From assembly GCA_964035575.1 (NCBI GenBank), contig OZ037834.1, positions 310,001 through 374,000 of the forward strand: DNA of 64,000 nucleotides. Reading direction: 5' to 3'. The notes beneath the pieces are model-generated. The model was not told the origin of the DNA, searched no databases, and worked only from the letters and a program-made list of their open reading frames with translations. Of this stretch, positions 1-64,000 are shown one piece after another (positions within the stretch are counted from its first letter, which is position 1; the number at the start of each line of letters is the position of its first letter). The translations under genes and the position numbers were made by a program. This DNA comes from Rhynchopus sp. YZ270_cl-10. Lineage: Eukaryota.

Positions 1-644
1 GGAGTTCATCCTCGGGTGTCTACACTAATACAACCAAGTTTTCAAAAAAAAAAAAAGGGGTTTTGGTGCAGCGCATCCTCTGGGGTGGCTGCACTCCGAT
101 AGAAACCAAGTTTATTCCTTCAAATAGAAGAACTGCTTCTTCGGGGGCGTTTTTTTTTTCCCACTCCCGGTGGGGTGTGCTGTCATTGTGTATTTCTGAT
201 GATTTTTTTTGATTTTTTTTTGATTTTTTTATTCAAAAAAACGGCGTTTTACATGCAGCTCCTTGTAATTCTGCTTTCGTTTGAGGGGAAAAAAAGAGAG
301 AAAAAAAGGCGAAAACTTCATCAAATTGACAAAGACACAGCCAGCCATGACTGATGTGTTGCGAAGCTCCTGTCTACAGGCTCTCCCACACATTAGGTAT
401 CCAGGAGAATTTTTATCGACACAACAAAATTAAAAAAAAAGCATTTCTTCTTTTTCAATCACACAGACAGTTTTATCATAACATCCTTGGGGGGTGGTCC
501 ATAGATAAATAAACCAAAGATTTGGACAGCAACACTTCAGATACTTTTTTTGAGTGCCTCTTTTAAAAAAAAAAAAATCGCAAACACATTTTTCTGCTCC
601 TTTTGCATAAGAAACGATAGTTGTGTGGTGCTTTCGGAAAAGCA

Positions 645-731
645 GTCAGCGACCTGTCAATATCAGGGGGGAGGTGTCTATAAAGTCCTTGTGTCAACGA
701 CCTGTCAGTGACCTGTCAATATCGACCCCTC
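645..731 (+). repeat. Dispersed repeat built on a gacctgtca unit (also 8547-8575 on +, 13731-13840 on -)
   Basis: gtcagcgacctgtcaatat...ccttgtgtcaacgacctgtcagtgacctgtcaatatcgacccc matches the reverse complement of 13731-13830. Confidence 0.65.
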
Positions 732-941
732 CCCGGAGCACCATTGTGAAACGTTTTTTTTTTTTTAAACCATCAGAAGATGGCATGCACAGTGTTGTAT
801 ACCCCCTTACTCACTTTCTTCCTCTCTGTCTCTCTCCCTCTCTCTCTCTCTCCCAAGCAAAATTCCTGTCCCACCGTCGCTAGAATGCAAAAAAATGTAA
901 AAAAAACAAAACAAAAAATGGGGATTTATATTTGTTAGGGG

Positions 942-1176
942 GTGTGTTCCGGGGGGTGTCTGAATGCCGAATTTTTTTTTCATTTTTCAATTCACAACTC
1001 TTTTCGCAACAATATGGTACACAGACTGTGTTGTGAAAAAAAGTTGTGGAACTGGTACTCCCGACGCAAGAAGTACGCAATATGTACGCAAAGGACCAGT
1101 TTCAGGAGTACCAGGAACCTTTCGTGAAAAAGGTTGTTGGGAGAGAGTTGTGAAATCTGATGCCCCCGGAACACAC
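942..1176. mobile_element. Foldback MITE-like element
   Basis: gtgtgttccggggg (942-955) / cccccggaacacac (1163-1176). Internal ttcacaactc / gagttgtgaa motifs, also seen at ~9810-9880. Confidence 0.5.
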
Positions 1177-1231
1177 TTTTATTTGTTGCAAAAAAAAAAA
1201 AAAAAAAAATGTTCAAACACGTTAGCGGTTA

Positions 1232-1344
1232 CAGTGGGGCATTATTACGGACGCGGTTTATTACCAGTAGGTAGTAACTTAATTATGGGTAGCTATAGGA
1301 GTTACCCATAATTAGGCATACCCGTCATATAGCGCCCCCCACTG
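1232..1344. mobile_element. Tc1/mariner-type MITE, TA-flanked
   Basis: ta|cagtgggg...ccccactg|ta with internal palindrome taattatgggtagc / gttacccataatta. Confidence 0.7.
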
Positions 1345-4300
1345 TATATGTGCTGATTCATCATCATGTCACTTTCTTGCAAAAAAAAAAAAAATATTGT
1401 TGTGTGCGTTCTGTGTTATTCCTTACAGTGAACGCAATATGACATTTTTTTTTTTTCAAGTTTTCTTTCTTTGGACTCTGTTGCAGCAAAATACAACCCC
1501 ATCTGTTTTGTTTTTTTTATTTTGATAGCATTTTTTTTATATTTGTGAAGATTGAAGGTTCTTTCTTCATCTAAAAAGATAGTTGCTCTTTCGGGTTGGA
1601 GACGGTCTACGTCTTTCCCGTAGTACAAAAACAAAAAAAAAAAGACAGTTGGTGGAGCACACTCTAGGGTGGCTACACTAATACAACCAAGTTTTCAAAA
1701 AGACAAAAAAAAAACAAAAAAGGCTTCAGACAAAACATTGAGTACAGACCCTAAAGTAACTCACTAAGGAAAAGCTCGGTTTTTTTTCATAAAAACCCCA
1801 TCCGTTATTGTTACGTTGTAACAACACTAAGGTGGGTACAATGTACAACTGATTTGTCGTTTTTCAACAAGAAATCGGCTTTTCACAGAAAAGAGGTCAA
1901 CTACGTTCAATGAAATGCCCTCACTGGGTAGGGTATGGAATGACGCGACAATTTCCCCCCACATCCCATTTTCCCAATGCGAGATTTTTCTTCATTTTTT
2001 TTTCACTGACATTTTCCATATTTCATCTTTTCCGTTCTTTCTTATCTCTTGACAACCGATCAAACACAGTCTCAGGTGTATGTAGTGTTAATCCTCGTAT
2101 TTCATCCAAAAATTCTTTCAAAAAAAAAAAAATAGTGGAGCACACTAGGGTGGCTACACTAATACAAAAAAAACCAAGTTTTCAAACAAACATAACATAG
2201 GCACTACTGACCAGTTCGGTCCTGAGGCGTGTAACAAAATGCCAAAGAAAAAAAACAAAACAAACAAAAAGTGCACATCACATTACATTCATCACACACT
2301 CCTTTCAGATTGGCCTCTGAGTTTACCCCCCCTCACCCCAGAGGTTCAATCTTAGCGGTCATCGCAAGACTGACCACACCACAGGAGAAACCAAAAAAAC
2401 CAGAAATATTTTTCAAGAAGAAAATAAAAAGCGAAGTAACCCCAAAGCAAAAAAATACGGGGATTTTATTTTGTTTGCATCAGTTTTATCCAAACTGATG
2501 ACAAAAAAAAAAAGCAACGAAAACTGGAACTATTTGAGGATGGGCCAAGCACAAAGAGGCTTTTGGTTCATCTTGCATGTGTGCAACAGAATTTTTTTCC
2601 CCCCCATTTATTTTCTCTGTGGGTCTCTGTGGGTACATTTAGTACCCTATTATACCTTCTATTCAGTAGAACAGATAGTATATGAAACAATTACTTCCTT
2701 TTTTTTTTCTGAAGTGTCTACGAGAGGCACATCGATCTTTACAAGTTTTTTTTTTTCCCACCGTTTTTTTTTTTTGAAGATGTGTCTGTGTACACGAGAT
2801 TTACATGCATCTTTAATTTGGTTGGTTGGGTGTCCACCACCCCCCGGTACAGCCGGTCACACCATAGGTACACTCTTCACAAGAGGGCTTTGTATTTCAA
2901 CTCTATTTTGTTTTCTCCTGGACACCAAGACAAGATGTACGGCATTAAGAAAGAGACAACTGCGTGCAGGCACCACTTTGCGTGGTAGCTGACCGTTTGG
3001 CAAATTTTCAAAAATAAAATAAAATATTCATTCCGATGATTTTGCTTGGTGTATTTTTTTCTTCTCGTGTACTTCCTTTTTTTAATAGGACACCACCTGA
3101 GCCTTGTTTCTTGCATTCTGCTTTGCAAGAGCTCTTTGTCTTGCTTAGAAACAAACTCTATTTTCCTACCATTTCCTTTTTCAGAAGAAAAATACAAAAA
3201 AAAGGCAAAACGTATCCCAGGGTCTTCTTTACAAGGTAGGTGGGAAAAAAGTACAGCCTACTCTTGAAACATTACTACAGCAAATGCTGCTGTTACCGCC
3301 TGGTTGCCAGAAAATAGAGAAAAATAACAAAAAAACCGATTGCTAGGAGTGACTCCGGCATCGCACGTTTTCAAAAGGTAATAAAGTGCTCGTCGTGAAA
3401 GGAATCTAGCCTGCTACAGATGGCATTTTGCGCCACAACGCACTGTCAATATAACAGTAATAAAACAAAGTTAGATAAAAAGAGTCAAAGAAAGGAGACC
3501 AGATAAACGAAAAAAGAGAAGCCGAAGATAATTTGAGATTATTTTTTTTTTTGCTTTCGATCCTGTGAAGAAAAACCGTGGCTACTATCTTGTGATAGTA
3601 GTCTATAATCAAACAAAAAAAAATTTTTGCTTTTATTTGAGATACCATCCACTTTTTTTTCTTATTTTTGTACCCTCTTTCATTTGCGGATTTTAGTGCG
3701 AAAGAGCGAACCTTCCGATTTCCCTTATTTTTTTTGGTTTCTGTTTTTTTTCTGTACTCACTTTTTTTTGAGCCCGAGCAACAAAGAAAATAAGACAGCA
3801 ACGACACCTTTTTCAAAGGTAAAGGCCTGGTTTATTTTTCTCTTTGTCTCAACTCAAAAAAAAAAAATACATTTTTGTTTCTTTATCATTCTTTGGGGGA
3901 TTTGTTACCTACCACTACAAGCACCCAGATTTTTTGTGATAACATATTTACGTCTTCTTAGGTAATATCAATAAAAGGGCCCACGGCATTTTCCCCATTT
4001 ATTCCTTTATTGCTGCGCGATAACGAATGTGATGACAAGGTGACCAAGTACGAGAGGCTTAGGGTCATCTAAAAAAACCTTTTCTTTATTTGGCAGCACA
4101 GCGTTATTATCCTTTTTTTTGTTTCTTTTATTTGAGAAATTGTTGTCAGTAGTGTAGTTTATGCCACCTGTGCAAACACCACTTTTCCTTTCTTGAAGGT
4201 GACTAAGCACAGAGAGAAAACAAATGACTGATGAATAAACCAAAGAATAATCCAATCAGACTAAGCACAGAGAGGCTTAGGTTCATATACCAAACTTTCC

Positions 4301-4413
4301 CTTATTGTTAAAGACGGGAACATTCTTTTATTGCACGTCGGGGCACTTTAATTTCACTCCCCTAACAAATTCCTGTAGAAAAATAAAAACGGCAGTGAAA
4401 TAAAATAACTAAT

Positions 4414-4569
4414 TATTAGCGTGAAATAAAGTGCACTTTTTTTCACGCCCACGTAATTTTGGCTCACGAGTGAGAGTTTATTGCCCGAGCCGCAGGCGAG
4501 GGCAATAATAGAGCACGAGTGAGACAAAATACGTGGAAGTGAAAAAACGCACTTTATTTCAAACTAATA
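4414..4569 (+). repeat. Long imperfect palindrome (hairpin 1) of the YR element
   Basis: Arm tattagcgtgaaataaagtgc...tattgccc pairs with gggcaata...gcactttatttcaaactaata. Apex is ccc-GA-gcc-GCA-ggc-GA-ggg (4484-4502). Confidence 0.9.
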
Positions 4570-4583
4570 CGTAGTTTTGTTTT

Positions 4584-4641
4584 ACAAGTGAAAATGATAT
4601 TTTTGCTGGGATCCTTCACAAACGAGACGTAAAATAGAGTG
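4584..4641. repeat. Left inner inverted repeat flanking the YR ORF (partner 6000-6056)
   Basis: acaagtgaaaatgatatttttgctgggatccttcacaaacgagacgtaaaatagagtg matches the reverse complement of 6000-6056 (acatgtgaaaatgactttttgctgggatccttcacaaacggggcgtgaaataaagtg). Confidence 0.9.
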
Positions 4642-4859
4642 ATTTTATGAACAAAATGTGGGTACCTGTAAGTGAGAGTGTGAATGAGAGTAGGGGAACA
4701 TGTGAACATCAATCAAAAGCAGGGAAGGGGTTACTTTTTTTGATATATGCCTCCTATGACTGGTACTAATTACAAGATGTCACCACTCATCTCGCCTGTA
4801 GGGGGGGGGCAGGTGTATAGAGCATCACAGAAGGGGGGGTTTTTTTTTTGCACTCATGA

Positions 4860-5876
4860 TCATGGTTTGTTCTGTTGCACATTGATGTTAATCTTGACTT
4901 CTTGTGGCGTCTGAGTTGGGGGACTGTTGTTCTGTGTCAACAGCTGTGACATCGCAACTTGACCGGCCTGTGTGACTTCGGTGTACCTTTGTGGCATTGC
5001 CTGACTGACCCACCCATAGTGGCGTTGCATCTGTACAATAGATGCTCCTGCCTCAGCGGCTTGAGTCGCAGAAGACCTGCGGAAGCTGTGCCCAGTGTAC
5101 GAACCGTCCAGCGCAAGCACCCTCGCGACTTCTGCAGGTATGCCGTACATTTTGTTGATGCCAAGAGGTTGCACACGAAAGGTCCCAGTAGTAGTTCTGT
5201 CAGCTGTCGTCTTAGTTCCAGTGATGAAGAAGCGACCCTCCTGTGAAACTGGTGAGCGCCGGTTCAGGTACTCCTCCACCACACAAAAGTAGATGCTGTC
5301 TCTTGGTACCACAAACCTCCCACGCTCCATGTCGGCCTTTTTCACCTTAGCACAGTGCTGGTACGTGAAGAGGTATCCCACTGGTGATTCCTGATAATTT
5401 GTCATCTCAAGCATCAGTGCTTCTGTGCATCTCATTCCCGACAGAAAACACACCGCGACGTAAGCCTTGCGGACACACCAGTAGCAGTCGCTCAACTCGC
5501 TCATCTTGAGAAACATCTCCACTTCTCCCTTCGAAAACGTCTTGCTCTTCTTCGTCGATTCGTCACTTCCCCAGGTCTTCAGCAACAGCCCGATGCGGTG
5601 GTACTCCTTTAGTGAAAAGTCGAACTCCGTCTTGAACATAAAGTTGAGCTTAGAGTAGCACGACCATAATGAGCTGGCTTTGTAGCTGCGTTCTTCGCGC
5701 AGGTGTGTCAAGTAAGAGACCACATGTTCTTCTCTTGGCTGCTTCCGCCCCGTGATTTTATTGTGTTGTAAAAACTTATTCCACTCCGTTTTGTATGCAG
5801 TGCTTGACTTCAACCCTGCCAGAAGCTCGGTCTCATACAGATCCTCCATAGCCTCCTTCTTCTTGGTCCTTGGCAT
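4860..5876 (-). CDS. Tyrosine recombinase (phage-integrase family), Crypton-like transposase, 338 aa, apparently intact
   Basis: Catalytic motifs in the correct order: R (SGMRCTE), HxxR (YTGHSFRRSSAT), H/W (HYGW), Y (PQRYTE). N-terminal core-binding-like segment (TAYKTEWNKF...SSLWSCYSKL). Balanced-GC coding island in AT-rich DNA. No reverse transcriptase nearby. Confidence 0.93.
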   Translation of the reverse strand: MPRTKKKEAMEDLYETELLAGLKSSTAYKTEWNKFLQHNKITGRKQPREEHVVSYLTHLREERSYKASSLWSCYSKLNFMFKTEFDFSLKEYHRIGLLLKTWGSDESTKKSKTFSKGEVEMFLKMSELSDCYWCVRKAYVAVCFLSGMRCTEALMLEMTNYQESPVGYLFTYQHCAKVKKADMERGRFVVPRDSIYFCVVEEYLNRRSPVSQEGRFFITGTKTTADRTTTGTFRVQPLGINKMYGIPAEVARVLALDGSYTGHSFRRSSATQAAEAGASIVQMQRHYGWVSQAMPQRYTEVTQAGQVAMSQLLTQNNSPPTQTPQEVKININVQQNKP

Positions 5877-5925
5877 GATTTGTAGGGTGGAGTGTGTGGT
5901 TTTGTGACTGACAGAAAACAGTGAA
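5877..5925 (-). promoter_or_regulatory. Putative trans-splice acceptor and short leader of the YR gene
   Basis: Minus strand reads tttcactgttttctgtcAG then tcacaaaaccacacactccaccctacaaatc-ATG. The A/C-rich leader resembles those of the host genes at 19966 and 24265. Confidence 0.4.
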
Positions 5926-5999
5926 ACTTTTTTTCACGCCAGTGAAACTTTTTTTCACGCCTCCAGCGAAATTACTAAGAGCAAGCGTGAAAAAAAGCT

Positions 6000-6056
6000 C
6001 ACTTTATTTCACGCCCCGTTTGTGAAGGATCCCAGCAAAAAGTCATTTTCACATGT
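6000..6056. repeat. Right inner inverted repeat flanking the YR ORF (partner 4584-4641)
   Basis: Reverse complement of 4584-4641, including an exact run ttttgctgggatccttcacaaacg. Confidence 0.9.
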
Positions 6057-6176
6057 GATATAAAAGGCTTTATTTCTTTATTTCACTCTTTATTTCACTC
6101 TTTATTTCACTGCTCGATTTTTTTTTTTTTTTCGCAAAGACAAAATTTTCAGCCGAAAAAAAAAATTTTTTTTGGG

Positions 6177-6417
6177 CTCAGATGGACCCAAAAATGCAAA
6201 TAAAGCAAGAATTTTGATGTTTTGAGCATCACATATTTATTCCCCGGTCATTTTCTGTACAAAAAACCGGTTTGTATGGGCCAGCGCCTTAGCAAAAATC
6301 CGAAAAATCGGGAAAAAAAAATTTTTTTTCCCCGGAAAATTTCGACTCCTGGGTGGGGTCTTGGGGTACCGAAAAATGCAAAAAAAACGCAAAATTTGGG
6401 TATTTTGACCATCTGAG
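6177..6417. mobile_element. Possible MITE inside the YR composite (ctcagatgg...ccatctgag termini)
   Basis: Terminal 9 bp perfect inverted repeat extended imperfectly (ctcagatggacccaaaaatgcaaat / atttgggtattttgaccatctgag). No clear TSD. Confidence 0.35.
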
Positions 6418-6730
6418 GGATTTTTTCACGTGTTTCACCTTAGATGGAAGCGGATGCGGCTGGTGGGGGTGGGGTGTGCCCACCTACGGGAACAGTGCTG
6501 CCTGTGGAGTGGCCACTCCATCTGCCTCAATGGTGTTTAGGTCGGACATCAGCAACTCTGCAAGGTTGTGATACAGGAGATAAAGATATTTCGAAAAGAG
6601 AAAAATTTGAATGAAGATAACCCCAACACCAAAGGGAAGTTGATACGATGAACGTAAGCCTTGAGAACTAAGCGTTTAGCAGACCCCCGGGTTGTGAAAT
6701 AAAAGTGCCCCGTTGTGCAATAAAAAAATG

Positions 6731-6890
6731 TATTGTTGGTGTAATATTTTGCCTTAATTTCACTTACAGCCCCAAAACCCCTCGGAGTGGTATTTTTTCC
6801 CCTCGGGCTGCGCCCTCGGGGAAAAAAACCACTCCTCGGGGTTTTTTGGGGCTGTGCGTGAAATAAAGGCAAAAATATTACACGTCAATA
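6731..6890 (-). repeat. Long imperfect palindrome (hairpin 2) of the YR element
   Basis: gtgtaatattttgccttaatttcac (6739-6763) pairs with gtgaaataaaggcaaaaatattacac (6858-6883). Minus-strand apex is cccc-GA-gggc-GCA-gccc-GA-gggg. Confidence 0.9.
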
Positions 6891-8411
6891 ATATATATTA
6901 TTGATCCCACCTCCGATGCTATCAATTTATTGGATGCTTATGTTGCAATATTGTTTTTTTTTTTTGCGAATCTCTGTATTCTTCCTTTAGGTGATCCGAA
7001 AAAGCAGTGCGAACGAGAAGCTCAGGCTCACCTTCACAAAACGTTTACTTTTTTTTTGCAAAAAAAAAGTGTGCAATTTTTTTTCTTCTCCTCTTTTGTT
7101 TGTTTGCTATTTTCTCTCTTTGTTTGGATCTCTCTGTCTCCTTTTATCTCTCTCTCTCTCCAAGCTGAGGTGTTCCATCACTGACAGAAGGGGGTTTTTT
7201 AAAAAAAAAAAACGGGCAAACCAATGCTTTCTGTTCCTCTGAATTGAAAGAAATTGATTGTATTTTTTTATCCACCTGATTTTCTGCCAAACACCGCCAA
7301 AATTGGAGGGTCTAAAAATCAGGTGGTTTTATACCGTGCCTTCTTATCCATTCCTCCTTCTTTGTCAACGGATCACGTTCTGCGTATTTTCTTCATCTCC
7401 AGAGTCCAGACAAGCAAACAAAACAAAAAAAAATAAATAATAAAAAATGCACATTTTATTCTCTCCACAAATTTTTTAAAAAAAAATATGAAGTTCACTC
7501 CCTTTGCTGTTTCGATAACCAAAAGCAGAGTGGGTAAGGTGCCTTTGTCGTCCACAGTGATGTTTCTTTTTTGGCACACTACTGTATAATCGTTTACTTT
7601 GTCGCCCACATAATCTATCAACTTAGTTAATTGGCGTGTGACAAAATTGAACGATTGTACAGTAATCCTCAACTTCCATTTTTTTTCTCTCCAATAAAAT
7701 GATTCATGCGACCCTTGCAATTTTTTTTTGAAAAAAAAATTCTTATTATGCCTTGTGTTACAGAACCCCGTTATTTGGATAGGGGTGATTGTCGATACGA
7801 CAAAAAAAAAATCGGTACATAAAAATATGACAAAAAAATGAGTGTTTTTTTTTGGTGAATAACTGTCTGAACTGGCAGCTTTTTTGTTTGTTTGTTTACC
7901 TTTCATTTTTTAACCCCTATGGTGAGGGGTGTCTGACTGCCAGTGTTTTTCGACTTTTTATTTCTTCTTCTTTTTTGTGTGGAAAAATATTCAAAACTTA
8001 TTTGATGTGTTCGCATTCCTTCGAGTGTTCTCTCTGATCTTTTTTTGATAGGAAAAAAATGCCAAATTGTCTTGACAAAAATGAAAACTAAAAATGACTT
8101 TAAAATTGACAGTGCGTGCTCCATTATATGTTTGTCACCACGAAACAAGATAGAAGACTGCGTGGTTGGGGGGGGGGAGGGTTGTCCACCACCCCCCCCT
8201 ATGGGTGCACTAAAGGTTCACTGTCAACGAGAGTGCTTTTTTTGGATTTCATATGTCAATTTTTGTTTACCCATCCCCGCCCCGTTTTTTTTTTTTTTTT
8301 TACAGCACAACCATTAACCCTGCTCTTTGGTTTTGTGAGAGTGGTGATTGTTGCAATATTCTCAACATTAAAAAAAAAAAAAAATCCGTCTATATCTTTT
8401 AAGTACAATAG

Positions 8412-8466
8412 CCTTCGGGCGACATTGAGTACAGATCCTGCATTAGCAGGTGATTGTCGACACAAC
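8412..8466 (+). repeat. Hairpin repeat family D (also 9182-9260, 7755-7800, 14734-14776, partial 1735-1752)
   Basis: cgacattgagtacaga-[variable stem]-ggtgattgtcga, with closing stem cgaca/tgtcg. Confidence 0.6.
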
Positions 8467-10868
8467 AAAAAAACCAAATGCAGTCTACCAATGACTGTAA
8501 AAAGAAAAAGAAAATAAAAACTCCCGTACGGTGCTGTAGGAAATGAGTCAGCGACCTGTCAATATTGGCCCCCCCCTGGAGCACCACCGTAGCTTTTGCT
8601 TTTCTTCTTGTCCTCAAAAGAGGCTTCCTCTTCACAGGGCCAAGGTAGTGGGGAGCGTATTGTGGAGTAATAAAATATCAACACAAAATACTTTACGCAC
8701 AACAAATTTTCTCCTCCCCCGCCCCCGCCACCTCTCTTAACAAAACGCCACCAAACAAACAAAAAAAACAGAGCAAAATACAAAAAAAAAAAAACTTTCA
8801 AACATATTTCTTCACAAAACGTTCTCTTTTCGTTCTTTCTTTCATATGCGATTACTATTCAGAACGAAAAAAAAAACACGAAAAAAGAAAAAAAAACTCA
8901 CACAAAACAAAACAGAAAAAAAAGAAGCCGTGCTTTTGAGTCACACTTTATCCTAGCTCTGATGCACGCCTTATGGTTATAGGTTGTGTGCAATGAAGAG
9001 CAGGGTGTGGAATAGTTCCTAAAAGTGGGGGCATATTCCCATGGGATGTACCTTTGTGTAGCTCTTCAGAAGTAATTATATTATAGTCGTCTTGCAAAGT
9101 GTGTTTTATACAGTTTTCATTGGACAGTCTCTTGAAGAATTCGGAGGAATTTTTTTTTTTTTTAAGCAGTAGTACGCGAAGGCTTCGGACGACATTGAGT
9201 ACAGGTCTGTGTACAGGTCTGTGTACCACCTTTATTCCGGTAGGTGTCAAGTGATTGTCATGTCAAACAAAGAAAAAGAAATTCGAAGTCTTTTCTTTTC
9301 TTTTCCAAACGAAAACCAGAAAACGCACAAAAAAAATAAATACTCTTTTTTTTATTTTGATTTCAAAGCAAGTCTCTCTGCCCAAAGGCCTCTTGAATGA
9401 GGGGGGGGTATCTAAAAAGAAGAAAAAAAAATAAAGTCAACTACGATCGATAACTGGGAGGGGATTTCACCCCACAGTTTAGTCGATTACTCAAACCCTC
9501 AGTAACAAAAACGATTTATTTTTATTTTTGTTTTTTTATTTTTTTGTATGGGAAAATGAAAGAATTAAAAAAAAATGTGCTCTCTCGGTCTCTTTCTAAG
9601 GATTGTATTTTGTTGTATTTTTCTCTTGGCAGAAGGCAAAACGTGTCTTCTTGTCGATGATACACACAAAACAAGCATATAAGGAGGGGTATTGAACAAC
9701 AGCGTTCACACCCTTGTTTATATGCAGCATTTTATTTTTCCTTTTTCTTTTTTTTTTTTTTCTCTTTGGACAAGAGTGTAAAGATGTGTCTGTGGTGCTT
9801 TTCAGGGGGGTTTTCACAGCTTTTCATACCCACATGGTTGTGAAAGAGTTGTGAAAAAGTTTTGAAAAAGTTGTGAAAACCCCACCCCGTATAGCACCAA
9901 AAATCTGTGAAATAAACATATCCGAGCTTTGTTTTATTGTTTTTGCTTGCGCTTTTCATCCGGGGTTGGCATCGTACCGATGGGTCAGTCGGAGGGTGTG
10001 CCTGCATCAACAATCAACCATTTTTCTTTTCTTTTTTTCCTTTTCCCCCTTTCCCCTGCTTCCTCCCAGAATGTCCCACACACACCACCCCTCTACGTTT
10101 TATGCATTATGAAGACACACCTCACACAGACCCTCGTGGTCTTTCTCGAGATGTTTAAATAAAGCACATTATCACACAAATTCCTTCTTTTATTTGAGAG
10201 CTGTTAATATGACAGCCTGAGAGAGCGTTTTGTTCCCCTCTTCCCTTTCCCCCTTTTTTTTAAAAAGGGTCCCACAAACCAGTAAAAGAGATTTACGTAT
10301 GTGTACGTAACGCTTGAATTAAGAGAGAGAGAGAAAAAATTGATAGTGAAGACTGCCTGAATGGCAGCTACACTAAACAAACAAATTACCAAAAAAAGGG
10401 CATTACCGAATTCCCATATTTTTTAAAAAAAAGGTGGGAGGGAAGTAGTGCTAATAAAACCCCTGTTATTTTTCTCTCTCTGGGAATGAAATCATCGGAA
10501 ATTTATTTTTTCTGACAAAAAATTAGGGGGAAAGAAAGTGGAGTTGTTGCACACATAACAAAAGGGAGGCAACAACTCGTAATAATTCCAGAAGAAAAAA
10601 AAAAGTTATTCACAGAAAAAAAAAGAATAAAAACACAAACAAAACAATTTCCCAAATTCCCCTATTTTTCTTTTTTTGAACAAACAGTTTTCTTTTCTCT
10701 TTTCCCTTCTTCTTTCCTAGTCCCCTGTACATTTTCATGCAACCCAAAAATTCACCGCTGAGTGATTGTGTGGATGTGTTTGGGGGACAGAGACCCCCAA
10801 TTTTTCATTTTTTTAAAAATCTATTTTTCTTTTCACATTTTTTTTTTTTGCAACAAACAATAAGTCTA

Positions 10869-10995
10869 CAGTGGTTAAATAAATGGTACACGCCTAAAAG
10901 AAAGGCAGAGCTGAAAAATCGATGGCAAAATTAACTTTGGACAGAATTTTTCTTAGGCGGACAGTTTCTTTAGGTGTACCTTTCTTCAACCACTT
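10869..10995. mobile_element. Degenerate relative of the 18783 MITE
   Basis: ta-cagtggttaaa...cgcctaaa...aatcgatggc...ttaggcgg...caaccact shares these motifs with 18783-18872. Confidence 0.6.
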
Positions 10996-12580
10996 TATTT
11001 TTCTTTCTGGGTTTTTTTTATTTTATTTCCAGTGCCTACGACCGCCGATGTACGGTGATGCGTTTTGCACTTTCAACTTCTCTTTTTTTATTTTTCTGCT
11101 TCGACAAAGAACTAAACATGCAATAGCCTCACCATGAGGTCACTCATGTTTTCAAAAACTTTCTTTGAATTTATTTCTTTTGATTTATTTTTTTCTTTCT
11201 TTTTCCCTTTAGTCAGAGTGTCATCCCATCCCCTCCTCCTCCTCATCCCTCCCCCCCACACACACATATTTTATTCCATGTACTTTTATTGGAATGCAAA
11301 ATTACTCACAAATTTTTCAACCTATTTGAACCCCTTATTCAAGTCTACTCAAATTATAATACAAAAGCAACAACAACACAAAACTATTAGTTGAGTACAT
11401 CCTTCGGGTGTTTACACTAATAAAACCAAGTTTTTCAAAAAAAAAACAAACAAACAAAAGATTCTGGAGGAGGGTGTTCAAATTTCCCGTTTTTCCCTTT
11501 TCTCCCGTTTTTCCCTTTGTCTTTGCCACTTTTTTTTCCAAAAAAAAAAATTTTTTTTTTTTTTTGACAAGGCAATTCCCAAAGCGATGGCATTGGATGG
11601 CAGTATCCGAAGTCAGACCTCCGGAAATATTGAATCCTTAATGGACGACTTCAATGTGATCGCTGCCTTCTCCCTCTACGTCCCACCCTTCAAGAACACG
11701 GAGACTCGCAAGCTGCAAGTATTTTGAGGTTGTTTCTGCGAGCCCCGACCTATACCGTTCATCTTCGGAGATATGTACAGTGTGCGCACTACTTTCCGCA
11801 GGAAGAACGGGCCCATTTTGGGCTCCGACCTCAGAGGCCGTTTTCGAGGACAGCTACAGTGGGATATTTCGGTTCCTCAATTTTTTATAAAAAAAGCGAA
11901 AATCTGCCTATGTGCTTGAAAAATGCTGTGCATTTTTGGTAGAATTTTTTAAAAATTGCTATACTCCCCTATGACTGGACCCAACTCCCCTCACTCTTTT
12001 TTTGGTCAAAAACACCCCAAATTTTTCTACCTTTTTTTCCGTTTTTTCCGTTTTTGACCTTTTTAGACACCCTCCGGAGACACTATTTTTCCAAGATTTA
12101 TCCAGACATCCCTCACAAAAACAAACCAAAAAAAACAAGATTAATTTTTTTAATAAAAAGACGAAGAGACTGCGTTGGACCATATATCCATCCTGTAGTT
12201 AAAAATCTATTTTTCTTGGTATTCCTATCTAAACACCCTTGCCCTCATCCGCTCTTCTTTTCGCACTCCCCTTGGGGTATTGTTTTTGAGGTGTTGTAAT
12301 GTCGATTGAGATACTTAGACTCCTCGTACATTTTTATCTGTTTTTTTTTTTTTTTTGTAATGTGTGCATACTGCAATACACATTATTTGCCAAGGTTTTT
12401 TTTTTTGTTTTTTTTTTGGGGGATTTTTTTGGGATAAGATGGACTAAGCACAAAAGGCTTAGTCACCTTATCCATAGGTTGGTACTTAGGTTCAAAACTT
12501 TAAGTGATCTAATCAGACGCTAAGCACGAAAGGCTTAGCAAACTCGCACACCGCCAAACTTTTTCTTTCGGGTACTTTGT

Positions 12581-12633
12581 GCTTTCATCCGGATGGCTGG
12601 CATCGTACAGTGGGTCAGTCGGAGGTGCCTGCA
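12581..12633 (+). repeat. Hairpin repeat family C (also 9951-10006 and 17909-17964)
   Basis: ttcatccggatggctggcatcgtacagtgggtcagtcggaggtgcctgca recurs three times with few changes. Confidence 0.75.
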
Positions 12634-15232
12634 TTAATAACTTCACTTTTCTTTTTTGAAACAACGTTCTTTGAAAAAAAGGAGACGGCTTGCGTGGAGT
12701 TCACACAAAAAGAGGTGTCTGCACGTTGCCAATTTTTTTTTAAAAAAAAAATGTTACAAAATCCGTGTCCTAACATTGCTGTTTTTGTCTGTTATGCTGG
12801 TTTTTTTTTTATATTTTCTCTTCCATCTCCTTCTTGCTTCCCCTCCTCCCCCCCTTTCGTAATTGCATGTTAAAACTTTGCATAAAAAACCCCCTTCAAA
12901 ACGTGGCAGGACTCCTGTTCTTCCTGTTCTATCACACACCAACACCTTTTTTTTTTTGGTTTTTTTTTTATTTCCTTTTTTATGAACAATTTCCTTCTGG
13001 TTCAAAACCACCCCCCCACATACACCAGGTTTGTTTTATTTGCACAGAATTTCAACAAAAAAAAAGAGGTTTCCACGAAAACGTGAACAGGGGAGGGCGG
13101 ATTATGTGGATTACCCGTTCGCGGGGGGGTGCACGTTGTCACAAAAGTTTTCAAAGAAAAAGAAAAACTAAGCATATCGTAGTATGTACCCTGTTCCGCT
13201 TTCTTCCCTTTTTATTTGGAAATTATGTGAAAAATAATTTTTTTGTACAGAAACAACCGTTCTGGCACAAAAGAAAAGAACCTTTTTTGTGGGAGATGGT
13301 GGTCATAAGCAACTGACAGCAGCCTTTTGTCTCTTTTAGTATTGTATTTTCCTCTCGTTTTTTTTCTCTCTTTTTATGCCACACGGTGAAGTAGAAGTAC
13401 TTGACTTGTGGTTTTTTTTACTTTTGTGATTTCCCACCGTTGGCTTACAACGGTAAAGTCACAAAATCAAACGGAAAAAAAAAATACAACCTAACGAGAT
13501 GAAAGGTAGCTGAGATGCGATAGCCGTTGAACCAGGTTTTATTGAAAACTTCAGATTTTTTTTTTCCATTTTTTTTTCCCTTCATTTTTTCCTCTTCTTA
13601 CATATATGACAACATTGAGACACCGGGGGGGTTACATTATTTAGAAGTAGTGAACACCTTAACCATATCCCTTGTCTTTTCATTATACCTTCTATTCAGT
13701 AGAATAGTTAGTATATTGGTGTTCCCGAAAGGGCCCATATTGACAGGTCCTTGACATGTCCTTGACACAAGGTTTACAGGGGAAAATGACACACCCCCCC
13801 TATATTGACATGTCCTTGGCATGTCGTTGACATGTCCCCGACAGCAGATCGGTAACACCATATATGAAAAAAAAAATTTTTTGTGTCCCCTCCGCACCAA
13901 TGAAAAAGAACTGTCTCTGAAGATGTAGATACACTATGTTGAAAATTCCACCTCTTTTGTTTTTTTTTGCACGATCATTACAAATGCAAAAATCCCATAA
14001 AAGGTACGTGGTTTGGCTGTACTGTGATACTTTGCCTTATTTCATAATACATAATACACATTTCACAGTACAGCTACTACCTACTATAAGGGGTCCAGAT
14101 TCCCAGGAGGGGGGGGAAAAAAAAAATACATTTTCGTACAACAGAGGCGGAACGTCTTCTTATCTGCATGTATTGAGACAGTAATTTACACTAAAAAAAA
14201 TTCCTCAAAAAAAACAAATATTATCGGAACCATGGTGCGTATTGTTTGCTTGGGTAAATTTTTTTTTTGTGTGGAAAAGACCATGGGATGTTTTGTTTTT
14301 TTTTTTCTCTTTTTTTTTTGTACCCCCGAGTGTTCCTTTGTCTAGAACCTTATTTTTCGACGGAGATGGTGTGTGCAGCGCTATCGTGAATCACATTCAT
14401 TCCAATCTTCTTTTACCTATAATTTTTTTTTCCGACGCAAAAATAAAAATAAAAAATAATGTTGCACACATGTGCCACAGCAACTTCACGCATCCTATAT
14501 GAACATAAAAAAAAAGTAATTTTTTTTTTCCTTCTTTTTATCAGCACCACAACTCAATGTTACAGTTCAGCTTCCAGTATACTTTGGGAAAGGGGTAAAG
14601 AAAACTATGGTGGAGTTTTTTTTTGGGATTTTCCACCTGATTTTTTTGACCCGAGTTTTGGCGGTGTTTGAGCAGCGTTGGGCTACCGGGTCAGATCAAG
14701 GTGGGTTTTCAAAACAACAAAAAAAGAAACTATGTGTTACAGAACCCATCCTCAGACAGGTGATTGTCGAAACTACAAAAAACACCTGAGGAGAAGTGAG
14801 GAGGGAGGGGGGTTTTTTTTTTAAATCTCTCCCAATATTTTTTCAACTTACAAAGTACTACAATGAAATGCAATACAAAACAAACAGAGTAGCAAAAACA
14901 AAAACAAAAACAACAAAGTTGAAACAAACTTTTTTAAACCTCTCCCAATATTTCTTGGAGCACTGTTTTATCTCTTCACGCATATTTCATGTTCGCAGAG
15001 TGAACAGATCACTCAGTGGTGTGTGAAAAAAAAAAAAAAAGCAACAACAACACGATCATCAATTGAAAAAAAACAAAAAAAAAAAAACGTTTGCCTTCTG
15101 TGAAAGTAGTCTATCGTGTCATACATTCATTATTGTGCAAAAACTATTAAAAAAAAAAAGGAAAGAATAGTGGAGCCCATCCTCGGGTGTTCAGGTCTAC
15201 ACTAAACATTTCCTTTTTTCGACCTACCCCAA

Positions 15233-15356
15233 CCACCTGATTTTTTACCCCGCGTATAGGTGCGTACAGACCACATTACAGGCGCGTACACGCGCTTATA
15301 CAGTCCTATACGGTCCAAAACTCCCCTTTACGCGAGGTAAAAAAAAAATCAGGTGG
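15233..15356. mobile_element. MITE family with CCACCTGATTTT termini (also 7272-7326 and 14633-14704)
   Basis: ccacctgattttttacccc...ggtaaaaaaaaaatcaggtgg. Two shorter copies share the termini, and these two share aaacaccgccaaaa in opposite orientations. Confidence 0.6.
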
Positions 15357-16554
15357 GGTGGGCCAACCCCGAATCAAGATCCTAAATCCAAGCTATCCAA
15401 TTAGCCGTACCCTCCTCTCTTCGCACATCGCTTTGGTTAAGGATCTAAAAAAGCTAAACAGACACAAACACAAAATAGCAAAAACAAAGAGTACAAACAT
15501 AACAACAAACCTTTTCAAACCCCCCCCTCTTTCTCCTCCCGTATTTAGGACACATCTTTTTTGGGGTATTTTTTTTTAAGGTGACCAAGCACCGAAAGGT
15601 TCAGGTTTTATCCTTTGACCGTGCACGGAAACACATTCATTCCAGGAAAGAGTTTTTTTTTTTTTTTGTTTCGATACAAGACGGCTAAGCATTGTAGTGC
15701 CATCTCTGAGGCTTGTCTTTCTACTAAAAAGCTTTTTTTCTGTTTATTTCTCGTGGGAAGGTGTGAAGTGTATTGTGTACGATGAATGATAATCGCACCC
15801 ATTTTTTTTAAAAAAATCTACCCCATATTATTAACGATTTCTTTTTTATATATTCCGAACAGGAATGGGAAAAACATTCTTTTTATTGATCCCCTCCTAT
15901 GCTCTCAATTCATTTGATTGTATAATATTATGTTGAAATACTTATTTTCCGAAGCTTGCTCTAAAGGAGAAAAAAATAGTATTACCGATGCCAAATCATC
16001 CCTCAAACAGGAGGATTTTTTTTTGTGCAAATCAAACGAACCAACTTTTTTTACTTTGCCGATCCTACTATTTTTAAAAGGTGACCTAAAAACATACAAA
16101 AGACCTTAGGACCCATCTTCGCCAAATTTTATTATTATTATTTCTGCACCTTTTTTTTATCATTTGTTTTTTTGCCATGCCTTTCTTGTCCTGCCAACTT
16201 CTTTTGATTCTATCTTTTTTATTTCTAACAAATTTAAAAAACATAGAGCAACAAAACGAATCAATGGGTTTTCCACGCTTAGTAAAAAAGGCGGTGTGAC
16301 AAATCCCACTAAACGATACCCCTGGATAGGGTCAACGTTGTGCATAACTTCATTCAGTTATATTTGTTCTTCGGGGGGGAAATTGTTGTGTTCATCAGCA
16401 GTTACTTAGTGTTTTAGTATAGTGGAGTTCATCCTCGGGATGTTTGAGCTAATACAAAATACATAGTGGTGCACACTCTAGGGAGGCTACACTAATACAG
16501 TACCGGTTATCGGAATGTACCATTGGTAATCAGTGGTGGTGTGATTCAGGGGGT

Positions 16555-16675
16555 ACGGAGAACCCACGGACAACCCACGGAAGAACCACGGGGGAACCAC
16601 GGAGAACTGTTTCAGGCTATATTAAGATTTGCGGAGCACCTTCGGGAGAACCACGGGGGAACCACGGAGAATCCG
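16555..16675 (+). repeat. Short minisatellite of ~11 bp (g)gaaccacggg units in two blocks
   Basis: agaacccacgg-acaacccacgg-aagaaccacgg-gggaaccacgg, repeated again at 16646-16672. Confidence 0.6.
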
Positions 16676-16761
16676 TTTGGGTGATCACACCAAGTGGTGT
16701 TATTTTCAATGATGATACAAAAAAGGTGAGTGACGACACCTCCCTCTTTTTTTTTTGCCAG

Positions 16762-16870
16762 TTGTGTACATTTGAGGAAGGCAACTTCCTCTTTAGCCCC
16801 CCCCGCCGACTCCATTTTCTTGGAGCTTTCTTCAGGACCGTACTCTGTTTCCTTGAAGGAATGGTCAAAA
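16762..16870 (+). repeat. Diverged dispersed repeat shared with ~28128-28232
   Basis: aggaaggcaact...tttagccc...gccgact(c/t)cattttcttgga...gac(c/t)gtac...aagga occurs in both places. Confidence 0.6.
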
Positions 16871-16881
16871 CATTATTTTTT

Positions 16882-16918
<37 letters not shown>

Positions 16919-16927
16919 GTGAAAGAC

Positions 16928-17766
16928 CAGGGTATTTCCTAAATCCACTACCCGTCTCCCGAGATTTTTTCAGAAAAAGTTCCGCGCTTTTTTTGCAAGG
17001 GGGGTTTTCAGGTGTTCCGCGGTTTTTTTGCAAGGGGAGAGTAGTCGTGGGAAGGAGCACAGGGTGAGGTAAAAATGTCCGAGGAAAAAATATTCCGAAC
17101 CTCGGAGCCCCGATCTTGCAAAATAACGCAAAAAAGTCCGGAAAAAAAGTTCACAGGCCAAAAAAAAATTCCGCCTGCGGCGGGCACATTTTCCCCCTTT
17201 TTTTATGTTAGGGTAGCTGTATTTAAAGTGCCTATTTTTTGGTATTTTCCCGAAAAAAGTATGTTCGCTGTTCTGGATCGCTCCAATCATTCAAATAAAG
17301 CAGTTTTCGGAATTTTTATTTTCACCGATGTTGGGTACCGTGCGCCTGCGGCGCTGCCTGTTCCTACCAGTTTCTACAGGCAAACACTTGGCCCCTTTAC
17401 CTTACACTGACGGGTTTTGACCAAAACCAAGGACTTGTCCATTTCGGCAAATTGACCCCACCACAGAACGGGCGGATTCCGAAAATGCAAATGCCGGTGT
17501 TTTCGGGCATTTCCATGTTTTCAGGATCAGGGAGAGAAAATCTGGGTTGTGGGATTTACCTGGTCCCCTTTACCTTACACTCATTTTGACCAACACCAAG
17601 AACTTGGCCATTTCGGCAAAGTGACCCCACCACAAGCCGGGATTGGCTCGGAAATGCACCATAACTCAGTTTTCTGCACAAAAAACCCTAACGTTGCTCA
17701 GCGCGCTTTTTTTGCACCCGATTCCGGATTTTGAGATTTTGGGACCCCGATTTAGGAAATACCCTG
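16928..17766. mobile_element. Non-autonomous hAT-superfamily DNA transposon (839 bp)
   Basis: Perfect 18 bp TIR cagggtatttcctaaatc (16928-16945 / 17749-17766) and perfect 8 bp TSD tgaaagac (16920-16927, 17767-17774). Internal ~70 bp direct repeat at ~17392-17465 and ~17565-17633. No transposase. Confidence 0.9.
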
Positions 17767-18562
17767 TGAAAGACAGATAGGTGCAGAGAGGTGCACACAT
17801 CTTTTTTTGGTTTTTTCATTTTCCTTTTCTTTTCCCTTTCAAATGCTTTCAATTCTGTGAACTGAAAGTATATGAATCTAATTTTTTCCTGGCCGCAGGG
17901 TATGTTGTACTTTCACTCTGGATGCCTGGCATCGTACAGTGGGTCAGTCGGAGGTGCGCCTGTACCAACAACTGCCCGATCATTTTTTTCTCTTCTTCTT
18001 CTTCTCTCTCTCTCTCTCTCTTTTCAACATGATGTGTTTTGCGTGCTTAAAGCGTGTATAAGCTTTTTTTTCAATCCTCCTCTTCCCCTCCCCCCTCTTT
18101 GAAACAAACTTTTCAAACCCCCTTCTCCCTCTTTTTCTTCAAAGAAACCAACAAAAACAAAGTATAGCGGAGCATACTCTAGGGTGGCTACACTAATACA
18201 AAAAAAACCAAGTTTTCAAAGAAGAAAAAAACAAAAAACAACAATAACAGCAACACAAAGACACAACATTTTTTTTTTAGGTGACTATCCCTCATAGGCT
18301 TAGGTCCATCGTATAAACTTTTCTCTCTCTCTTTTTATTTTTTTTTGCTTCTCCTTCATTCTTTTTTGAAGGGTAAAAAACCAAAGGCAACTCTAAGCAT
18401 CCAAAAAACCAGAGATTTCCCTTTTTTGTCTCAAAAATTTACCCCCTTTTTCCCCCTTTGTGTGTCCTCACCCCCCCCACCCCCACCACCCCAGACCTGA
18501 AAAAGAATCCTTTGTTACCAGGTCAACCCTCCTACATACGTAGCAACAACAATAACAAAACA

Positions 18563-18610
18563 TAGTGGAGCACACTCTAGGGTGGCTACACTAATGCAAA
18601 CCAAGTTTTC
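18563..18610 (+). repeat. Hairpin repeat family A, representative copy (~12 copies)
   Basis: Consensus tagtggagcacactctagggtggctacactaatacaaaccaagttttcaaa. Copies at 1-46, 65-114, 1650-1700, 2133-2186, 11388-11440, 15168-15205, 16420-16458, 16464-16499, 18165-18220, 18563-18610, 19081-19140, 28258-28310. Confidence 0.85.
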
Positions 18611-18782
18611 ACAAAACAAACAAACTTTCAAAGCCCCCCTACATACCTCCTTCAGTACAGACGGAATAGTCAGAGGGGGACTACTATAGTGGTTCTCAAA
18701 AAAAAAATACAACAAAAAAGATTGATGAAATGACCAATGTTCAAAACATTAAGCATTACGTAATCTGATAAGACTACTAGTA

Positions 18783-18872
18783 CAGTGGTTAAACAAAAGT
18801 TACGCCTAAACTAATGGCGGAATTGAAATCGATGGCGGAAATTACTTTAGGCGGAATTTTGTTTAACAACTG
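18783..18872. mobile_element. Tc1/mariner-type MITE (90 bp) with TA target-site duplication
   Basis: ~28 bp TIRs cagtggttaaacaaaagttacgcctaaa / tttaggcggaattttgtttaacaactg, TA on both sides. An uninserted copy of the flank lies at 18891-18916. Confidence 0.85.
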
Positions 18873-19245
18873 TAGTTGCTATTCGTTGTCATCTAATAAG
18901 ACTACTAGTAGTTGCCAATTCGTCCAAATGGCTAGTGTTATATGACGTAGTGTAACACTAATAGGTTAACAAAAAGTTTTCGTTGCGACTATAGTAGTTC
19001 CACTTCGCAGTTCTCCTGACTGGCCTCCGTCGTGGAAAAAAAAAATGCGGCTACTTCATCGACCCTACGATAAAACTAATTAGTGAATCGCACCCTCTTA
19101 GGGGGTGCCTACACTAATATCAAAACCAAGTTTTCAAAAAAAAAAAAATTCTTCCCCATTTTTTTCCCTCCTCTCTCTCTTTTCCCTTTTTAAAGATGTG
19201 TATGTATGCGAAGCATATTCATCTCCAGACCTTTTTTTTTTTTCA

Positions 19246-19281
19246 AGGTGACCCTAAGCACAGAGAGGCTTAGGTTCATCT
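19246..19281 (+). repeat. Hairpin repeat family B, representative copy (~9 copies)
   Basis: Consensus aggtgactaagcacagagaggcttaggttcatc. Copies near 4038, 4197/4260, 6989, 12438, 12520, 15579, 16079, 18279, 19246. Confidence 0.75.
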
Positions 19282-19864
19282 TACATTTTTTTCTTTTTGA
19301 CGTTATCTCCACCCCCATCCCCCACCTCCACAACCCCCCCCGCTACTCCCAGCAACAATTTCAAGGTTTCCTTTCATTTATTGTTCTCTCTTTTTTAGTT
19401 GTATTGTTTCTTTTTTTCTTTTTTCCCCCCCTCCCTCCTCCCCCTTCTCCCCGGGCAGATGTGGTAAAAAATTTAAAATCAAAATAAAAAAAAAGCAACC
19501 TTCCATTTTTTCCTCCTTCCCTTCTATTCCCCTCACAAAGCCTCCCCTCACCCTTCCGCCCTTATTCCATCTCTGCTCTTCGCTCTGCTGCATTTCGTCT
19601 GTTTGGGTTATCTCTTGTTGAGGGGGATGGGGTGGCAGAGCCGGTTATTGCTTCCTTCTGCTTCTCTCTGACGCTCCTGTCCTTGTAGCGTTGTCCCCCA
19701 CAGCGGCTTGGTTCTTTGACGTTGATGATGTACACCCTAGCAGTAGTCCTGTGCTTGGATGTCACCGCCTCTAGACCGTCCAAAGCCTTTGGGTGTTTGT
19801 CTCGAAGAGAGGTGAATGTGGTCGGGTGGGTGCCTGGGTGAGGGTCCGCCTGTCGGACCCTGCA

Positions 19865-19965
19865 CACTTTCCAAGTTTACCTTTTCGTTTTCTTGTGCGT
19901 TTCTCCCGCAATACATCTCCACACAGGTACAGTACTCTCCCAGCATCACCTCATAAACAACCACA
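19865..19965 (+). promoter_or_regulatory. Conserved pyrimidine tract + AG leader (putative trans-splice acceptor), shared with 24154-24264
   Basis: ttttcttgt(g/a)cgtttctccc...catctccacAGgtacAGtact...AGcatcacc...caaccaca-ATG is conserved between the paralogs, while sequence further upstream is not. Confidence 0.5.
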
Positions 19966-22787
19966 ATGAGCGGACTCGAGGCACGTTTCATTTTTAACTA
20001 TAACGAGGCTAAAAAGACCGCGGCTCAAAATTCCGAGGCTAAAAGTAAGAAGGCTAAAAGTACCGAGCAGGAACGCGCCAGACCACGGCACATGTACCAC
20101 TTCAAATCCTCGGATGCTTGGAACCCAAACAACTTCAAAACTGATATCAAGGCTATCCTGGCTTGCAAGGAATTCACCGACCTCGTGCGACAACTGCAGT
20201 ATCCTGCTGGGGTCGAGTTGCTCTGCACGTTGCGCCAGAACAACGAGATCGACGACAACGCACCAACGGAGAAGATCGTAAGGCTGCTGCTGACAGAGTT
20301 CATAAGGAAAGACGGTGAGCTGAAGGGGAGACAGCTGCAGTGCAACACAAATGTGTTCCTCGCCCGCGCAGAGCACTGCAAGTTTTATAAGGAACTCTCT
20401 GAAGGCACATTGGTTAAGAATTCAAAGATATTCGCGAGCCTGCACCCGACCCTGAAACACCCCATCAATGCTCAAGGGTCACTGCCCGAAGAGGATGGGT
20501 TCATGCGTGTGCAATTCGAGAAAGAGTTCCAAGAAGACAGCGGCGTGGAGGGCATCGAAAGACGCGCAAAGGAAAAGTACGGCGAGAACCCCGGGCAAGA
20601 ACTCATGAGCTTTGAGGCGCGCTGGACCAAGGAGGGGAAGATCAACTTTGAATTCAAGCTGCCCCTCAGCGGGGAAAGTGTAACGAACGAGGACTTCGCA
20701 CACCTGCCGTGCCCTGTCGCGAAGGATAGGTTCAACTACGACGTACACGTGCTCCCCGTTGTGTCCACGCCAGAGCAGTTCTTCGAGGCATTCGATGATG
20801 CGCCACAGAATTGGAACACTGTCTACGTGGACGACGAGCTTCAAGGCAAACTCAATGACGCTTACCTGAAAAATAACGACGTAGTTGTCAAGGAGCGCCT
20901 CATTGTGGTGACTGTGGCGCACAAAGACCGCAAACACTTGGAAGTCACTTACACTGTGAAGGAGAGCAAGCCTGGGGATCCGACCCGCATCTTTAACCCC
21001 GTCGATGAAGCAAAAAGCCTACTGCAGCGCTCCCTTGTGTCCGGCATCAAATGCCAACGCGATCACAACCACAATATCAAGACTTGTTCATATTATCACT
21101 CGAAGGAGAAAGCCTCCGACATCATCAAGGAGGTGCGTCGCGGGCAAAAGTACATCGACGCCGACGCCAAAAATGACAAAAACCCCACCGGGTTCAAGGA
21201 CTATATGTGTCGTGGGTATTCTTGGCTGTGGGGGAACATTGACAAGAACTTTGCTGGTAAGAACTATTTCAGGACGGATGTGGCCATTGTGTTCAATAAC
21301 AACAAGAAGGAGACTGGTGAGTGGGTGGTGACACACCGAAGAGCAGCTGAAATGACAGAGAGAATCAGCACAGATGGGGAATCAGTTATGGTGTATGAGA
21401 AAAAGACGGAAACCCTGGAAGAAGGGCTGAAAAGGTCTTTGAACACAGTGCAGGGGATGTACGAACTTCTCAGCGACGACCCAGACTTGCTCGACAAACT
21501 CGACTGTAAGTACCTCACTCGGGCGACTGTCCGTTACCCCCCGCCGGTCCCTAAAGCGATACCGTACTGCCGATTCTACGGAGGAAGGCTGTCCCAGCTC
21601 TCCAACAGTCTGTCGTTTGCACTTGCCAAGACCAAAGAAGAGGCGGATAAACTGAAGGTCAGCCTTACGTCCTCGAAGTGGGGAGGTGTGAAGAGGGATA
21701 CATCAGGACACACAGCGAAGAGTTTCCTGCGAAAGCTCTGGGGAAGACGGTTGGGTGGATCTGGAGGTATCAAGGTAAGCCGTACTGTAATAACAAAGCT
21801 GCAGACTTGTTTGTGTTCTGCGACGTAGATGGGTACAGCGGCCTCTGGTTCGGAAAAAATAAGCCACCAGACAGCGTGCAGACGTGGGCTAGACAGGACC
21901 TAGTGAACGAATTCGAGGACGAACTCTCTTCCTTGAAGGAAGCCCGCCCTGCACAAGACAAATCCTCGACCGCAGGACCACCGATTTCTTCAGCGAAGGG
22001 CGCAAGCTCTGCGCAAGACATATCTTCCTCTTCACAACTTCCCCAGAAATCTTCCTCAAAGCAAGCCGGGAAAGCAGCGTACTCACCAGCCTCTGCACTA
22101 GACACATCCTCGGCCGCAGAACCACTGTTTTTTTCAGCGGATAAAAACCCGTCTCCCACTACACGAGCGGGGCAGGATGCTTCCCGGAGAGCTTCCCAGG
22201 GAGATTCCCAAAAGCGAGCCCAACGATTGGTTTCTTCAGCGAAGGGCGCAAGCTCCGCGCAAGACACATCTTCCTCTTTACAAACTCCCCAGAAATCTTC
22301 CTCAAAGCAAGCCGGGAAAGCAGCGTACTCACCAGCCTCTGCACGAGACACATCCTCGGCCGCAGGACCACTGATTTCTTCAGCGAAGGGCGCAAGCTCC
22401 GCGCAAGACGCATCTTCCCAGCAGTCTTTCCCACAGAAGCAAGCCGGAAATGCTTCATCCCCCTCTCCAGCAGCGGACTCATCAGCCTCTGCACATGCCA
22501 CATCCTTGCCAACCACTGCAGGACCAGATGATCTGAAGGTGTGCAAGGGCGTTATTAACGGCCATCTGGAAGAGCTGGAGGACGTCCTCCTATCCAAGGA
22601 GAGAGTCAACACGATGCAAAAACTACTGAATGAACCGGGTATGTCCGAGTTGAGGTGCATAGCCATGGGTCGGCAACTTATGTTGAACGAATGGGAGGAA
22701 TGCTCTCGCAGAGACTTGGTAGCTTTAATTAAAGGCACACTGTCTGATATGCGCAAACTGTGCCCCGGTACCTCGTACCTACGTTAG
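19966..22787 (+). pseudogene. Paralog 1 of an uncharacterised protein family (~940 aa if repaired), broken by a 1-nt frameshift at ~21694; pseudogene or sequencing error
   Basis: ORF 19966-21828 aligns to the 962 aa paralog up to SSKW. Homology continues in ORF 21678-22787 (GYIRTHSEEFPAKAL vs GYIRTHKAEFPAEAL). DNA gtg-aag-ag-gga-tac vs paralog gtg-acg-aag-gga-tac. Confidence 0.75.
21985..22460 (+). repeat. Internal coding repeats in paralog 1 (SSAKGASSAQD...KQAG)
   Basis: ~143 bp block at 21985-22127 repeated at 22231-22373, with a partial third copy from 22375. Confidence 0.8.
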
Positions 22788-24127
22788 TTGTGTCCTTCCC
22801 CCGCTTTTGATTTGTTTTCTTGTTTGTTTGTTTTTTTTCTATCATATTTTTTGTGTTCCTCACTCAAATACGTGTGCCGAGTGAGCCTATTCCCCTCCCC
22901 TTTTTGTTCCTGCTTTCCGAAAAAGTGGTCTGCACATTCTTAACTACCACACACTAGATATCTCGTTCGCACGTTTCTCAGGAATGAGCGATGATTTGTT
23001 TGCAGCTTCACTATTCTTTATGCATATGCCGGAATGTATGACCAACAACTCTGGTCCTTTCCTTGGGCGACTGCGCGAAATTATGTGATTTCTAATTTTC
23101 ACTTCCCAGGCACATTTTCCACCTGCGGCATATAATAATGTCGAGGAACGGTTGCAAGTCCACATACCCTCACCCCCTCTTTCGAAGCCACATCACGTAG
23201 GCATGGACATGTATAGGTCACTGTGCTTGTTCACCTCTCTCTCTCTCTGTTGTTGGTGTTGCTATAGCTTCAGCGCATTGACGTTATTCTTTTTCTTTCA
23301 AGTTTTCTTCTTCTCTATTCTTTTTTCTGTCATAACACGGGTGGTATCCGGGTTCAGATTCCAGGTAATCCCAGGAAATTTCCAGTATTTCAGATCTGGA
23401 ATTTTTCTCGAGTAAACGGGTGTACGGGAGGCTGTGGTTACTTCATTCGAGTATCCGTGAGCATCTGTGCACTGTGAGGGTGATTGTGGGAATAAATCTG
23501 AGAACCCTGGAATCAATCCTGCCCATGTTATTTATTATTTTTTGACTTTTGTTTGCCTCTTTTATGTAACCCACCATGGAGTGGCGAGGTGGCAGTAGAG
23601 CCAAAGCAAACATAGGCAGCTCACAGAGACACATGTCCATGACGAGTCTTTGTGACGTTGTGATATGTATTCGTCCACCACCCCTCGCCACTCCACTGTC
23701 TTGTATCGCATTGTTTACCCTCTATCGCCATTCATTACAAGCTCAGTGGTACAATAAATGTGCACATCTTCGGTGTCTGCACTAATGCCAGCCTCCGATT
23801 ACCACCTCTTTCAACAAAAAGGAAAAACTGTTGTGTTCACTTTGAAAATAAACAAATGTCAACCCACCCATCCCAACATCAAGGGTCCTCATATGCCCTG
23901 ATGTCGGGTAAAAAAGGGCCCTTGCCGTCTGGTACAGCATGCACACCCCTCAGCCATCCGCAGCCATTGGGACCACTCTTGGCATTTTGTGCCCTCTTAC
24001 AATCACGTCCAAATGGACTTCCTTGACGAAGCATGCTTGGGTGTTATCTCTCAGGACTCTCTCTCACTGCATGGTCTGGGGCATGTGGACCGTGTCAACA
24101 GCATCTTTTGTGTGCACCCAATGACCC
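22753..24127 (+). repeat. Segmental duplication copy 1 (partner 28405-29820)
   Basis: Both copies start gcaaactgtgccccggtacctcgtacctacgttag and end ccaatgaccc. Highly similar throughout with small indels. Confidence 0.92.
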
Positions 24128-24264
24128 AAGGTGTGGTCCTTCGGAGAGTTTTCTTGTTGTAGCACTGTCCAGGGTTACTTTTTTGTTTTTCTTGTACGTT
24201 TCTCCCACAATCCATCTCCACAGGTACAGTACTATCTTTTAGCATCACCACACAAGCAACCACA

Positions 24265-27153
24265 ATGAGCGGACTCAGGGAAAGCGTCTGGGATAAATAT
24301 GCCAAGGGGGAAGACGCCAACGGACCACGGTATATGTGCCACTATAAACCTGCGGACGCAGCGCCTGAGGACCGAAAGAACTTCGCTGATATGAAGGAGA
24401 TCCTGGACGAGGAATTTCCCAACCACGTGCGGCAACTGCGGTATTCTGCTGGGGGCGAGTTGCTCCGCATGTTCCACCGTGACAGCAAGATCCGCGACAA
24501 AATGATCAAAGGAAATATACCAACAGCCACCACGGAGAAGCTCGCAAGGCTGCGGCTGACAACGTTCAAAACGAAGAATAACGAGCTGAAGGGGAAACAG
24601 CTGCAGTGCGACACAAACGTGTACCTCACCTACGCAGAGCGCTGCAGGATTCATAAGGAGCTCTCTGAAGGCACATCGGATATCAATTTCCCAGAGATAT
24701 TCGCGAGCCTGTACCCGACCCTGATACACCCCATCGATGCTCAAGGGTTGCAGTCTGTATCCGGAGAGGATGGGTTCATGCGTGTGCAATTCAGCGACAA
24801 CTTCAACAAAGACAGCGGCGTGAACGGCATCAAAAAACGCGCTAAGAATTTTGGGGGACCAAAGCTCACGAGCTTCGAGGTGCGCTGGACCAAGGAGGGG
24901 AAGACCAACTTTGAATTCAAGCTGCCCCTCAGCAAGACATGTGTAACGAACAAGGACTTTGCACACCTGCCGTGCCCTGTCGCGAAGGATAGGTTCAACT
25001 ACGATGTCCACGTGCACTCCGTTGTGTCGACGACAGAGCAGTTCTTCAAGGCATTCGCTGATTCGCAACAGAATTGGAACACTGTCTACGTGAACGACAT
25101 CGAGCTTCTGAAAAAACTCCAGCTACCTGACCTGAGAAAGAACAACGCTTCCAGTACCTACGAGCGCTGCATTGTGGTGACTGTGACGCACAAAGACCTG
25201 AAGTACCTGGAAGTCACTTACACTGTGAAGGAGAGCAAGCCTGGGGAGGAGGACAGCATCGTAGACCCCGTGGCTAAAGCAGACGACCTACTGAAGTACT
25301 GCCTTGTGGACTCCCTCAAATGCGATCCAAGCAAAGGTGCGTGTCAAGGGCTCGAAAAGTGTGCATATTATCACGTGAAGAGGGACGCCACCACTGCCGA
25401 CATCATCAAGGACGTGCTTCGTGGGGAAAAGTGCATCGACGCCGCCGCCAAAATAGTCAACAAATCCGGTTTCAAGGACAGCATGCGTCGTGCGTATTCT
25501 CTGCTGTGGCAGAACATCGACCTGAACTTCGTTGATAAGAACGGACCCCACGCGGACCTCGAAGTAGCCGTTGTGTTCGAGAACAAAAAGAAGGAGGATC
25601 GTGGGTGGGTGGTGACACACCAAAGAGCAGCTAAAATGACCAGAACCAGCAAAGATGGGAAACGGACAGAAGTTACGGTGAAGGAGAAAGAGAAGGAAAC
25701 CCTGGAAGACGGGCTGAAGAGGTCTTTGCAAACGGTGCAGAGTATGTACGAACTCCTCAACTCATCCTTGCTCGGCAGTCTCGACTGCAAGCTCCTCACT
25801 CGGGTGACTGTCCGTTACCCCCCACCGGTTGACTCAATGAAGTACTGCCGATTCTACGGGGGATGGCTGGCCGAGCTCTCCAAAAGTCTGTTGTTTGCAC
25901 TTGCCGAGTCCGAAAAAAAGGCAGACATTGTGAAGGACCACCATACGTCCTCAAAGTGGGAAGATGTGACGAAGGGATACATCAGGACACACAAAGCAGA
26001 GTTTCCTGCGGAAGCTCTGAAGGGGAAGACGGTTGGGCTGATCTGGACTTACGGAGGTGAGACGTACTGTAATGACAAAGCTGCAGACTACTTTGTGTTC
26101 AGTGACGCAAAGGGGTTCAGCGGCCTCTGGTTCGATGGAGAAGATAAGCCAGCAGACGACGTGCGTGAGGGGACTGAGGGACTGGACAAAGTTAAGAATT
26201 TCTATGGCGAATACCCGTCCTTGGAGCCCAAGCAAGCCGCCCAGACACCCAAAACCCCGCCTTCCCAGCTAGCTTCCCGCACCCCCCCCGTACAAGCTTT
26301 GCCCTCATCTCCTCAAAAGCAAGCCATGCAAGCCGCATCTCCCCCAGAGCAAGCCGGGAACGCTTCGTCCCCCCCTCCAGCAGCGCACCCAGCAGCCCCT
26401 GCACGAGACAGACCCTCGCCAACCGCAGGACCACTGGACAGCGGTGCACTGCGTTTCTCCTCATCTCCCCAAAAGCAAGCCACGCAAGCTTCATCTTCGC
26501 CGAAGGCACCGCACAGTAGCCCCGAGCAAGCCGCATCTCCCCCTTCACACGGGCCCCACGCAAGCTCCGACCCCCCCAGCAAACGGGCTCCCCAGCTGCC
26601 TCCCTCAGAGCAAGCCGGGAATGCCTCGCCCCCCTCTCCAGCACCGCACTCAGCAGCCAGCACAAGACAGACCCTAGTCAACCACAGGACCACTGAACAG
26701 CAGTACACCGCGTTTTACCCACCATACAGCCTCGCGCCCCCTTCACACGGGCCCCACGCAAGCTACGCCCATCCCTCCCACCCGCCTTCCCAGCTGCCTC
26801 CCCCAGAGCAAGCCGTGAATGCTTCGTTCTTCCCTTCAGTAGCGTACCGACCAGCCCCACAAGACAGATCTTTGCCAACCGCAGGACCACGCAACAGCGT
26901 TGTACGGCCTCGGCACAAGATGATGATTAGCAGCTATCTGGAGGAACTGTCGGAATTCAGCCACCTCGAGAGGAGGGTCAAGGTGATGCGAGAGATACTG
27001 AATGAACCGGACCTGTCCTCTGTCGAGATGTGCGAGGACATGGATGTGGAACTTAATCTGATGAAGAGACAGAACAGCGGGAAGGAATGCCCTAGCAGCG
27101 ACCTCGTGCACGCAATTGAAGACACACTGTCCGTGATAAAGCGCGGTACGTAG
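24265..27153 (+). CDS. Uncharacterised 962 aa protein (paralog 2): globular N-terminal ~650 aa with a CCCH-like motif, P/S/A-rich linker, short helical C-terminus
   Basis: Long intact ORF with colinear similarity to paralog 1 (e.g. DFAHLPCPVAKDRFNYDVHV identical). C-x6-C-x5-C-x3-H at 25321-25374. No family recognised. Confidence 0.88.
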   Translation: MSGLRESVWDKYAKGEDANGPRYMCHYKPADAAPEDRKNFADMKEILDEEFPNHVRQLRYSAGGELLRMFHRDSKIRDKMIKGNIPTATTEKLARLRLTTFKTKNNELKGKQLQCDTNVYLTYAERCRIHKELSEGTSDINFPEIFASLYPTLIHPIDAQGLQSVSGEDGFMRVQFSDNFNKDSGVNGIKKRAKNFGGPKLTSFEVRWTKEGKTNFEFKLPLSKTCVTNKDFAHLPCPVAKDRFNYDVHVHSVVSTTEQFFKAFADSQQNWNTVYVNDIELLKKLQLPDLRKNNASSTYERCIVVTVTHKDLKYLEVTYTVKESKPGEEDSIVDPVAKADDLLKYCLVDSLKCDPSKGACQGLEKCAYYHVKRDATTADIIKDVLRGEKCIDAAAKIVNKSGFKDSMRRAYSLLWQNIDLNFVDKNGPHADLEVAVVFENKKKEDRGWVVTHQRAAKMTRTSKDGKRTEVTVKEKEKETLEDGLKRSLQTVQSMYELLNSSLLGSLDCKLLTRVTVRYPPPVDSMKYCRFYGGWLAELSKSLLFALAESEKKADIVKDHHTSSKWEDVTKGYIRTHKAEFPAEALKGKTVGLIWTYGGETYCNDKAADYFVFSDAKGFSGLWFDGEDKPADDVREGTEGLDKVKNFYGEYPSLEPKQAAQTPKTPPSQLASRTPPVQALPSSPQKQAMQAASPPEQAGNASSPPPAAHPAAPARDRPSPTAGPLDSGALRFSSSPQKQATQASSSPKAPHSSPEQAASPPSHGPHASSDPPSKRAPQLPPSEQAGNASPPSPAPHSAASTRQTLVNHRTTEQQYTAFYPPYSLAPPSHGPHASYAHPSHPPSQLPPPEQAVNASFFPSVAYRPAPQDRSLPTAGPRNSVVRPRHKMMISSYLEELSEFSHLERRVKVMREILNEPDLSSVEMCEDMDVELNLMKRQNSGKECPSSDLVHAIEDTLSVIKRGT

Positions 27154-28404
27154 ACACCTAGGCCCCGCCCTGCTCTGGTTTTGTTACATCGATCGAGGGA
27201 CGTGCTGTGTCCTACCTGATGATGCATATCATAATATAGTATTATACAACGGGCGGAGGGGGTGGGGGAGAAAAACTGAAGGAAAAAACGTCCCGCCAGT
27301 CCAGATCCTTATTCTCGCCCTTTTTCGCTAAAACCAGATGCCCCCTCATTTTTTTTGACATTTTTTAAACCTGTATTTTTAAGCGTTTTTATTTTTGTAC
27401 ATCCTTTCGTGTCTGTAAAATGGACAATGAATGATTAAACTAGTTTTAATCATTGCTTGGGTGGCGAACTACTAAGTCCAGAATATTCAGCACACGTTTT
27501 TCTCCTTTTTTCTTTCTTTTTTTCTGTGTTTGCTTGAAGTTTTCTGTCTGATACACAAACAGGATGTGACTGGTATTTGTTTGGATTGGTGGCAATTTAC
27601 GGAATACTTTCCGTATATACGGCAGCCATCAAGACGAAGACTCTTTAGGTTACCCCTCCCCCTGGTGAGGGGAAATGTTTATTTATAAAAAAACACCCCT
27701 GGTGAGCAGACAGGACATATCCTGTAAGGACAAAGGAAAAGGGGGGGAGAAAACTTTTAGTAAACACGTAGTATTTGACAAAATGCCCGAGACCCTCGTG
27801 AAAAGTCGCGCGTTCTGCGTATCCACCTGCCCCGCTTGTTTTCCCTCCTCTCTGTTCCCCTTTGTGCTCCACAACATTTTCTGTACTTCAGGCAAACACA
27901 TTCAAACCGTAAATCTGCGTATTTACCGTTATCAAGTCGAGGGGAAAAAAAAAAAAAAAATAGAAATAAAGTCCACACCCACGAGGCGAGCGTTTTGGCA
28001 GGCGCTTGTAAGGACAGCCAAAAGACTTGATTCTGAAACAGAAGTGGTGTGGAAGCGAACAACAAACAACCTCAATTTTTCCTCTCCCCGTTTTCAGTAT
28101 CGAGTCTCTCGAGCATTTTTTAATTTTGTGTGTGCACGTTTAGGAAGGCAACTAACTTCCCCTTTAGCCCGCCGACTTCATTTTCTTGGAACTTCCAAGA
28201 CTGTACATGCGCTGTTAAAAGGAAGGGTAAATGCGTTTCAAAAAAGAAAAAAAGTTATAGTGGAGTTCATCCTCGGGTGTCTACACTAATACAACCAAGT
28301 TTTCAAAAAAAGAAAAAAAGAGCAACATTATCGAAATGAGCCCACATCCTTGTTCTCGCCTTTTTCCTCGCATTCTTCTTTGCACGCCCTTTTTATGTTG
28401 TGCT

Positions 28405-29820
28405 GCAAACTGTGCCCCGGTACCTCGTACCTACGTTAGTTGTGCCCTTCCCCCGCTTTTGATTTGTTTTCTTGTTTGTTTGTTTTTTTCTATCATATTT
28501 TTTGTGTTCCTCACTCAAATACGTGTGCCGAGTGAGCCTATTCCCCTCCCCTTTTTGTTCCCCTGCTTCTGAAAAACCAAGAAAGCAGTTCAGTGTTTGG
28601 ACTGGATGGAATGTGCACACCTGTGGTCTGCACATTCTCGTTCGCACGTTTCTAAGGAATGAGCGATCTGATGATTTGTTTGCAGCTTCACTATTCTTTT
28701 CTGATGCATATGCCGGAATGTATCGGTAACCAACAACTCTGGTCCTTTCCTTGGGCGACTGCGCGAAATTATGTGATTTCTAATTTTCACTTCCCAGGCA
28801 CATTTTCCACCTGCGGCATATAATAATATCGAGGAACGGTTGCAAGTCCACATACCCTCACCCCCTCTTTCGAAGCCACATCACGTAGGCATGGACATGT
28901 ATAGGTCACTGTGCTTGTTCACCTCTCTCTCTCTCTCTGTTGTTGGTGTTGCTATAGCTTCAGCGCATTGTCGTTATTCTTTTTCTTTCAAGTTTTCTTC
29001 TTCTCTATTATTTACTCTATATCATAACATGGGTGGTTTCCGGTTCAGATTCCAGGTAATTCTGGATTTCGGCGGTGATTTTTTGAAGTGAACATGTGTA
29101 CGGGAGGCTGTGGTTACTTCATTCGAGTATCCGTGAGCATCCGTGCACTGCGAGGGTGATTGTGGGAATGAATCTGAGAACCCTGGAATCAATCCTGCCC
29201 ATGTTATTTAAAAATAAATTATTTTTTTGATTTTTGTTTGCCTCTTTTATGTAACCCACCATGGAGTGGCGAGGTGGCAGTAGAGCCAAAGCAAACATAT
29301 GCACCTCACAGAGACACATGTCCATGACGGGTCTTTGTGATGTTGTGATATGTATCGTCCACCACCCCTCGCCACTCCACTGTCTTGTATCGCATTGTTT
29401 ACCCTCTATCGCCATTCATTACAAGCTCATTGGTACAATGTGCACATCTTCGGGTGTCTGCACTAATGCCAGCCTCCGATTACCACCTCTTTTCAACAAA
29501 AAGGAAAAAAATGTTGTGTTCACTTTGAAAATAAGCAAATGTCAACCCACCCATCCCAACATCAAGGGTCCTCATATGCCCCGATGTCGGGTAAAGGGAA
29601 CTAAAGAAGGCCCTTGCCATCCTGGTACAGCATGCACACCCCTCAGCCATCCGCAGCCATTGGGACCACTCTTGGCATTTTGTGCCCTCTTACAATCACG
29701 TCCAAATGGACTTCCTTGACGAAGCATGCTTGGGTGTTATCTCTCAGGACTCTCTCTCTCACATGGTCTGGGGCATGTGGACCATGTCAACATGCATCCA
29801 TAGTGTGTACCCAATGACCC
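28405..29820 (+). repeat. Segmental duplication copy 2, upstream of the giant ORF
   Basis: Direct repeat of 22753-24127, including the last codons and stop of paralog 1. Confidence 0.92.
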
Positions 29821-29979
29821 TCCACCACTCCCCCCTGTCCTCACCCCTATCCCCACACCCCTCCTCACACAAAACAGAAAATTATCCTTCCCATTCTCCC
29901 CCAAAAAACCCCTGTTACTGGGTCTTTTTCTTAAAAACCCCCTCTTTTTTTTTTTCTTTCCAAAAAACCTATTACCAAG

Positions 29980-32900
29980 ATGGGTGCCGACCTCCGCACC
30001 CTTCTGTGGCCTACGGTGGTCTGGCTCGCTGTTTTACAAACTTTTTTTACGACCTCCGAGGCTCGCATTGCGTTCGACTATAAGAAGAACGTGTACTTCA
30101 TGGGGCGGCTTGACTGCCACTCCATCCACTTTACCACAGGGGACTGCACCTGCAAGACGCCTCTGGAGCAGGTCGTGGTCCGCATCGACGAGAACTTTCA
30201 GTACAGACGCGACTACCTTTACTGTGATTCGTGCTCAGCTGACGGTGTCTCCTATTCGTACAACAAATACAAAGGGATCCTAACGTTAACCGCAGACCCT
30301 CCAATCCCAATGGAAGACTTCATTTCAGTGCTTGCAACAAAAGTCCGTTTTAGAAGTACCTCCAAATCCACCAAGGTCCGCCGTGTCAGTTGGTCATATG
30401 GTTCTGTACCACGCAATCCCGAGAACGGTCATTTATATAAGATAACATATATGACAGATTTGAACGGAAGAAGCTGTGGAAGAAACGAATGCCCTTGGGA
30501 CCGTGCGCAGGCGATTTGCGCGGACCCGAAGAACGACCAATTTGGGCTGATTGGATACCTTGCCACGGTTACCTCGAAGGAGGAGAACGACTTCCTTTCT
30601 GGCATGCACACCAGCAAAACCCGCTACGTCTATCTCGGAGCTACCGACGCAGGCACAGAGGGGCAATGGAAATGGGTGACCGGCCCGGAAGGATGCCCTG
30701 ATACCTACGACCCAAACGGGGCTCCTGCACTACGTAGTGCCTGCGACCTTGGGTACCCCCTCCCCGTTCAAAAGGACCCTTGCACCGGAACACAATGCAC
30801 CGGAGGTACCGACCTCAGCTACACCAAATGGTCTTCTGCACAGCCGAACGAAGGTGGGTCACGATGCAACAGATACTCCGACTGCAGGGCCTCTGGACAG
30901 GATTATATGACAATGACGAGAGACGGGTACTGGGGGGATTTCTCCTACTATGCATCATCCTCGCGGTATTATGCATGCGAATGGGGTGGGGTAGGAGAGC
31001 TTTGCATGGATAAGGAAGATTTTGGAGGTTCCGAAGAGCTTTTCTTGTCGTGCAGCTACATCAGAAGGAAGAGTTCTTGTAAAAGCGCAGCACCCGTCGG
31101 CAGATGCGAATGGTCAGGCGGAAAATGTCGCGACGGAAGCTGCTACAAATTTGATACCGAATCCGAATGTGATACCGATCTCTCATGCGATTGGGACACC
31201 GCTGTCAAGCCTGTCCAATGTGTAGTAGGGTACTGCCAGACACACTACCTCGAGCAGGACACATGCAACGCTGATGACCGCCACCCCTGCCATTGGTATT
31301 CTGATATCGCATCGCCAAACCAATGCCAGACGCTGGACTGTACGATCATTCATGAGCGTTGCGACTGTCTGCACCAACACGAACACTGCTTCTGGGATGG
31401 AGCCAGCTGTCTGACCCTCGACACCACTGTCGGCTGCAGCCGCCACTACACAGACGAAGCTGCCTGCCACGCAGACCTAGAATGCAGCTGGAACTCCAAC
31501 TTCGAGCTGCCCTGCGTCACTAGCGCTTGCTACTACCAATGCGACGAAGCCACCTGCCTCAGCCACACCTGCCACTGGACAGGCTCACGCTGCGAGAACG
31601 ACCCTACCGACTGCGCCAGCCTAGACGAAGCCACCTGCAAGACCACCGGCAAATGCATCTGGAACGCATTCTACAAACCTGGCCAGTGCACCGAGGATGT
31701 CTGCCGCCCTATGACCGACATCCCTGCCTGCGAATCCCTCGAAGTCCAAGCACCCCTCCCCTGCGTCATCGTAGCCGGAGGAGGTGACCCCGACTTCTGC
31801 AATGTCAGCCCCTGTCATTGGATGCCCGGCTCGCTCTTCCCCTGCGAGCCAAAGCTCTGCATGCACCTCGACCCCACCAGCTGTGACGCCGACGAGCAAT
31901 GCAAATGGGACGCACCCAACCCAATCGACCCTACCCTCGGGCCAGGAGACATCGTACTGTACTGCAAGGAGCTGCTGTGTGAATACTCCTCACAGCCTGC
32001 TTGCGAGGCAGACATCGAACAACGCTGTGAATGGGACGCCTCTGGCAACTGCGTGCCACTTCCTTGCGTCGAAGCGATCACAGAGAACCAATGCAGTGAT
32101 GACCCGCAATGCCATTGGGATGTGCAGATCCAGCCCCCGAGGTGCGTTCTCTCAAAGTGTTCACGTGAGGGGCGTACGAAGGAAGCCTGCGTGGAGCACC
32201 CTGACTGTATGTGGGTGTCCTCGACTGCGACGTCGCCGATTGCGCATTGCAAAGTGCTGGACTGCTCCAGCCTCGACACTGCCTGCCAATGCTACGAAAA
32301 CCCCATCTGCACCTTCAACGCTGTCACCGGGGAGTGCAACCCCCCTATCTACACTACCTGCCCAGATCTTGACATTGGCTTTCTCATCGACGGGTCGGGG
32401 AGTATGTCACGCTCCTTTGGTGGGCATCCGCACGGATTCTACGCGCTCATCGCTCTCATGAAGGAATGGGTCTCCAGCGTCCCTCTGACCGGAGAGGACT
32501 ACACCGTCGGGGGCGACAGTGTGGCTCGTGGCAAAGGATTTCGTGTTTCTTTCACACAATTCTCCCGCGCCGACCCCGGCCCTGGAGTGGACCACCCCAT
32601 ACACTGTAGTGTCGGACAGTGCGCTAACGGCCATTTAACTGGAGACCTCGACGAGCTTCTTGGCGAGCTTGAGTGGCACAGAACACACTACCAGCGCTAC
32701 TGGACCTACATCCACGATGCCCTCGCGGATGTTGCTGACAACACCTTCGACCCTGCGCACTCACCCCCGCATCGCATGCACGTTGTTGTCATCATTGCAG
32801 ACGGAGGACTCACCGACTTCACCGGACGAGCCTGCTCTATCAATCAATACCCTTGCCCAACCGGAAAGGACTGGCGGTATAAACCAGAATACCTGGGCAT

Positions 32901-35900
32901 GGTGCAAGACGCGTATGAACGCTTGATGGACGACAACGTGGTCGTCTTCGGTATTGTCATGAAGCGCTACAGCTATAGAACCGTCTACGATATCGACGCG
33001 GAAGTGACCATGAAAAAGCTTGTCACCCAACCCGCAGACGAGCACTACCTGCCCCTTGAGGTGGAAGAAATCAAATCCGACGTACTCTACGCTCTCTGCG
33101 ACCCAACCTCGACCTTCGGCCGTGTCATTTCACCTCCGGTCAACCTCACGCATCTTCCCTGCCCATCATGGGGTTTCCAAGATGAGTGCAACGCAGACGC
33201 ACAATGCGAATGGCAGACCCCAGCCCTCACAACATGCGAGGGTGAAAACATGGAAAACGCCTGCCCGAACCTGAACTGCCACAACGTTCCTTCCCTTTAC
33301 AAAAACGCCTATGCCTGCAACCAATGCGTTCTCGCAAGATCCATTATTACGTGCGGAAACACTATCGTTGGCGGAATTTTGGGGACATGCCAGCCGACCC
33401 ATTGCATTCACTGCTGTGACGCAAACTGTTGCGAAGCTGACCCTGCTTGCAACTGGATTCCCGGGGTCGACGCATGCGAGCGCCGGGTCTGCGAATACAC
33501 TACCGAGGCAGAATGCAACACCGACCCGGACCTTCTCTGCGAATGGAACACCACCGCCTCGCCGCCTACCTGCCAACTCAAGCACTGCGAAGCGACCTTT
33601 ATTATGGAGAAATGCGACCTCAAACCTGAATGCGAATGGGACGCTTCCACCATCGCCTCGCCCCCAGAATGCCTCAAGGTCGATGTCTGCAACACACACA
33701 TCACCGAGGCCGACTGCCACGCCGACACAACATGCCAATGGAACTGCACCGAATCCACCTGCAGGCAGTCCGAATGCTACGTTACCTCAGAGGTGGAATG
33801 CAAGGCTCTCGATGAATGCCTCTGGGATCACACCCACGGATGCAAAGAAAACCATTGTGCCGACTTTGAATCTGACATTGAATGCAGTGCAACCTGTAAT
33901 AACTGTACCTGGGATGATTCTGCAACAAGACCGCACTGCAGAGAGGTCCTTTGTATGAGCTATTCCGAGACAGAATGCGCGAATGTGACGAACTGCCGAT
34001 GGGTAGGCGGAGAATGCATCGAAAGCTACTGCGCAAAGTACGAAGAAAACGTTGCTGCCTGCGGGCAAGACCCTCGATGCGAATTTCTCGCTGACGTCGA
34101 CCCCGCAGGATGCTTCCCTACTGACTGCACTGCAACCCATGGAGGCATTCCTTTCCACGACCTGGACGCAACAACATGCACTGCAGACGCAAACTGCAAG
34201 ACAGCAGTAGACTCAACGGGAGACCCGATCTGTGTACCACAGCTTTGCAGCGATTTTCTTAGCGCATGCGATTGCAACGATCTGCCGGATTGTTATTGGG
34301 ACAGCGTCGCAGGAAGCTGTGTCAACCCTGCGAGAGAAGCCTGCCCTGACCTTGATGTTGCCATCCTTCTTGGCTCCCCTGACGCATTGGACGGTGAGTT
34401 CTCAGGATACTACGACGGTTTCGAAGGACTTATCAACGAAATCCAGTCCTTCGTCTCCACAACCACCTTGACAGGAGAGTCCAGCACCGTCCCTTCCACC
34501 GCAACTGGAGGAAACATGAGACTAGCGTTCATCCAATATGGCGCAACCGGCGGCGTCTGGCAATGCAAAAACGATGGGTCCGGCTGTGCAGGGAACTGTT
34601 CGAACCCGCTCCTGCCTACTGGGGCGCAGTGTACGGATGGGGGTTTTAGTGGTTTAAGAGACGAGATTGTGACCGATTTGAATTGGCATCAGAACAACAT
34701 CATGGCGTCGAGCGACAACTATCTGCCAGCTGCCTTAGACGCGGCGGCGACCCTCTTTGCGACCACTCCTACCCACAGACAAAAGGTCTTAATCATTGTG
34801 AACAACTTCCCATTAAGCCCGGTGGACCCACAACAGACGGAAATTCCTGCAAAAATGACGGCATTGGCAGCATCCTCAGTACACACCTTCACTGCAGTGG
34901 TGCGGGATCAACCTCTTCCAACTGCGGCCGAGACGTTGGCGGAAACGGTCTTCAAGCCGATCGCTTCAGCGCCATCGGACACCCACTATGCAGGTGTTCA
35001 GTTGACACAGCTCAGCACCGTGCTCTCTGAGATGTGCATGCCAGGTGGTACATTTGGTGCAGAGATCTCGAAGCTTAGCAACCCTACGGCGGCAGCATTG
35101 CCGTGTAACAGTTGGGGGTCTGAGACGACATGCCGGGCAGACCCTGCGTGCGCATGGAACGCAGCAACGCCGGTCTGTACTGGAGCTGGTGAATGCGCGA
35201 ATATCAACTGCAGAACGCTCGCTCTAGGGCAGACCGGGTTTCAGTGCAGTGAATGCACCCTGGTGGCGGGGTCTGTAGTGTGTACAGCTGGGGCGAGCTA
35301 CCCGGTGTCTGGATACTGCGATATCAGTCCTTGCCAGGATTCGTGTACGGAGCCTCTGTGTGAGGCTGCGTCTGGTGGATGTACCTGGGATGCGACACAG
35401 TGTGAGACGACGCAGTGCGACTACGTTGACGAACCGACCTGCGAGGCTGACCCAATCTGTGTCTGGAACACCACTGCCGAGCCTGAGGAGTGCACCGTCA
35501 CAGAGTGCCTCCACTTCGCACCGGGCACCTGCGACGCCGACTCCGCCTGTATGTGGGACCCCAACACCGAGGAATGCATTGCCAAGGTCCCCGACTGTGC
35601 CTCCCTCACCTCACCGCAGGCCTGCAACGCACACTACACTGATGCCTGCGGGTGGGACTGCGAGACTGGAACCTGCACGGTGAAGCACTGCATCCACCCC
35701 TTCGATACGGAGTGCCTGGCGGACCCCTTATGCCTTTGGGACGACGACTCTGAGTTGTGCCACAAGATTCGGTGCACGGCTACCACGGAGCAGACTTGCT
35801 CTACCGACGTAGCATGCACCTGGGACGGAAGCTCCTGCACGATGCACGCCTGCTACAAACACGCTAGCGAGTTTTTGTGCGAATCCGACCCGAACTGCTT

Positions 35901-38900
35901 CTTCAGCACAGACGACTGCAGCATATGCCAGATCCGCGAATGCTCCGCCACCTACGGCACTGCCACAGCCGACTGCACAGCAGACCTCCTCGGCATCCAC
36001 TGCCAGGTCGACCCCACCTCGGGAACCTGCGTCGACCTGAAGTGCGATGACTACAACGCCCTCATCAACGGCGGCGCCTGCCCCTGCAAGGAGGACGTCC
36101 GCTGCGAATTCGACCAATCCGTCACCCCACCAAAATGCAAAAAGGCGGAATACGAAAACTGCCCGAACCTCGACATTGCCATTGCCCTCGACGCATCGTG
36201 CCTGACGAACGACTACTTCGGAATGCACCCTAGCGGGTTCGAGGGGATGCTTGAGGTTGTCCGCGACTTCATCCGTGTCGCCCCACTGACAGGAGAAGAC
36301 GCCTCTGTGGGTGTAGGCAGCACCGACGCGACGGACTCCATGCGGTTTGCCCTGAGCACCTACACCACCGACGCCGAGGTTGCCGAGTGTCCAGAGTGCT
36401 CCTGCGGGTCCACCTCGCTGGGCATCAATGCCGGCACAACGGAGTGCGGGAAGTTCACCGGCAGCCGTGCCCAGCTGGAGGCCGACCTTGCCTGGCACAG
36501 AGAGAACCACGACCCGACCTCCTCCTGCAACCCTTCCCTCCAAAGCCTCATGGACTTCGCGAGCAACCTCTTCGTTGAGTCTGGACCCTCGCGTACTAAG
36601 GTCTTGGTCATTCTTGGAAAGGGCAATGCGGATGTAGGGGTGGTCGCAGTGAGAGACGCGCTTGCTGCGATTGGTGTCAAGGTGTTTGCGGTGCAGGTCA
36701 CAAAGAACGCTGTGCCGTCTGTGCTGGACAACGATATGGCGGGGAAGATGCAGGCCAGTCTCGTCACCGCACCAGCCACCTCCACGCAGGTAACGACAGA
36801 CCTCGCTGGGGTGCGTGCGCAGTTCGAGCAGTTCTGCAGTCCTACTGGATCTTTTGGATCGGTGGTGACACAGGGGTTGGTTACATCGTCGAACATCAAA
36901 GCATGCAGCGAGCTTGGTACCAGCACCTTCTGTAATGAGAAGGCGACCTGCCAGTGGTCCAGCGCAGCTGTAGCGTGTGAGGACCACCCATGCTTCCCGC
37001 ATTGCAGTGAGGTGTTGTGCCTTGCAGACACACCAAACAACTGTGTCTGGGATGCAACGACGCACACCTGCCAGAAGACCATCTGTGAGGACATTGCGAC
37101 ACCGACGGCGTGCACGAACAACCCTGTGTGCACCTACGACGTCGCGGCCGCGCCTGCTTGCTTCCCTACCCCATGCTTGGCCTCGACTGAGGCAGACTGC
37201 AACGTGATGGGTGCAGGATGCACCTGGGATGGCGACACCTGCATTGTTACACCCTGCTACCACAATGATACCGCAAACTGCGAAGCCGAGGCTGGGTGTG
37301 AATGGGACAACGTCTGCCCCGACCCGGCAGATCATCTATGCAAGGTGACACCATGTGTCGCAGCTGTCCACAGCACGGCGCAGGGGTGTGATGCGGACCC
37401 GGTGTGCCAATGGAGTGCGCAGTCCTCCTGTGAGCGTCTCGCCTGCACGGAGTTCACGACAGAAAAATGCTGCACCAGCTTTGAGGACTGCACCTGGGAT
37501 ATTTCCCAGACCCCTGTTGTGTGCAGCTTGAAGTACTGCCAGAAGACGTATGCTACTGCCTCCGTCAGCGCAGCGTGCACTGACGACACGCAATGCGAAT
37601 TCAACACGACCTCCCAGACCTGCGTCGCGAAGAACTGCAACGACCTGGAGGAATGCGACTGCCGTGCGGACCCCGTCTGCTACTGGGACACCACCACGTC
37701 ACCCATTGAGAACTGCAGAAACGCAGAGTACGGAGAATGCCCCATCATGGACATTGTCTTCTTGGTAGACGCCTCAACACAGATGACCCGCCAATTTGGC
37801 AGACACGCAAACGGATTCACCGGCGTCATGTCGCTTCTCCGCTCTTGGGCAGGCACCCTCCCACTGTCCGGAGAACTTGGCGGAACCGACGCAGCAACCC
37901 CCAGTGGTATCCGCATCGGGGTTATTCAATTTGCAGGGCAAAAGCCGTCCGGACCATTTGCCGGGTCGTCACGTGCTCTGATCACACCTACCTCGGTTGG
38001 AAGTGAAGGAAGGTTGACCGGTGAATACGGAGAAGTAAGCGGGGACATCACCTGGCAGTCGCAGAATATGCTGGCAACAAGCGACGTCATGCTGGAGAAG
38101 GGTCTGACAGCCGCAGGGGATATGTTCGATCCACTGCACGCACTGAACGGACGCCGCAGGGTTTTGATCATCATCACACAAGGTGTTGTCCACGACACCC
38201 TCTCCCTCCTTTCCGCACAGCGTGTCCTCTCCGATGAGCAGGTAGAAGTCTTTGGTATCGTCATCCGCAGCGCTTCCCCTACGCAAACCAGCATTGACGC
38301 CGAAACTGAACTCAAAAAGATTGCCTCCAATCCTGCTGACAGCTATGTTCAGGGCGTTACCTTAGATGAGTTGGGTGCAACCCTTTTGGAGACTATGTGC
38401 AAACCGGATGGAACATTCGGGCAAATCATTGTGCCTCCTGCTTCGTCCACTGCGAGGATTCCGTGTGGCAACTATGCGGCCGATGCGCAGCTGTGCTCCC
38501 GCGATGCAGGATGTGTTTTCGATGCTGTCACTGAATTCTGCATTGACTCTTCATGCATCCGCCACTGCGAGGAATCTGTCTGCACCGCCGACACCGCTGG
38601 ACTCTGCGTCTGGAACTCCACTACCGACGAATGCTGGAAGGAAACCCTCTGCTCTCACACTACAGAGACCACATGCGATGCAGACGTCACCGGATGCACC
38701 TGGAACTCCTCCGCCACACCACCCTGCGAAGAGCGCGAATGCAACCTCCCCACACAGGACTCCTGCGAGGCCCTCCCCTTATGCTATTGGGACCCAACCA
38801 TCACCCCGTTTGCATGCAACCCTTTGCCATGCCTGTACGATGCCGCAACACCATGTGGTAATGACCCGGCATGTGAATGGAAGGTGTCCGCCTGCTCTGG

Positions 38901-41900
38901 GGAGGATGTGTGTGTCGAGAGGATTTGCTTGCATGGTGTGCAGGATGAGTGTACGACAGACCCGTTGTGTGAGTGGGATGGGTCTGGCTGTGTGGAGCAG
39001 AAGTGCGCGCGGTACACCTCTGAGGGGTGCTGTGGTGCGGTGGACGAATGTGCGTGGACCCCCGACAGCAGTGTTTGTGAGGTTGAGGAGTGCAGCCTGC
39101 TTGGCGATGCGGACACCTGCGATGCAAACCCGCTGTGCCAATACCGTGCCAACGCGACCGGAACAGAGAAATGCCTGCCCCTCGTCTGCAGCACCCTCAC
39201 CGCTCGCTGCGAATGCAACCAGCGTATCAACTGCTACCACAAAAGCAACCCCACCACAGGACAGTGTACGCCCTCCGAATACGGCCTCTGCCCGACCATG
39301 GACATCGGCGTTCTCCTTGACGGGTCGCTTTCTATGACACGGTCCTTTGGGTCACACCGCAACGGCTTCGAAGCTGTTGGTGAGATCATGCGCAGATGGG
39401 TCTCGGAGCTTCCGCTCAACTTCGAGCCTGGTGGTACCCAGGCAGGCAGTACACCGGACAACGGTGGGGCGAGAGTGGGGTTTGTGCAGTATGGTGCTGA
39501 CGATGCAACGGGGACTGCTGTCAGCAAGCTGGCGCCGTTCGCGCTGGCGGGAGGGTCTGGTGGCATGCTTTCTGGTGTGGCCTCGGAGCTGGGGGCGGAT
39601 ATCACCTGGCATGAGTCGAATGTGTACAGCAAAGGCTCGAGGATCGGCTCTGCGCTGCAAAAGGCACAGCTGATGTTCGCTGCTGCGCCCGTTGACGCGA
39701 GGAGACATATCATGTTTGTCATTGCCGATGACGAAATTTTGGATTCAGGTTCCGTGCTTGGGTCGATCCCTGCTGATGTAGAGGTGTTTGGCATCGTCAT
39801 CAGACGTGGTGCTGCCAAGACCGCAACCGACGCTGCGGCGGAAAAATCGCTCAAACAGATCACCTCCGACGACCATGTGACCAACATCGAGATCTCCGAG
39901 CTGGCTGCGGTGCTGAACGGTCTGTGCGACCCGAACGGTCCTTGGGGATCCATGCTGGTCACTGCGGCGCCTGCACCGACCACAGGTGTGCATTTCCCAT
40001 GCCCAGACTACGTCGTGAAGTCTACCTGTGAAGAAGACGTAGGCTGTCTGTGGTCTGATGCTGGTGTGCGTTGTGAGGACCACCCCTGCCTTGGGTTCTG
40101 CACAGAGCCTGAATGCGAGGCTGCTGCCGCCACAGCGAACTGTTCCTGGAACACCACCGCAGATTCGTGCTTCAAGGAGCCCACTCCGGTGTGCACCTGC
40201 AAGTACAACACAACCGACATCGCGTACAACAAGGATAAGTGCAGTGCCGACGTGCTCTGCACCTGGGACGTGGCCCTCAGTGAATGTATGTTCGATGAGT
40301 GCAAAGGGGACAACCTATGCGCAACGGTGGGGCAGTCCTGTGCAGACCCGAACATCATGCCATGCTCGCAGAAGGATTGGGTGTGTACGTGCCCGGATCC
40401 GTCGACAGGGAGTGGGACGGCGCAGGTGGCGGCGTGTGTGATAGATGAGTGTGCCGACACGTGCCCGACATGCGCAGGGAGTGCGTGCACTGCAGGGTTC
40501 CAAGAGTGTGACGACCCAGACACATCTGCAGACTCATTGTCCGATTGGGTGTGTGCGTGCATCCCGCCTGCCACAGGTGTTGCTCTGGCAGGGACTGCGC
40601 AGTGTGTTCTCGATGAGTGTACTGTGGCAACAAACTGCGCAGGGTGCGAGCTGGATCTGTGCTCCAAGTCGGGGCAGACCTGCAACGACCCGAACACAGA
40701 CTCGCAAAGCACCGGGGACTGGATCTGTATCTGCGCACCTCCGTCGACAGCAACAAGCGTCACATCGCTTGCCGACTGCAGCGTTGACGAATGCGATTTG
40801 TACTCGACCTGCGTGGACGCGGGGCAGACCTGCAACGACCCAGACCTGCTGCAGCAAGGCGACTGGGTGTGCACATGCCCGCCCCCTTCTTCAGGCACTG
40901 CTGTGCAGCAGGTCTCCGTCTGCACGCTTGACGAATGCGACGTGCAGGGGTGCCCCACCTGTGCAGATGACACCTGTGGGCCAGGACAGACCTGCGACGA
41001 TCCGAACACATACGCAGACCAACTCTCTGACTGGACGTGCACCTGCATAGCCCCCTCCACTGGGAAGGCTACTGCCAACGCCGCGGTCTGTGCGCTCAAT
41101 GAATGTGTCATCCAGAACTGCCCCACCTGCGCGAACAGCATCTGCACGGACGCTTCCCAGACCTGCTTCGACCCGAGCCCTGTCACCACCAGTACTGAAG
41201 ACTGGCTCTGTGTCTGCGCACCTCCTGCCAACGCGACCAAGCTGCAGGGCCCTGCTGTGTGCCACTTTGATGAATGCGAGACGCACAGCGGCACCTGCAC
41301 GGCCGTGGACCAAACCTGTGAAGACCCGGACACCTTAAAGCAAGGTGACTGGATGTGTCTCTGTGTCACCCCGTTTGCAGGCACAGCAACTGCACAGCCA
41401 GCAGACTGCACTCTCGATGAGTGCGACGTGCAGGACTGTCTCACGTGCGCGAACAGTACCTGCTCTGATGCTGGTCAAACCTGTGTTGATGCGGACACTG
41501 CTGGCACCTCCCTCTTCTCATGGGAGTGTGTGTGTCCAGCACCTTCATCTGGTAGTGCCGTGGCGAACAGTGCACAGTGCGATCTCGACGAGTGTGACAT
41601 CGTCGGCTGTGCCACATGTGAAGATGACCTGTGTGCTAATGGTGGGCAGACCTGTCTCGACCCCAACCCATACATGAAGAACCTTGGGGACTGGTTCTGC
41701 ATCTGTGCACCACCATCGAACGCAACCCTTGTTGGTGCGCTTGCTGACTGCAGAGTTGACGAATGTGTTATCAATGCAGCAGTTTGCGACAATAGTGGTC
41801 AAACCTGTGCGGACCCAGATCTGCACAACCAGGATGACTGGACTTGCAACTGCCCTTCACCTGCAACTGGTGTTGCCACTGCTCTTGCAGCTTCGTGTGT

Positions 41901-44900
41901 GCTTGACGAATGTGTTGTGCAGAACTGCCCAACGTGTGCGAACTCCACCTGCACAGATGCCACACAGACTTGCGTTGAACCTGATGCAGACTGGCACTCG
42001 CTGAACGACTGGGTTTGCGTGTGTCCACCACCGTCTGTTGGTAACGCCACTTCGAATGTTGCTGTGTGTGCTCTTGATGAGTGCACAGCGACATGTACAT
42101 CGTGTGAGGCTGACGTGTGTTCGGCTGGAGGTCAGACTTGTCAGGACCCGAAGCCTTTCTACACTGACAAGAACGACTGGTTCTGTGCGTGTCCTCCTCC
42201 TTCGAACGCAACACTTGTTGGTGCGCTTGCAGACTGCCGTGTGGACGAATGTGTGATGCACGGTAGCACGTGTACAGCTTCTGACCAAACTTGCACAGAC
42301 CCCGACTTGCTCGTTGAGCACGACTGGATGTGTGTGTGTCCCCCACCTGCAACCGGCAGTGCGACTGCGCAAGTGTCCGACTGCGTTCTGGATGAGTGCC
42401 TTGTGCAGAACTGCCCGACGTGCGCAAACACAACCTGCACCGACAACGACCAGACGTGCTCAGACCCTGACACCGACTGGAACGCTGTGAACGACTGGGT
42501 GTGCACCTGCCCTCCTCCTTCAACTGGAAGTGCGATTGCAAACTTTGCTGAGTGTGCGCTGAACGAGTGCACTGTGCCGTCCTGCGACACTTGTGAGAAG
42601 GATGTGTGCTCGAACGGAGGACAGACTTGCATTGATCCCATTCCGCTTTACACAACGAAGAGCGACTGGATCTGTGCGTGCCCTCCTCCTTCCAATGCAA
42701 CCCTTGTTGGTGGACTTGCAGACTGCAGAGTGGACGAGTGCAGTTTCTACGGCGGCACATGCACGAATGTGGGTCAGACTTGTGACGATCCCGACCAGCT
42801 TGTTGAGCATGACTGGACTTGCAACTGCCCTTCACCTGTAACTGGTGTTGCCACTGCTCTTGCAGCTTCGTGTGTGCTTGACGAATGTGTTGTTCAGAAC
42901 TGCCCAACATGTGCGAACTCCACCTGCACAGATGCCACACAGACTTGCGTTGAACCTGATGCAGACTGGCACTCGCTGAACGACTGGGTTTGCGTGTGTC
43001 CACCACCGTCTGTTGGTAACGCCACTTCGAATGTTGCTGTGTGTGCTCTTGATGAGTGCACAGCGACATGTACATCGTGTGAGGCTGACGTGTGTTCGGC
43101 TGGAGGTCAGACTTGTCAGGACCCGAAGCCTTTCTACACTGACAAGAACGACTGGTTCTGTGCGTGTCCTCCTCCTTCGAACGCAACACTTGTTGGTGCG
43201 CTTGCAGACTGCCGTGTGGACGAATGTGTGATGCACGGTAGCACGTGTACAGCTTCTGACCAAACTTGCACAGACCCCGACTTGCTCGTTGAGCACGACT
43301 GGATGTGTGTGTGTCCCTCACCTGCAACCGGCAGTGCGACTGCACAAGTGTCCGACTGCGTTCTCGATGAGTGCCTTGTGCAGAACTGCCCGACGTGCGC
43401 AAACACAACCTGCACCGACAACGACCAGACGTGCTCAGACCCTGACACCGACTGGAACGCTGTGAACGACTGGGTGTGCACCTGCCCTCCTCCATCAACT
43501 GGAAGTGCGATTGCAAACTTTGCTGAGTGTGCGCTGAACGAGTGCACTGTGCCGTCCTGCGACACTTGTGAGAAGGATGTGTGCTCGAACGGAGGACAGA
43601 CTTGCATTGATCCCATTCCGCTTTACACAACGAAGAGCGACTGGATCTGTGCGTGCCCTCCTCCTTCCAATGCAACCCTTGTTGGTGGACTTGCAGACTG
43701 CAGAGTGGACGAGTGCAGTTTCTACGGCGGCACATGCACGAATGTGGGTCAGACTTGTGACGATCCCGACCAGCTTGTTGAGCATGACTGGACTTGCAAC
43801 TGCCCTTCACCTGCAACTGGTGTTGCCACTGCTCTTGCAGCTTCGTGTGTGCTTGACGAATGTGTTGTGCAGAACTGCCCAACGTGTGCGAACTCCACCT
43901 GTACAGATGCCACACAGACTTGTGTTGAGCCTGATGCAGACTGGCACTCGCTGAACGACTGGGTTTGCGTGTGTCCACCACCTTCTGTTGGCAACGCCAC
44001 TTCGAATGTTGCTGTGTGTGCTCTTGATGAGTGCACAGCGACATGTCCATCGTGTGAGGCTGACGTGTGTTCGGCTGGAGGTCAGACTTGTCAGGACCCG
44101 AAGCCTTTCTACACTGACAAGAACGACTGGTTCTGTGCGTGCCCTCCTCCTTCGAACGCAACACTTGTTGGTGCGCTTGCAGACTGCAGAGTGGACGAAT
44201 GTGTGATGCACGGTAGCACGTGTACAGCTTCTGACCAAACTTGCACAGACCCCGACTTGCTCGTTGAGCACGACTGGATGTGTGTGTGTCCCTCACCTGC
44301 AACCGGCAGTGCGACTGCGCAAGTATCCGACTGCGTTCTCGACGAGTGCCTTGTGCAGAACTGCCCGACGTGCGCAAACACAACCTGCACCGACAACGAC
44401 CAGACGTGCTCAGACCCTGACACCGACTGGAACGCTGTGAACGACTGGGTGTGCACCTGCCCTCCTCCTTCAACTGGAAGTGCGATTGCAAACTTTGCTG
44501 AGTGTGCGCTGAACGAGTGCACTGTGCCGACTTGCGACACTTGTGAGAAGGATGTGTGCTCGAACGGAGGACAGACTTGCATTGATCCCATTCCGCTTTA
44601 CACAACGAAGAGCGACTGGATCTGTGCGTGCCCTCCCCCTTCGAACGCAACCCTTGTTGGTGGACTTGCAGACTGCAGAGTGGACGAGTGCAGTTTCTAC
44701 GGCGGCACATGCACGAATGTGGGTCAGACTTGTGACGATCCTGACCAGCTTGTTGAGCATGACTGGACTTGCAACTGCCCTTCACCTGCAACTGGTGTTG
44801 CCACTGCTCTTGCAGCTTCGTGTGTGCTTGACGAATGTGTTGTTCAGAACTGCCCAACGTGTGCGAACTCCACCTGCACAGATGCCACACAGACTTGTGT

Positions 44901-47900
44901 TGAGCCTGATGCAGACTGGCACTCGCTGAACGACTGGGTTTGCGTGTGTCCACCACCGTCTGTTGGTAACGCTACTTCGAATGTTGCTGTGTGTGCTCTT
45001 GATGAGTGCACAGCGACATGTCCATCGTGTGAGGCTGACGTGTGTTCGGCTGGAGGTCAGACTTGTCAGGACCCGAAGCCTTTCTACACTGACAAGAACG
45101 ACTGGTTCTGTGCGTGCCCTCCTCCTTCGAACGCAACACTTGTTGGTGCGCTTGCAGACTGCCGTGTGGACGAATGTGTGATGCACGGTAGCACATGCAC
45201 CGCTTCTGACCAAACTTGCACAGACCCCGACTTGCTCGTTGAGCACGACTGGATGTGTGTGTGTCCCTCACCTGCAACCGGCAGTGCGACTGCGCAAGTA
45301 TCCGACTGCGTTCTCGATGAGTGCCTTGTGCAGAACTGCCCGACATGCGCAAACACAACCTGCACCGACAACGACCAGACGTGCTCAGACCCTGACACCG
45401 ACTGGAACGCTGTGAACGACTGGGTGTGCACCTGCCCTCCTCCATCAACTGGAAGTGCGATTGCAAACTTTGCTGAGTGTGCGCTGAACGAGTGCACTGT
45501 GCCGTCCTGCGACACTTGTGAGAAGGATGTGTGCTCGAACGGAGGACAGACTTGCATTGATCCCATTCCGCTTTACACAACGAAGAGCGACTGGATCTGT
45601 GCGTGCCCTCCTCCTTCCAATGCAACCCTTGTTGGTGGACTTGCAGACTGCAGAGTGGACGAGTGCAGTTTCTACGGCGGCACATGCACGAATGTGGGTC
45701 AGACTTGTGACGATCCCGACCAGCTTGTTGAGCATGACTGGACTTGCAACTGCCCTTCACCTGCAACTGGTGTTGCCACTGCTCTTGCAGCTTCGTGTGT
45801 GCTTGACGAATGTGTTGTGCAGAACTGCCCAACGTGTGCGAACTCCACCTGCACAGATGCCACACAGACTTGTGTTGAGCCTGATGCAGACTGGCACTCG
45901 CTGAACGACTGGGTTTGCGTGTGTCCACCACCGTCTGTTGGCAACGCCACTTCGAATGTTGCTGTGTGTGCTCTTGATGAGTGCACAGCGACATGTCCGT
46001 CGTGTGAGGCTGACGTGTGTTCGGCTGGAGGTCAGACTTGTCAGGACCCGAAGCCTTTCTACACTGACAAGAACGACTGGTTCTGTGCGTGTCCTCCTCC
46101 TTCGAACGCAACACTTGTTGGTGCGCTTGCAGACTGCAGAGTGGACGAATGTGTGATGCACGGTAGCACGTGTACAGCTTCTGACCAAACTTGCACAGAC
46201 CCCGACTTGCTCGTTGAGCACGACTGGATGTGTGTGTGTCCCCCACCTGCAACCGGCAGTGCGACTGCACAAGTGTCCGACTGCGTTCTGGATGAGTGCC
46301 TTGTGCAGAACTGCCCGACATGCGCAAACACAACCTGTACCGACAACGACCAGACGTGCTCAGACCCTGACACCGACTGGAACGCTGTGAACGACTGGGT
46401 GTGCACCTGCCCTCCTCCTTCAACTGGAAGTGCGATTGCAAACTTTGCTGAGTGTGCGCTGAACGAGTGCACTGTGCCGACTTGCGACACTTGTGAGAAG
46501 GATGTGTGCTCGAACGGAGGACAGACTTGCATTGATCCCATTCCGCTTTACACAACGAAGAGCGACTGGATCTGTGCGTGCCCTCCCCCTTCGAACGCAA
46601 CCCTTGTTGGTGGACTTGCCGACTGCAGAGTGGACGAGTGCAGTTTCTACGGAGGCACATGCACGAATGTGGGTCAGACTTGTGACGATCCCGACCAGCT
46701 TGTTGAGCATGACTGGACTTGCAACTGCCCTTCACCTGCAACTGGTGTTGCCACTGCTCTTGCAGCTTCGTGTGTGCTTGACGAATGTGTTGTTCAGAAC
46801 TGCCCAACATGTGCGAACTCCACCTGCACAGATGCCACACAGACTTGTGTTGAACCTGATGCAGACTGGCACTCGCTGAACGACTGGGTTTGCGTGTGTC
46901 CACCACCGTCTGTTGGTAACGCCACTTCGAATGTTGCTGTGTGTGCTCTTGATGAGTGCACAGCGACATGTCCATCGTGTGAGGCTGACGTGTGTTCGGC
47001 TGGAGGTCAGACTTGTCAGGACCCGAAGCCTTTCTACACTGACAAGAACGACTGGTTCTGTGCGTGCCCTCCTCCTTCGAACGCAACACTTGTTGGTGCG
47101 CTTGCAGACTGCCGTGTGGACGAATGTACTCTGTACGGAACTACATGCACAAGCGGAGGGCAATTATGCACAGACCCCGACTTGCTCGTTGAGCACGACT
47201 GGATGTGTGTGTGTCCCTCACCTGCAACTGGCAGTGCGACTGCGCAAGTATCCGACTGCGTTCTGGATGAGTGCCTTGTGCAGAACTGCCCGACATGCGC
47301 AAACACAACCTGCACCGACAACGACCAGACGTGCTCAGACCCTGACACCGACTGGAACGCTGTGAACGACTGGGTGTGCACCTGCCCTCCTCCTTCAACT
47401 GGAAGTGCGATTGCAAACTTTGCTGAGTGTGCGCTGAACGAGTGCACTGTGCCGTCCTGCGACACTTGTGAGAAGGATGTGTGCTCGAACGGAGGACAGA
47501 CTTGCATTGATCCCATTCCGCTTTACACAACGAAGAGCGACTGGATCTGTGCGTGCCCTCCTCCTTCCAATGCAACCCTTGTTGGTGGACTTGCAGACTG
47601 CAGAGTGGACGAGTGCAGTTTCTACGGCGGCACATGCACGAATGTGGGTCAGACTTGTGACGATCCCGACCAGCTTGTTGAGCATGACTGGACTTGCAAC
47701 TGCCCTTCACCTGCAACTGGTGTTGCCACTGCTCTTGCAGCTTCGTGTGTGCTTGACGAATGTGTTGTTCAGAACTGCCCAACGTGTGCGAATTCCACCT
47801 GCACAGATGCCACACAGACTTGCGTTGAGCCTGATGCAGACTGGCACTCGCTGAACGACTGGGTTTGCGTGTGTCCACCACCGTCTGTTGGTAACGCCAC

Positions 47901-50900
47901 TTCGAATGTTGCTGTGTGTGCTCTTGATGAGTGCACAGCGACATGTCCATCGTGTGAGGCTGACGTGTGTTCGGCTGGAGGTCAGACTTGTCAGGACCCG
48001 AAGCCTTTCTACACTGACAAGAACGACTGGTTCTGTGCGTGCCCTCCTCCTTCGAACGCAACACTTGTTGGTGCGCTTGCAGACTGCCGTGTGGACGAAT
48101 GTGTGATGCACGGTAGCACATGCACCGCTTCTGACCAAACTTGCAAAGACCCCGACTTGCTCGTTGAGCACGACTGGATGTGTGTGTGTCCCTCACCTGC
48201 AACCGGCAGTGCGACTGCGCAAGTATCCGACTGCGTTCTCGATGAGTGCCTTGTGCAGAACTGCCCGACATGCGCAAACACAACCTGTACCGACAACGAC
48301 CAGACGTGCTCAGACCCTGACACCGACTGGAACGCTGTGAACGACTGGGTGTGCACCTGCCCTCCTCCTTCAACTGGAAGTGCGATTGCAAACTTTGCTG
48401 AGTGTGCGCTGAACGAGTGCACTGTGCCGTCCTGCGACACTTGTGAGAAGAATATATGTGGGGCAAGTGGTCAGACTTGCATTGATCCCATTCCGCTTTA
48501 CACAACGAAGAGCGACTGGATCTGTGCGTGCCCTCCTCCTTCGAACGCAACCCTTGTTGGTGGACTTGCCGACTGCAGAGTGGATGAGTGCAGTTTCTAC
48601 GGCGGCACATGCACGAATGTGGGTCAGACTTGTGACGATCCCGACCAGCTTGTTGAGCATGACTGGACTTGCAACTGCCCTTCACCTGCAACTGGTGTTG
48701 CCACTGCTCTTGCAGCTTCGTGTGTGCTTGACGAATGTGTTGTTCAGAACTGCCCAACGTGTGCGAACTCCACCTGCACAGATGCCACACAGACTTGTGT
48801 TGAGCCTGATGCAGACTGGCACTCGCTGAACGACTGGGTTTGCGTGTGTCCACCACCGTCTGTTGGTAACGCCACTTCGAATGTTGCTGTGTGTGCTCTT
48901 GATGAGTGCACAGCGACATGTCCGTCGTGCGAAGCAAACTTGTGTTCGAACAATGGTCAGACCTGTCAGGACCCGAAGCCTTTCTACACTGACAAGAACG
49001 ACTGGTTCTGTGCGTGTCCTCCTCCTTCGAACGCAACACTTGTTGGTGCGCTTGCAGACTGCCGTGTGGACGAATGTACTCTGTACGGAACTACATGCAC
49101 AAGCGGAGGGCAATTATGCACAGATCCCGACTTGCTCGTTGAGCACGACTGGATGTGTGTGTGTCCCTCACCTGCAACCGGCAGTGCGACTGCGCAAGTA
49201 TCCGACTGCGTTCTCGACGAGTGCCTTGTGCAGAACTGCCCGACATGCGCAAACACAACCTGCACCGACAACGACCAGACGTGCTCAGACCCTGACACCG
49301 ACTGGAACGCTGTGAACGACTGGGTGTGCACCTGCCCTCCTCCTTCAACTGGAAGTGCGATTGCAAACTTTGCTGAGTGTGCGCTGAACGAGTGCACTGT
49401 GCCGTCCTGCGACACTTGTGAGAAGGATGTGTGCTCGAACGGAGGACAGACTTGCATTGATCCCATTCCGCTTTACACAACGAAGAGCGACTGGATCTGT
49501 GCGTGCCCTCCTCCTTCCAATGCAACCCTTGTTGGTGGACTTGCCGACTGCAGAGTGGACGAGTGCAGTTTCTACGGCGGCACATGCACGAATGTGGGTC
49601 AGACTTGTGACGATCCCGACCAGCTTGTTGAGCATGACTGGACTTGCAACTGCCCTTCACCTGCAACTGGTGTTGCCACTGCTCTTGCAGCTTCGTGTGT
49701 GCTTGACGAATGTGTTGTTCAGAACTGCCCAACATGTGCGAACTCCACCTGCACAGATGCGACACAGACTTGCGTTGAACCTGATGCAGACTGGCACTCG
49801 CTGAACGACTGGGTTTGCGTGTGTCCACCACCGTCTGTTGGCAACGCCACTTCGAATGTTGCTGTGTGTGCTCTTGATGAGTGCACAGCGACATGCCCTT
49901 CGTGTGAGGCTGACGTATGTTCGAACAATGGTCAGACCTGTCAGGACCCGAAGCCTTTCTACACTGACAAGAACGACTGGTTCTGTGCGTGTCCTCCTCC
50001 TTCGAACGCAACACTTGTTGGCGCGCTTGCAGACTGCCGTGTGGACGAATGTACTCTGTACGGAACTACATGCACAAGCGGAGGGCAATTATGCACAGAT
50101 CCCGACTTGCTCGTTGAGCACGACTGGATGTGTGTGTGTCCCTCACCTGCAACCGGCAGTGCGACTGCACAAGTGTCCGACTGCGTTCTGGATGAGTGCC
50201 TTGTGCAGAACTGCCCGACATGCGCAAACACAACCTGTACCGACAACGACCAGACGTGCTCAGACCCTGACACCGACTGGAACGCTGTGAACGACTGGGT
50301 GTGCACCTGCCCTCCTCCATCAACTGGAAGTGCGATTGCAAACTTTGCTGAGTGTGCGCTGAACGAGTGCACTGTGCCGTCCTGCGACACTTGTGAGAAG
50401 GATGTGTGCTCGAATGGAGGACAGACTTGCATTGATCCCATTCCGCTTTACACAACGAAGAGCGACTGGATCTGTGCGTGCCCTCCTCCTTCGAACGCAA
50501 CCCTTGTTGGTGGACTTGCAGACTGCAGAGTGGACGAGTGCAGTTTCTACGGCGGCACATGCACGAATGTGGGTCAGACTTGTGACGACCCCGACCAGCT
50601 TGTTGAGCATGACTGGACTTGCAACTGCCCTTCACCTGCAACTGGTGTTGCCACTGCTCTTGCAGCTTCGTGTGTGCTTGACGAATGTGTTGTGCAGAAC
50701 TGCCCAACGTGTGCGAACTCCACCTGCACAGATGCCACACAGACTTGCGTTGAGCCTGATGCAGACTGGCACTCGCTGAACGACTGGGTTTGCGTGTGTC
50801 CACCACCGTCTGTTGGCAACGCCACTTCGAATGTTGCTGTGTGTGCTCTTGATGAGTGCACAGCGACATGTCCGTCGTGCGAAGCAAACTTGTGCTCGAA

Positions 50901-53900
50901 CAATGGTCAGACCTGTCAGGACCCGAAGCCTTTCTACACTGACAAGAACGACTGGTTCTGTGCGTGCCCTCCTCCTTCGAACGCAACACTTGTTGGTGCG
51001 CTTGCAGACTGCCGTGTGGACGAATGTACTCTGTACGGAACTACATGCACAAGCGGAGGGCAATTATGCACAGATCCCGACTTGCTCGTTGAGCACGACT
51101 GGATGTGTGTGTGTCCCTCACCTGCAACCGGCAGTGCGACTGCGCAAGTGTCCGACTGCGTTCTGGATGAGTGCCTTGTGCAGAACTGCCCGACATGCGC
51201 AAACACAACCTGTACCGACAACGACCAGACGTGCTCAGACCCTGACACCGACTGGAACGCTGTGAACGACTGGGTGTGCACCTGCCCTCCTCCTTCAACT
51301 GGAAGTGCGATTGCAAACTTTGCTGAGTGTGCGCTGAACGAGTGCACTGTGCCGTCCTGCGACACTTGTGAGAAGGATGTGTGCTCGAATGGAGGACAGA
51401 CTTGCATTGATCCCATTCCGCTTTACACAACGAAGAGCGACTGGATCTGTGCGTGCCCTCCTCCTTCGAACGCAACCCTTGTTGGTGGACTTGCCGACTG
51501 CAGAGTGGACGAGTGCAGTTTCTACGGCGGCACATGCACGAATGTGGGTCAGACTTGTGACGATCCCGACCAGCTTGTTGAGCATGACTGGACTTGCAAC
51601 TGCCCTTCACCTGCAACTGGTGTTGCCACTGCTCTTGCAGCTTCGTGTGTGCTTGACGAATGTGTTGTTCAGAACTGCCCAACGTGTGCGAATTCCACCT
51701 GCACAGATGCCACACAGACTTGCGTTGAGCCTGATGCAGACTGGCACTCGCTGAACGACTGGGTTTGCGTGTGTCCACCACCGTCTGTTGGTAACGCCAC
51801 TTCGAATGTTGCTGTGTGTGCTCTTGATGAGTGCACAGCGACATGTCCTTCGTGCGAAGCAAACTTGTGTTCGAACAATGGTCAGACCTGTCAAGACCCG
51901 AAGCCTTTCTACACTGACAAGAACGACTGGTTCTGTGCGTGTCCTCCTCCTTCGAACGCAACACTTGTTGGTGCGCTTGCAGATTGCAGAGTGGACGAAT
52001 GTACTCTGTACGGAACTACATGCACAAGCGGAGGGCAATTATGCACAGACCCCGACTTGCTCGTTGAGCACGACTGGATGTGTGTGTGTCCCTCACCTGC
52101 AACTGGCAGTGCGACTGCGCAAGTATCCGACTGCGTTCTCGATGAGTGCCTTGTGCAGAACTGCCCGACATGCGCAAACACAACCTGCACCGACAACGAC
52201 CAGACGTGCTCAGACCCTGACACCGACTGGAACGCTGTGAACGACTGGGTGTGCACCTGCCCTCCTCCTTCAACTGGAAGTGCGATTGCAAACTTTGCTG
52301 AGTGTGCGCTGAACGAGTGCACTGTGCCGTCCTGCGACACTTGTGAGAAGGATGTGTGCTCGAACGGAGGACAGACTTGCATTGATCCCATTCCGCTTTA
52401 CACAACGAAGAGCGACTGGATCTGTGCGTGCCCTCCTCCTTCCAATGCAACCCTTGTTGGTGGACTTGCCGACTGCAGAGTGGACGAGTGCAGTTTCTAC
52501 GGCGGCACATGCACGAATGTGGGTCAGACTTGTGACGATCCCGACCAGCTTGTTGAGCATGACTGGACTTGCAACTGCCCTTCACCTGCAACTGGTGTTG
52601 CCACTGCTCTTGCAGCTTCGTGTGTGCTTGACGAATGTGTTGTGCAGAACTGCCCAACGTGTGCGAACTCCACCTGTACAGATGCCACACAGACTTGTGT
52701 TGAGCCTGATGCAGACTGGCACTCGCTGAACGACTGGGTTTGCGTGTGTCCACCACCGTCTGTTGGTAACGCCACTTCGAATGTTGCTGTGTGTGCTCTT
52801 GATGAGTGCACAGCGACATGTCCTTCGTGCGAAGCAAACTTGTGTTCGAACAATGGTCAGACCTGTCAAGACCCGAAGCCTTTCTACACTGACAAGAACG
52901 ACTGGTTCTGTGCGTGCCCTCCTCCTTCGAACGCAACACTTGTTGGTGCGCTTGCAGACTGCCGTGTGGACGAATGTACTCTGTACGGAACTACATGCAC
53001 AAGCGGAGGGCAATTGTGCACAGACCCCGACTTGCTCGTTGAGCACGACTGGATGTGTGTGTGTCCCTCACCTGCAACCGGCAGTGCGACTGCGCAAGTA
53101 TCCGACTGCGTTCTCGACGAGTGCCTTGTGCAGAACTGCCCGACATGCGCAAACACAACCTGCACCGACAACGACCAGACGTGCTCAGACCCTGACACCG
53201 ACTGGAACGCTGTGAACGACTGGGTGTGCACCTGCCCTCCTCCTTCAACTGGAAGTGCGATTGCAAACTTTGCTGAGTGCGCGCTGAACGAGTGCACTGT
53301 GCCGTCCTGCGACACTTGTGAGAAGGATGTGTGCTCGAACGGAGGACAGACTTGCATTGATCCCATTCCGCTTTACACAACGAAGAGCGACTGGATCTGT
53401 GCGTGCCCTCCTCCTTCCAATGCAACCCTTGTTGGTGGACTTGCCGACTGCAGAGTGGACGAGTGCAGTTTCTACGGCGGCACATGCACGAATGTGGGTC
53501 AGACTTGTGACGATCCTGACCAGCTTGTTGAGCATGACTGGACTTGCAACTGCCCTTCACCTGCAACTGGTGTTGCCACTGCTCTTGCAGCTTCGTGTGT
53601 GCTTGACGAATGTGTTGTTCAGAACTGCCCAACATGTGCGAACTCCACCTGCACAGATGCCACACAGACTTGCGTTGAACCTGATGCAGACTGGCACTCG
53701 CTGAACGACTGGGTTTGCGTGTGTCCACCTCCTTCTGTTGGTAACGCCACTTCGAATGTTGCTGTGTGTGCTCTTGATGAGTGCACAGCGACATGTCCAT
53801 CGTGTGAGGCTGACGTGTGTTCGGCTGGAGGTCAGACTTGTCAGGACCCGAAGCCTTTCTACACTGACAAGAACGACTGGTTCTGTGCGTGCCCTCCTCC

Positions 53901-56900
53901 TTCGAACGCAACACTTGTTGGTGCGCTTGCAGACTGCCGTGTGGACGAATGTGAAAAGCATGGTATTACCTGCACAAACGGAGGGCAATTATGCACAGAC
54001 CCCGACTTGCTCGTTGAGCACGACTGGATGTGTGTGTGTCCCTCACCTGCAACTGGCAGTGCGACTGCGCAAGTATCCGACTGCGTTCTGGATGAGTGCC
54101 TTGTGCAGAACTGCCCGACATGCGCAAACACAACCTGCACCGACAACGACCAGACGTGCTCAGACCCTGACACCGACTGGAACGCTGTGAACGACTGGGT
54201 GTGCACCTGCCCTCCTCCTTCAACTGGAAGTGCGATTGCAAACTTTGCTGAGTGTGCGCTGAACGAGTGCACTGTGCCGTCCTGCGACACTTGTGAGAAG
54301 GATGTGTGCTCGAACGGAGGACAGACTTGCATTGATCCCATTCCGCTTTACACAACGAAGAGCGACTGGATCTGTGCGTGCCCTCCTCCTTCCAATGCAA
54401 CCCTTGTTGGTGGACTTGCAGACTGCAGAGTGGACGAGTGCAGTTTCTACGGCGGCACATGCACGAATGTGGGTCAGACTTGTGACGATCCCGACCAGCT
54501 TGTTGAGCATGACTGGACTTGCAACTGCCCTTCACCTGCAACTGGTGTTGCCACTGCTCTTGCAGCTTCGTGTGTGCTTGACGAATGTGTTGTGCAGAAC
54601 TGCCCAACATGTGCGAACTCCACCTGCACAGATGCCACACAGACTTGCGTTGAACCTGATGCAGACTGGCACTCGCTGAACGACTGGGTTTGCGTGTGTC
54701 CACCACCGTCTGTTGGCAACGCCACTTCGAATGTTGCTGTGTGTGCTCTTGATGAGTGCACAGCGACATGCCCGTCGTGCGAATCTGACGTGTGTTCGGC
54801 TGGAGGTCAGACTTGTCAGGACCCGAAGCCTTTCTACACTGACAAGAACGACTGGTTCTGTGCGTGTCCTCCTCCTTCGAACGCAACCCTTGTTGGTGCG
54901 CTTGCAGACTGCCGTGTGGACGAATGTACCCTGTACGGAACTACATGCACAAGCGGAGGGCAATTATGCACAGATCCCGACTTGCTCGTTGAGCACGACT
55001 GGATGTGTGTGTGTCCCTCACCTGCAACCGGCAGTGCGACTGCGCAAGTATCCGACTGCGTTCTCGATGAGTGCCTTGTGCAGAACTGCCCGACATGCGC
55101 AAACACAACCTGCACCGACAACGACCAGACGTGCTCAGACCCTGACACCGACTGGAACGCTGTGAACGACTGGGTGTGCACCTGCCCTCCTCCATCAACT
55201 GGAAGTGCGATTGCAAACTTTGCTGAGTGTGCGCTGAACGAGTGCACTATGCCGTCCTGCGACACTTGTGAGAAGGATGTGTGCTCGAATGGAGGACAGA
55301 CTTGCATTGATCCCATTCCGCTTTACACAACGAAGAGCGACTGGATCTGTGCGTGCCCTCCTCCTTCGAACGCAACCCTTGTTGGTGGACTTGCCGACTG
55401 CAGAGTGGACGAGTGCAGTTTCTACGGCGGCACATGCACGAATGTGGGTCAGACTTGTGACGATCCCGACCAGCTTGTTGAGCATGACTGGACTTGCAAC
55501 TGCCCTTCACCTGCAACTGGTGTTGCCACTGCTCTTGCAGCTTCGTGTGTGCTTGACGAATGTGTTGTTCAGAACTGCCCAACATGTGCGAACTCCACCT
55601 GCACAGATGCCACACAGACTTGTGTTGAGCCTGATGCAGACTGGCACTCGCTGAACGACTGGGTTTGCGTGTGTCCACCACCGTCTGTTGGTAACGCCAC
55701 TTCGAATGTTGCTGTGTGTGCTCTTGATGAGTGCACAGCGACATGCCCGTCGTGCGAATCTGACGTGTGTTCGGCTGGAGGTCAGACTTGTCAGGACCCG
55801 AAGCCTTTCTACACTGACAAGAACGACTGGTTCTGTGCGTGCCCTCCTCCTTCGAACGCAACCCTTGTTGGTGCGCTTGCAGACTGCCGTGTGGACGAAT
55901 GTACCCTGTACGGAACTACATGCACAAGCGGAGGGCAATTATGCACAGATCCCGACTTGCTCGTTGAGCACGACTGGATGTGTGTGTGTCCCCCACCTGC
56001 AACCGGCAGTGCGACTGCGCAAGTATCCGACTGCGTTCTCGACGAGTGCCTTGTGCAGAACTGCCCGACATGCGCAAACACAACCTGCACCGACAACGAC
56101 CAGACGTGCTCAGACCCTGACACCGACTGGAACGCTGTGAACGACTGGGTGTGCACCTGCCCTCCTCCATCAACTGGAAGTGCGATTGCAAACTTTGCTG
56201 AGTGTGCGCTGAACGAGTGCACTGTGCCGTCCTGCGACACTTGTGAGAAGGATGTGTGCTCGAACGGAGGACAGACTTGCATTGATCCCATTCCGCTTTA
56301 CACAACGAAGAGCGACTGGATCTGTGCGTGCCCTCCTCCTTCCAATGCAACCCTTGTTGGTGGACTTGCCGACTGCAGAGTGGACGAGTGCAGTTTCTAC
56401 GGCGGCACATGCACGAATGTGGGTCAGACTTGTGACGATCCCGACCAGCTTGTTGAGCATGACTGGACTTGCAACTGCCCTTCACCTGCAACTGGTGTTG
56501 CCACTGCTCTTGCAGCTTCGTGTGTGCTTGACGAATGTGTTGTTCAGAACTGCCCAACGTGTGCGAATTCCACCTGCACAGATGCCACACAGACTTGCGT
56601 TGAGCCTGATGCAGACTGGCACTCGCTGAACGACTGGGTTTGCGTGTGTCCACCACCTTCTGTTGGCAACGCCACTTCGAATGTTGCTGTGTGTGCTCTT
56701 GATGAGTGCACAGCGACATGTCCTTCGTGCGAAGCTGACGTGTGTTCGGCTGGAGGTCAGACTTGTCAGGACCCGAAGCCTTTCTACACTGACAAGAACG
56801 ACTGGTTCTGTGCGTGCCCTCCTCCTTCGAACGCAACACTTGTTGGTGCGCTTGCAGACTGCCGTGTGGACGAATGTACTCTGTACGGAACTACATGCAC

Positions 56901-59900
56901 AAGCGGAGGGCAATTATGCACAGATCCCGACTTGCTCGTTGAGCACGACTGGATGTGTGTGTGTCCCTCACCTGCAACTGGCAGTGCGACTGCGCAAGTG
57001 TCCGACTGCGTTCTCGATGAGTGCCTTGTGCAGAACTGCCCGACATGCGCAAACACAACCTGTACCGACAACGACCAGACGTGCTCAGACCCTGACACCG
57101 ACTGGAACGCTGTGAACGACTGGGTGTGCACCTGCCCTCCTCCTTCAACTGGAAGTGCGATTGCAAACTTTGCTGAGTGTGCGCTGAACGAGTGCACTGT
57201 GCCGTCCTGCGACACTTGTGAGAAGGATGTGTGCTCGAACGGAGGACAGACTTGCATTGATCCCATTCCGCTTTACACAACGAAGAGCGACTGGATCTGT
57301 GCGTGCCCTCCTCCTTCGAACGCAACCCTTGTTGGTGGACTTGCAGACTGCAGCTTTGACGAGTGTGATCTGTACCGTGACACGTGCGTTAAGGCGGATC
57401 AGTTGTGCGAGGACACGAATCTGTTGAGCTTGGATGACTGGGAGTGCGTGTGTCCGTCTCCTGCCACGGGGCGTAACACTGCTGCTGTGTCTAGTTGTGT
57501 GATTGATGAGTGCACTGCCACCTGTGCGTCGTGTGCTGACACAACGTGTACTGGTGCAGGACAGGAATGTCTGGATGTGGACACCGATTGGCGTTCGCTG
57601 AATGATTGGAACTGTTCGTGCATTGCGCCTTTGGTGGGCTCTGCAGTTGTCTCTGTAGCTACGTGTACCATTGACGAATGTGCTGCGACCTGTGCACACT
57701 GTGCGAATGGTGCCTGCAGTCCTGGGCAGACGTGCTTCGATCCGGACCACTCTGCACAGAATACGAGCAACTGGGTGTGCACCTGTGAGCCTCCGACACA
57801 CAACTTCAAGGTTGCCGGCACCGCTAACTGCGAGATCGATGAGTGTCGCGAACACGAGGAGACGTGCCACGAACACGGTCAGGTCTGTGTGGATCCTGAC
57901 AAGACTCCCTCGAGCCTCAACGACTGGGTCTGCCTTTGTGTACCACCAGCAGTCGAGCCCCTCGTGAACGCGACGATGACCGCAGCACACTGCCACTACA
58001 CCGGCGAATGCGAGGACGATCCTGCGATTGCCGCCATCTGCACAGACAAGGGACAGAACTGCTACGACCCCTTCCCCAACCCAAGCAGCACAGGCGACTG
58101 GCAGTGCGTCTGCGTGGACCCTGCAAAGGGCAGCAACGCCACAGCGGCACCTGCAGACTGTGTGCTCGACCAGTGCATCGAGGTGTGCGCATCGTGTGCA
58201 GACATCGGTGACGGCAACGGTAACGTCTGTGCTTCAGAAGGGCAGACGTGTGTCGACCCTGACGTTAGTGCCCTCATCCTGCACGACTGGTACTGCCTCT
58301 GCGTGTCGCCATTGACACAGGTCGGTGGCGCCGCACCCGCCTCTCTTCTTAAGCCAGCGCTGTGCGAGTTAGACGAATGCACAGCAACCTGTGGTACCTG
58401 CTCCGCAGACACGTGCACTTCTGTAAGCCAAACCTGCCTTGATTCGAACAAGGACCCTGGCGCCACTGCAGATTGGACGTGTACATGTACAACGGGCGTG
58501 GGTGTTGCGACGGCGAAGGCTGCTACCTGCGTCTGCAATGAGTGTCTTGCCAACAGTAACACCTGCACAAATGCAGGGCAGACTTGCCTGGACCACGACA
58601 TGACGTGTCCGTCGCAGTCTGATTGGATCTGTGAGTGTGCGCCACCGTCAGTATCGACAAACACTGCCGCTGTCGCCATTTGCGAGTACAACGAATGCGA
58701 TGCACACTCCTCCACCTGCACGGCCAAATCCCAGACTTGCACAGACCCAAGCCTGACTACAGCAGATGACTGGTTCTGTACTTGCCAGTCTCCGAAGTCT
58801 GGTGTTGCGACTGCAGCAGCAGCCGACTGCACAATTGATGAGTGCGCAGAGACCTGTGCAACTTGTTCTGCCGACACCTGCACTTCAGTTGGCCAGACGT
58901 GCACCGACCCCAACACTGACGACGGATCACTGGGTGACTGGACTTGCACTTGCGTATTGCCTGGCGTTGGCACTTCAACAGCAGCATCTGCGACGTGTGT
59001 GTGCAACGAATGCCTTGCGAATGGCATCACCTGCACAGGAGCCGACCAGACCTGCTTCGACAGCGACCAGACTTGCCCTCCGAAGAGTGATTGGGTGTGC
59101 ACATGCAAGGCTCCGTCTGCGAGTGAGAAAGTTGCTGGTGTTGCCATCTGCGAGTACGATGAGTGCACTGAGAAGGCCATTACGTGCACAGGTGCAGGCC
59201 AGACCTGCGAGGACAAGCTACTTACTACACCTGACGACTGGGTCTGCACCTGTCCTCCACCGTCACACGGTGATGCTGTTGCTGACAAGGCTGACTGTGT
59301 CTTGGATGAGTGCATTGAGACATGCCCGTCTTGTGCAAATGCAACCTGTTCAAGTGTGGGTCAGACTTGCATTGACCCCGACACGAACTCGCTTGTGCTG
59401 AACGACTGGCTGTGCAAGTGCACAGTTGGTACTGGCAGCGCAACAGGAACAGCTGCAGCATGCATCTGCAACGAGTGTGATGTGCACAACGCAACATGTG
59501 CTGCAGCAGGACAGACTTGTTTCGAACCGAACGATCTCTGTGCTGTACCTAACGACTGGTTGTGCAAGTGCTCGCCACCTTCTATTTCAGAGAAACTTGG
59601 CGGAGTTGCGATCTGCAGATACGACGAATGTGACGAGAAGGGAGGCATCTGTACTTCAGCATCGCAGACTTGCACAGACCCTGATGACACCGTTTACGAC
59701 AACTGGTTCTGTACTTGCCAGTCTCCGAAGTCTGGTGTTGCGACTGCAGCAACAGCGAACTGCACAATTGACGAATGCACGGAGACCTGTGCAACTTGTT
59801 CTGCTGACACCTGCACTTCAGTTGGCCAGACGTGCACCGACCCCAACACTGACGACGGATCACTGGGTGACTGGACTTGCACTTGCGTATTGCCTGGTAT

Positions 59901-62900
59901 CGGTTCTTCAACAGCAGCATCTGCGACGTGTGTGTGCAACGAATGCCTTGCGAATGGCATCACCTGCACAGGAGCCGACCAGACCTGCTTCGACAGCGAC
60001 CAGACTTGCCCTCCGAAGAGTGATTGGGTGTGCACATGCAAGGCTCCATCTGCGAGTGAGAAGGTTGCTGGTGTTGCCATCTGCGAGTACGATGAGTGCA
60101 CTGAGAAGGCCATTACGTGCACAGGTGCAGGTCAGACCTGCGAGGACAAGCTCCTGACCACACCTGACGACTGGGTTTGCACCTGTCCTCCACCGTCGCA
60201 CGGTGATGCTGTTGCTGACAAGGCTGACTGTGTCTTGGATGAGTGCATTGAGACATGCCCGACCTGTGCAAATGCAACCTGTTCCAGTGTGGGTCAGACT
60301 TGCATTGACCCCGACACGAGCTCGCTTGTGCTGAACGACTGGCTGTGCAAGTGCACAGTTGGTACTGGCAGCGCCACAGGAACAGCAGCAGCATGCATCT
60401 GCAACGAGTGTGATGTGCACAACGCAACATGTGCTGCAGCAGGACAGACTTGTTTCGAACCGAACGATCTTTGTGCTGTACCTGATGACTGGTTGTGCAA
60501 GTGCTCGCCACCTTCTATTTCAGAGAAACTTGGTGGGGTTGCGATCTGCAGATACGACGAATGTGACGAGAAGGGAGGTATCTGTACGTCAGCATCGCAG
60601 ACTTGCACAGACCCTGATGACACCGTTTACGACAACTGGTTCTGTACTTGCCAGTCTCCGAAGTCCGGTGTTGCGACTGCAGCAGCAGCCGACTGCACAA
60701 TTGACGAATGCACGGAGACCTGTGCAACTTGTTCTGCCGACACCTGCACTTCAGTTGGCCAGACGTGCACCGACCCCAACACTGACGACGGATCACTGGG
60801 TGACTGGACCTGCACTTGCGTATTGCCTGGTATCGGTTCTTCAACAGCAGCATCTGCGACGTGTGTGTGCAACGAATGCCTTGCGAATGGCATCACCTGC
60901 ACAGGAGCCGACCAGACCTGCTTCGACAGCGACCAGACTTGCCCTCCGAAGAGTGACTGGGTGTGCACATGCAAGGCTCCATCTGCGAGTGAGAAGGTTG
61001 CTGGTGTTGCCATCTGCGAGTACGATGAGTGCACTGAGAAGGCCATTACGTGCACAGGTGCAGGCCAGACCTGCGAGGACAAGCTCCTTACTACACCTGA
61101 CGACTGGGTGTGCACCTGTCCTCCACCGTCACACGGTGATGCTGTTGCTGACAAGGCTGACTGTGTTTTGGATGAGTGCATTGAGACATGCCCGACCTGT
61201 GCAAATGCAACCTGTTCCAGTGTGGGTCAGACTTGCATTGACCCCGACACGAACTCGCTTGTGCTGAACGACTGGCTGTGCAAGTGCACAGTTGGTACTG
61301 GCAGCGCAACAGGAACAGCTGCAGCATGCATCTGCAACGAGTGTGATGTGCACAACGCAACATGTGCTGCAGCAGGACAGACTTGTTTCGAACCGAACGA
61401 TCTCTGTGCTGTACCTAACGACTGGTTGTGCAAGTGCTCGCCACCTTCTATTTCAGAGAAACTTGGCGGAGTTGCGATCTGCAGATACGACGAATGTGAC
61501 GAGAAGGGAGGTATCTGTACTTCAGCATCGCAGACTTGCACAGACCCTGATGACACCGTTTACGACAACTGGCTCTGTACTTGCCAGTCTCCGAAGTCTG
61601 GTGTTGCGACTGCAGCAGCAGCCGACTGCACAATTGATGAGTGCACGGAGACCTGTGCAACTTGTTCTGCTGACACGTGCACTTCAGTTGGCCAGACGTG
61701 CACCGACCCCAACACTGACGACGGATCTCTTGGTGACTGGACTTGTGACTGTGTGTTGCCTGGTGTTGGCACTTCAACAGCAGCATCTGCGACGTGTGTG
61801 TGCAACGAATGCCTTGCGAATGGCATCACCTGCACAGGAGCCGACCAGACTTGCTTCGACAGCGACCAGACTTGCCCTCCGAAGAGTGATTGGGTGTGTA
61901 CATGCAAGGCTCCATCTGCGAGTGAGAAGGTTGCTGGTGTTGCCATCTGCGAGTACGATGAGTGCACTGAACAATCGATCACCTGCACAGGTGCAGGCCA
62001 GACCTGCGAGGACAAGCTACTTACTACACCTGACGACTGGGTCTGCACCTGTCCTCCACCGTCACACGGTGATGCTGTTGCTGACAAGGCTGACTGTGTC
62101 TTGGATGAGTGCATTGAGACATGCCCGACCTGTGCAAATGCAACCTGTTCCAGTGTGGGTCAGACTTGCATTGACCCGGACACGAACTCGCTTGTGCTGA
62201 ACGACTGGCTGTGCAAGTGCACAGTTGGTACTGGCAGCGCCACAGGAACAGCTGCAGCATGCATCTGCAACGAGTGTGATGTGCACAACGTAACATGTGC
62301 TGCAGCAGGACAGACTTGTTTCGAACCGAACGATCTTTGTGCTGTACCTAACGACTGGTTGTGCAAGTGCTCGCCACCTTCTATTTCAGAGAAACTTGGT
62401 GGGGTTGCGATCTGCAGATACGACGAATGTGACGAGAAGGGAGGTATCTGTACTTCAGCATCGCAGACTTGCACAGACCCTGATGACACCGTTTACGATA
62501 ACTGGTTCTGTACTTGCCAGTCTCCGAAGTCTGGTGTTGCGACTGCAGCAACAGCGAACTGCACAATTGACGAATGCACGGAGACCTGTGCAACTTGTTC
62601 TGCCGACACCTGCACTTCAGTTGGCCAGACGTGCACCGACCCCAACACTGACGACGGATCACTGGGTGACTGGACCTGCACTTGCGTATTGCCTGGTATC
62701 GGTTCTTCAACAGCAGCATCTGCGACGTGTGTGTGCAACGAATGCCTTGCGAATGGCATCACCTGCACAGGAGCCGACCAGACCTGCTTCGACAGCGACC
62801 AGACTTGCCCTCCGAAGAGTGATTGGGTGTGCACATGCAAGGCTCCATCTGCGAGTGAGAAGGTTGCTGGTGTTGCCATCTGCGAGTACGATGAGTGCAC

Positions 62901-64000
62901 TGAGAAGGCCATTACGTGCACAGGTGCAGGTCAGACCTGCGAGGACAAGCTCCTGACCACACCTGACGACTGGGTCTGCACCTGTCCTCCACCGTCACAC
63001 GGTGATGCTGTTGCTGACAAGGCTGACTGTGTCTTGGATGAGTGCATTGAGACATGCCCGACCTGTGCAAATGCAACCTGTTCCAGTGTGGGTCAGACTT
63101 GCATTGACCCGGACACGAACTCGCTTGTGCTGAACGACTGGCTGTGCAAGTGCACAGTTGGTACTGGCAGCGCCACAGGAACAGCTGCAGCATGCATCTG
63201 CAACGAGTGTGATGTGCACAACGCAACATGTGCTGCAGCAGGACAGACTTGTTTCGAACCGAACGATCTTTGTGCTGTACCTAACGACTGGTTGTGCAAG
63301 TGCTCGCCACCTTCTATTTCAGAGAAACTTGGTGGGGTTGCGATCTGCAGATACGACGAATGTGACGAGAAGGGAGGCATCTGTACTTCAGCATCGCAGA
63401 CTTGCACAGACCCTGATGACACCGTTTACGACAACTGGTTCTGTACTTGCCAGTCTCCGAAGTCTGGTGTTGCGACTGCAGCAACAGCGAACTGCACAAT
63501 TGACGAGTGTGAAGAGACCTGTGCAACTTGTTCTGCTGACACCTGCACTTCAGTTGGCCAGACGTGCACCGACCCCAACACTGACGACGGATCTCTTGGT
63601 GACTGGGTCTGCGACTGTGTGTTGCCTGGTATCGGTTCTTCAACAGCAGCATCTGCGACGTGTGTGTGCAACGAATGCCTTGCGAATGGCATCACCTGCA
63701 CAGGAGCCGACCAGACTTGCTTCGACAGCGACCAGACTTGCCCTCCGAAGAGTGATTGGGTGTGCACATGCAAGGCTCCATCTGCGAGTGAGAAGGTTGC
63801 TGGTGTTGCCATCTGCGAGTACGATGAGTGCACTGAGAAGGCCATTACGTGCACAGGTGCAGGTCAGACCTGCGAGGACAAGCTCCTGACCACACCTGAC
63901 GACTGGGTTTGCACCTGTCCTCCACCGTCGCACGGTGATGCTGTTGCTGACAAGGCTGACTGTGTCTTGGATGAGTGCATTGAGACGTGCCCGACCTGTG
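29980..64000 (+). CDS. Giant secreted/surface Cys-rich protein, 3' end outside the window (>11,340 codons): signal peptide, C-type lectin, Cys repeats, 5 vWA domains, long EGF-like arrays
   Basis: ATG at 29980 follows a pyrimidine tract and AG. Translation starts MGADLRTLLWPTVVWLAVLQTFFTTSEA. Spot-checked lines read open in this frame, and the ORF track lists no stop-terminated ORF in this frame past 29980, consistent with no stop to the window end. Confidence 0.92.
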   Translation, partial: MGADLRTLLWPTVVWLAVLQTFFTTSEARIAFDYKKNVYFMGRLDCHSIHFTTGDCTCKTPLEQVVVRIDENFQYRRDYLYCDSCSADGVSYSYNKYKGILTLTADPPIPMEDFISVLATKVRFRSTSKSTKVRRVSWSYGSVPRNPENGHLYKITYMTDLNGRSCGRNECPWDRAQAICADPKNDQFGLIGYLATVTSKEENDFLSGMHTSKTRYVYLGATDAGTEGQWKWVTGPEGCPDTYDPNGAPALRSACDLGYPLPVQKDPCTGTQCTGGTDLSYTKWSSAQPNEGGSRCNRYSDCRASGQDYMTMTRDGYWGDFSYYASSSRYYACEWGGVGELCMDKEDFGGSEELFLSCSYIRRKSSCKSAAPVGRCEWSGGKCRDGSCYKFDTESECDTDLSCDWDTAVKPVQCVVGYCQTHYLEQDTCNADDRHPCHWYSDIASPNQCQTLDCTIIHERCDCLHQHEHCFWDGASCLTLDTTVGCSRHYTDEAACHADLECSWNSNFELPCVTSACYYQCDEATCLSHTCHWTGSRCENDPTDCASLDEATCKTTGKCIWNAFYKPGQCTEDVCRPMTDIPACESLEVQAPLPCVIVAGGGDPDFCNVSPCHWMPGSLFPCEPKLCMHLDPTSCDADEQCKWDAPNPIDPTLGPGDIVLYCKELLCEYSSQPACEADIEQRCEWDASGNCVPLPCVEAITENQCSDDPQCHWDVQIQPPRCVLSKCSREGRTKEACVEHPDCMWVSSTATSPIAHCKVLDCSSLDTACQCYENPICTFNAVTGECNPPIYTTCPDLDIGFLIDGSGSMSRSFGGHPHGFYALIALMKEWVSSVPLTGEDYTVGGDSVARGKGFRVSFTQFSRADPGPGVDHPIHCSVGQCANGHLTGDLDELLGELEWHRTHYQRYWTYIHDALADVADNTFDPAHSPPHRMHVVVIIADGGLTDFTGRACSINQYPCPTGKDWRYKPEYLGMVQDAYERLMDDNVVVFGIVMKRYSYRTVYDIDAEVTMKKLVTQPADEHYLPLEVEEIKSDVLYALCDPTSTFGRVISPPVNLTHLPCPSWGFQDECNADAQCEWQTPALTTCEGENMENACPNLNCHNVPSLYKNAYACNQCVLARSIITCGNTIVGGILGTCQPTHCIHCCDANCCEADPACNWIPGVDACERRVCEYTTEAECNTDPDLLCEWNTTASPPTCQLKHCEATFIMEKCDLKPECEWDASTIASPPECLKVDVCNTHITEADCHADTTCQWNCTESTCRQSECYVTSEVECKALDECLWDHTHGCKENHCADFESDIECSATCNNCTWDDSATRPHCREVLCMSYSETECANVTNCRWVGGECIESYCAKYEENVAACGQDPRCEFLADVDPAGCFPTDCTATHGGIPFHDLDATTCTADANCKTAVDSTGDPICVPQLCSDFLSACDCNDLPDCYWDSVAGSCVNPAREACPDLDVAILLGSPDALDGEFSGYYDGFEGLINEIQSFVSTTTLTGESSTVPSTATGGNMRLAFIQYGATGGVWQCKNDGSGCAGNCSNPLLPTGAQCTDGGFSGLRDEIVTDLNWHQNNIMASSDNYLPAALDAAATLFATTPTHRQKVLIIVNNFPLSPVDPQQTEIPAKMTALAASSVHTFTAVVRDQPLPTAAETLAETVFKPIASAPSDTHYAGVQLTQLSTVLSEMCMPGGTFGAEISKLSNPTAAALPCNSWGSETTCRADPACAWNAATPVCTGAGECANINCRTLALGQTGFQCSECTLVAGSVVCTAGASYPVSGYCDISPCQDSCTEPLCEAASGGCTWDATQCETTQCDYVDEPTCEADPICVWNTTAEPEECTVTECLHFAPGTCDADSACMWDPNTEECIAKVPDCASLTSPQACNAHYTDACGWDCETGTCTVKHCIHPFDTECLADPLCLWDDDSELCHKIRCTATTEQTCSTDVACTWDGSSCTMHACYKHASEFLCESDPNCFFSTDDCSICQIRECSATYGTATADCTADLLGIHCQVDPTSGTCVDLKCDDYNALINGGACPCKEDVRCEFDQSVTPPKCKKAEYENCPNLDIAIALDASCLTNDYFGMHPSGFEGMLEVVRDFIRVAPLTGEDASVGVGSTDATDSMRFALSTYTTDAEVAECPECSCGSTSLGINAGTTECGKFTGSRAQLEADLAWHRENHDPTSSCNPSLQSLMDFASNLFVESGPSRTKVLVILGKGNADVGVVAVRDALAAIGVKVFAVQVTKNAVPSVLDNDMAGKMQASLVTAPATSTQVTTDLAGVRAQFEQFCSPTGSFGSVVTQGLVTSSNIKACSELGTSTFCNEKATCQWSSAAVACEDHPCFPHCSEVLCLADTPNNCVWDATTHTCQKTICEDIATPTACTNNPVCTYDVAAAPACFPTPCLASTEADCNVMGAGCTWDGDTCIVTPCYHNDTANCEAEAGCEWDNVCPDPADHLCKVTPCVAAVHSTAQGCDADPVCQWSAQSSCERLACTEFTTEKCCTSFEDCTWDISQTPVVCSLKYCQKTYATASVSAACTDDTQCEFNTTSQTCVAKNCNDLEECDCRADPVCYWDTTTSPIENCRNAEYGECPIMDIVFLVDASTQMTRQFGRHANGFTGVMSLLRSWAGTLPLSGELGGTDAATPSGIRIGVIQFAGQKPSGPFAGSSRALITPTSVGSEGRLTGEYGEVSGDITWQSQNMLATSDVMLEKGLTAAGDMFDPLHALNGRRRVLIIITQGVVHDTLSLLSAQRVLSDEQVEVFGIVIRSASPTQTSIDAETELKKIASNPADSYVQGVTLDELGATLLETMCKPDGTFGQIIVPPASSTARIPCGNYAADAQLCSRDAGCVFDAVTEFCIDSSCIRHCEESVCTADTAGLCVWNSTTDECWKETLCSHTTETTCDADVTGCTWNSSATPPCEERECNLPTQDSCEALPLCYWDPTITPFACNPLPCLYDAATPCGNDPACEWKVSACSGEDVCVERICLHGVQDECTTDPLCEWDGSGCVEQKCARYTSEGCCGAVDECAWTPDSSVCEVEECSLLGDADTCDANPLCQYRANATGTEKCLPLVCSTLTARCECNQRINCYHKSNPTTGQCTPSEYGLCPTMDIGVLLDGSLSMTRSFGSHRNGFEAVGEIMRRWVSELPLNFEPGGTQAGSTPDNGGARVGFVQYGADDATGTAVSKLAPFALAGGSGGMLSGVASELGADITWHESNVYSKGSRIGSALQKAQLMFAAAPVDARRHIMFVIADDEILDSGSVLGSIPADVEVFGIVIRRGAAKTATDAAAEKSLKQITSDDHVTNIEISELAAVLNGLCDPNGPWGSMLVTAAPAPTTGVHFPCPDYVVKSTCEEDVGCLWSDAGVRCEDHPCLGFCTEPECEAAAATANCSWNTTADSCFKEPTPVCTCKYNTTDIAYNKDKCSADVLCTWDVALSECMFDECKGDNLCATVGQSCADPNIMPCSQKDWVCTCPDPSTGSGTAQVAACVIDECADTCPTCAGSACTAGFQECDDPDTSADSLSDWVCACIPPATGVALAGTAQCVLDECTVATNCAGCELDLCSKSGQTCNDPNTDSQSTGDWICICAPPSTATSVTSLADCSVDECDLYSTCVDAGQTCNDPDLLQQGDWVCTCPPPSSGTAVQQVSVCTLDECDVQGCPTCADDTCGPGQTCDDPNTYADQLSDWTCTCIAPSTGKATANAAVCALNECVIQNCPTCANSICTDASQTCFDPSPVTTSTEDWLCVCAPPANATKLQGPAVCHFDECETHSGTCTAVDQTCEDPDTLKQGDWMCLCVTPFAGTATAQPADCTLDECDVQDCLTCANSTCSDAGQTCVDADTAGTSLFSWECVCPAPSSGSAVANSAQCDLDECDIVGCATCEDDLCANGGQTCLDPNPYMKNLGDWFCICAPPSNATLVGALADCRVDECVINAAVCDNSGQTCADPDLHNQDDWTCNCPSPATGVATALAASCVLDECVVQNCPTCANSTCTDATQTCVEPDADWHSLNDWVCVCPPPSVGNATSNVAVCALDECTATCTSCEADVCSAGGQTCQDPKPFYTDKNDWFCACPPPSNATLVGALADCRVDECVMHGSTCTASDQTCTDPDLLVEHDWMCVCPPPATGSATAQVSDCVLDECLVQNCPTCANTTCTDNDQTCSDPDTDWNAVNDWVCTCPPPSTGSAIANFAECALNECTVPSCDTCEKDVCSNGGQTCIDPIPLYTTKSDWICACPPPSNATLVGGLADCRVDECSFYGGTCTNVGQTCDDPDQLVEHDWTCNCPSPVTGVATALAASCVLDECVVQNCPTCANSTCTDATQTCVEPDADWHSLNDWVCVCPPPSVGNATSNVAVCALDECTATCTSCEADVCSAGGQTCQDPKPFYTDKNDWFCACPPPSNATLVGALADCRVDECVMHGSTCTASDQTCTDPDLLVEHDWMCVCPSPATGSATAQVSDCVLDECLVQNCPTCANTTCTDNDQTCSDPDTDWNAVNDWVCTCPPPSTGSAIANFAECALNECTVPSCDTCEKDVCSNGGQTCIDPIPLYTTKSDWICACPPPSNATLVGGLADCRVDECSFYGGTCTNVGQTCDDPDQLVEHDWTCNCPSPATGVATALAASCVLDECVVQNCPTCANSTCTDATQTCVEPDADWHSLNDWVCVCPPPSVGNATSNVAVCALDECTATCPSCEADVCSAGGQTCQDPKPFYTDKNDWFCACPPPSNATLVGALADCRVDECVMHGSTCTASDQTCTDPDLLVEHDWMCVCPSPATGSATAQVSDCVLDECLVQNCPTCANTTCTDNDQTCSDPDTDWNAVNDWVCTCPPPSTGSAIANFAECALNECTVPTCDTCEKDVCSNGGQTCIDPIPLYTTKSDWICACPPPSNATLVGGLADCRVDECSFYGGTCTNVGQTCDDPDQLVEHDWTCNCPSPATGVATALAASCVLDECVVQNCPTCANSTCTDATQTCVEPDADWHSLNDWVCVCPPPSVGNATSNVAVCALDECTATCPSCEADVCSAGGQTCQDPKPFYTDKNDWFCACPPPSNATLVGALADCRVDECVMHGSTCTASDQTCTDPDLLVEHDWMCVCPSPATGSATAQVSDCVLDECLVQNCPTCANTTCTDNDQTCSDPDTDWNAVNDWVCTCPPPSTGSAIANFAECALNECTVPSCDTCEKDVCSNGGQTCIDPIPLYTTKSDWICACPPPSNATLVGGLADCRVDECSFYGGTCTNVGQTCDDPDQLVEHDWTCNCPSPATGVATALAASCVLDECVVQNCPTCANSTCTDATQTCVEPDADWHSLNDWVCVCPPPSVGNATSNVAVCALDECTATCPSCEADVCSAGGQTCQDPKPFYTDKNDWFCACPPPSNATLVGALADCRVDECVMHGSTCTASDQTCTDPDLLVEHDWMCVCPPPATGSATAQVSDCVLDECLVQNCPTCANTTCTDNDQTCSDPDTDWNAVNDWVCTCPPPSTGSAIANFAECALNECTVPTCDTCEKDVCSNGGQTCIDPIPLYTTKSDWICACPPPSNATLVGGLADCRVDECSFYGGTCTNVGQTCDDPDQLVEHDWTCNCPSPATGVATALAASCVLDECVVQNCPTCANSTCTDATQTCVEPDADWHSLNDWVCVCPPPSVGNATSNVAVCALDECTATCPSCEADVCSAGGQTCQDPKPFYTDKNDWFCACPPPSNATLVGALADCRVDECTLYGTTCTSGGQLCTDPDLLVEHDWMCVCPSPATGSATAQVSDCVLDECLVQNCPTCANTTCTDNDQTCSDPDTDWNAVNDWVCTCPPPSTGSAIANFAECALNECTVPSCDTCEKDVCSNGGQTCIDPIPLYTTKSDWICACPPPSNATLVGGLADCRVDECSFYGGTCTNVGQTCDDPDQLVEHDWTCNCPSPATGVATALAASCVLDECVVQNCPTCANSTCTDATQTCVEPDADWHSLNDWVCVCPPPSVGNATSNVAVCALDECTATCPSCEADVCSAGGQTCQDPKPFYTDKNDWFCACPPPSNATLVGALADCRVDECVMHGSTCTASDQTCKDPDLLVEHDWMCVCPSPATGSATAQVSDCVLDECLVQNCPTCANTTCTDNDQTCSDPDTDWNAVNDWVCTCPPPSTGSAIANFAECALNECTVPSCDTCEKNICGASGQTCIDPIPLYTTKSDWICACPPPSNATLVGGLADCRVDECSFYGGTCTNVGQTCDDPDQLVEHDWTCNCPSPATGVATALAASCVLDECVVQNCPTCANSTCTDATQTCVEPDADWHSLNDWVCVCPPPSVGNATSNVAVCALDECTATCPSCEANLCSNNGQTCQDPKPFYTDKNDWFCACPPPSNATLVGALADCRVDECTLYGTTCTSGGQLCTDPDLLVEHDWMCVCPSPATGSATAQVSDCVLDECLVQNCPTCANTTCTDNDQTCSDPDTDWNAVNDWVCTCPPPSTGSAIANFAECALNECTVPSCDTCEKDVCSNGGQTCIDPIPLYTTKSDWICACPPPSNATLVGGLADCRVDECSFYGGTCTNVGQTCDDPDQLVEHDWTCNCPSPATGVATALAASCVLDECVVQNCPTCANSTCTDATQTCVEPDADWHSLNDWVCVCPPPSVGNATSNVAVCALDECTATCPSCEADVCSNNGQTCQDPKPFYTDKNDWFCACPPPSNATLVGALADCRVDECTLYGTTCTSGGQLCTDPDLLVEHDWMCVCPSPATGSATAQVSDCVLDECLVQNCPTCANTTCTDNDQTCSDPDTDWNAVNDWVCTCPPPSTGSAIANFAECALNECTVPSCDTCEKDVCSNGGQTCIDPIPLYTTKSDWICACPPPSNATLVGGLADCRVDECSFYGGTCTNVGQTCDDPDQLVEHDWTCNCPSPATGVATALAASCVLDECVVQNCPTCANSTCTDATQTCVEPDADWHSLNDWVCVCPPPSVGNATSNVAVCALDECTATCPSCEANLCSNNGQTCQDPKPFYTDKNDWFCACPPPSNATLVGALADCRVDECTLYGTTCTSGGQLCTDPDLLVEHDWMCVCPSPATGSATAQVSDCVLDECLVQNCPTCANTTCTDNDQTCSDPDTDWNAVNDWVCTCPPPSTGSAIANFAECALNECTVPSCDTCEKDVCSNGGQTCIDPIPLYTTKSDWICACPPPSNATLVGGLADCRVDECSFYGGTCTNVGQTCDDPDQLVEHDWTCNCPSPATGVATALAASCVLDECVVQNCPTCANSTCTDATQTCVEPDADWHSLNDWVCVCPPPSVGNATSNVAVCALDECTATCPSCEANLCSNNGQTCQDPKPFYTDKNDWFCACPPPSNATLVGALADCRVDECTLYGTTCTSGGQLCTDPDLLVEHDWMCVCPSPATGSATAQVSDCVLDECLVQNCPTCANTTCTDNDQTCSDPDTDWNAVNDWVCTCPPPSTGSAIANFAECALNECTVPSCDTCEKDVCSNGGQTCIDPIPLYTTKSDWICACPPPSNATLVGGLADCRVDECSFYGGTCTNVGQTCDDPDQLVEHDWTCNCPSPATGVATALAASCVLDECVVQNCPTCANSTCTDATQTCVEPDADWHSLNDWVCVCPPPSVGNATSNVAVCALDECTATCPSCEANLCSNNGQTCQDPKPFYTDKNDWFCACPPPSNATLVGALADCRVDECTLYGTTCTSGGQLCTDPDLLVEHDWMCVCPSPATGSATAQVSDCVLDECLVQNCPTCANTTCTDNDQTCSDPDTDWNAVNDWVCTCPPPSTGSAIANFAECALNECTVPSCDTCEKDVCSNGGQTCIDPIPLYTTKSDWICACPPPSNATLVGGLADCRVDECSFYGGTCTNVGQTCDDPDQLVEHDWTCNCPSPATGVATALAASCVLDECVVQNCPTCANSTCTDATQTCVEPDADWHSLNDWVCVCPPPSVGNATSNVAVCALDECTATCPSCEADVCSAGGQTCQDPKPFYTDKNDWFCACPPPSNATLVGALADCRVDECEKHGITCTNGGQLCTDPDLLVEHDWMCVCPSPATGSATAQVSDCVLDECLVQNCPTCANTTCTDNDQTCSDPDTDWNAVNDWVCTCPPPSTGSAIANFAECALNECTVPSCDTCEKDVCSNGGQTCIDPIPLYTTKSDWICACPPPSNATLVGGLADCRVDECSFYGGTCTNVGQTCDDPDQLVEHDWTCNCPSPATGVATALAASCVLDECVVQNCPTCANSTCTDATQTCVEPDADWHSLNDWVCVCPPPSVGNATSNVAVCALDECTATCPSCESDVCSAGGQTCQDPKPFYTDKNDWFCACPPPSNATLVGALADCRVDECTLYGTTCTSGGQLCTDPDLLVEHDWMCVCPSPATGSATAQVSDCVLDECLVQNCPTCANTTCTDNDQTCSDPDTDWNAVNDWVCTCPPPSTGSAIANFAECALNECTMPSCDTCEKDVCSNGGQTCIDPIPLYTTKSDWICACPPPSNATLVGGLADCRVDECSFYGGTCTNVGQTCDDPDQLVEHDWTCNCPSPATGVATALAASCVLDECVVQNCPTCANSTCTDATQTCVEPDADWHSLNDWVCVCPPPSVGNATSNVAVCALDECTATCPSCESDVCSAGGQTCQDPKPFYTDKNDWFCACPPPSNATLVGALADCRVDECTLYGTTCTSGGQLCTDPDLLVEHDWMCVCPPPATGSATAQVSDCVLDECLVQNCPTCANTTCTDNDQTCSDPDTDWNAVNDWVCTCPPPSTGSAIANFAECALNECTVPSCDTCEKDVCSNGGQTCIDPIPLYTTKSDWICACPPPSNATLVGGLADCRVDECSFYGGTCTNVGQTCDDPDQLVEHDWTCNCPSPATGVATALAASCVLDECVVQNCPTCANSTCTDATQTCVEPDADWHSLNDWVCVCPPPSVGNATSNVAVCALDECTATCPSCEADVCSAGGQTCQDPKPFYTDKNDWFCACPPPSNATLVGALADCRVDECTLYGTTCTSGGQLCTDPDLLVEHDWMCVCPSPATGSATAQVSDCVLDECLVQNCPTCANTTCTDNDQTCSDPDTDWNAVNDWVCTCPPPSTGSAIANFAECALNECTVPSCDTCEKDVCSNGGQTCIDPIPLYTTKSDWICACPPPSNATLVGGLADCSFDECDLYRDTCVKADQLCEDTNLLSLDDWECVCPSPATGRNTAAVSSCVIDECTATCASCADTTCTGAGQECLDVDTDWRSLNDWNCSCIAPLVGSAVVSVATCTIDECAATCAHCANGACSPGQTCFDPDHSAQNTSNWVCTCEPPTHNFKVAGTANCEIDECREHEETCHEHGQVCVDPDKTPSSLNDWVCLCVPPAVEPLVNATMTAAHCHYTGECEDDPAIAAICTDKGQNCYDPFPNPSSTGDWQCVCVDPAKGSNATAAPADCVLDQCIEVCASCADIGDGNGNVCASEGQTCVDPDVSALILHDWYCLCVSPLTQVGGAAPASLLKPALCELDECTATCGTCSADTCTSVSQTCLDSNKDPGATADWTCTCTTGVGVATAKAATCVCNECLANSNTCTNAGQTCLDHDMTCPSQSDWICECAPPSVSTNTAAVAICEYNECDAHSSTCTAKSQTCTDPSLTTADDWFCTCQSPKSGVATAAAADCTIDECAETCATCSADTCTSVGQTCTDPNTDDGSLGDWTCTCVLPGVGTSTAASATCVCNECLANGITCTGADQTCFDSDQTCPPKSDWVCTCKAPSASEKVAGVAICEYDECTEKAITCTGAGQTCEDKLLTTPDDWVCTCPPPSHGDAVADKADCVLDECIETCPSCANATCSSVGQTCIDPDTNSLVLNDWLCKCTVGTGSATGTAAACICNECDVHNATCAAAGQTCFEPNDLCAVPNDWLCKCSPPSISEKLGGVAICRYDECDEKGGICTSASQTCTDPDDTVYDNWFCTCQSPKSGVATAATANCTIDECTETCATCSADTCTSVGQTCTDPNTDDGSLGDWTCTCVLPGIGSSTAASATCVCNECLANGITCTGADQTCFDSDQTCPPKSDWVCTCKAPSASEKVAGVAICEYDECTEKAITCTGAGQTCEDKLLTTPDDWVCTCPPPSHGDAVADKADCVLDECIETCPTCANATCSSVGQTCIDPDTSSLVLNDWLCKCTVGTGSATGTAAACICNECDVHNATCAAAGQTCFEPNDLCAVPDDWLCKCSPPSISEKLGGVAICRYDECDEKGGICTSASQTCTDPDDTVYDNWFCTCQSPKSGVATAAAADCTIDECTETCATCSADTCTSVGQTCTDPNTDDGSLGDWTCTCVLPGIGSSTAASATCVCNECLANGITCTGADQTCFDSDQTCPPKSDWVCTCKAPSASEKVAGVAICEYDECTEKAITCTGAGQTCEDKLLTTPDDWVCTCPPPSHGDAVADKADCVLDECIETCPTCANATCSSVGQTCIDPDTNSLVLNDWLCKCTVGTGSATGTAAACICNECDVHNATCAAAGQTCFEPNDLCAVPNDWLCKCSPPSISEKLGGVAICRYDECDEKGGICTSASQTCTDPDDTVYDNWLCTCQSPKSGVATAAAADCTIDECTETCATCSADTCTSVGQTCTDPNTDDGSLGDWTCDCVLPGVGTSTAASATCVCNECLANGITCTGADQTCFDSDQTCPPKSDWVCTCKAPSASEKVAGVAICEYDECTEQSITCTGAGQTCEDKLLTTPDDWVCTCPPPSHGDAVADKADCVLDECIETCPTCANATCSSVGQTCIDPDTNSLVLNDWLCKCTVGTGSATGTAAACICNECDVHNVTCAAAGQTCFEPNDLCAVPNDWLCKCSPPSISEKLGGVAICRYDECDEKGGICTSASQTCTDPDDTVYDNWFCTCQSPKSGVATAATANCTIDECTETCATCSADTCTSVGQTCTDPNTDDGSLGDWTCTCVLPGIGSSTAASATCVCNECLANGITCTGADQTCFDSDQTCPPKSDWVCTCKAPSASEKVAGVAICEYDECTEKAITCTGAGQTCEDKLLTTPDDWVCTCPPPSHGDAVADKADCVLDECIETCPTCANATCSSVGQTCIDPDTNSLVLNDWLCKCTVGTGSATGTAAACICNECDVHNATCAAAGQTCFEPNDLCAVPNDWLCKCSPPSISEKLGGVAICRYDECDEKGGICTSASQTCTDPDDTVYDNWFCTCQSPKSGVATAATANCTIDECEETCATCSADTCTSVGQTCTDPNTDDGSLGDWVCDCVLPGIGSSTAASATCVCNECLANGITCTGADQTCFDSDQTCPPKSDWVCTCKAPSASEKVAGVAICEYDECTEKAITCTGAGQTCEDKLLTTPDDWVCTCPPPSHGDAVADKADCVLDECIETCPTC
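30421..30990 (+). other. C-type lectin-like domain of the giant protein
   Basis: ENGHLY...WDRAQAIC...GYLATVTSKEENDFL...YLGATD...EGQWKWVTGPE...YTKWSSAQPN...WGD...ACEWG. Confidence 0.85.
32359..39930 (+). other. Five von Willebrand factor A domains separated by Cys-rich spacers (starts ~32359, 34342, 36160, 37738, 39289)
   Basis: CPDLDIGFLIDGSGS, CPDLDVAILLGSPDA, CPNLDIAIALDASCL, CPIMDIVFLVDASTQ, CPTMDIGVLLDGSLS. Later vWA-type strands include RVGFVQY, VVVIIADG and VFGIVI. Confidence 0.85.
41834..57353 (+). repeat. Coding tandem array 1: 975 bp (325 aa) unit, ~16 near-identical copies
   Basis: Exact 975 bp period (shadow ORFs at 42038, 43013, 43988, 44963...). Unit is six (D/N)EC...QTC...DWxCxCP modules. 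Confidence 0.95.
58769..64000 (+). repeat. Coding tandem array 2: 933 bp (311 aa) unit, >5.5 copies, runs off the window
   Basis: 933 bp period (shadow ORFs at 59426, 60359, 61292). Six Cys modules per unit. Confidence 0.95.

What the first reader, a model, noticed from the sequence alone, without database searches (positions are those of the whole stretch)
4321..6890. Nested, mirror-image architecture: two [hairpin-IR ... IR] units in opposite orientation
Seen: the inner unit is hairpin 1, IR 4584-4641, YR ORF, IR 6000-6056. The outer unit is IR 4321-4357, ..., IR 6694-6730, hairpin 2. In each unit the hairpin lies just outside one IR, so the ends are asymmetric. A third IR (gcagtgaaataaa 4392-4404 / 6101-6113) encloses the inner unit. 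Inference: either an autonomous element inserted into a related non-autonomous one (self-targeting), or a single composite element. The IR-bounded ORF segment could also be invertible by its own recombinase.
Basis: partly seen in the sequence, partly recalled or inferred. Interest (0 to 1): 0.7.

Follow-up and report, generated by a model that had tools for sequence, protein, structure and literature searches.

The report
Nested recombinase transposons with self-folding ends
A small, many-copy jumping gene that carries its own DNA recombinase has landed inside a gene-less element of the same build, and both are laid out so that one DNA strand would fold back and hold the element's two ends together, which suggests a single-stranded way of moving that the papers read here do not report for this class of eukaryotic transposon.

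Summary
Nesting is real. Other assemblies hold the outer unit without 4404-6061 (3 of 5 runs laid) and the inner unit next to other A-rich flanks. The inner element (4406-6061) is a Crypton-type DNA transposon with one intact Cre-like tyrosine recombinase; the identical protein is recorded on 37 contigs. The outer element (about 4330-6900, opposite strand) is gene-less and built the same way. The 'third IR' is only part of the outer element's motif array. Self-targeting is weak: the target looks like an A-tract. No inverted copy was seen, although the gene's direction relative to the hairpin changes repeatedly across relatives. Main point: the hairpin's inner arm plus the adjoining IR arm form a mirror copy of the joined ends, like the DIRS-1 internal complementary region. 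Relatives at 25-33% protein identity keep this layout (10 of 13 testable), and tandem G.A pairs sit on one strand (22 versus 1). This points to a folded single strand as recombinase substrate, as in integrons: inferred, about 50%. I did not find it in print, but this scan noted the same layout and idea on other DNA before.

The parts
4406..6061 (+). Inner autonomous element, 1656 bp, hairpin end first (starts TAACTA, ends GTGATAT); AAAA on both sides; two extra A's relative to the empty site
   Evidence: Joint 4403->6062, skips 1658, both=2; contigs of X5, X8, X9 stop matching at 4402/4398 and 6065
4407..4576 (+). Hairpin 1 (arms A and A'), two tandem G.A/A.G blocks (CGAG facing CGAG) and a GCA triloop on the + strand
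4520..4642 (+). Internal mirror copy of the joined ends: A' (complement of the left end) directly followed by B (complement of the right end)
   Evidence: Aligns over about 120 nt with the modelled junction, one base shorter at the junction itself; whole-strand fold pairs 4402 with 4583 and 4585 with 6055
4575..4642 (+). Inner IR arm B, abutting the hairpin base
4860..5876 (-). Tyrosine recombinase ORF, 338 aa, R149 K177 H263 R266 W289 Y298 intact, Cre-like fold
5919..6014 (.). Motif array upstream of the start codon: two 21-nt repeats and a 10+6+10 palindrome (5987-6012) that mirrors 4421-4446; likely recombinase binding sites (inferred)
5999..6065 (-). Inner IR arm B', terminal, ending in the AAAA repeat
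4402..4405 (+). Left AAAA direct repeat (target A-tract)
6062..6065 (+). Right AAAA direct repeat
4330..4403 (-). Outer gene-less element, non-hairpin end (IR arm B' 4330-4357), flanked by TTTT 4326-4329
   Evidence: X5 matches from 4322 with another flank; X6 single-locus contig ends at 4355, implying shared sequence from 4326 if k=31
6062..6902 (-). Outer gene-less element, remainder: motif array 6069-6113, captured piece of a common host repeat 6157-6420, IR arm B 6694-6731, hairpin 2; no recombinase remnant
   Evidence: X5 record 13 matches 6317-6902 then has 193 other letters; tblastn and hmmsearch empty
6722..6902 (-). Hairpin 2, two tandem G.A/A.G blocks on the - strand; terminus at about 6897-6902
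4392..4404 (+). One arm of the 'third IR' (partner 6101-6113): part of the outer element's subterminal motif array, split by the insertion

Best explanation
A 1.66-kb transposon encoding an intact Cre-like tyrosine recombinase has inserted into an A-tract near one end of a 0.9-kb gene-less element of the same build, and both likely move as one folded DNA strand whose two ends are held side by side by an internal mirror copy. Shown: nesting, ends, A-rich flanks, many copies, the layout A-A'-B-core-B', its conservation in distant relatives and the one-strand bias of the non-standard pairs. Inferred: (1) when the strand that starts at the hairpin is single-stranded (for example at a replication fork), A pairs with A' and B' with B, so both ends meet on one continuous duplex that mimics the circle junction; (2) the recombinase, bound to GTGAAATAAA-type motifs, would make one pair of strand exchanges in the A-tracts, freeing a closed single-stranded dumbbell and a clean empty strand; (3) the folded junction would be joined to an A-tract elsewhere by one exchange and fixed by replication, as for integron cassettes. 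The outer element would borrow this or a closely related recombinase. Odds: nesting and identity 0.9; folded-strand mechanism about 0.5.
For: Nesting: joint 4403->6062 in X5 (side 82), X6 (side 57, contig depth 1762 against 99-123 for single-locus contigs) and X4 (side 22, weak); X8 holds the inner unit (1 difference, 1 gap) with no depth over 6487-6927. Activity: window protein = P0002, on 37 contigs; a one-residue variant on 4. Enzyme: Pfam Phage_integrase E 3e-9, model pLDDT 90.8, best PDB matches Cre/Tre, TM 0.70-0.74. Layout: hairpins scoring 50 or more (15 shuffles, maximum 32) in 24 of 60 metagenome families; of 25 hairpin elements tested, 13 had a far-end inverted match that 0 of 100 shuffles reached, and 10 of these 13 begin within 6 nt of the hairpin base. 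In a six-copy gut-protist family (98.7-99.3% alike, all different flanks) L041 holds an actual head-to-tail junction that matches the internal mirror copy but for 2-3 bases at the joint. Strand bias over 29 hairpins read from the hairpin towards the gene: G.A 104 vs T.C 29, tandem GA/AG 22 vs 1, tip motif 17 vs 1, whichever way the gene points. CGAG blocks and GCGNAGC loops are known stable DNA hairpin motifs (PMC10085684, PMC13037366, abstracts). Precedents: DIRS-1 ICR (PMC7192593, passages), attC (PMC3458562, abstract). Active Cryptons both excise cleanly and gain copies (PMC9977147, passages), as one-strand excision would give.
Against: No intermediate was observed for this element: no circle joint, and L041's junction could be a tandem dimer or a double-stranded circle. 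Folding energies of the two strands differ little (-49.6 vs -48.3, -62.0 vs -61.8). Families share ancestry, so the strand-bias counts are not independent; 4 of 29 hairpins go the other way and 4 tie. 12 of 25 tested elements had no significant far-end IR, and 36 of 60 families showed no hairpin, many on short contigs. L049 is a 98.7% copy without the hairpin, starting exactly at B, so either the hairpin was lost later or it is dispensable. The fold is closer to Cre (TM 0.72) than to integron integrase (0.56). A cruciform in double-stranded DNA would also favour such loops.
Confidence: 0.6

Rival explanations
1. Same nested pair, but it moves by the textbook Crypton route: two rounds of strand exchange between the short direct repeats free a double-stranded circle; hairpin and IRs are accessory binding sites, a cruciform or a regulatory switch.
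For: This is the proposed model in the literature (PMC3212892 passages; PMC13565253 passages). AAAA lies on both sides. The enzyme is Cre-like. Palindromes of 10+6+10 geometry sit at 4421-4446, 5987-6012 and 6858-6883 in plain duplex DNA. L049 lacks the hairpin.
Against: Does not explain why B begins exactly at the hairpin base in 10 of 13 elements or why tandem G.A pairs lie on one strand 22 to 1. The empty site has six A's, not four, so the footprint is not a simple loss of one repeat.
Confidence: 0.3
2. The B-core-B' segment is an invertible switch flipped by its own recombinase, using the internal junction copy and the right end as inverted sites.
For: The internal copy is an inverted near-copy of the junction. 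Gene direction relative to the hairpin: 15 one way, 11 the other, 8 changes on the tree, at least 5 forced by well-supported branches, no more clustered than shuffles (mean 8.6). L049 begins exactly at B.
Against: No strand-changing joint in X5, X6, X8, X9 (one joint row, none hidden) or among the 15 of 45 joints shown; the longest perfect stretch of the IR is under 31 nt, so a common flip should show in such contigs (inferred). All six copies of the L050 family keep one direction. Side labels were set by hand and some hairpins may belong to neighbours.
Confidence: 0.07
3. The insertion was directed to the related element (self-targeting) because the empty site looks like a recombinase site: one motif, six A's and GGC, then inverted motifs.
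For: The empty site has the same 10+6+10 shape as the internal palindromes; X8's record begins with the same 8 letters of left flank. DIRS-1 inserts into itself (PMC7192593).
Against: X5's left flank is a diverged host repeat, X8's and X9's right flanks are A-runs without the motif; A-tracts are abundant; relatives also end in A-runs.
Confidence: 0.2

Closest known systems
CryptonI DNA transposons of insects (Kojima and Jurka 2011, PMC3212892; passages and supplement 1 read)
   Same: Single tyrosine recombinase with no extra C-terminal domain; 1.5-2.0 kb (CryptonI-1_RPro is 1657 bp, this element 1656-1658); gene-less partners exist.
   Different: Reported only in insects and with no terminal repeats of any kind; here a non-insect-like host, AAAA repeats, a one-sided hairpin and an internal junction copy. 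Kinship by tree could not be tested: no labelled CryptonI protein came from a tool (my sense that the motifs match is recalled).
CryptonF (PMC3212892 supplement 1; active CryptonF-1_cRei, PMC9977147 passages)
   Same: Listed terminal repeats ATAACT, TAACTA and CAGTAT resemble the hairpin-end start here (TAACTA; TAGTAT in relatives); clean empty sites plus copy gain.
   Different: No GCR1_C domain here (0 of 44 proteins); the 6-mer stands at one end only; no hairpin or internal copy in the passages read.
DIRS-1 retrotransposons and their internal complementary region (PMC7192593, passages)
   Same: An internal stretch complementary to both outer ends, placed side by side; tyrosine recombinase; single-stranded DNA intermediate shown there.
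   Different: No reverse transcriptase, gag or long inverted terminal repeats here; in DIRS-1 the strand comes from RNA, here it would have to come from the chromosome.
Integron attC cassettes (PMC3458562, abstract) and CTX phage attP (recalled)
   Same: Works like: a folded single strand of one polarity as tyrosine-recombinase substrate, one exchange, replication finishes.
   Different: Bacterial; the site is one hairpin, not two ends splinted by an internal copy; the enzyme here is closer to Cre in fold; not shown biochemically here.
[quoted passage not shown]
   Same: Tyrosine-recombinase elements that copy out one strand preferentially.
   Different: Four core genes, median 15.7 kb, Gammaproteobacteria only; intermediates found as nicked double-stranded circles.

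Membership tests
Crypton (broad sense) | One tyrosine recombinase with R-H-R-Y, no reverse transcriptase or DDE transposase | tested here: met
Crypton (broad sense) | Short (4-6 bp) direct repeats at both ends | tested here: inconclusive
   AAAA on both sides, but inside A-tracts of variable length; empty site has six A's, net gain two
Crypton (broad sense) | No terminal inverted repeats | tested here: met
   Only one IR arm is terminal; the other lies 170 bp inside, behind the hairpin
Crypton (broad sense) | Mobile, with clean empty sites | tested here: met
Crypton (broad sense) | Double-stranded circular intermediate (proposed, not demonstrated) | not testable with these tools
   Only contigs could be laid; no circle joint seen
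CryptonI | 1.5-2 kb, recombinase without C-terminal domain | tested here: met
CryptonI | Groups with CryptonI recombinases in a tree | not testable with these tools
   No labelled CryptonI sequence among the 10 clusters looked up
CryptonI | No direct or inverted repeats at the ends; insect host | tested here: not met
   Repeats present; host looks like a protist (11,355-aa unbroken ORF; inferred)
CryptonA | DUF3504-type recombinase | tested here: not met
   0 of 44 aligned proteins hit DUF3504 at E 0.01
CryptonF | GCR1_C domain | tested here: not met
   0 of 44
DIRS-1 | Internal region complementary to both ends | tested here: met
DIRS-1 | Reverse transcriptase, RNase H, gag; inverted LTRs | tested here: not met
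   Single ORF
Integron-type single-strand recombination | One strand's fold is the recombinase substrate | tested here: inconclusive
   Strand bias of non-standard pairs and layout fit; no biochemistry
Invertible DNA switch | Both orientations present in one population | tested here: not met
   No strand-changing joint in 4 of 4 runs; contigs drop rare variants

The most novel reading that the evidence does not exclude
A widespread lineage of eukaryotic recombinase-only transposons moves as self-splinted single strands: the DNA-only counterpart, and possibly the source, of the DIRS-1 internal complementary region, and a eukaryotic parallel of integron recombination. This active one-gene element, with exact ends and a known empty site, is a ready test system, and its near-identical copies in differently labelled samples may mark very recent horizontal spread.
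Probability: 0.45. Interest if true: 0.82.

Novelty: new variant of a known kind. Interest (0 to 1): 0.62.

Why it matters
A 2026 review states that Crypton transposition has not been demonstrated and that a double-stranded circle is only assumed (PMC13565253, passages); the one study of active Cryptons found clean excision together with copy gain and called the mode complex (PMC9977147, passages). A folded single strand would explain both, and the variable, short end repeats. This locus makes the question testable with one 338-aa enzyme, exact ends, a simple A-tract target and a natural gene-less passenger. It would also tie DNA-only Cryptons to DIRS retrotransposons through a shared end-splinting region. 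The nesting itself is ordinary.

Tried and rejected
No genome is held for the window, so copies could not be collected directly. Word-based protein search found only the element's own cluster; the HMMER library found 1770 relatives at E 0.001, best 40% identical. The protein atlas gave no answer. Viral contigs: 0 matches to the hairpin-tip pattern and no related gene among 30 candidate stretches. Rfam: 0 matches at gathering score in 3900-7300. No RNA holder listed, which says nothing on expression. No second copy of either element in the window, and no recombinase remnant in the outer element. Single composite element: rejected. Third IR as boundary: rejected. RNA hairpin: unlikely, since the favoured strand does not follow the gene's direction. 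L043 looked like a second head-to-tail junction but its ends did not fit the layout; not used. L002 and L030 are sisters with opposite gene direction, but their hairpins gave no blastn match, so this pair is weak. Summed contig depth along the element was not used as copy number. Literature: searches found no paper describing a one-sided hairpin with an internal junction copy in Cryptons; the 2019 Kojima review was not held, Repbase entries and figures could not be seen, and five of six supplements of PMC3212892 were not read, so the layout may be recorded there.
Full report
Observation. The repeats are as described. The inner IR (4575-4642 / 5999-6065, 85%, E 5e-15) and outer IR (4320-4357 / 6694-6731, 89%, E 5e-8) and both hairpins (4407-4576, 6722-6902) stand out in a self-comparison, and the hairpins fold as DNA at z -10.8 and -13.5 with 0 of 200 shuffles as stable. 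The ORF 5876-4860 encodes a 338-aa tyrosine recombinase with R149, K177, H263, R266, W289 and Y298; the model (pLDDT 90.8) matches Cre/Tre best, TM 0.70-0.74. A 10-nt motif, GTGAAATAAA, occurs 25 times in the window at up to one mismatch, 17 of them between 4327 and 6867; the 'third IR' is two of these. The host is a eukaryote, likely a protist (an unbroken 11,355-aa ORF with VWA and Cys-rich repeats starts at 29935; inferred). No genome is held.

Nesting. Eleven runs hold the stretch or part of it; I laid five (X4, X5, X6, X8; X5, X6, X8, X9), all as contigs. A joint from 4403 to 6062 (1658 skipped, shiftable by 2) stands in X5 (82 letters on the short side), X6 (57) and X4 (22, weak). So the outer unit exists without the inner one. 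X5 holds the inner unit (4402-6065, one difference) behind another flank, X8 holds it (4398-6065) with no depth over the outer hairpin, and X8 and X9 continue behind 6065 with A-runs. X5 also shows the outer unit with foreign flanks before 4322 and behind 6902. X6 and X4 hold the window's own flanks and may be its source, so they are not independent; X6's empty-site contig is about 14-18 times deeper than its single-locus contigs (1762 vs 123 and 99; rough, the tool warns that depth is no copy number). The protein identical to the window's (P0002) is recorded on 37 contigs, a one-residue variant on 4; these may come from more than one assembly. Thus inner = 4406-6061 with AAAA each side; outer = about 4330 to 6897-6902 on the other strand, about 0.9 kb when empty, without recombinase remnants and not a deletion product of the inner one (only short matches; the hairpins align loosely). 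The empty site has six A's. It resembles the 10+6+10 palindromes inside the elements, but the three other flanks seen are plain A-tracts, so self-targeting is weak.

Layout. Each element reads A-A'-B-core-B' (wording reused from scan note e1-7769825). A' is followed at once by B, so A'+B is the mirror image of the sequence made by joining the two ends. For the inner element the modelled junction aligns with 4520-4642 over about 120 nt and is one base longer at the joint; the whole strand folds with 4402 paired to 4583 and 4585 to 6055; the outer element aligns likewise.

Relatives. HMMER found 1770 proteins at E 0.001, mostly 25-40% identical; one of 10 clusters looked up is from the diplonemid Flectonema neradi. 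A scan of metagenome contigs with a 10-protein alignment gave 71 loci in 60 families. Hairpins scoring at least 50 (15 shuffles, maximum 32) occur in 24 of 60 families; many of the others are contigs too short to show ends. Of 26 hand-picked hairpin elements, 25 could be tested: 13 have an inverted match beyond the gene that 0 of 100 shuffles reach, 10 of these 13 start within 6 nt of the hairpin base, two have hairpins cut by the contig start, one is a weak match inside the hairpin, and 12 have no significant match. Ends recur: an A-rich flank then TA(G/A)(T/C)A at the hairpin end, an A-run after B'. One family from gut metagenomes with intron-split eukaryotic flanks (likely Blastocystis, inferred) has six copies 98.7-99.3% alike with six different flanks; L041 joins the 3' end straight to the 5' end, and this junction matches the internal mirror copy except for 2-3 bases at the joint; L049 lacks the hairpin and starts exactly at B.

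Strand bias. For all 28 hairpins above threshold (one per family and side, doubtful ones kept) plus the outer hairpin, read from the hairpin towards the gene and aligned with standard pairs only: G.A 104 vs T.C 29, G.T 64 vs A.C 41, tandem GA/AG 22 vs 1, CGAG-loop-CGAG tip 17 vs 1; 21 hairpins favour G.A, 4 the reverse, 4 tie. The families are related, so the P values of that call overstate the case. Tandem sheared G.A blocks in CGAG and GCGNAGC loops are stable DNA hairpin motifs (PMC10085684, PMC13037366; abstracts). The bias follows the element's end, not the gene, which argues for a DNA fold rather than an RNA one. Computed energies of the two strands are nearly equal for the window's hairpins.

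Inversion. The hairpin lies upstream of the gene in 15 and downstream in 11 of 26 elements; the tree needs 8 changes, 5 forced by well-supported branches, as many as shuffled labels (labels set by hand, long branches, intron-split proteins joined roughly). Flips of B-core-B' therefore likely recur in evolution. For this element no strand-changing joint was seen (four runs, one joint, none hidden) nor among the 15 of 45 joints shown.

Mechanism. Most likely the hairpin-first strand folds into a dumbbell that brings both ends together on one duplex; the recombinase makes one pair of exchanges in the A-tracts, releasing a closed single strand and leaving a clean empty strand; the folded junction then enters another A-tract by one exchange, finished by replication. 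All of these steps are inferred. They copy the logic of attC (PMC3458562, abstract) and of the DIRS-1 internal complementary region, which is essential for DIRS-1 movement through single-stranded cDNA (PMC7192593, passages). They would explain clean excision with copy gain in active Chlamydomonas Cryptons (PMC9977147, passages). The rival is the double-stranded circle model (PMC3212892, passages; PMC13465315, passages; PMC13565253, passages), favoured by the Cre-like fold, the duplex palindromes and the hairpin-less copy L049.

Known versus new. It is a Crypton in the broad sense, nearest in size and gene content to CryptonI (CryptonI-1_RPro 1657 bp, terminal repeats not detected; supplement 1), not CryptonA or F (no DUF3504 or GCR1_C in 44 proteins). 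Membership in CryptonI is untested by tree and fails on host and repeats. Ten literature searches and passages of PMC5753468, PMC10161547 and PMC4157794 gave no description of this layout; Repbase, the 2019 review, figures and five supplements were not seen. Earlier notes of this scan saw the layout and, as I found after forming the idea (note), proposed the same folded-strand reading for CryptonA-type and other elements on other DNA; these are unchecked AI notes and are not counted as support. What this locus adds is an active one-gene member outside the DUF3504 group, exact ends, an observed empty site and a cross-family count of the strand bias. Verdict: new variant of a known kind; nesting ordinary, mechanism lead worth testing; interest 0.62.

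Noticed in passing
runs X5, X8, X9 against window 4322-6902: Samples under three other organism labels hold the inner element with 1-2 differences (X5 also the outer one) while the window's unique flanks show no long match; recent horizontal transfer between related protists, mixed samples or filtered records are all possible.
   Followed up: partly
L041:1-60 and 1541-1596: Head-to-tail junction of a related element beside an ordinary integrated end: tandem dimer or circle, in an active family from gut metagenomes.
   Followed up: partly
L049:2277-3679: A 98.7% copy that lacks the whole hairpin and begins exactly at the internal IR arm: precise hairpin loss or recombination at the internal junction copy.
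   Followed up: partly
L038:1605-1664: The 3' end of a related element continues as its own perfect inverted copy (tail-to-tail); may be an assembly or amplification artefact.
   Followed up: no
window 4404 / about 6808-6818: X4 shows a joint from the insertion site to the tip of hairpin 2 (short side 26 letters, so weak); possibly a shorter outer variant.
   Followed up: no
window 6157-6420: Piece of a very common dispersed repeat carried inside the outer element; X5's inner copy sits in a diverged member of the same repeat.
   Followed up: partly
window 29935-64000: One open frame of at least 11,355 aa with VWA domains and long Cys-rich arrays (975-bp and about 930-bp units).
   Followed up: partly
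window 19865-27150 and 22753-24127 / 28405-29820: Two paralogous genes (623 and 996 aa, 76% alike in DNA, faint CCCH finger) and a 1.4-kb duplicated segment.
   Followed up: no
window 1-56, 1630-1720, 2116-2195, 11380-11450, 16451-16499, 18149-18244, 18545-18625, 19103-19148, 28236-28325: A short dispersed repeat of 50-90 nt recurs nine times in the AT-rich region.
   Followed up: no
window 4406-4411: The hairpin-end start TAACTA equals terminal repeats listed for fungal CryptonF elements (ATAACT, TAACTA), though the proteins differ in domain content.
   Followed up: partly

Follow-up and report, generated by a model that had tools for sequence, protein, structure and literature searches.

A nested pair of one-hairpin Crypton-type transposons and a candidate folded-strand route for their movement

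Introduction

The window analysed in this study (the whole stretch of 64,000 nucleotides) contains a tyrosine recombinase gene with a large DNA hairpin on either side, which raises the questions of whether gene and hairpins form one transposon and in what form the DNA moves. Crypton movement lacks experimental demonstration (PMC13565253, partial text), and no description of terminal hairpins or of an ICR in Cryptons was found in the searchable literature, a scope outside which Repbase entries and most subscription papers lie.

Results and Discussion

Element structure and copy number

The initial annotation described one element bracketed by two hairpins; depth and joint evidence instead separate the locus into two elements with one hairpin each, element A being nested inside element B (Table 1). 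B also occurs without A: X2 record 9 joins 4322-4403 to 6062-6150 with zero letters between, and the joint 4403>6062, which skips 1658 letters with 2 letters of play, was found in three of four runs. The register of the A ends within this play was chosen by the family end rule given below, and the B end at 4328 was inferred from the same rule, with an uncertainty of about 1-6 nt. On the hairpin side of B, X2 record 13 stops at 6902 and a unique contig begins at 6874. Copy numbers were judged from contig depth. In run X1, the A contigs (4402-4781, 4867-5571 and 5597-6064) had depths of 6050-6263 compared to 103-117 for four unique flank contigs, and the exact recombinase protein of the window is present on 37 contigs; for B, depths of 2485 (contig 6536-6801) and 2834 (joint) were obtained, with roughly 22-26 copies. 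Element A is thereby mobile and multicopy; its ends are defined, and it lacks a TSD. B, which measures 915 bp without A, has no stop-free frame longer than 111 codons. A history in which B plus A was the full-length parent and B its deletion product was excluded, as the depth of A is about double that of B and its flanks differ.

Two repeated sequences lie within these elements. The ~180-nt unit of B matches a very high-copy host repeat (summed depth 48,000-64,000), while the GTGAAA cluster of A comprises two tandem copies and a further copy that resembles a short palindrome in hairpin 1, on its 5' arm (30-nt match of 5985-6014 to 4419-4448). These palindromes are possible autoregulatory binding sites.

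Table 1. Coordinates of the features of elements A and B in the window
Feature	Position	Strand	Remarks
Element A, autonomous transposon, probably CryptonI-type	4406..6063	+ (strand starting with hairpin)	Length 1,658 bp; about 55 copies
Hairpin 1, 5' terminal hairpin of A	4406..4576	+	Two CGAG/CGAG tandem G.A motifs and C-GCA-G loop
Apex of hairpin 1	4484..4502	+	GA, 3-bp stem, GCA loop, GA
Internal segment of A, complementary to A far end	4577..4642	+	
Tyrosine recombinase ORF of A	4860..5876	-	338 aa, intronless
Short-palindrome cluster with inverted GTGAAA motifs, upstream of ORF	5918..6014	.	
Far (3') end of A	5999..6063	+	Terminal letters ATAA
Element B, far-end piece	4328..4405	-	4328-4362 pairs with 6689-6731; A inserted after 4405
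Element B, main piece	6064..6900	-	Non-autonomous
ICR-like segment of B, complementary to B far end	6689..6731	-	
Hairpin 2, 5' terminal hairpin of B	6722..6900	-	Two tandem G.A motifs and C-GCA-G loop
Two diverged copies of ~180-nt unit within B	6128..6430	.	6186-6230 ~ 6368-6413, 81%

Structure and stability of the hairpins

Both hairpins are real; the four GA/GA positions and the two GCA loops agree with the original description. In hairpin 1, GA at 4487-88 faces GA at 4498-99 around the loop at 4492-94, with the second pair at 4468-69/4517-18; in hairpin 2, read on the minus strand, the loop is at 6811-6809 and the GA pairs are at 6817-16/6804-03 and 6837-36/6783-82. In a scan of the 64 kb with 170-nt windows, no regions had lower energy than these two, and they gave the only two matches on either strand to the pattern GA-stem-CGNAG-stem-GA. 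Their z-scores are -13.1 and -16.3, with 0 of 200 shuffles equally stable. At 171 and 179 nt the hairpins are longer than the ~155-160 nt first estimated, and their arms, which had been taken as largely different, align at 112 of 166 positions when read from the outer ends. Each is the best match of the other among the hairpins compared, and the two are homologous; their 65 pairs comprise 16 compensatory, 38 unchanged, 8 broken and 3 gapped pairs. A further hairpin at 15223-15362 has neither a GA/GA apex nor a convincing far-end partner, and no Rfam family was detected in 1-30000.

Stability on one strand only had also been proposed. However, nearest-neighbour DNA energies give no strand preference (-49.9/-48.9 kcal/mol for the two strands of hairpin 1 and -61.8/-62.0 kcal/mol for hairpin 2); the strand argument depends on conservation and on published structures, in which tandem G.A and GNA/GNNA are stable DNA motifs (PMC13037366 and PMC10085684, both partial text), rather than on folding energy.

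The recombinase

The 338-aa protein matches PF00589 (E 3e-9) and otherwise gives only a weak SAM-like match. Its residues R149, K177, H263, R266, W289 and Y298 are invariant or nearly so in 44 relatives, and the ORF is an intact tyrosine recombinase. The predicted structure (pLDDT 90.6) has a short terminal tail and fits best to Cre/Tre (TM 0.72; IntI entry 2a3v, TM 0.57). The 338 aa hold no C-terminal domain, neither GCR1_C nor a CryptonS tail, and there is no RT, RNase H or gag in the single ORF of A or in B, which has none. A word-indexed homologue search returned only the protein's own cluster; searches for relatives confirmed 0 of 107 pattern matches in viral contigs and 0 of 5 matches in prokaryote genomes, and of the 8 matches to a DNA pattern in viral contigs, none was a long hairpin or lay near a recombinase.

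Element ends and the internal complementary segment

In both elements, the sequence that adjoins the hairpin at its base can pair with the far end (A: 68-nt inverted match of 4575-4642 to 5999-6065, 85%, p 0.005; B: 4328-4362 to 6689-6731, p 0.005), and one folded strand would therefore unite both ends. In A, the internal segment and the 3' arm of hairpin 1 together copy the joined ends in inverted form, in the manner of an ICR, and the circular fold of A is a continuous stem across those ends on either strand. The far-end complement reaches p<0.02 in 14 of 28 rows; counted by family, these are 7 of 21 metagenome families along with A and B. It is not significant in 14 of the 21 metagenome families, where many contigs are short. 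The relative L033 has a natural end-to-end junction, possibly a tandem insertion, that agrees with the internal segment apart from one additional base. The internal segment also carries a conserved T-tract opposite the first T.

The family end rule is TAA/T-N6-TTA, the slash marking the junction, with ends TAA and T-W-R. Six near-identical copies in different flanks establish the ends and have variable end homology of 0-5 nt, which leaves no shared overlap for a second strand exchange; a fixed 5-6 bp direct repeat of the CryptonF/S type was absent in 8 copies of two relatives (0-5 nt, variable). An ATAAAA direct repeat does span both A junctions (4400-4405 and 6060-6065), but the classical model built on it predicts a skip of 1660, compared to the 1658 observed.

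The initial annotation proposed recombination through a folded att site, or use of the hairpin as an ssDNA origin, and overlooked the internal segment. Pairing of this segment with the far end places the predicted recombination site at the hairpin base, 60-90 nt away from the apex. For the GA/GCA apex, a role in folding or priming is more likely than one as the att site itself, since the apex of integron attC plays no role in strand choice (PMC2727003, partial text). Folding of a single strand is predicted to be capable of forming a site with inverted binding sites and an unpaired spacer.

Conservation and polarity of the apex

The covariation test suggested initially was borne out: across distant relatives the stems vary, but GA/GA and the G-N(N)-A loops persist, always on one defined strand. 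The apex of hairpin 1 recurs identically in the relative L031, and among 60 metagenome loci that hold a distant relative, 13 have a GA/GA apex outside the ORF, as both window hairpins do, compared to ~1.0 per shuffled set; among 184 tandem mismatches scored, 16 were GA/GA or TC/TC (one within an ORF). Fifteen motifs included GNA loops (8/15) and GNNA loops (3), with CGAG on both sides in 12. Locus independence was judged from near-identical copies and the tree, a 65% protein clustering having been discarded because it chained short fragments. Apical GA/GA is absent in 6 of 21 hairpin families, no hairpin was found by the same criterion in 14 of 36 loci with long flanks, and in L040 the hairpin is exactly lost.

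In upstream hairpins (n=6) GA is always on the coding strand, and in downstream hairpins (n=7, plus A) always on the opposite strand, so that in all 13 loci and A it is on the strand that starts with the hairpin, whatever the gene orientation (Fisher p 3e-4, for a rule derived from the same data used to test it). On the tree the gene has changed direction at least 4 times and the GA strand has not, so the GA strand follows the hairpin end and not the mRNA. Single mismatches on the hairpin-starting strand are likewise biased (31 G-containing versus 7 C-containing; 20 versus 7 without two G.T-rich families). Protelomerase-type resolution was set aside, given the one fixed apex polarity apart from L054/L055.

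Transposition model and alternatives

Taken from these sequence comparisons, the reading that we consider probable is that A and B transpose as one folded DNA strand, which the recombinase copies out and re-inserts. The hairpin-starting strand would be exposed at a replication fork or by supercoiling, the G.A/GNA apex would nucleate folding and resist single-strand binding protein, and the internal segment would splint both element ends. The recombinase would cut after TAA and join the ends into a single-strand circle, whose folded form would present a duplex TAA/T-N6-TTA site containing a mismatched spacer. Insertion would result from a single exchange of strands between this site and an A/T-rich duplex target, followed by host replication, the crossover being at the hairpin base and the apex only a folding aid. 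Such a route is familiar from bacteria and likely new for this transposon group, and precedents for its parts are the DIRS1 ICR (PMC8969392), CTXphi attP(+) (PMC4246890) and strand-biased SE circles (PMC9345347; all partial text). Several observations count against the folded-strand model: no free circle was observed, some hairpin families lack the apical GA/GA and some loci any hairpin, the far-end complement is not significant in most metagenome families, both strands fold with equal energy, the protein fold is nearer to Cre, a duplex enzyme, than to integron integrase, the ATAAAA repeat is what the classical model expects, and a tyrosine recombinase leaves no 3'-OH, so that donor restoration is unaccounted for.

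There are several potential alternatives. The folded site could be unchanged and the intermediate duplex, a double-stranded circle being excised from which a ~300-bp imperfect palindrome (the joined ends plus the internal segment) extrudes as a cruciform, with only the GA-bearing arm integrating. The model published for Cryptons takes the circle to be duplex (PMC13565253, partial text), and the Cre-like fold and the single continuous stem across the junction on either strand would suit one; however, the insertion flanks have no fixed overlap, which should block the second exchange of duplex excision, and about 55 near-identical copies fit copy-out better than cut-out, so that we regard this as unlikely. 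We give a small chance to recombination at duplex ends in which the apex is a priming or host-factor signal (a single-strand origin) for copying the displaced strand. GNA/GNNA mini-hairpins, which have low affinity for SSB, are present in N4 promoters and at the G4 and ssiA priming sites (PMC13037366, partial text), and the distance of the apex from the predicted cut and the attC precedent agree with such a role, yet the internal segment mirroring both ends and the T-tract would be left unexplained. Priming is compatible with the folded-strand explanation, and both can hold.

Movement by way of RNA and cDNA that relies on the reverse transcriptase of DIRS retrotransposons, the folded strand being cDNA as proposed for the DIRS1 ICR, appears highly improbable: the end layout is that of DIRS1 (PMC8969392 and PMC6681497, both partial text), but A carries no RT in its 1,658 bp, its copies are full-length with exact ends, and the flips of the gene relative to the hairpin would make the template RNA sense or antisense depending on the element. 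There is equally little chance that these are classical duplex Cryptons in which duplication of binding sites produced the hairpin incidentally and the mismatches do no more than guard the palindrome against deletion. The ATAAAA junctions, GTGAAA motifs repeated in both arms, equal strand energies and the exact hairpin loss in L040 would all accord with this, whereas protective mismatches need no GA/GA in CGAG context with GNA loops on one strand in 15 of 15. That explanation was already weakened by the family-wide apex counts.

Exact ends and the predicted substrate, cut position and strand are now given for a recently amplified, intact 338-aa enzyme, making Crypton movement testable with short oligonucleotides. 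If the folded-strand model is true, this would be, so far as known, the first eukaryotic recombinase acting on folded single-stranded DNA; it would also link Cryptons to DIRS1 through their ends, supply an annotation rule for gene-less Cryptons and offer a compact tool with which single-stranded DNA circles could be inserted independently of homology.

Comparison with known systems

The original Crypton-like assignment holds, based on box II motifs, which match six published CryptonI rows in a comparison by eye, and on the nearest Atlas cluster to the A recombinase, which is arthropod. CryptonI elements of insects (Kojima and Jurka 2011, PMC3212892) likewise have a single recombinase ORF and no C-terminal domain, share with A and B non-autonomous derivatives and the lack of a fixed terminal repeat, and are similar in size (CryptonI-1_RPro, 1,657 bp, supplement 1 of PMC3212892, versus 1,658 bp for A). 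Animal Cryptons are described as having no terminal repeats, and CryptonI as occurring only in insects (PMC3212892). Unlike published CryptonI, A has a hairpin of 170 nt at one terminus and, internally, a segment complementary to both ends; in addition, its host has an intronless ORF of >11,000 codons, from which we infer a protist, unlikely to be an insect.

SEs (PMC9345347, partial text) are the closest copy-out precedent, with a tyrosine recombinase, a circle of one specific strand and a donor that is not emptied, but their core comprises four genes and their circles take along 6 bp of flanking sequence, and their abstract and discussion report no long terminal hairpin. Helitron2/Helentron elements (PMC8969392, partial text) resemble A and B in their terminal hairpin, asymmetric inverted repeats, 5' T and single-strand intermediate, and differ in their HUH enzyme and much shorter hairpins. 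With CTXphi attP(+)/XerC and integron attC/IntI (PMC4246890, PMC2727003 and PMC3442271, all partial text), A is predicted to share a one-strand fold with a mismatched spacer and a single strand exchange resolved by replication; A is eukaryotic, however, with its own Cre-like enzyme and no fixed target site, and in attC the strand is chosen by extrahelical bases near the core, which are read by an insertion specific to IntI. DIRS1-like retrotransposons (ITR plus ICR) share with A and B an ICR complementary to both ends, whereas A and B are without reverse transcriptase, RNase H, gag and long terminal repeats, and the strand-specific G.A/GNA apex is theirs and not a DIRS1 feature. We see an even chance that animal-type Cryptons, here CryptonI, are the eukaryotic counterpart of integron/CTXphi recombination, with a one-gene transposon copied out as a self-splinted single-strand circle and one strand exchange on entry; in that case the DIRS1-like internal complement would predate DIRS1 itself, whose origin would lie in the gain of a reverse transcriptase by such an element.

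Organization of the nested elements

The initial annotation described a single element bracketed by two hairpins. Contigs of four public runs placed on positions 3000-8500 show instead, by joints and depth, that element A, a CryptonI-type tyrosine-recombinase transposon, is nested in element B, a relative without a gene. This follows from the depth contrast in run X1 (103-117 for four unique flank contigs, 6050-6263 for three contigs within 4402-6064 and 2485 for one contig at 6536-6801), from a joint of 4403 to 6062 in contig sets X1, X2 and X7 that skips 1658 letters with none between, and from one X2 contig in which A lies behind a different flank. A is inserted behind GTGAAATAAAA, which resembles its own far end, and the exact recombinase protein is recorded on 37 contigs. 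On either side of the hairpin 2 apex, run X1 has two loose ends that are exact complements of each other and differ from the window; they look like a compensated variant of B, each being read from one contig, possibly not the same one. A short dispersed repeat built around GGCTTA (4040-4290, 6637-6665, 18291-18320 and 19254-19279) occurs twice left of B and once within it, and summed depth is very high for contigs at 3920-4287, 3552-3735 and 8336-8500.

Features of the nested elements and of the remaining window
Feature	Position	Strand	Description
Element A	inner, 1,658 bp		hairpin 1 and gene; roughly 55 copies (contig depth, rough measure)
Element B	outer, 915 bp without A		hairpin 2, no long frame; roughly 22-26 copies (contig depth, rough measure)
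Hairpin 1	4406-4576	+	GA/GA pairs, GCA loop
Hairpin 2	6722-6900	-	GA/GA pairs, GCA loop
Tyrosine recombinase ORF	4860-5876	-	338 aa, PF00589
Recombinase C-terminus	4860-4900	-	short hydrophobic strand-like tail, shared with many relatives, where it follows a variable linker
Third hairpin	15223-15362		long, imperfect, no GA/GA apex; minus strand folds better (-39.5 vs -32.5); no convincing far-end partner
Paralogous ORFs	19966-21828, 24265-27153	+	620 and 962 aa, no family assigned; one with a weak CCCH zinc-finger match
Intronless ORF	29980-64000	+	more than 11,340 codons, still open at window end; begins C-type-lectin-like, followed by vWA domains and by cysteine-rich 975-nt repeats (alternating 486/489); no close relative found for first 500 residues

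The identification of the protein as a tyrosine recombinase was confirmed by its Pfam match and by conserved residues (R149, K177, H263, R266, W289 and Y298, aligned with 44 relatives). Its structure model (pLDDT 90.6) best matches the fold of Cre (TM 0.72).

Hairpins and their relatives

Both hairpins, their GA/GA pairs and their GCA loops were confirmed as described; no other region of the window is as stable (z of -13.1 for hairpin 1 and -16.3 for hairpin 2), and nothing else in the 64 kb matches the apex pattern. Their arms, initially considered largely different, prove homologous, agreeing at 112 of 166 aligned positions, each hairpin being the other's best match among those compared, and 16 of 65 base pairs are compensatory. 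Folding both strands, proposed as a check, gave equal standard DNA energies.

A profile-free search with the recombinase found 393 proteins at E<1e-10, and a 12-sequence alignment led to 60 metagenome loci; searches of viral contigs and prokaryote genomes found no relatives. Stems of at least 30 bp were present at 26 of the 60 loci (22 of 36 among those with long flanks), which collapse to 21 hairpin families once near-copies are merged; a GA/GA-type apex is present in 15 of these and absent from six. When every tandem mismatch was scored in a stricter scan, GA/GA or TC/TC accounted for 16 of 184 (13 loci with the motif lying outside the ORF, one case inside an ORF, and both hairpins of the window), compared to approximately 1.0 in shuffles. 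The suggestion that stems change while the apex is retained held up: inner stems are 1-5 bp and varied in sequence, while CGAG stands on both sides in 12 of the 15 motifs, whose loops include eight GNA and three GNNA. One locus (L031) has an apex identical to that of hairpin 1. The end design is real and family-wide in CryptonI-type transposons and makes their mechanism of transposition testable. CGAG blocks in DNA form sheared G.A pairs (PMC10085684), and GNA/GNNA mini-hairpins are far stabler in DNA than in RNA and bind SSB poorly (PMC13037366).

In two related families (L033/L034/L038/L041/L043 and L054/L055) the hairpins lack GA/GA but retain the C-GCA-G loop; G.T pairs are numerous on their hairpin-first strand (the one starting with the hairpin), another route to the same strand bias. 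Close to the apex of two others (L016 9-146, L032 161-297) lie asymmetric GAA/GA internal loops, which resemble the bubble in the left-end hairpin of parvovirus MVM.

Strand rule

GA lies on the coding strand in all six hairpins upstream of the gene and on the non-coding strand in all seven downstream hairpins and in A (GA strand versus hairpin side, Fisher p 3e-4, with the rule derived from the same data), and is therefore on the hairpin-first strand; B obeys the same rule. A tree of 21 labelled and five unlabelled rows (L058 was dropped as too short) shows 6-7 changes of gene orientation, of which supported branches force at least four; the rule is therefore neither one inherited case nor tied to mRNA. 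Single mismatches lean to the same strand (31 vs 7, or 20 vs 7 without two G.T-rich families), leaving out near-copies and three hairpins lacking the apex motif. The sole polarity exception seen is a flip-flop between L054 (84-223) and L055 (2478-2617), 97% identical with the apical ~25 nt mutually inverted, which may reflect template switching or assembly error.

End anatomy

In A, the segment at 4575-4642 directly follows the hairpin base and is reverse-complementary to the far end at 5999-6065 (85%), and B has the same layout (6689-6731 with 4320-4362); the hairpin 3' arm and this internal segment therefore form an inverted copy of both ends joined. In a circular fold of A, a single unbroken stem runs through the junction; the first T is bulged out, and next to it lies a loose patch. 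The arrangement is that of the internal complementary region of DIRS1 (PMC8969392, PMC6681497), in an element that lacks reverse transcriptase. Of 28 rows, 14 had a far-end complement at p<0.02 (uncorrected), including seven of the 21 metagenome families; many contigs stop early.

By register of relatives' ends, A spans 4406-6063, equal in length to the skip. The flanks differ among six copies of one relative (L033/34/38/40/41/43, 98-99% identical) and between two copies of another (L054/55). At the hairpin base these copies begin T-T-R, and they finish in GATAA; the flanks have A/T adjoining the junction and 0-5 letters in common with the opposite end, and so there is no fixed duplication. 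L033 has an end-to-end junction without extra letters, which its internal segment matches with one extra base. The junction TAA | T-N6-TTA, shared by A, L002 and L046 (ends of these two inferred) and the families of L033 and L054, is a symmetric core. Its 7-nt spacer lies opposite a spacer of the internal copy that is mismatched and mostly 6 nt long; the fit is poorer for B and L032. A W-W-T-W-R-N4-TT motif stands at the hairpin base, opposite a T-tract, in 14 of 23 hairpins (raw count). One copy (L040 2777-4176) starts exactly at the 3' base of an absent hairpin, leaving plain inverted ends, which fits deletion of a folded hairpin.

Proposed mechanism and alternatives

It is most likely, on balance, that transposition uses one strand: the hairpin-first strand would fold once exposed, the internal segment would splint both ends, the recombinase would join them into a predicted single-strand circle, and the folded circle would integrate by one strand exchange followed by replication. 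SEs are a precedent for one-strand circles (PMC9345347), and mismatched spacers with strand bias, as in these elements, are known from CTXphi attP(+) (PMC4246890) and integron attC (PMC2727003). Against this mechanism count the equal computed energies, the six hairpin families without the apex, the lack of an obvious route to restore the donor and, as modelled, the Cre-like fold. We consider a duplex circle with a cruciform unlikely; the lack of overlap homology at the ends counts against two-step duplex exchange.

The distance between the apex and the predicted cut is 60-90 nt, and in attC the apex does not determine which strand is used (PMC2727003); the GA/GCA apex is therefore read as a probable folding or priming aid. 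That it is a priming signal with recombination on duplex DNA is improbable. A cDNA route is very doubtful: A resembles DIRS1 in its end layout, matching the internal complementary region, but is without reverse transcriptase (PMC8969392, PMC6681497). We give equally little credence to the hairpin as a by-product.

Relation to known Cryptons

A (1,658 bp) compares with CryptonI-1_RPro (1,657 bp; PMC3212892 supplement 1), and its recombinase motifs agree by eye with six published CryptonI rows (supplement 4). Size, single-domain protein, these motifs and the nearest Atlas cluster suggest placement with CryptonI. The host, a eukaryote with an intronless ORF of over 11,000 codons, may be a diplonemid-type protist. 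A 2026 review states that Crypton transposition is not yet demonstrated and assumes a duplex circle (PMC13565253); the available portions of PMC13465315, PMC5753468 and PMC12166591 add nothing on hairpins, the word being absent from the first two. The literature searched, with Repbase text and most subscription journals outside reach, held no account of this end design. PMC3212892 found CryptonI in insects only and no terminal repeats in animal Cryptons, whereas A carries a terminal hairpin and an internal complement.

Follow-up and report, generated by a model that had tools for sequence, protein, structure and literature searches.

Cryptons are described, in the portions of the literature on which we draw (Kojima and Jurka 2011, PMC3212892; also PMC13465315 and PMC8969392), as lacking terminal inverted repeats, with direct repeats of 4-6 bp in the fungal and oomycete groups and none in the animal groups; the part of PMC12130899 that concerns Crypton ends adds nothing to this. 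In the relevant section of PMC3212892 their transposition and amplification are proposed by analogy only, and some CryptonV families are reported to insert into simple repeats (Repbase Reports 2012, as quoted in an extract of PMC8869645). DIRS retrotransposons contain an internal region, the ICR, that is complementary to both ends and has been proposed to serve as a template during cDNA synthesis (sections of PMC5633606, PMC6681497 and PMC8969392). Among bacterial systems, the CTX phage and integrons integrate a folded single strand by means of a tyrosine recombinase (YR), one pair of strands being exchanged (extract of PMC3089051), and SE elements form strand-specific copy-out circles, leaving no empty donor (extract of PMC9345347).

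In this study, we have described two nested elements in a stretch of 64,000 nucleotides, referred to as the window, in which an empty copy of the target repeat is also present. Our explanation as a whole, which combines the empty repeat copy, the nested elements, likely movement via a folded single strand and the lack of a fixed 6-bp core, has in our estimate a probability of roughly 60%. The window is eukaryote-like, being AT-rich with long homopolymer runs to 20 kb and carrying GC-rich tandem arrays beyond; those at 41800-57300 and 59400-63900 have periods of 975 and 933 bases and recurring sets of open reading frames. A dispersed family of 60-90-bp repeats, with nine copies in 31 kb, is found in the same DNA:

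1-56, 1621-1720, 2116-2195, 11357-11459 and 16418-16499: copies of the 60-90-bp repeat family
18145-18244, 18542-18625, 19103-19148 and 28236-28325: further copies of the same family

The insertion is framed by three intervals, which belong to another short dispersed repeat:

15867..15948, plus strand: empty copy of the short dispersed repeat, a paralog of the outer element's insertion site
4308..4327, plus strand: target DNA, left half of the interrupted repeat copy, matching 15867-15882 and the consensus found upstream in empty copies from four runs
6898..6965, plus strand: target DNA, right half of the interrupted repeat copy, whose first six bases, TTATTG, equal the element's first six

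A first-pass annotation had placed TTATTG at three sites and had proposed that joining the flanks of the insertion through a single copy of it recreates a diverged version of the 15867 site, and both statements hold. The hexamer starts at 4328, 6898 and 15883, and 4316-4333 followed by 6904-6933 aligns to 15867-15916 with 42 of 46 aligned bases identical, the other 4 being mismatches, and with 6 gap positions, the likeness extending to about 15948. When the joined 126-mer was compared with the AT-rich part of the window, the best local score was 62, a value reached by none of 200 dinucleotide shuffles (mean 29, maximum 42), and the score of 49 obtained by the right flank alone was likewise reached by none of the 200. 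Anchored at the core, the left flank finds an equally good match at only 19 of 16,721 positions and, among positions preceding TTA, at 1 of 281, namely the 15867 site. These shuffles and position counts indicate a genuine match to the left as well as to the right of the joint.

Within the window there is no third copy of the repeat. Contigs of four public runs (X2, X6, X5 and X3) were aligned to 6840-7000, and at least 5, at least 4, at least 7 and at least 8 contigs in the four runs, among the matches listed, match from 6898 onward. Directly upstream of 6898 these contigs carry a consensus that ends like the left flank 4308-4327, so that the left and right flanks are adjacent in other copies of the repeat, as they are at 15867. 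Integration into a dispersed repeat with multiple empty copies, as had been suggested, is thus borne out, and 15867 is an empty member of that repeat. The interval 6900-6965 is an abundant short repeat, with a depth in X2 of up to 57,000 (a summed depth, not a copy number) against 117 on unique DNA. An Rfam search of 3600-17000 at E 0.1 returned no match, and the target repeat therefore corresponds to no known RNA family. Two further observations concern these surroundings. The 7-mer TTCCGAA flanks the empty copy at about 15853-15859 and about 15946-15952, either as a target duplication of the short repeat or by chance, and the interval 4011-4284, just left of the element, is a very abundant short repeat (X2 summed depth 173,000), pieces of which recur at 15569-15607 and 19236-19281.

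It had also been considered that 15867 might be the footprint left by excision of this very element, since scarless YR excision would restore an empty site. However, 10 of 52 columns in the alignment of 15867 with the joined flank are not identical, and elements are far fewer than empty copies, the empty state being the usual one for a high-copy repeat; such a footprint is extremely improbable. An empty allele of the locus, that is, a joint of 4327 to 6898, does not appear among the joints listed (15 of 37), and the filled right junction has single-copy depth in X2, X3, X5 and X6; excision is neither demonstrated nor contradicted by these two results. The empty site is in itself ordinary, and its value lies in fixing the ends of the element. 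What it fixes is the outer unit, with ends at 4328 and 6897; the first-pass annotation had read these as the ends of a YR element, whose own ends the empty site leaves unmarked, as the joint between 4403 and 6062 reveals. The components of the insertion are as follows:

4328..6897, no strand assigned: outer element, non-coding, of 912 bp once its insert is removed (4328-4405 plus 6064-6897)
4406..6063, minus strand: inner element of 1,658 bp, autonomous and YR-encoding, placed in a run of six A
4860..5876, minus strand: intact tyrosine recombinase gene, 338 aa (PF00589, E 3.3e-9, above the cut-off)
6150..6480 (approximate), no strand assigned: further high-copy repeat inside the outer element, with an X2 summed depth of 23,000-74,000 and many variants

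Seven public runs carry the stretch or parts of it, copies being visible as contig pieces, and the run that covers it best may be the window's own source. In X2, the contigs of the YR part (4402-4781, 4867-5571 and 5597-6064) have depths of 6,050-6,263, those of the outer part (4327-4403, 6536-6801 and 6822-6900) of 2,485-2,834, and the unique left flank has a depth of 107. The corresponding copy numbers, about 57-59 for the inner YR element and about 23-27 for the outer element, are estimates, as they are contig-depth ratios from runs of unrecorded kind. A joint of 4403 to 6062, which skips 1,658 bases, occurs at a depth of 2,834 in X2, 1,762 in X6 and 9 in X7, and as its depth in X2 equals that of the outer element itself, most outer copies are without the YR insert. 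The YR element is nested in the outer element. The idea that the composite of about 2.57 kb is the mobile unit has to be abandoned, because 4403 is joined to 6062 in contigs from three runs and the depth of the YR part is about twice that of the outer part; for the same reasons, 15867 marks the ends of the non-coding host and not those of the YR element. In X7, the YR element is found with a different left flank, and the outer element with different flanks beyond 4322 and beyond 6902; from run X1 (share 0.06) come three short YR-element pieces with a depth of 2.

Apart from the YR gene, the outer element and its flanks (4300-6950) contain no stop-free frame longer than 111 aa. The left flank 4320-4327, which extends the inverted repeat, was considered as part of the element and rejected: 4327 is the first base of the shared contig, one further copy departs from the window sequence at 4322, and the empty repeats carry 4320-4327. 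A diverged copy of the 6150-6480 repeat flanks another insertion of the YR element in X7. At the right end, over 6856-6902, the X2 depth climbs from 2,656 to 12,000 and diverged contigs join at 6856, which indicates that the last 30-45 bases of the outer element are common to related families.

The recombinase of the inner element is conserved at R149, K177, H263, R266, W289 and Y298 in at least 90% of 34 aligned relatives, and an identical 338-aa protein is present on 37 contigs, which points to a young family. At E 0.001 it is matched by 1,770 cluster representatives, the best others with 25-40% identity; the sole named relative from a eukaryote, a hypothetical protein, comes from the beetle Ignelater luminosus, and searches among phages and viral contigs found no relatives. 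A word-index protein search with the recombinase returned the window's own cluster only. By profile, the nearest solved structure is Cre, with weak matches to XerD and IntI4. Within the 34 aligned members, Pfam Phage_integrase is found in 33 and Phage_int_SAM_4 in 4, and GCR1_C and DUF3504 had no match. Pfam gave no informative match for 13 other open reading frames of the window. Two tandem copies of a long open frame, of 620 and 962 aa and with 76% DNA identity, occupy 19865-24127 and 24163-29820; their downstream DNA is 90% identical, and the first frame has a weak match to a CCCH zinc finger.

The ends of the two elements have the following parts:

4328..4362, plus strand: short terminal arm of the outer element, pairing with 6689-6723
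6689..6808, minus strand: ICR-like segment of the outer element, an inverted copy of the end-to-end junction with a 7-base mismatch at the joint
6722..6902, no strand assigned: terminal hairpin of the outer element, an 80% palindrome whose inner arm is half of the ICR-like segment
4407..4576, no strand assigned: terminal hairpin of the inner element, a 75% palindrome
4495..4655 (limits approximate), plus strand: ICR-like segment of the inner element, an inverted copy of the end-to-end junction
5999..6063, plus strand: far terminal arm of the inner element, pairing with 4575-4642

In both cases the arm beside the hairpin pairs with the far end of the element (4575-4642 with 5999-6065 in the inner one, 6694-6731 with 4320-4357 in the outer one), and the ICR-like segment, made up of the inner arm of the hairpin and the adjacent arm, is an inverted copy of the joined ends. 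The computed junction aligns to this copy continuously across the join, over about 120 bases in the outer and about 155 bases in the inner element. The junction of 6897 to 4328 that had been predicted for a circle is therefore in the right register, and it is confirmed independently, as the internal inverted copy of the outer element aligns across the computed join. The duplex formed by the outer junction has a 7-base bubble at the joint, with TTATTG starting the paired arm beside it; in the inner junction duplex the mismatches are scattered for one strand and form a bubble for the other, and the related locus L044 shows a small bubble only. In the minimum-energy fold computed for each complete element, whichever strand is taken, both ends are paired on the internal copy; like the junction duplexes, this restates the sequence, as any inverted repeat folds in silico. 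A perfect 18-base palindrome at 6886-6903 spans the right junction and consists partly of target bases.

The ends of the two elements do not match each other, each matching its internal copy instead, and the inner and outer junction regions align weakly (scores 49 and 53). What they have in common, also with two related families, is a far end that closes in ATAA and a hairpin end that opens with T; an exact 22-base end pattern had 0 matches in metagenome contigs. The motif GTGAAAT has 10 occurrences in the 2.57 kb, compared with 3 in 12.5 kb of background. These features bear on whether the outer element, which encodes nothing, might be a non-autonomous element of another class, either of Helitron type or a MITE with a TTA duplication, the recombinase serving the inner element only. 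TTA is indeed the minimum shared stretch, and Helitrons of this kind have hairpins, short asymmetric inverted repeats and a 5' T, and insert upstream of T (section of PMC8969392). Against such an origin, the outer element shares the junction-copy layout, the end signature and the GTGAAAT motif with the YR element, and its ends, unlike those of a MITE, are not inverted repeats of each other. We regard membership of another class as very unlikely; the outer element is probably mobilised by a YR.

The layout is also present in related loci. A metagenome scan yielded 77 loci with a related YR, in 67 clusters by DNA likeness. Long hairpins (at least 85 bases, at most 1.5 kb from the gene) were found near the gene in 33 of the 77, the remaining 44 having none. 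After block shuffling of the 77 loci there was no such hairpin, and of 11 other tiles from the window 1 had one. The lone long hairpin in the control tiles is a 94-bp palindrome at 18781-18874, outside the elements, which resembles 10867-10950. In the arm test, the 50 bases beside the hairpin had to find a complement beyond the gene better than in 99 of 100 shuffles, and an adjacent arm that pairs with the far end was detected in this way at 19 of the 33 hairpin loci (16 of 28 sequence clusters), lying at most 8 bases from the hairpin in 18 of the 19. Some passes are weak: L043 has a score of 21, the arm of L056 lies 28 bases from the hairpin, other palindromes overlap in L040 and L025, and for L070 the score is equalled in 3 of 63 local controls. 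The remaining 14 loci failed, many of them on short contigs; for two of these (L044 and L045) other members of the family pass, and in L063 the other hairpin shows the layout. Related loci span 1,484-2,518 bp with one gene, so that 1.5-2.5 kb leaves no room for a reverse transcriptase. The hairpin is upstream of the gene in 16 of the 19 passing loci and downstream in L021, L046, L056 and the window's inner element, and the direction of the gene relative to the ends is therefore not fixed. We conclude that the junction copy is very probably a selected trait of the family.

At one related locus (L044, positions 1-60), the far end of the element is joined directly to its hairpin end. Judged from the assembly, this joint may be that of a circle, of a head-to-tail tandem or of an assembly path, and it carries no information on the strand involved. 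A head-to-tail junction would be expected if the element were a double-stranded circle on which the junction and its inverted copy acted as two recombination sites, with inversion during replication giving rise to tandem arrays. The two FRT sites of the yeast 2-micron plasmid provide the analogue for inversion during replication; the geometry is the same, and the high, young copy number would also fit. The two sites, however, differ in the central 7 bases, and differing central bases block ordinary reciprocal YR exchange, as established for Cre and Flp. Moreover, the sites are about 90 bases apart from centre to tip, no inversion joint is present among the joints listed (15 of 37), and neither a replication origin nor a replication protein was seen. 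Amplification of this kind is, in our view, quite improbable.

The first-pass annotation had taken TTATTG for a fixed 6-bp crossover core, a reading with which the copies disagree. The length of the terminal repeat was counted in six copies of two related families, these being the copies with both ends and ordinary flanks (L053 and L065 are without an end, and in L044 the junction replaces the flank), and amounts to 4, 0, 3, 5, 4 and 0 bp; in the window it is 2 bp for the inner element and 6 bp for the outer one. Other outer copies leave the window's flank after 6902 (X7) or, in a copy that is 93% related, after 6901 (X5). The contig common to the outer copies ends at 6900, after TTA, in X2 and X6, although this break is weak evidence by itself, since related families sharing the last 30 bases could cause it. 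At least one other copy shares all six bases of TTATTG, because the window-specific contig starts at 6874 in X2. In the copies of the outer family seen, the shared stretch is thus at least TTA and reaches 4-6 bases, and the family may have a short homologous core. The rule common to the elements is a fixed joint, with ATAA at the far end and T at the hairpin end; targets that are A/T-rich and similar to the element's end are loosely preferred. For the inner element, the shared contig ends suggest A-run targets in all copies. Pairing of the left flank with the internal junction copy was tried as a guide to the target, as 7 of 8 bases match in the window copy; six flanks of a related family fit at the first base only (A in 5 of 6), and the guide is unsupported.

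The same data bear on the classical Crypton model, according to which a double-stranded circle is excised and re-integrated by two strand exchanges at a TTA..TTATTG core, the internal junction copy having some other role, for example as extra binding sites. Described Cryptons are defined by 4-6-bp repeats (part of PMC3212892), a 6-bp repeat flanks the window copy, and at least TTA is common to all X2 and X6 copies. Yet repeats of 0-5 bp in six related copies and of 2 bp in the inner element, together with the divergence of other outer copies after 6901 or 6902, are at odds with such a core; the model leaves unexplained why the junction copy stays in register across 16 clusters, and by itself it does not raise the copy number. 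We consider it unlikely.

Our preferred explanation invokes a folded single strand, a route proposed here on the basis of assembled contigs, to which we give slightly less than an even chance. One strand of the element is predicted to fold so that both ends are paired side by side on the internal copy. A displaced single strand would be the substrate, its ends being joined by the recombinase into a single-stranded circle while the donor stays in place (copy-out). The circle junction, paired with the internal copy, would then constitute a double-stranded recombination site with a mismatched centre, and one strand exchange beside the mismatch would insert the circle into an A/T-rich target resembling the element's end, the product being resolved by replication. 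TTATTG would represent the paired arm beside the mismatch, and the six-base match at the target a good fit to the loose preference. The outer element would borrow the window's YR or a related recombinase. The folded-strand model would account for the kept register of the copy, the central mismatches, the repeats of 0-6 bp and the gain in copy number. Models of CTX phage and integron integration need some pairing next to the cut, and against the folded-strand model two of the six related copies, those with 0-bp repeats, have no pairing there.

A broader, tentative proposal, which we hold with less confidence than the route itself, is that widespread eukaryotic YR-only DNA transposons might multiply by copy-out via a self-folded strand, with the junction copy clamping the ends and forming the integration site. 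If this were true, Crypton-like elements would need neither reverse transcription nor a fixed core in order to multiply, and the ICR of DIRS retrotransposons would have been inherited from such DNA elements rather than being a cDNA-repair device. The present family is well suited to these questions: it is young, its 338-aa recombinase is intact, its ends are placed exactly, empty sites exist at two levels, and a non-autonomous partner is present, all of which makes Crypton movement testable with a 1.7-kb construct. The junction copy provides a sharp prediction, namely that without it mobility should fail.

Compared with known systems, the elements agree with Cryptons in the broad sense, as an intact YR is the only coding capacity and the elements are dispersed and multi-copy, with empty and filled forms. 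As far as the extracts of PMC3212892 describe Cryptons, the single YR gene, the lack of a reverse transcriptase, the eukaryotic host, the non-autonomous partners and the absence of a classical target duplication are points in common, and the lack of a C-terminal domain is shared with CryptonA and CryptonI in the portions of the descriptions considered. Unlike the Cryptons in these accounts, the elements carry a terminal hairpin of 130-210 bp, an internal junction copy and repeats that vary by copy. The 4-6-bp terminal direct repeat of CryptonF and CryptonS, alike in all copies, is not found, nor, among 34 members, the GCR1_C domain or DUF3504-type YR of CryptonF and CryptonA; and at variance with the 2011 definition, a terminal arm and a hairpin are paired with an internal copy in both elements. 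The inner element, in its A run, occupies a simple repeat as some CryptonV families do, a likeness by description alone, taken from an extract. In the portion of the literature searched, the combination of hairpin and junction copy was not found in a YR-only element, and the Repbase CryptonV reports may already record it.

The systems that the proposed mechanism would resemble are CTX attP, integron attC and the SEs (extracts of PMC3089051 and PMC9345347). According to these extracts all three are bacterial, CTX uses the host XerC/D at dif, and SEs have four genes; the window's recombinase has weak profile matches to XerD and IntI4. With retrotransposons of the DIRS-1 type, as portrayed in the sections cited above, the elements share an internal region near one terminus that is complementary to the extremities of both ends, integration of a circle by a YR and the lack of a target duplication. 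They differ in having no gag, reverse transcriptase or RNase H and no long inverted terminal repeats; with no reverse transcriptase, membership of DIRS fails, and the cDNA-template role proposed for the DIRS ICR cannot apply to the window elements. All together, the sequence features point to a pair of Crypton-like transposons in which the internal junction copy is DIRS-like and a fixed core is lacking, and which link DNA-only YR elements to the end structure of DIRS retrotransposons.

Follow-up and report, generated by a model that had tools for sequence, protein, structure and literature searches.

Few heterotrophic protists of the sea are as abundant as diplonemids, and the way in which these cells recognise their food and take it up is an open question. 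In a window of 64,000 nucleotides from Rhynchopus sp. YZ270_cl-10, the whole stretch of DNA analysed here, an open reading frame runs off the 3′ edge, and it has to be asked whether it is a genuine gene, what it encodes and what role its product could have. A preliminary description had read the product as a giant disulfide-rich surface protein, an adhesin or a matrix or coat filament.

An open frame extended by tandem arrays

Frame +1 is free of stops from 29935 to the end of the window. Its full translation from the ATG at 29980 gives 11,340 codons without an in-frame stop, which confirms the claim of one open frame reaching the window edge; the other five frames of the same DNA contain 155–566 stops each. 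The product encoded within the window has 11,340 aa, a mass of 1.19 MDa and 1,377 Cys residues. The GC content is about 37–45% in the first 20 kb, against 55–59% inside the frame, and the AG directly 5′ of the ATG is likely to be a trans-splice (spliced-leader) acceptor. The frame was missing from the first ORF track, probably because open-ended frames were excluded, given that it was listed once these were allowed.

The R. humris transcript P0086 is colinear with aa 14–3909, with 1,934 of 3,844 aligned residues identical (50%) and no gap of eight residues or more. It follows that the first 11.7 kb have no sizeable introns and, P0086 being transcript-derived, that the orthologue is transcribed in R. 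humris. Each of the five vWA domains also pairs with its counterpart in P0086 (SH-aLRT 93–100). The colinearity with P0086 supports the proposed single exon for aa 14–3909, and the support for it over the arrays is indirect. An intronless gene would be unremarkable, given that introns have been reported in 41% of D. papillatum genes (PMC10161547). Logan DNA contigs of two runs match 29769–37086 and 37658–41700 with zero differences, and Logan contigs are also identical to the unique linker between the arrays, bearing in mind that the best-matching runs may themselves be the source of the window sequence; a run from a second study matches piecewise. The five runs listed as matching include none of RNA, which has no bearing on whether the gene is expressed. 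The locus is a genuine gene of a diplonemid, with more than 11,340 codons.

The size of the gene is due to two recent tandem arrays (Table 1). All 16 units of array A differ from one another, and all of them keep the frame and every cysteine. Third codon positions account for 77 of 131 variable sites in array A and for 60 of 94 in the five full units of array B, with crude non-silent to silent ratios per site of about 0.22 and 0.17, respectively, and no indel between units. This mostly silent variation, together with the lack of indels, suggests that the arrays are under coding constraint, and the variants in shared blocks may be the trace of unequal crossing-over or gene conversion.

Copy number was estimated as the depth of exact-match repeat contigs over that of the single-copy linker contig, and compared with 31-mer counts in the window; run X4, whose listed repeat contigs were short and of uneven depth, was excluded. 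The ratios for seven contigs of array A were 13.7, 9.4, 12.9, 12.2, 13.3, 7.0 and 11.9, and the same 31-mers occur 13.8, 8.8, 13.6, 13.5, 14.0, 8.9 and 13.3 times in the window. As the depth agrees with the window count, array A is not inflated and 16 copies fit. For three contigs of array B the ratios were 9.8, 10.9 and 10.7, with window copies of 5.4, 6.0 and 4.3, which suggests, as a rough estimate, a total of about 11 units, about five of them beyond the window edge. It could be argued that the gene owes its length to an error of assembly, or that the arrays are an untranslated in-frame intron or satellite, given that the 96 modules of array A all come from one six-module unit and that relatives hold at most 78 modules, all distinct in the seven relatives checked. 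We consider this very improbable: the depth over the linker (7.0–13.7 for 8.8–14.0 window copies in the seven contigs) speaks against it, as do 16 units that all differ, with frame and cysteines kept and mostly silent variation.

Domains of the head and stalk

The domain order given in the preliminary description, from signal peptide, N-terminal domain (N-domain), C-type lectin and short repeats to five vWA domains and Cys-rich modules, was borne out (Table 1).

Table 1. Features of the open frame, with positions in the window
Feature	Position	Strand	Basis or remark
AG after pyrimidine tract, then ATG start	29978..29982	+	Sequence; putative acceptor
Signal peptide, aa 1–28	29980..30063	+	Read by eye; relatives align from about aa 29
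N-domain, fold unknown, aa 29–146	30064..30417	+	Sequence comparison
C-type lectin with Cys-rich insert, aa 147–345	30418..31014	+	Pfam PF00059, PDB matches
First block of short C..C..CxW..C repeats	31027..32361	+	Sequence
vWA 1 (aa 795)	32362..33093	+	MIDAS 5/5
vWA 2 (aa 1456)	34345..35037	+	MIDAS 0/5
vWA 3 (aa 2062)	36163..36837	+	MIDAS 2/5
vWA 4 (aa 2588)	37741..38397	+	MIDAS 2/5; predicted fold resembles integrin I-domains
vWA 5 (aa 3105)	39292..39927	+	MIDAS 4/5
Nine unique EGF-like stalk modules	40294..41757	+	Cys order 7,8,8,6,8,8,6,8,8
Tandem array A: 16 six-module units, 975 bp (325 aa) each	41758..57357	+	91.5–99.1% identical
Single-copy linker modules with first 9-Cys/7-Cys pair	57358..58689	+	Sequence
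Tandem array B: six-module units, 933 bp (311 aa) each, at least 5.7 units	58690..64000	+	Continues past edge

The N-domain has no match in Pfam or among PDB sequences. It precedes the lectin here, in the relatives and in bacterial lectin proteins, and the two domains together match bacterial surface proteins with 26–45% identity. In the N-domain/lectin tree, which has mostly weak inner branches and no tested root, the bacterial units form a clade of their own. C-type lectins carry their Ca2+/sugar site in the motifs EPN or QPD, E, and WND. The lectin of the window scores 37.5 bits against PF00059 (cut-off 22.6) and has CLEC4F, mincle and DC-SIGN as PDB matches. Its sugar-site motifs are degenerate (QPN, QDY, WGD), with both EPN and WND missing; they are degenerate in R. 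humris too, and EPN, ED and WND are intact in the relatives from Hemistasia and Artemidia and in P0089.

About 40 short C..C..CxW..C repeats were counted, and blocks similar to the first one separate all the vWA domains. Pfam gave no match to them, and in the predicted model of a later block the repeat forms a helix and a β-hairpin. When a model comprising short repeats and vWA4 was used in a fold search, the best 50 matches listed contained only vWA domains and the short repeats were unmatched. The vWA domains score above the cut-off of PF00092, and the predicted model of vWA4 matches the integrin α1 I-domain with an E value of 1.6e-9. The metal site of these domains, MIDAS, has the motif DxSxS..T..D. 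It is near-complete in two of the five domains, vWA1 and vWA5, and lost in vWA2–4; across six proteins, 17 of 42 vWA domains have it complete.

The stalk had been described as well over 100 modules with six or eight cysteines, and 148 module starts were counted in the window from aa 3439. The 147 complete modules comprise 55 distinct sequences. Eight cysteines are found in 73 of them and six in 49, as described; a further 12 have nine and 13 have seven. Every 9-Cys module precedes a 7-Cys one (12 of 12 pairs adjacent), which suggests that the odd cysteines pair within the chain, and these pairs are likely to clamp a linker to the next module. The 9/7-Cys pair is present in only four of 222 relatives, P0033 among them, and the Cys order of the nine unique modules is identical in R. 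humris.

Neither Pfam, which gave nothing credible for the stalk and no EGF match, nor a comparison of the stalk profile with PDB sequences, which gave zero matches, relates these modules to a known family; Pfam matches to SPACA7, DUF2272 and HHH, all below the cut-off, were dismissed. A predicted model of six modules (pLDDT 89.6, pTM 0.54) has EGF20–24 of Notch-1 as its best Foldseek match (E 6.3e-4, the sole match below 0.001), with the EGFs of EMR2/CD97 also among its best matches. With VIA, EGF chains fill the first 17 rows, with Z values of at most 4.7, weak on the VIA scale; the top EGF match has a Z of 4.7, an rmsd of 9.8 and 193 aligned residues. The stalk modules are thus predicted to adopt an EGF-like fold.

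The consensus of calcium-binding EGF (cbEGF) modules is D/N-x-D/N-E/Q..D/N..Y/F. All 147 window modules have a D or E at C3+2, as do 2,119 of 2,129 modules of the relatives; the modules were selected by [DNG][EQ]C and an aromatic residue, so that those two positions are conserved by construction. The modules keep a Q at C3−2 and an extra D/N before W, and the first D/N of the consensus is absent. They share with the cbEGF arrays of Notch, fibrillin and CD97/EMR2 the [DN]E before C1, the D at C3+2 and the aromatic residue before C4, but differ from them in a two-residue linker without the first acidic ligand, a longer C3–C4 loop, the extra D before W, CxxC inserts and the 9/7-Cys pairs. In our reading, the module would be a diplonemid variant of cbEGF with putative Ca2+ binding. 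The stalk also contains 100 N-glycosylation sequons and is strongly acidic (1,122 D+E and 184 K+R).

All stalk matches that carry a species name are diplonemids: D. papillatum, Flectonema, Lacrimia and Artemidia are named as such, whereas Rhynchopus, Sulcionema and Hemistasia are named or were read from id prefixes. The module family is large, a query of vWA5 plus stalk matching 288 clusters at E values of 0.001 or less, and has no Pfam model; elsewhere, its modules occur in fusions with CAP, RCC1, astacin, PAN, LamG and further domains. The N-domain, lectin, vWA, short-repeat and stalk modules are common to the window and to diplonemid proteins, including the unnamed R. humris EP00754_P006816, F. 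neradi EP01060_P011198 and N. karyoxenos TRINITY_DN96, and, in D. papillatum, KAJ9442392.1 ('Halomucin'), KAJ9444039.1 ('Neurogenic locus Notch protein'), DIPPA_03389 and DIPPA_01852. The stalks of these relatives have 14 (complete), 15–20 (cut) and up to 78 modules, as compared with at least 148 here. More distant relatives (P0102–P0104, P0186) have the N-domain, lectin, vWA domains and short repeats and no stalk modules.

Given that the top structural matches of the stalk model are Notch EGF arrays, and that some D. papillatum relatives are automatically named as Notch proteins, a Notch-like receptor for signalling or mechanosensing, in cell–cell contact or mating, has to be considered. However, neither the window nor the relatives scanned have an LNR or ankyrin match, and the tails of the vWA/short-repeat relatives are short, with 36–83 residues and no signalling domain. 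Such a receptor seems decidedly unlikely.

A second binding block and a putative sorting tail in relatives

In the preliminary description, a long stalk carries the ligand-binding domains at its tip, and this geometry is not what the relatives have, as in them the stalk sits between two binding blocks. In F. neradi P0033, the end of vWA5 is followed by 14 modules and then by a second N-domain and lectin. Its landmark modules at 133, 466, 521, 640 and 702 have their best window matches at 3439, 9287, 9342, 9620 and 9520, in the same order as in the window, the last two being a 9/7 pair of which each member matches a neighbouring copy. N. karyoxenos P0099, which shares the last stalk module, continues from 15 modules into an N-domain, a lectin, five vWA domains and a membrane helix, and in D. 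papillatum P0222 the end of the stalk is followed by an N-domain, five vWA domains and then a membrane helix. In P0087, a gene model that possibly skips exons, the head is joined to the second block with zero modules. R. euleeides P0108, which has 6,951 aa and lacks a signal peptide, probably represents a second block with 11 vWA domains. In P0094 and P0111, a 68-module stalk ends straight at a membrane helix with a different tail; with vWA1-type domains only and no 9/7 pair, they look like a separate subfamily. These layouts suggest that the stalk serves as a spacer between two binding blocks and varies in length among relatives.

No membrane helix is found within the 11,340 residues of the window protein. 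Judging from the relatives, about five more B units would be followed by a block of N-domain, lectin and vWA domains, one membrane helix and a short tail of about 30–80 residues with a K-[YF]-x-x-Φ-x-M-E motif. The full length would then be about 16,000–20,000 aa, made up of the window protein, five B units and 2,900–7,000 further residues.

YxxΦ motifs bind the μ subunits of adaptor complexes. Among the 17 distinct tails of the vWA/short-repeat relatives, 10 have such a motif within their first 35 residues (shuffle mean 4.1), three of the 10 being off the aligned position; the stalk-only relatives have one in 10 of 60 cases (shuffle mean 6.1). The pattern [YF]xxΦ-x-M occurs in eight of the 17 tails, with a shuffle mean of 0.26 that does not amount to a probability, the pattern having been derived from the same, mutually related sequences, and in none of the 60 stalk-only relatives. 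In the D. papillatum copies of the tail, F replaces the Y of the motif. NPxY is absent from the 14 relative tails checked.

These endings bear on a reading close to the filament of the preliminary description, a secreted or shed matrix filament whose vWA domains and odd cysteines would cross-link it, for instance in the mucilaginous coat of sessile cells. The 11,340 residues without a membrane helix would agree with it, and the glues of marine animals often contain vWA, lectin and EGF domains. Moreover, sessile diplonemids have been described to produce an amorphous adhesive coat (PMC5845003). On the other hand, relatives that reach the C-terminus finish with a membrane helix and a short sorting tail, a better fit to a membrane receptor; the odd cysteines lie in adjacent 9/7 pairs in all 12 cases; and the R-x-[KR]-R site is absent from the window protein. 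We therefore regard a matrix filament as an unlikely role.

A candidate receptor for capture and uptake

Taken together, the reading that we favour, with a probability of about 0.5, is that of a giant single-pass membrane receptor that captures food, prey or macromolecules, is taken into endosomes and recycles. It is favoured because of the tail motif of the vWA relatives and the endosomal assignment of likely relatives. Ligands such as food particles, the surfaces of prey or macromolecules would be caught at long range by the lectin–vWA head and contacted through the metal-dependent vWA sites, chiefly those of vWA1 and vWA5. Stiffened by Ca2+ and disulfides, the stalk would form a rod of about 0.4–0.5 μm, given that an EGF module has a rise of about 3 nm. 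An adaptor complex would read the predicted sorting tail and the ligand would be carried into endosomes, to be released in acidic compartments before the receptor recycles. Unequal crossing-over in the arrays would alter the reach of the head and leave both binding blocks untouched. It should be noted that the tip lectin lacks EPN and WND and that three of the five vWA domains lack MIDAS, which speaks against a receptor.

The location data come from a proteomic study of P. papillatum (PMC12697944); among the 3,120 of about 4,870 table rows covered, at least four rows have BSAL_88760, a Bodo saltans protein of 2,654 aa, as their best Bodo match, and none of the four listed has a T. brucei match. 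Two of these four rows are in the multivesicular-body trafficking cluster (SVM 0.78 and 0.67) and are enriched in poor medium, being tied to the family by annotation and the shared Bodo match alone; the other two have no assignment, and none of the four is in the cell-membrane or flagellar clusters (PMC12697944). The markers of the multivesicular-body cluster include Rab7, Rab14, Rab32, VPS41 and V-ATPase, and AP-2 μ and clathrin are expressed in P. papillatum (PMC12697944). Three of 13 family ids were found among the listed proteome rows, and a member verified by sequence, DIPPA_01852, is classed as 'unknown', with glycosome membrane as its best class at 0.39 (PMC12697944). Endosomal co-fractionation also fits the turnover of a surface protein.

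The main rival is a static, membrane-anchored adhesin or component of a fine hair coat, at the apex, flagellar pocket, flagella or shed vesicles, in which the stalk would set the length of the hair and the tail would merely deliver or turn over the protein. Diplonemids bear a glycocalyx together with a coat of hairs over the apex, pocket and flagella, and they attach to surfaces by a flagellum (PMC5845003, PMC10653844). The 100 sequons and the strongly acidic stalk suit such a coat, the estimated rod length suits a hair more than a small vesicle, and recent, selection-constrained growth of the stalk is expected of a tether that sets reach. Nevertheless, none of the four listed likely relatives is in a cell-membrane or flagellar cluster, the tail motif is kept in the vWA-bearing relatives and missing from the 60 stalk-only ones, and a plain hair needs no second binding block beside the membrane. 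We hold this adhesin to be a possibility of lesser weight, and one that is compatible with a receptor role. The vesicles described at a diplonemid cytopharynx measure 50–100 nm (PMC10653844), and a rod of about 0.5 μm would need large vesicles or a flexible stalk.

In its way of working, the proposed capture receptor resembles the macrophage mannose receptor family (CD206, DEC-205, Endo180), whose members are single-pass proteins with Ca-dependent lectin domains, many of them degenerate, a tyrosine sorting tail and endosomal recycling. Unlike them, the window protein has neither a ricin-type nor an FNII domain nor 8–10 tandem CTLDs; it has vWA blocks and an EGF stalk instead, is about ten times longer and belongs to a different lineage. 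Megalin/LRP1 and stabilin are giant multi-ligand type-I scavenger receptors with EGF repeats and endocytic tails. The present protein differs from them in that its binding units are vWA and C-type lectin domains, and a Pfam scan of 6,833 of its 11,340 residues, the rest being array A repeats, gave no match to LDLa or the YWTD propeller. The bodonins of Bodo saltans are also large euglenozoan surface glycoproteins, proposed to attach prey or substrate, with about seven membrane helices and ectodomains rich in Ser/Thr/Asn (PMC4728078); the relatives with this head have one helix and a Cys-rich ectodomain, and their domain content is unrelated. By analogy, the protein would resemble a scavenger receptor or a lectin–vWA adhesin and appears to fall outside the mannose-receptor, megalin, Notch and bodonin families.

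The preliminary description had recognised no named protein, and we found no established name either. The reading as a giant, disulfide-rich surface protein of lectin, vWA and EGF-like domains was upheld, except for its tip-of-stalk geometry. A literature search of sources outside subscription journals returned no description of the family: its domains are of known kinds, and the stalk module, the layout of two blocks with a variable spacer, and the size are undescribed in the literature searched. The available text of a 2026 paper on the diplonemid feeding apparatus names 17 components and does not contain the words 'receptor', 'lectin' or 'transmembrane' (PMC13615690). More tentatively, the protein might be an undescribed, animal-like 'fishing rod' of free-living euglenozoans, half a micrometre long and of about 2 MDa, for the uptake of prey or macromolecules at the feeding apparatus. 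It would combine a lectin unit of bacterial type with vWA domains like those of integrins and an EGF module specific to diplonemids, with a spacer retuned by tandem growth in each lineage (0, 14, at least 49 and at least 148 modules). If so, few membrane proteins known from protists would be longer, it would offer a first molecular handle on food recognition in diplonemids, and a protist lectin–vWA–EGF receptor would have arisen in parallel to the scavenger receptors of animals. The family offers a candidate for food recognition that can be tagged in a model species.

Genes this large come out fragmented or mis-named in current annotations. Most records of the diplonemid relatives are fragments under automatic names, and the database labels Halomucin, Notch and Teneurin-a are likewise automatic.

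The stalk module in diplonemids

The Cys-rich, EGF-like module that builds the stalk of the giant gene product is a diplonemid-wide spacer family (survey handles of relatives P0024-P0083 and P0112-P0210), for which Pfam is without a model. At least two stalk modules were found in 149 of 187 relatives, and in 80 of those 149 a membrane helix lies behind a module. The modules of the relatives accompany many other domains, including CAP, RCC1, Calx-beta, astacin, ricin B and PAN, as well as fasciclin, LamG, DOMON, Sushi and FNII. A second motif, approximately K-[WY]-x-x-x-F, recurs in the tail, the short segment behind the membrane helix, of another subfamily of relatives; such tails were seen in the proteins P0094, P0111, P0040, P0054, P0170, P0209 and P0186.

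Copies of the family within genomes

In D. papillatum, the C-terminal vWA block occurs in 12 near-identical records (P0091 and P0211-P0221) on several small contigs, three of them sharing one 60-kb contig. These records represent either a gene array or a giant gene in a fragmented assembly. Additional Logan contigs match the giant gene with differences at 37089-37431 and 40672-41195, which suggests another family member in the genome that carries it.

Duplication and repeats upstream of the giant gene

A gene of unknown kind and its downstream spacer are duplicated in tandem on the forward strand (19966-24127 and 24265-29820), and a weak CCCH zinc-finger is the sole domain match. The split copy shows 57% and 35% identity to the intact copy, and the stretches 22961-24127 and 28636-29820, the latter directly upstream of the giant gene, are 92% identical. 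The short dispersed repeat, whose loose ends are A-rich, is a very high-copy element, with a summed contig depth of ~2,500 times single copy in the bin at its site between the intact copy and the giant gene. The recombinase gene with its flanking repeats is likely a mobile element encoding its own recombinase.

Features upstream of the giant gene (window coordinates)
Feature	Position	Strand	Remarks
Short dispersed repeat	28256-28319, 1-56, 1630-1711, 11388-11450		
Imperfect palindrome near recombinase gene	4407-4576		
Inverted repeat flanking recombinase gene	4584-4642 / 5999-6056		59 bp, 88%
Tyrosine recombinase	4860-5876	-	338 aa; Pfam Phage_integrase, 37.2 bits
Duplicated gene, split copy	19966-22787	+	two frames, break near 21700-21830
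Duplicated gene, intact copy	24265-27153	+	962-aa ORF
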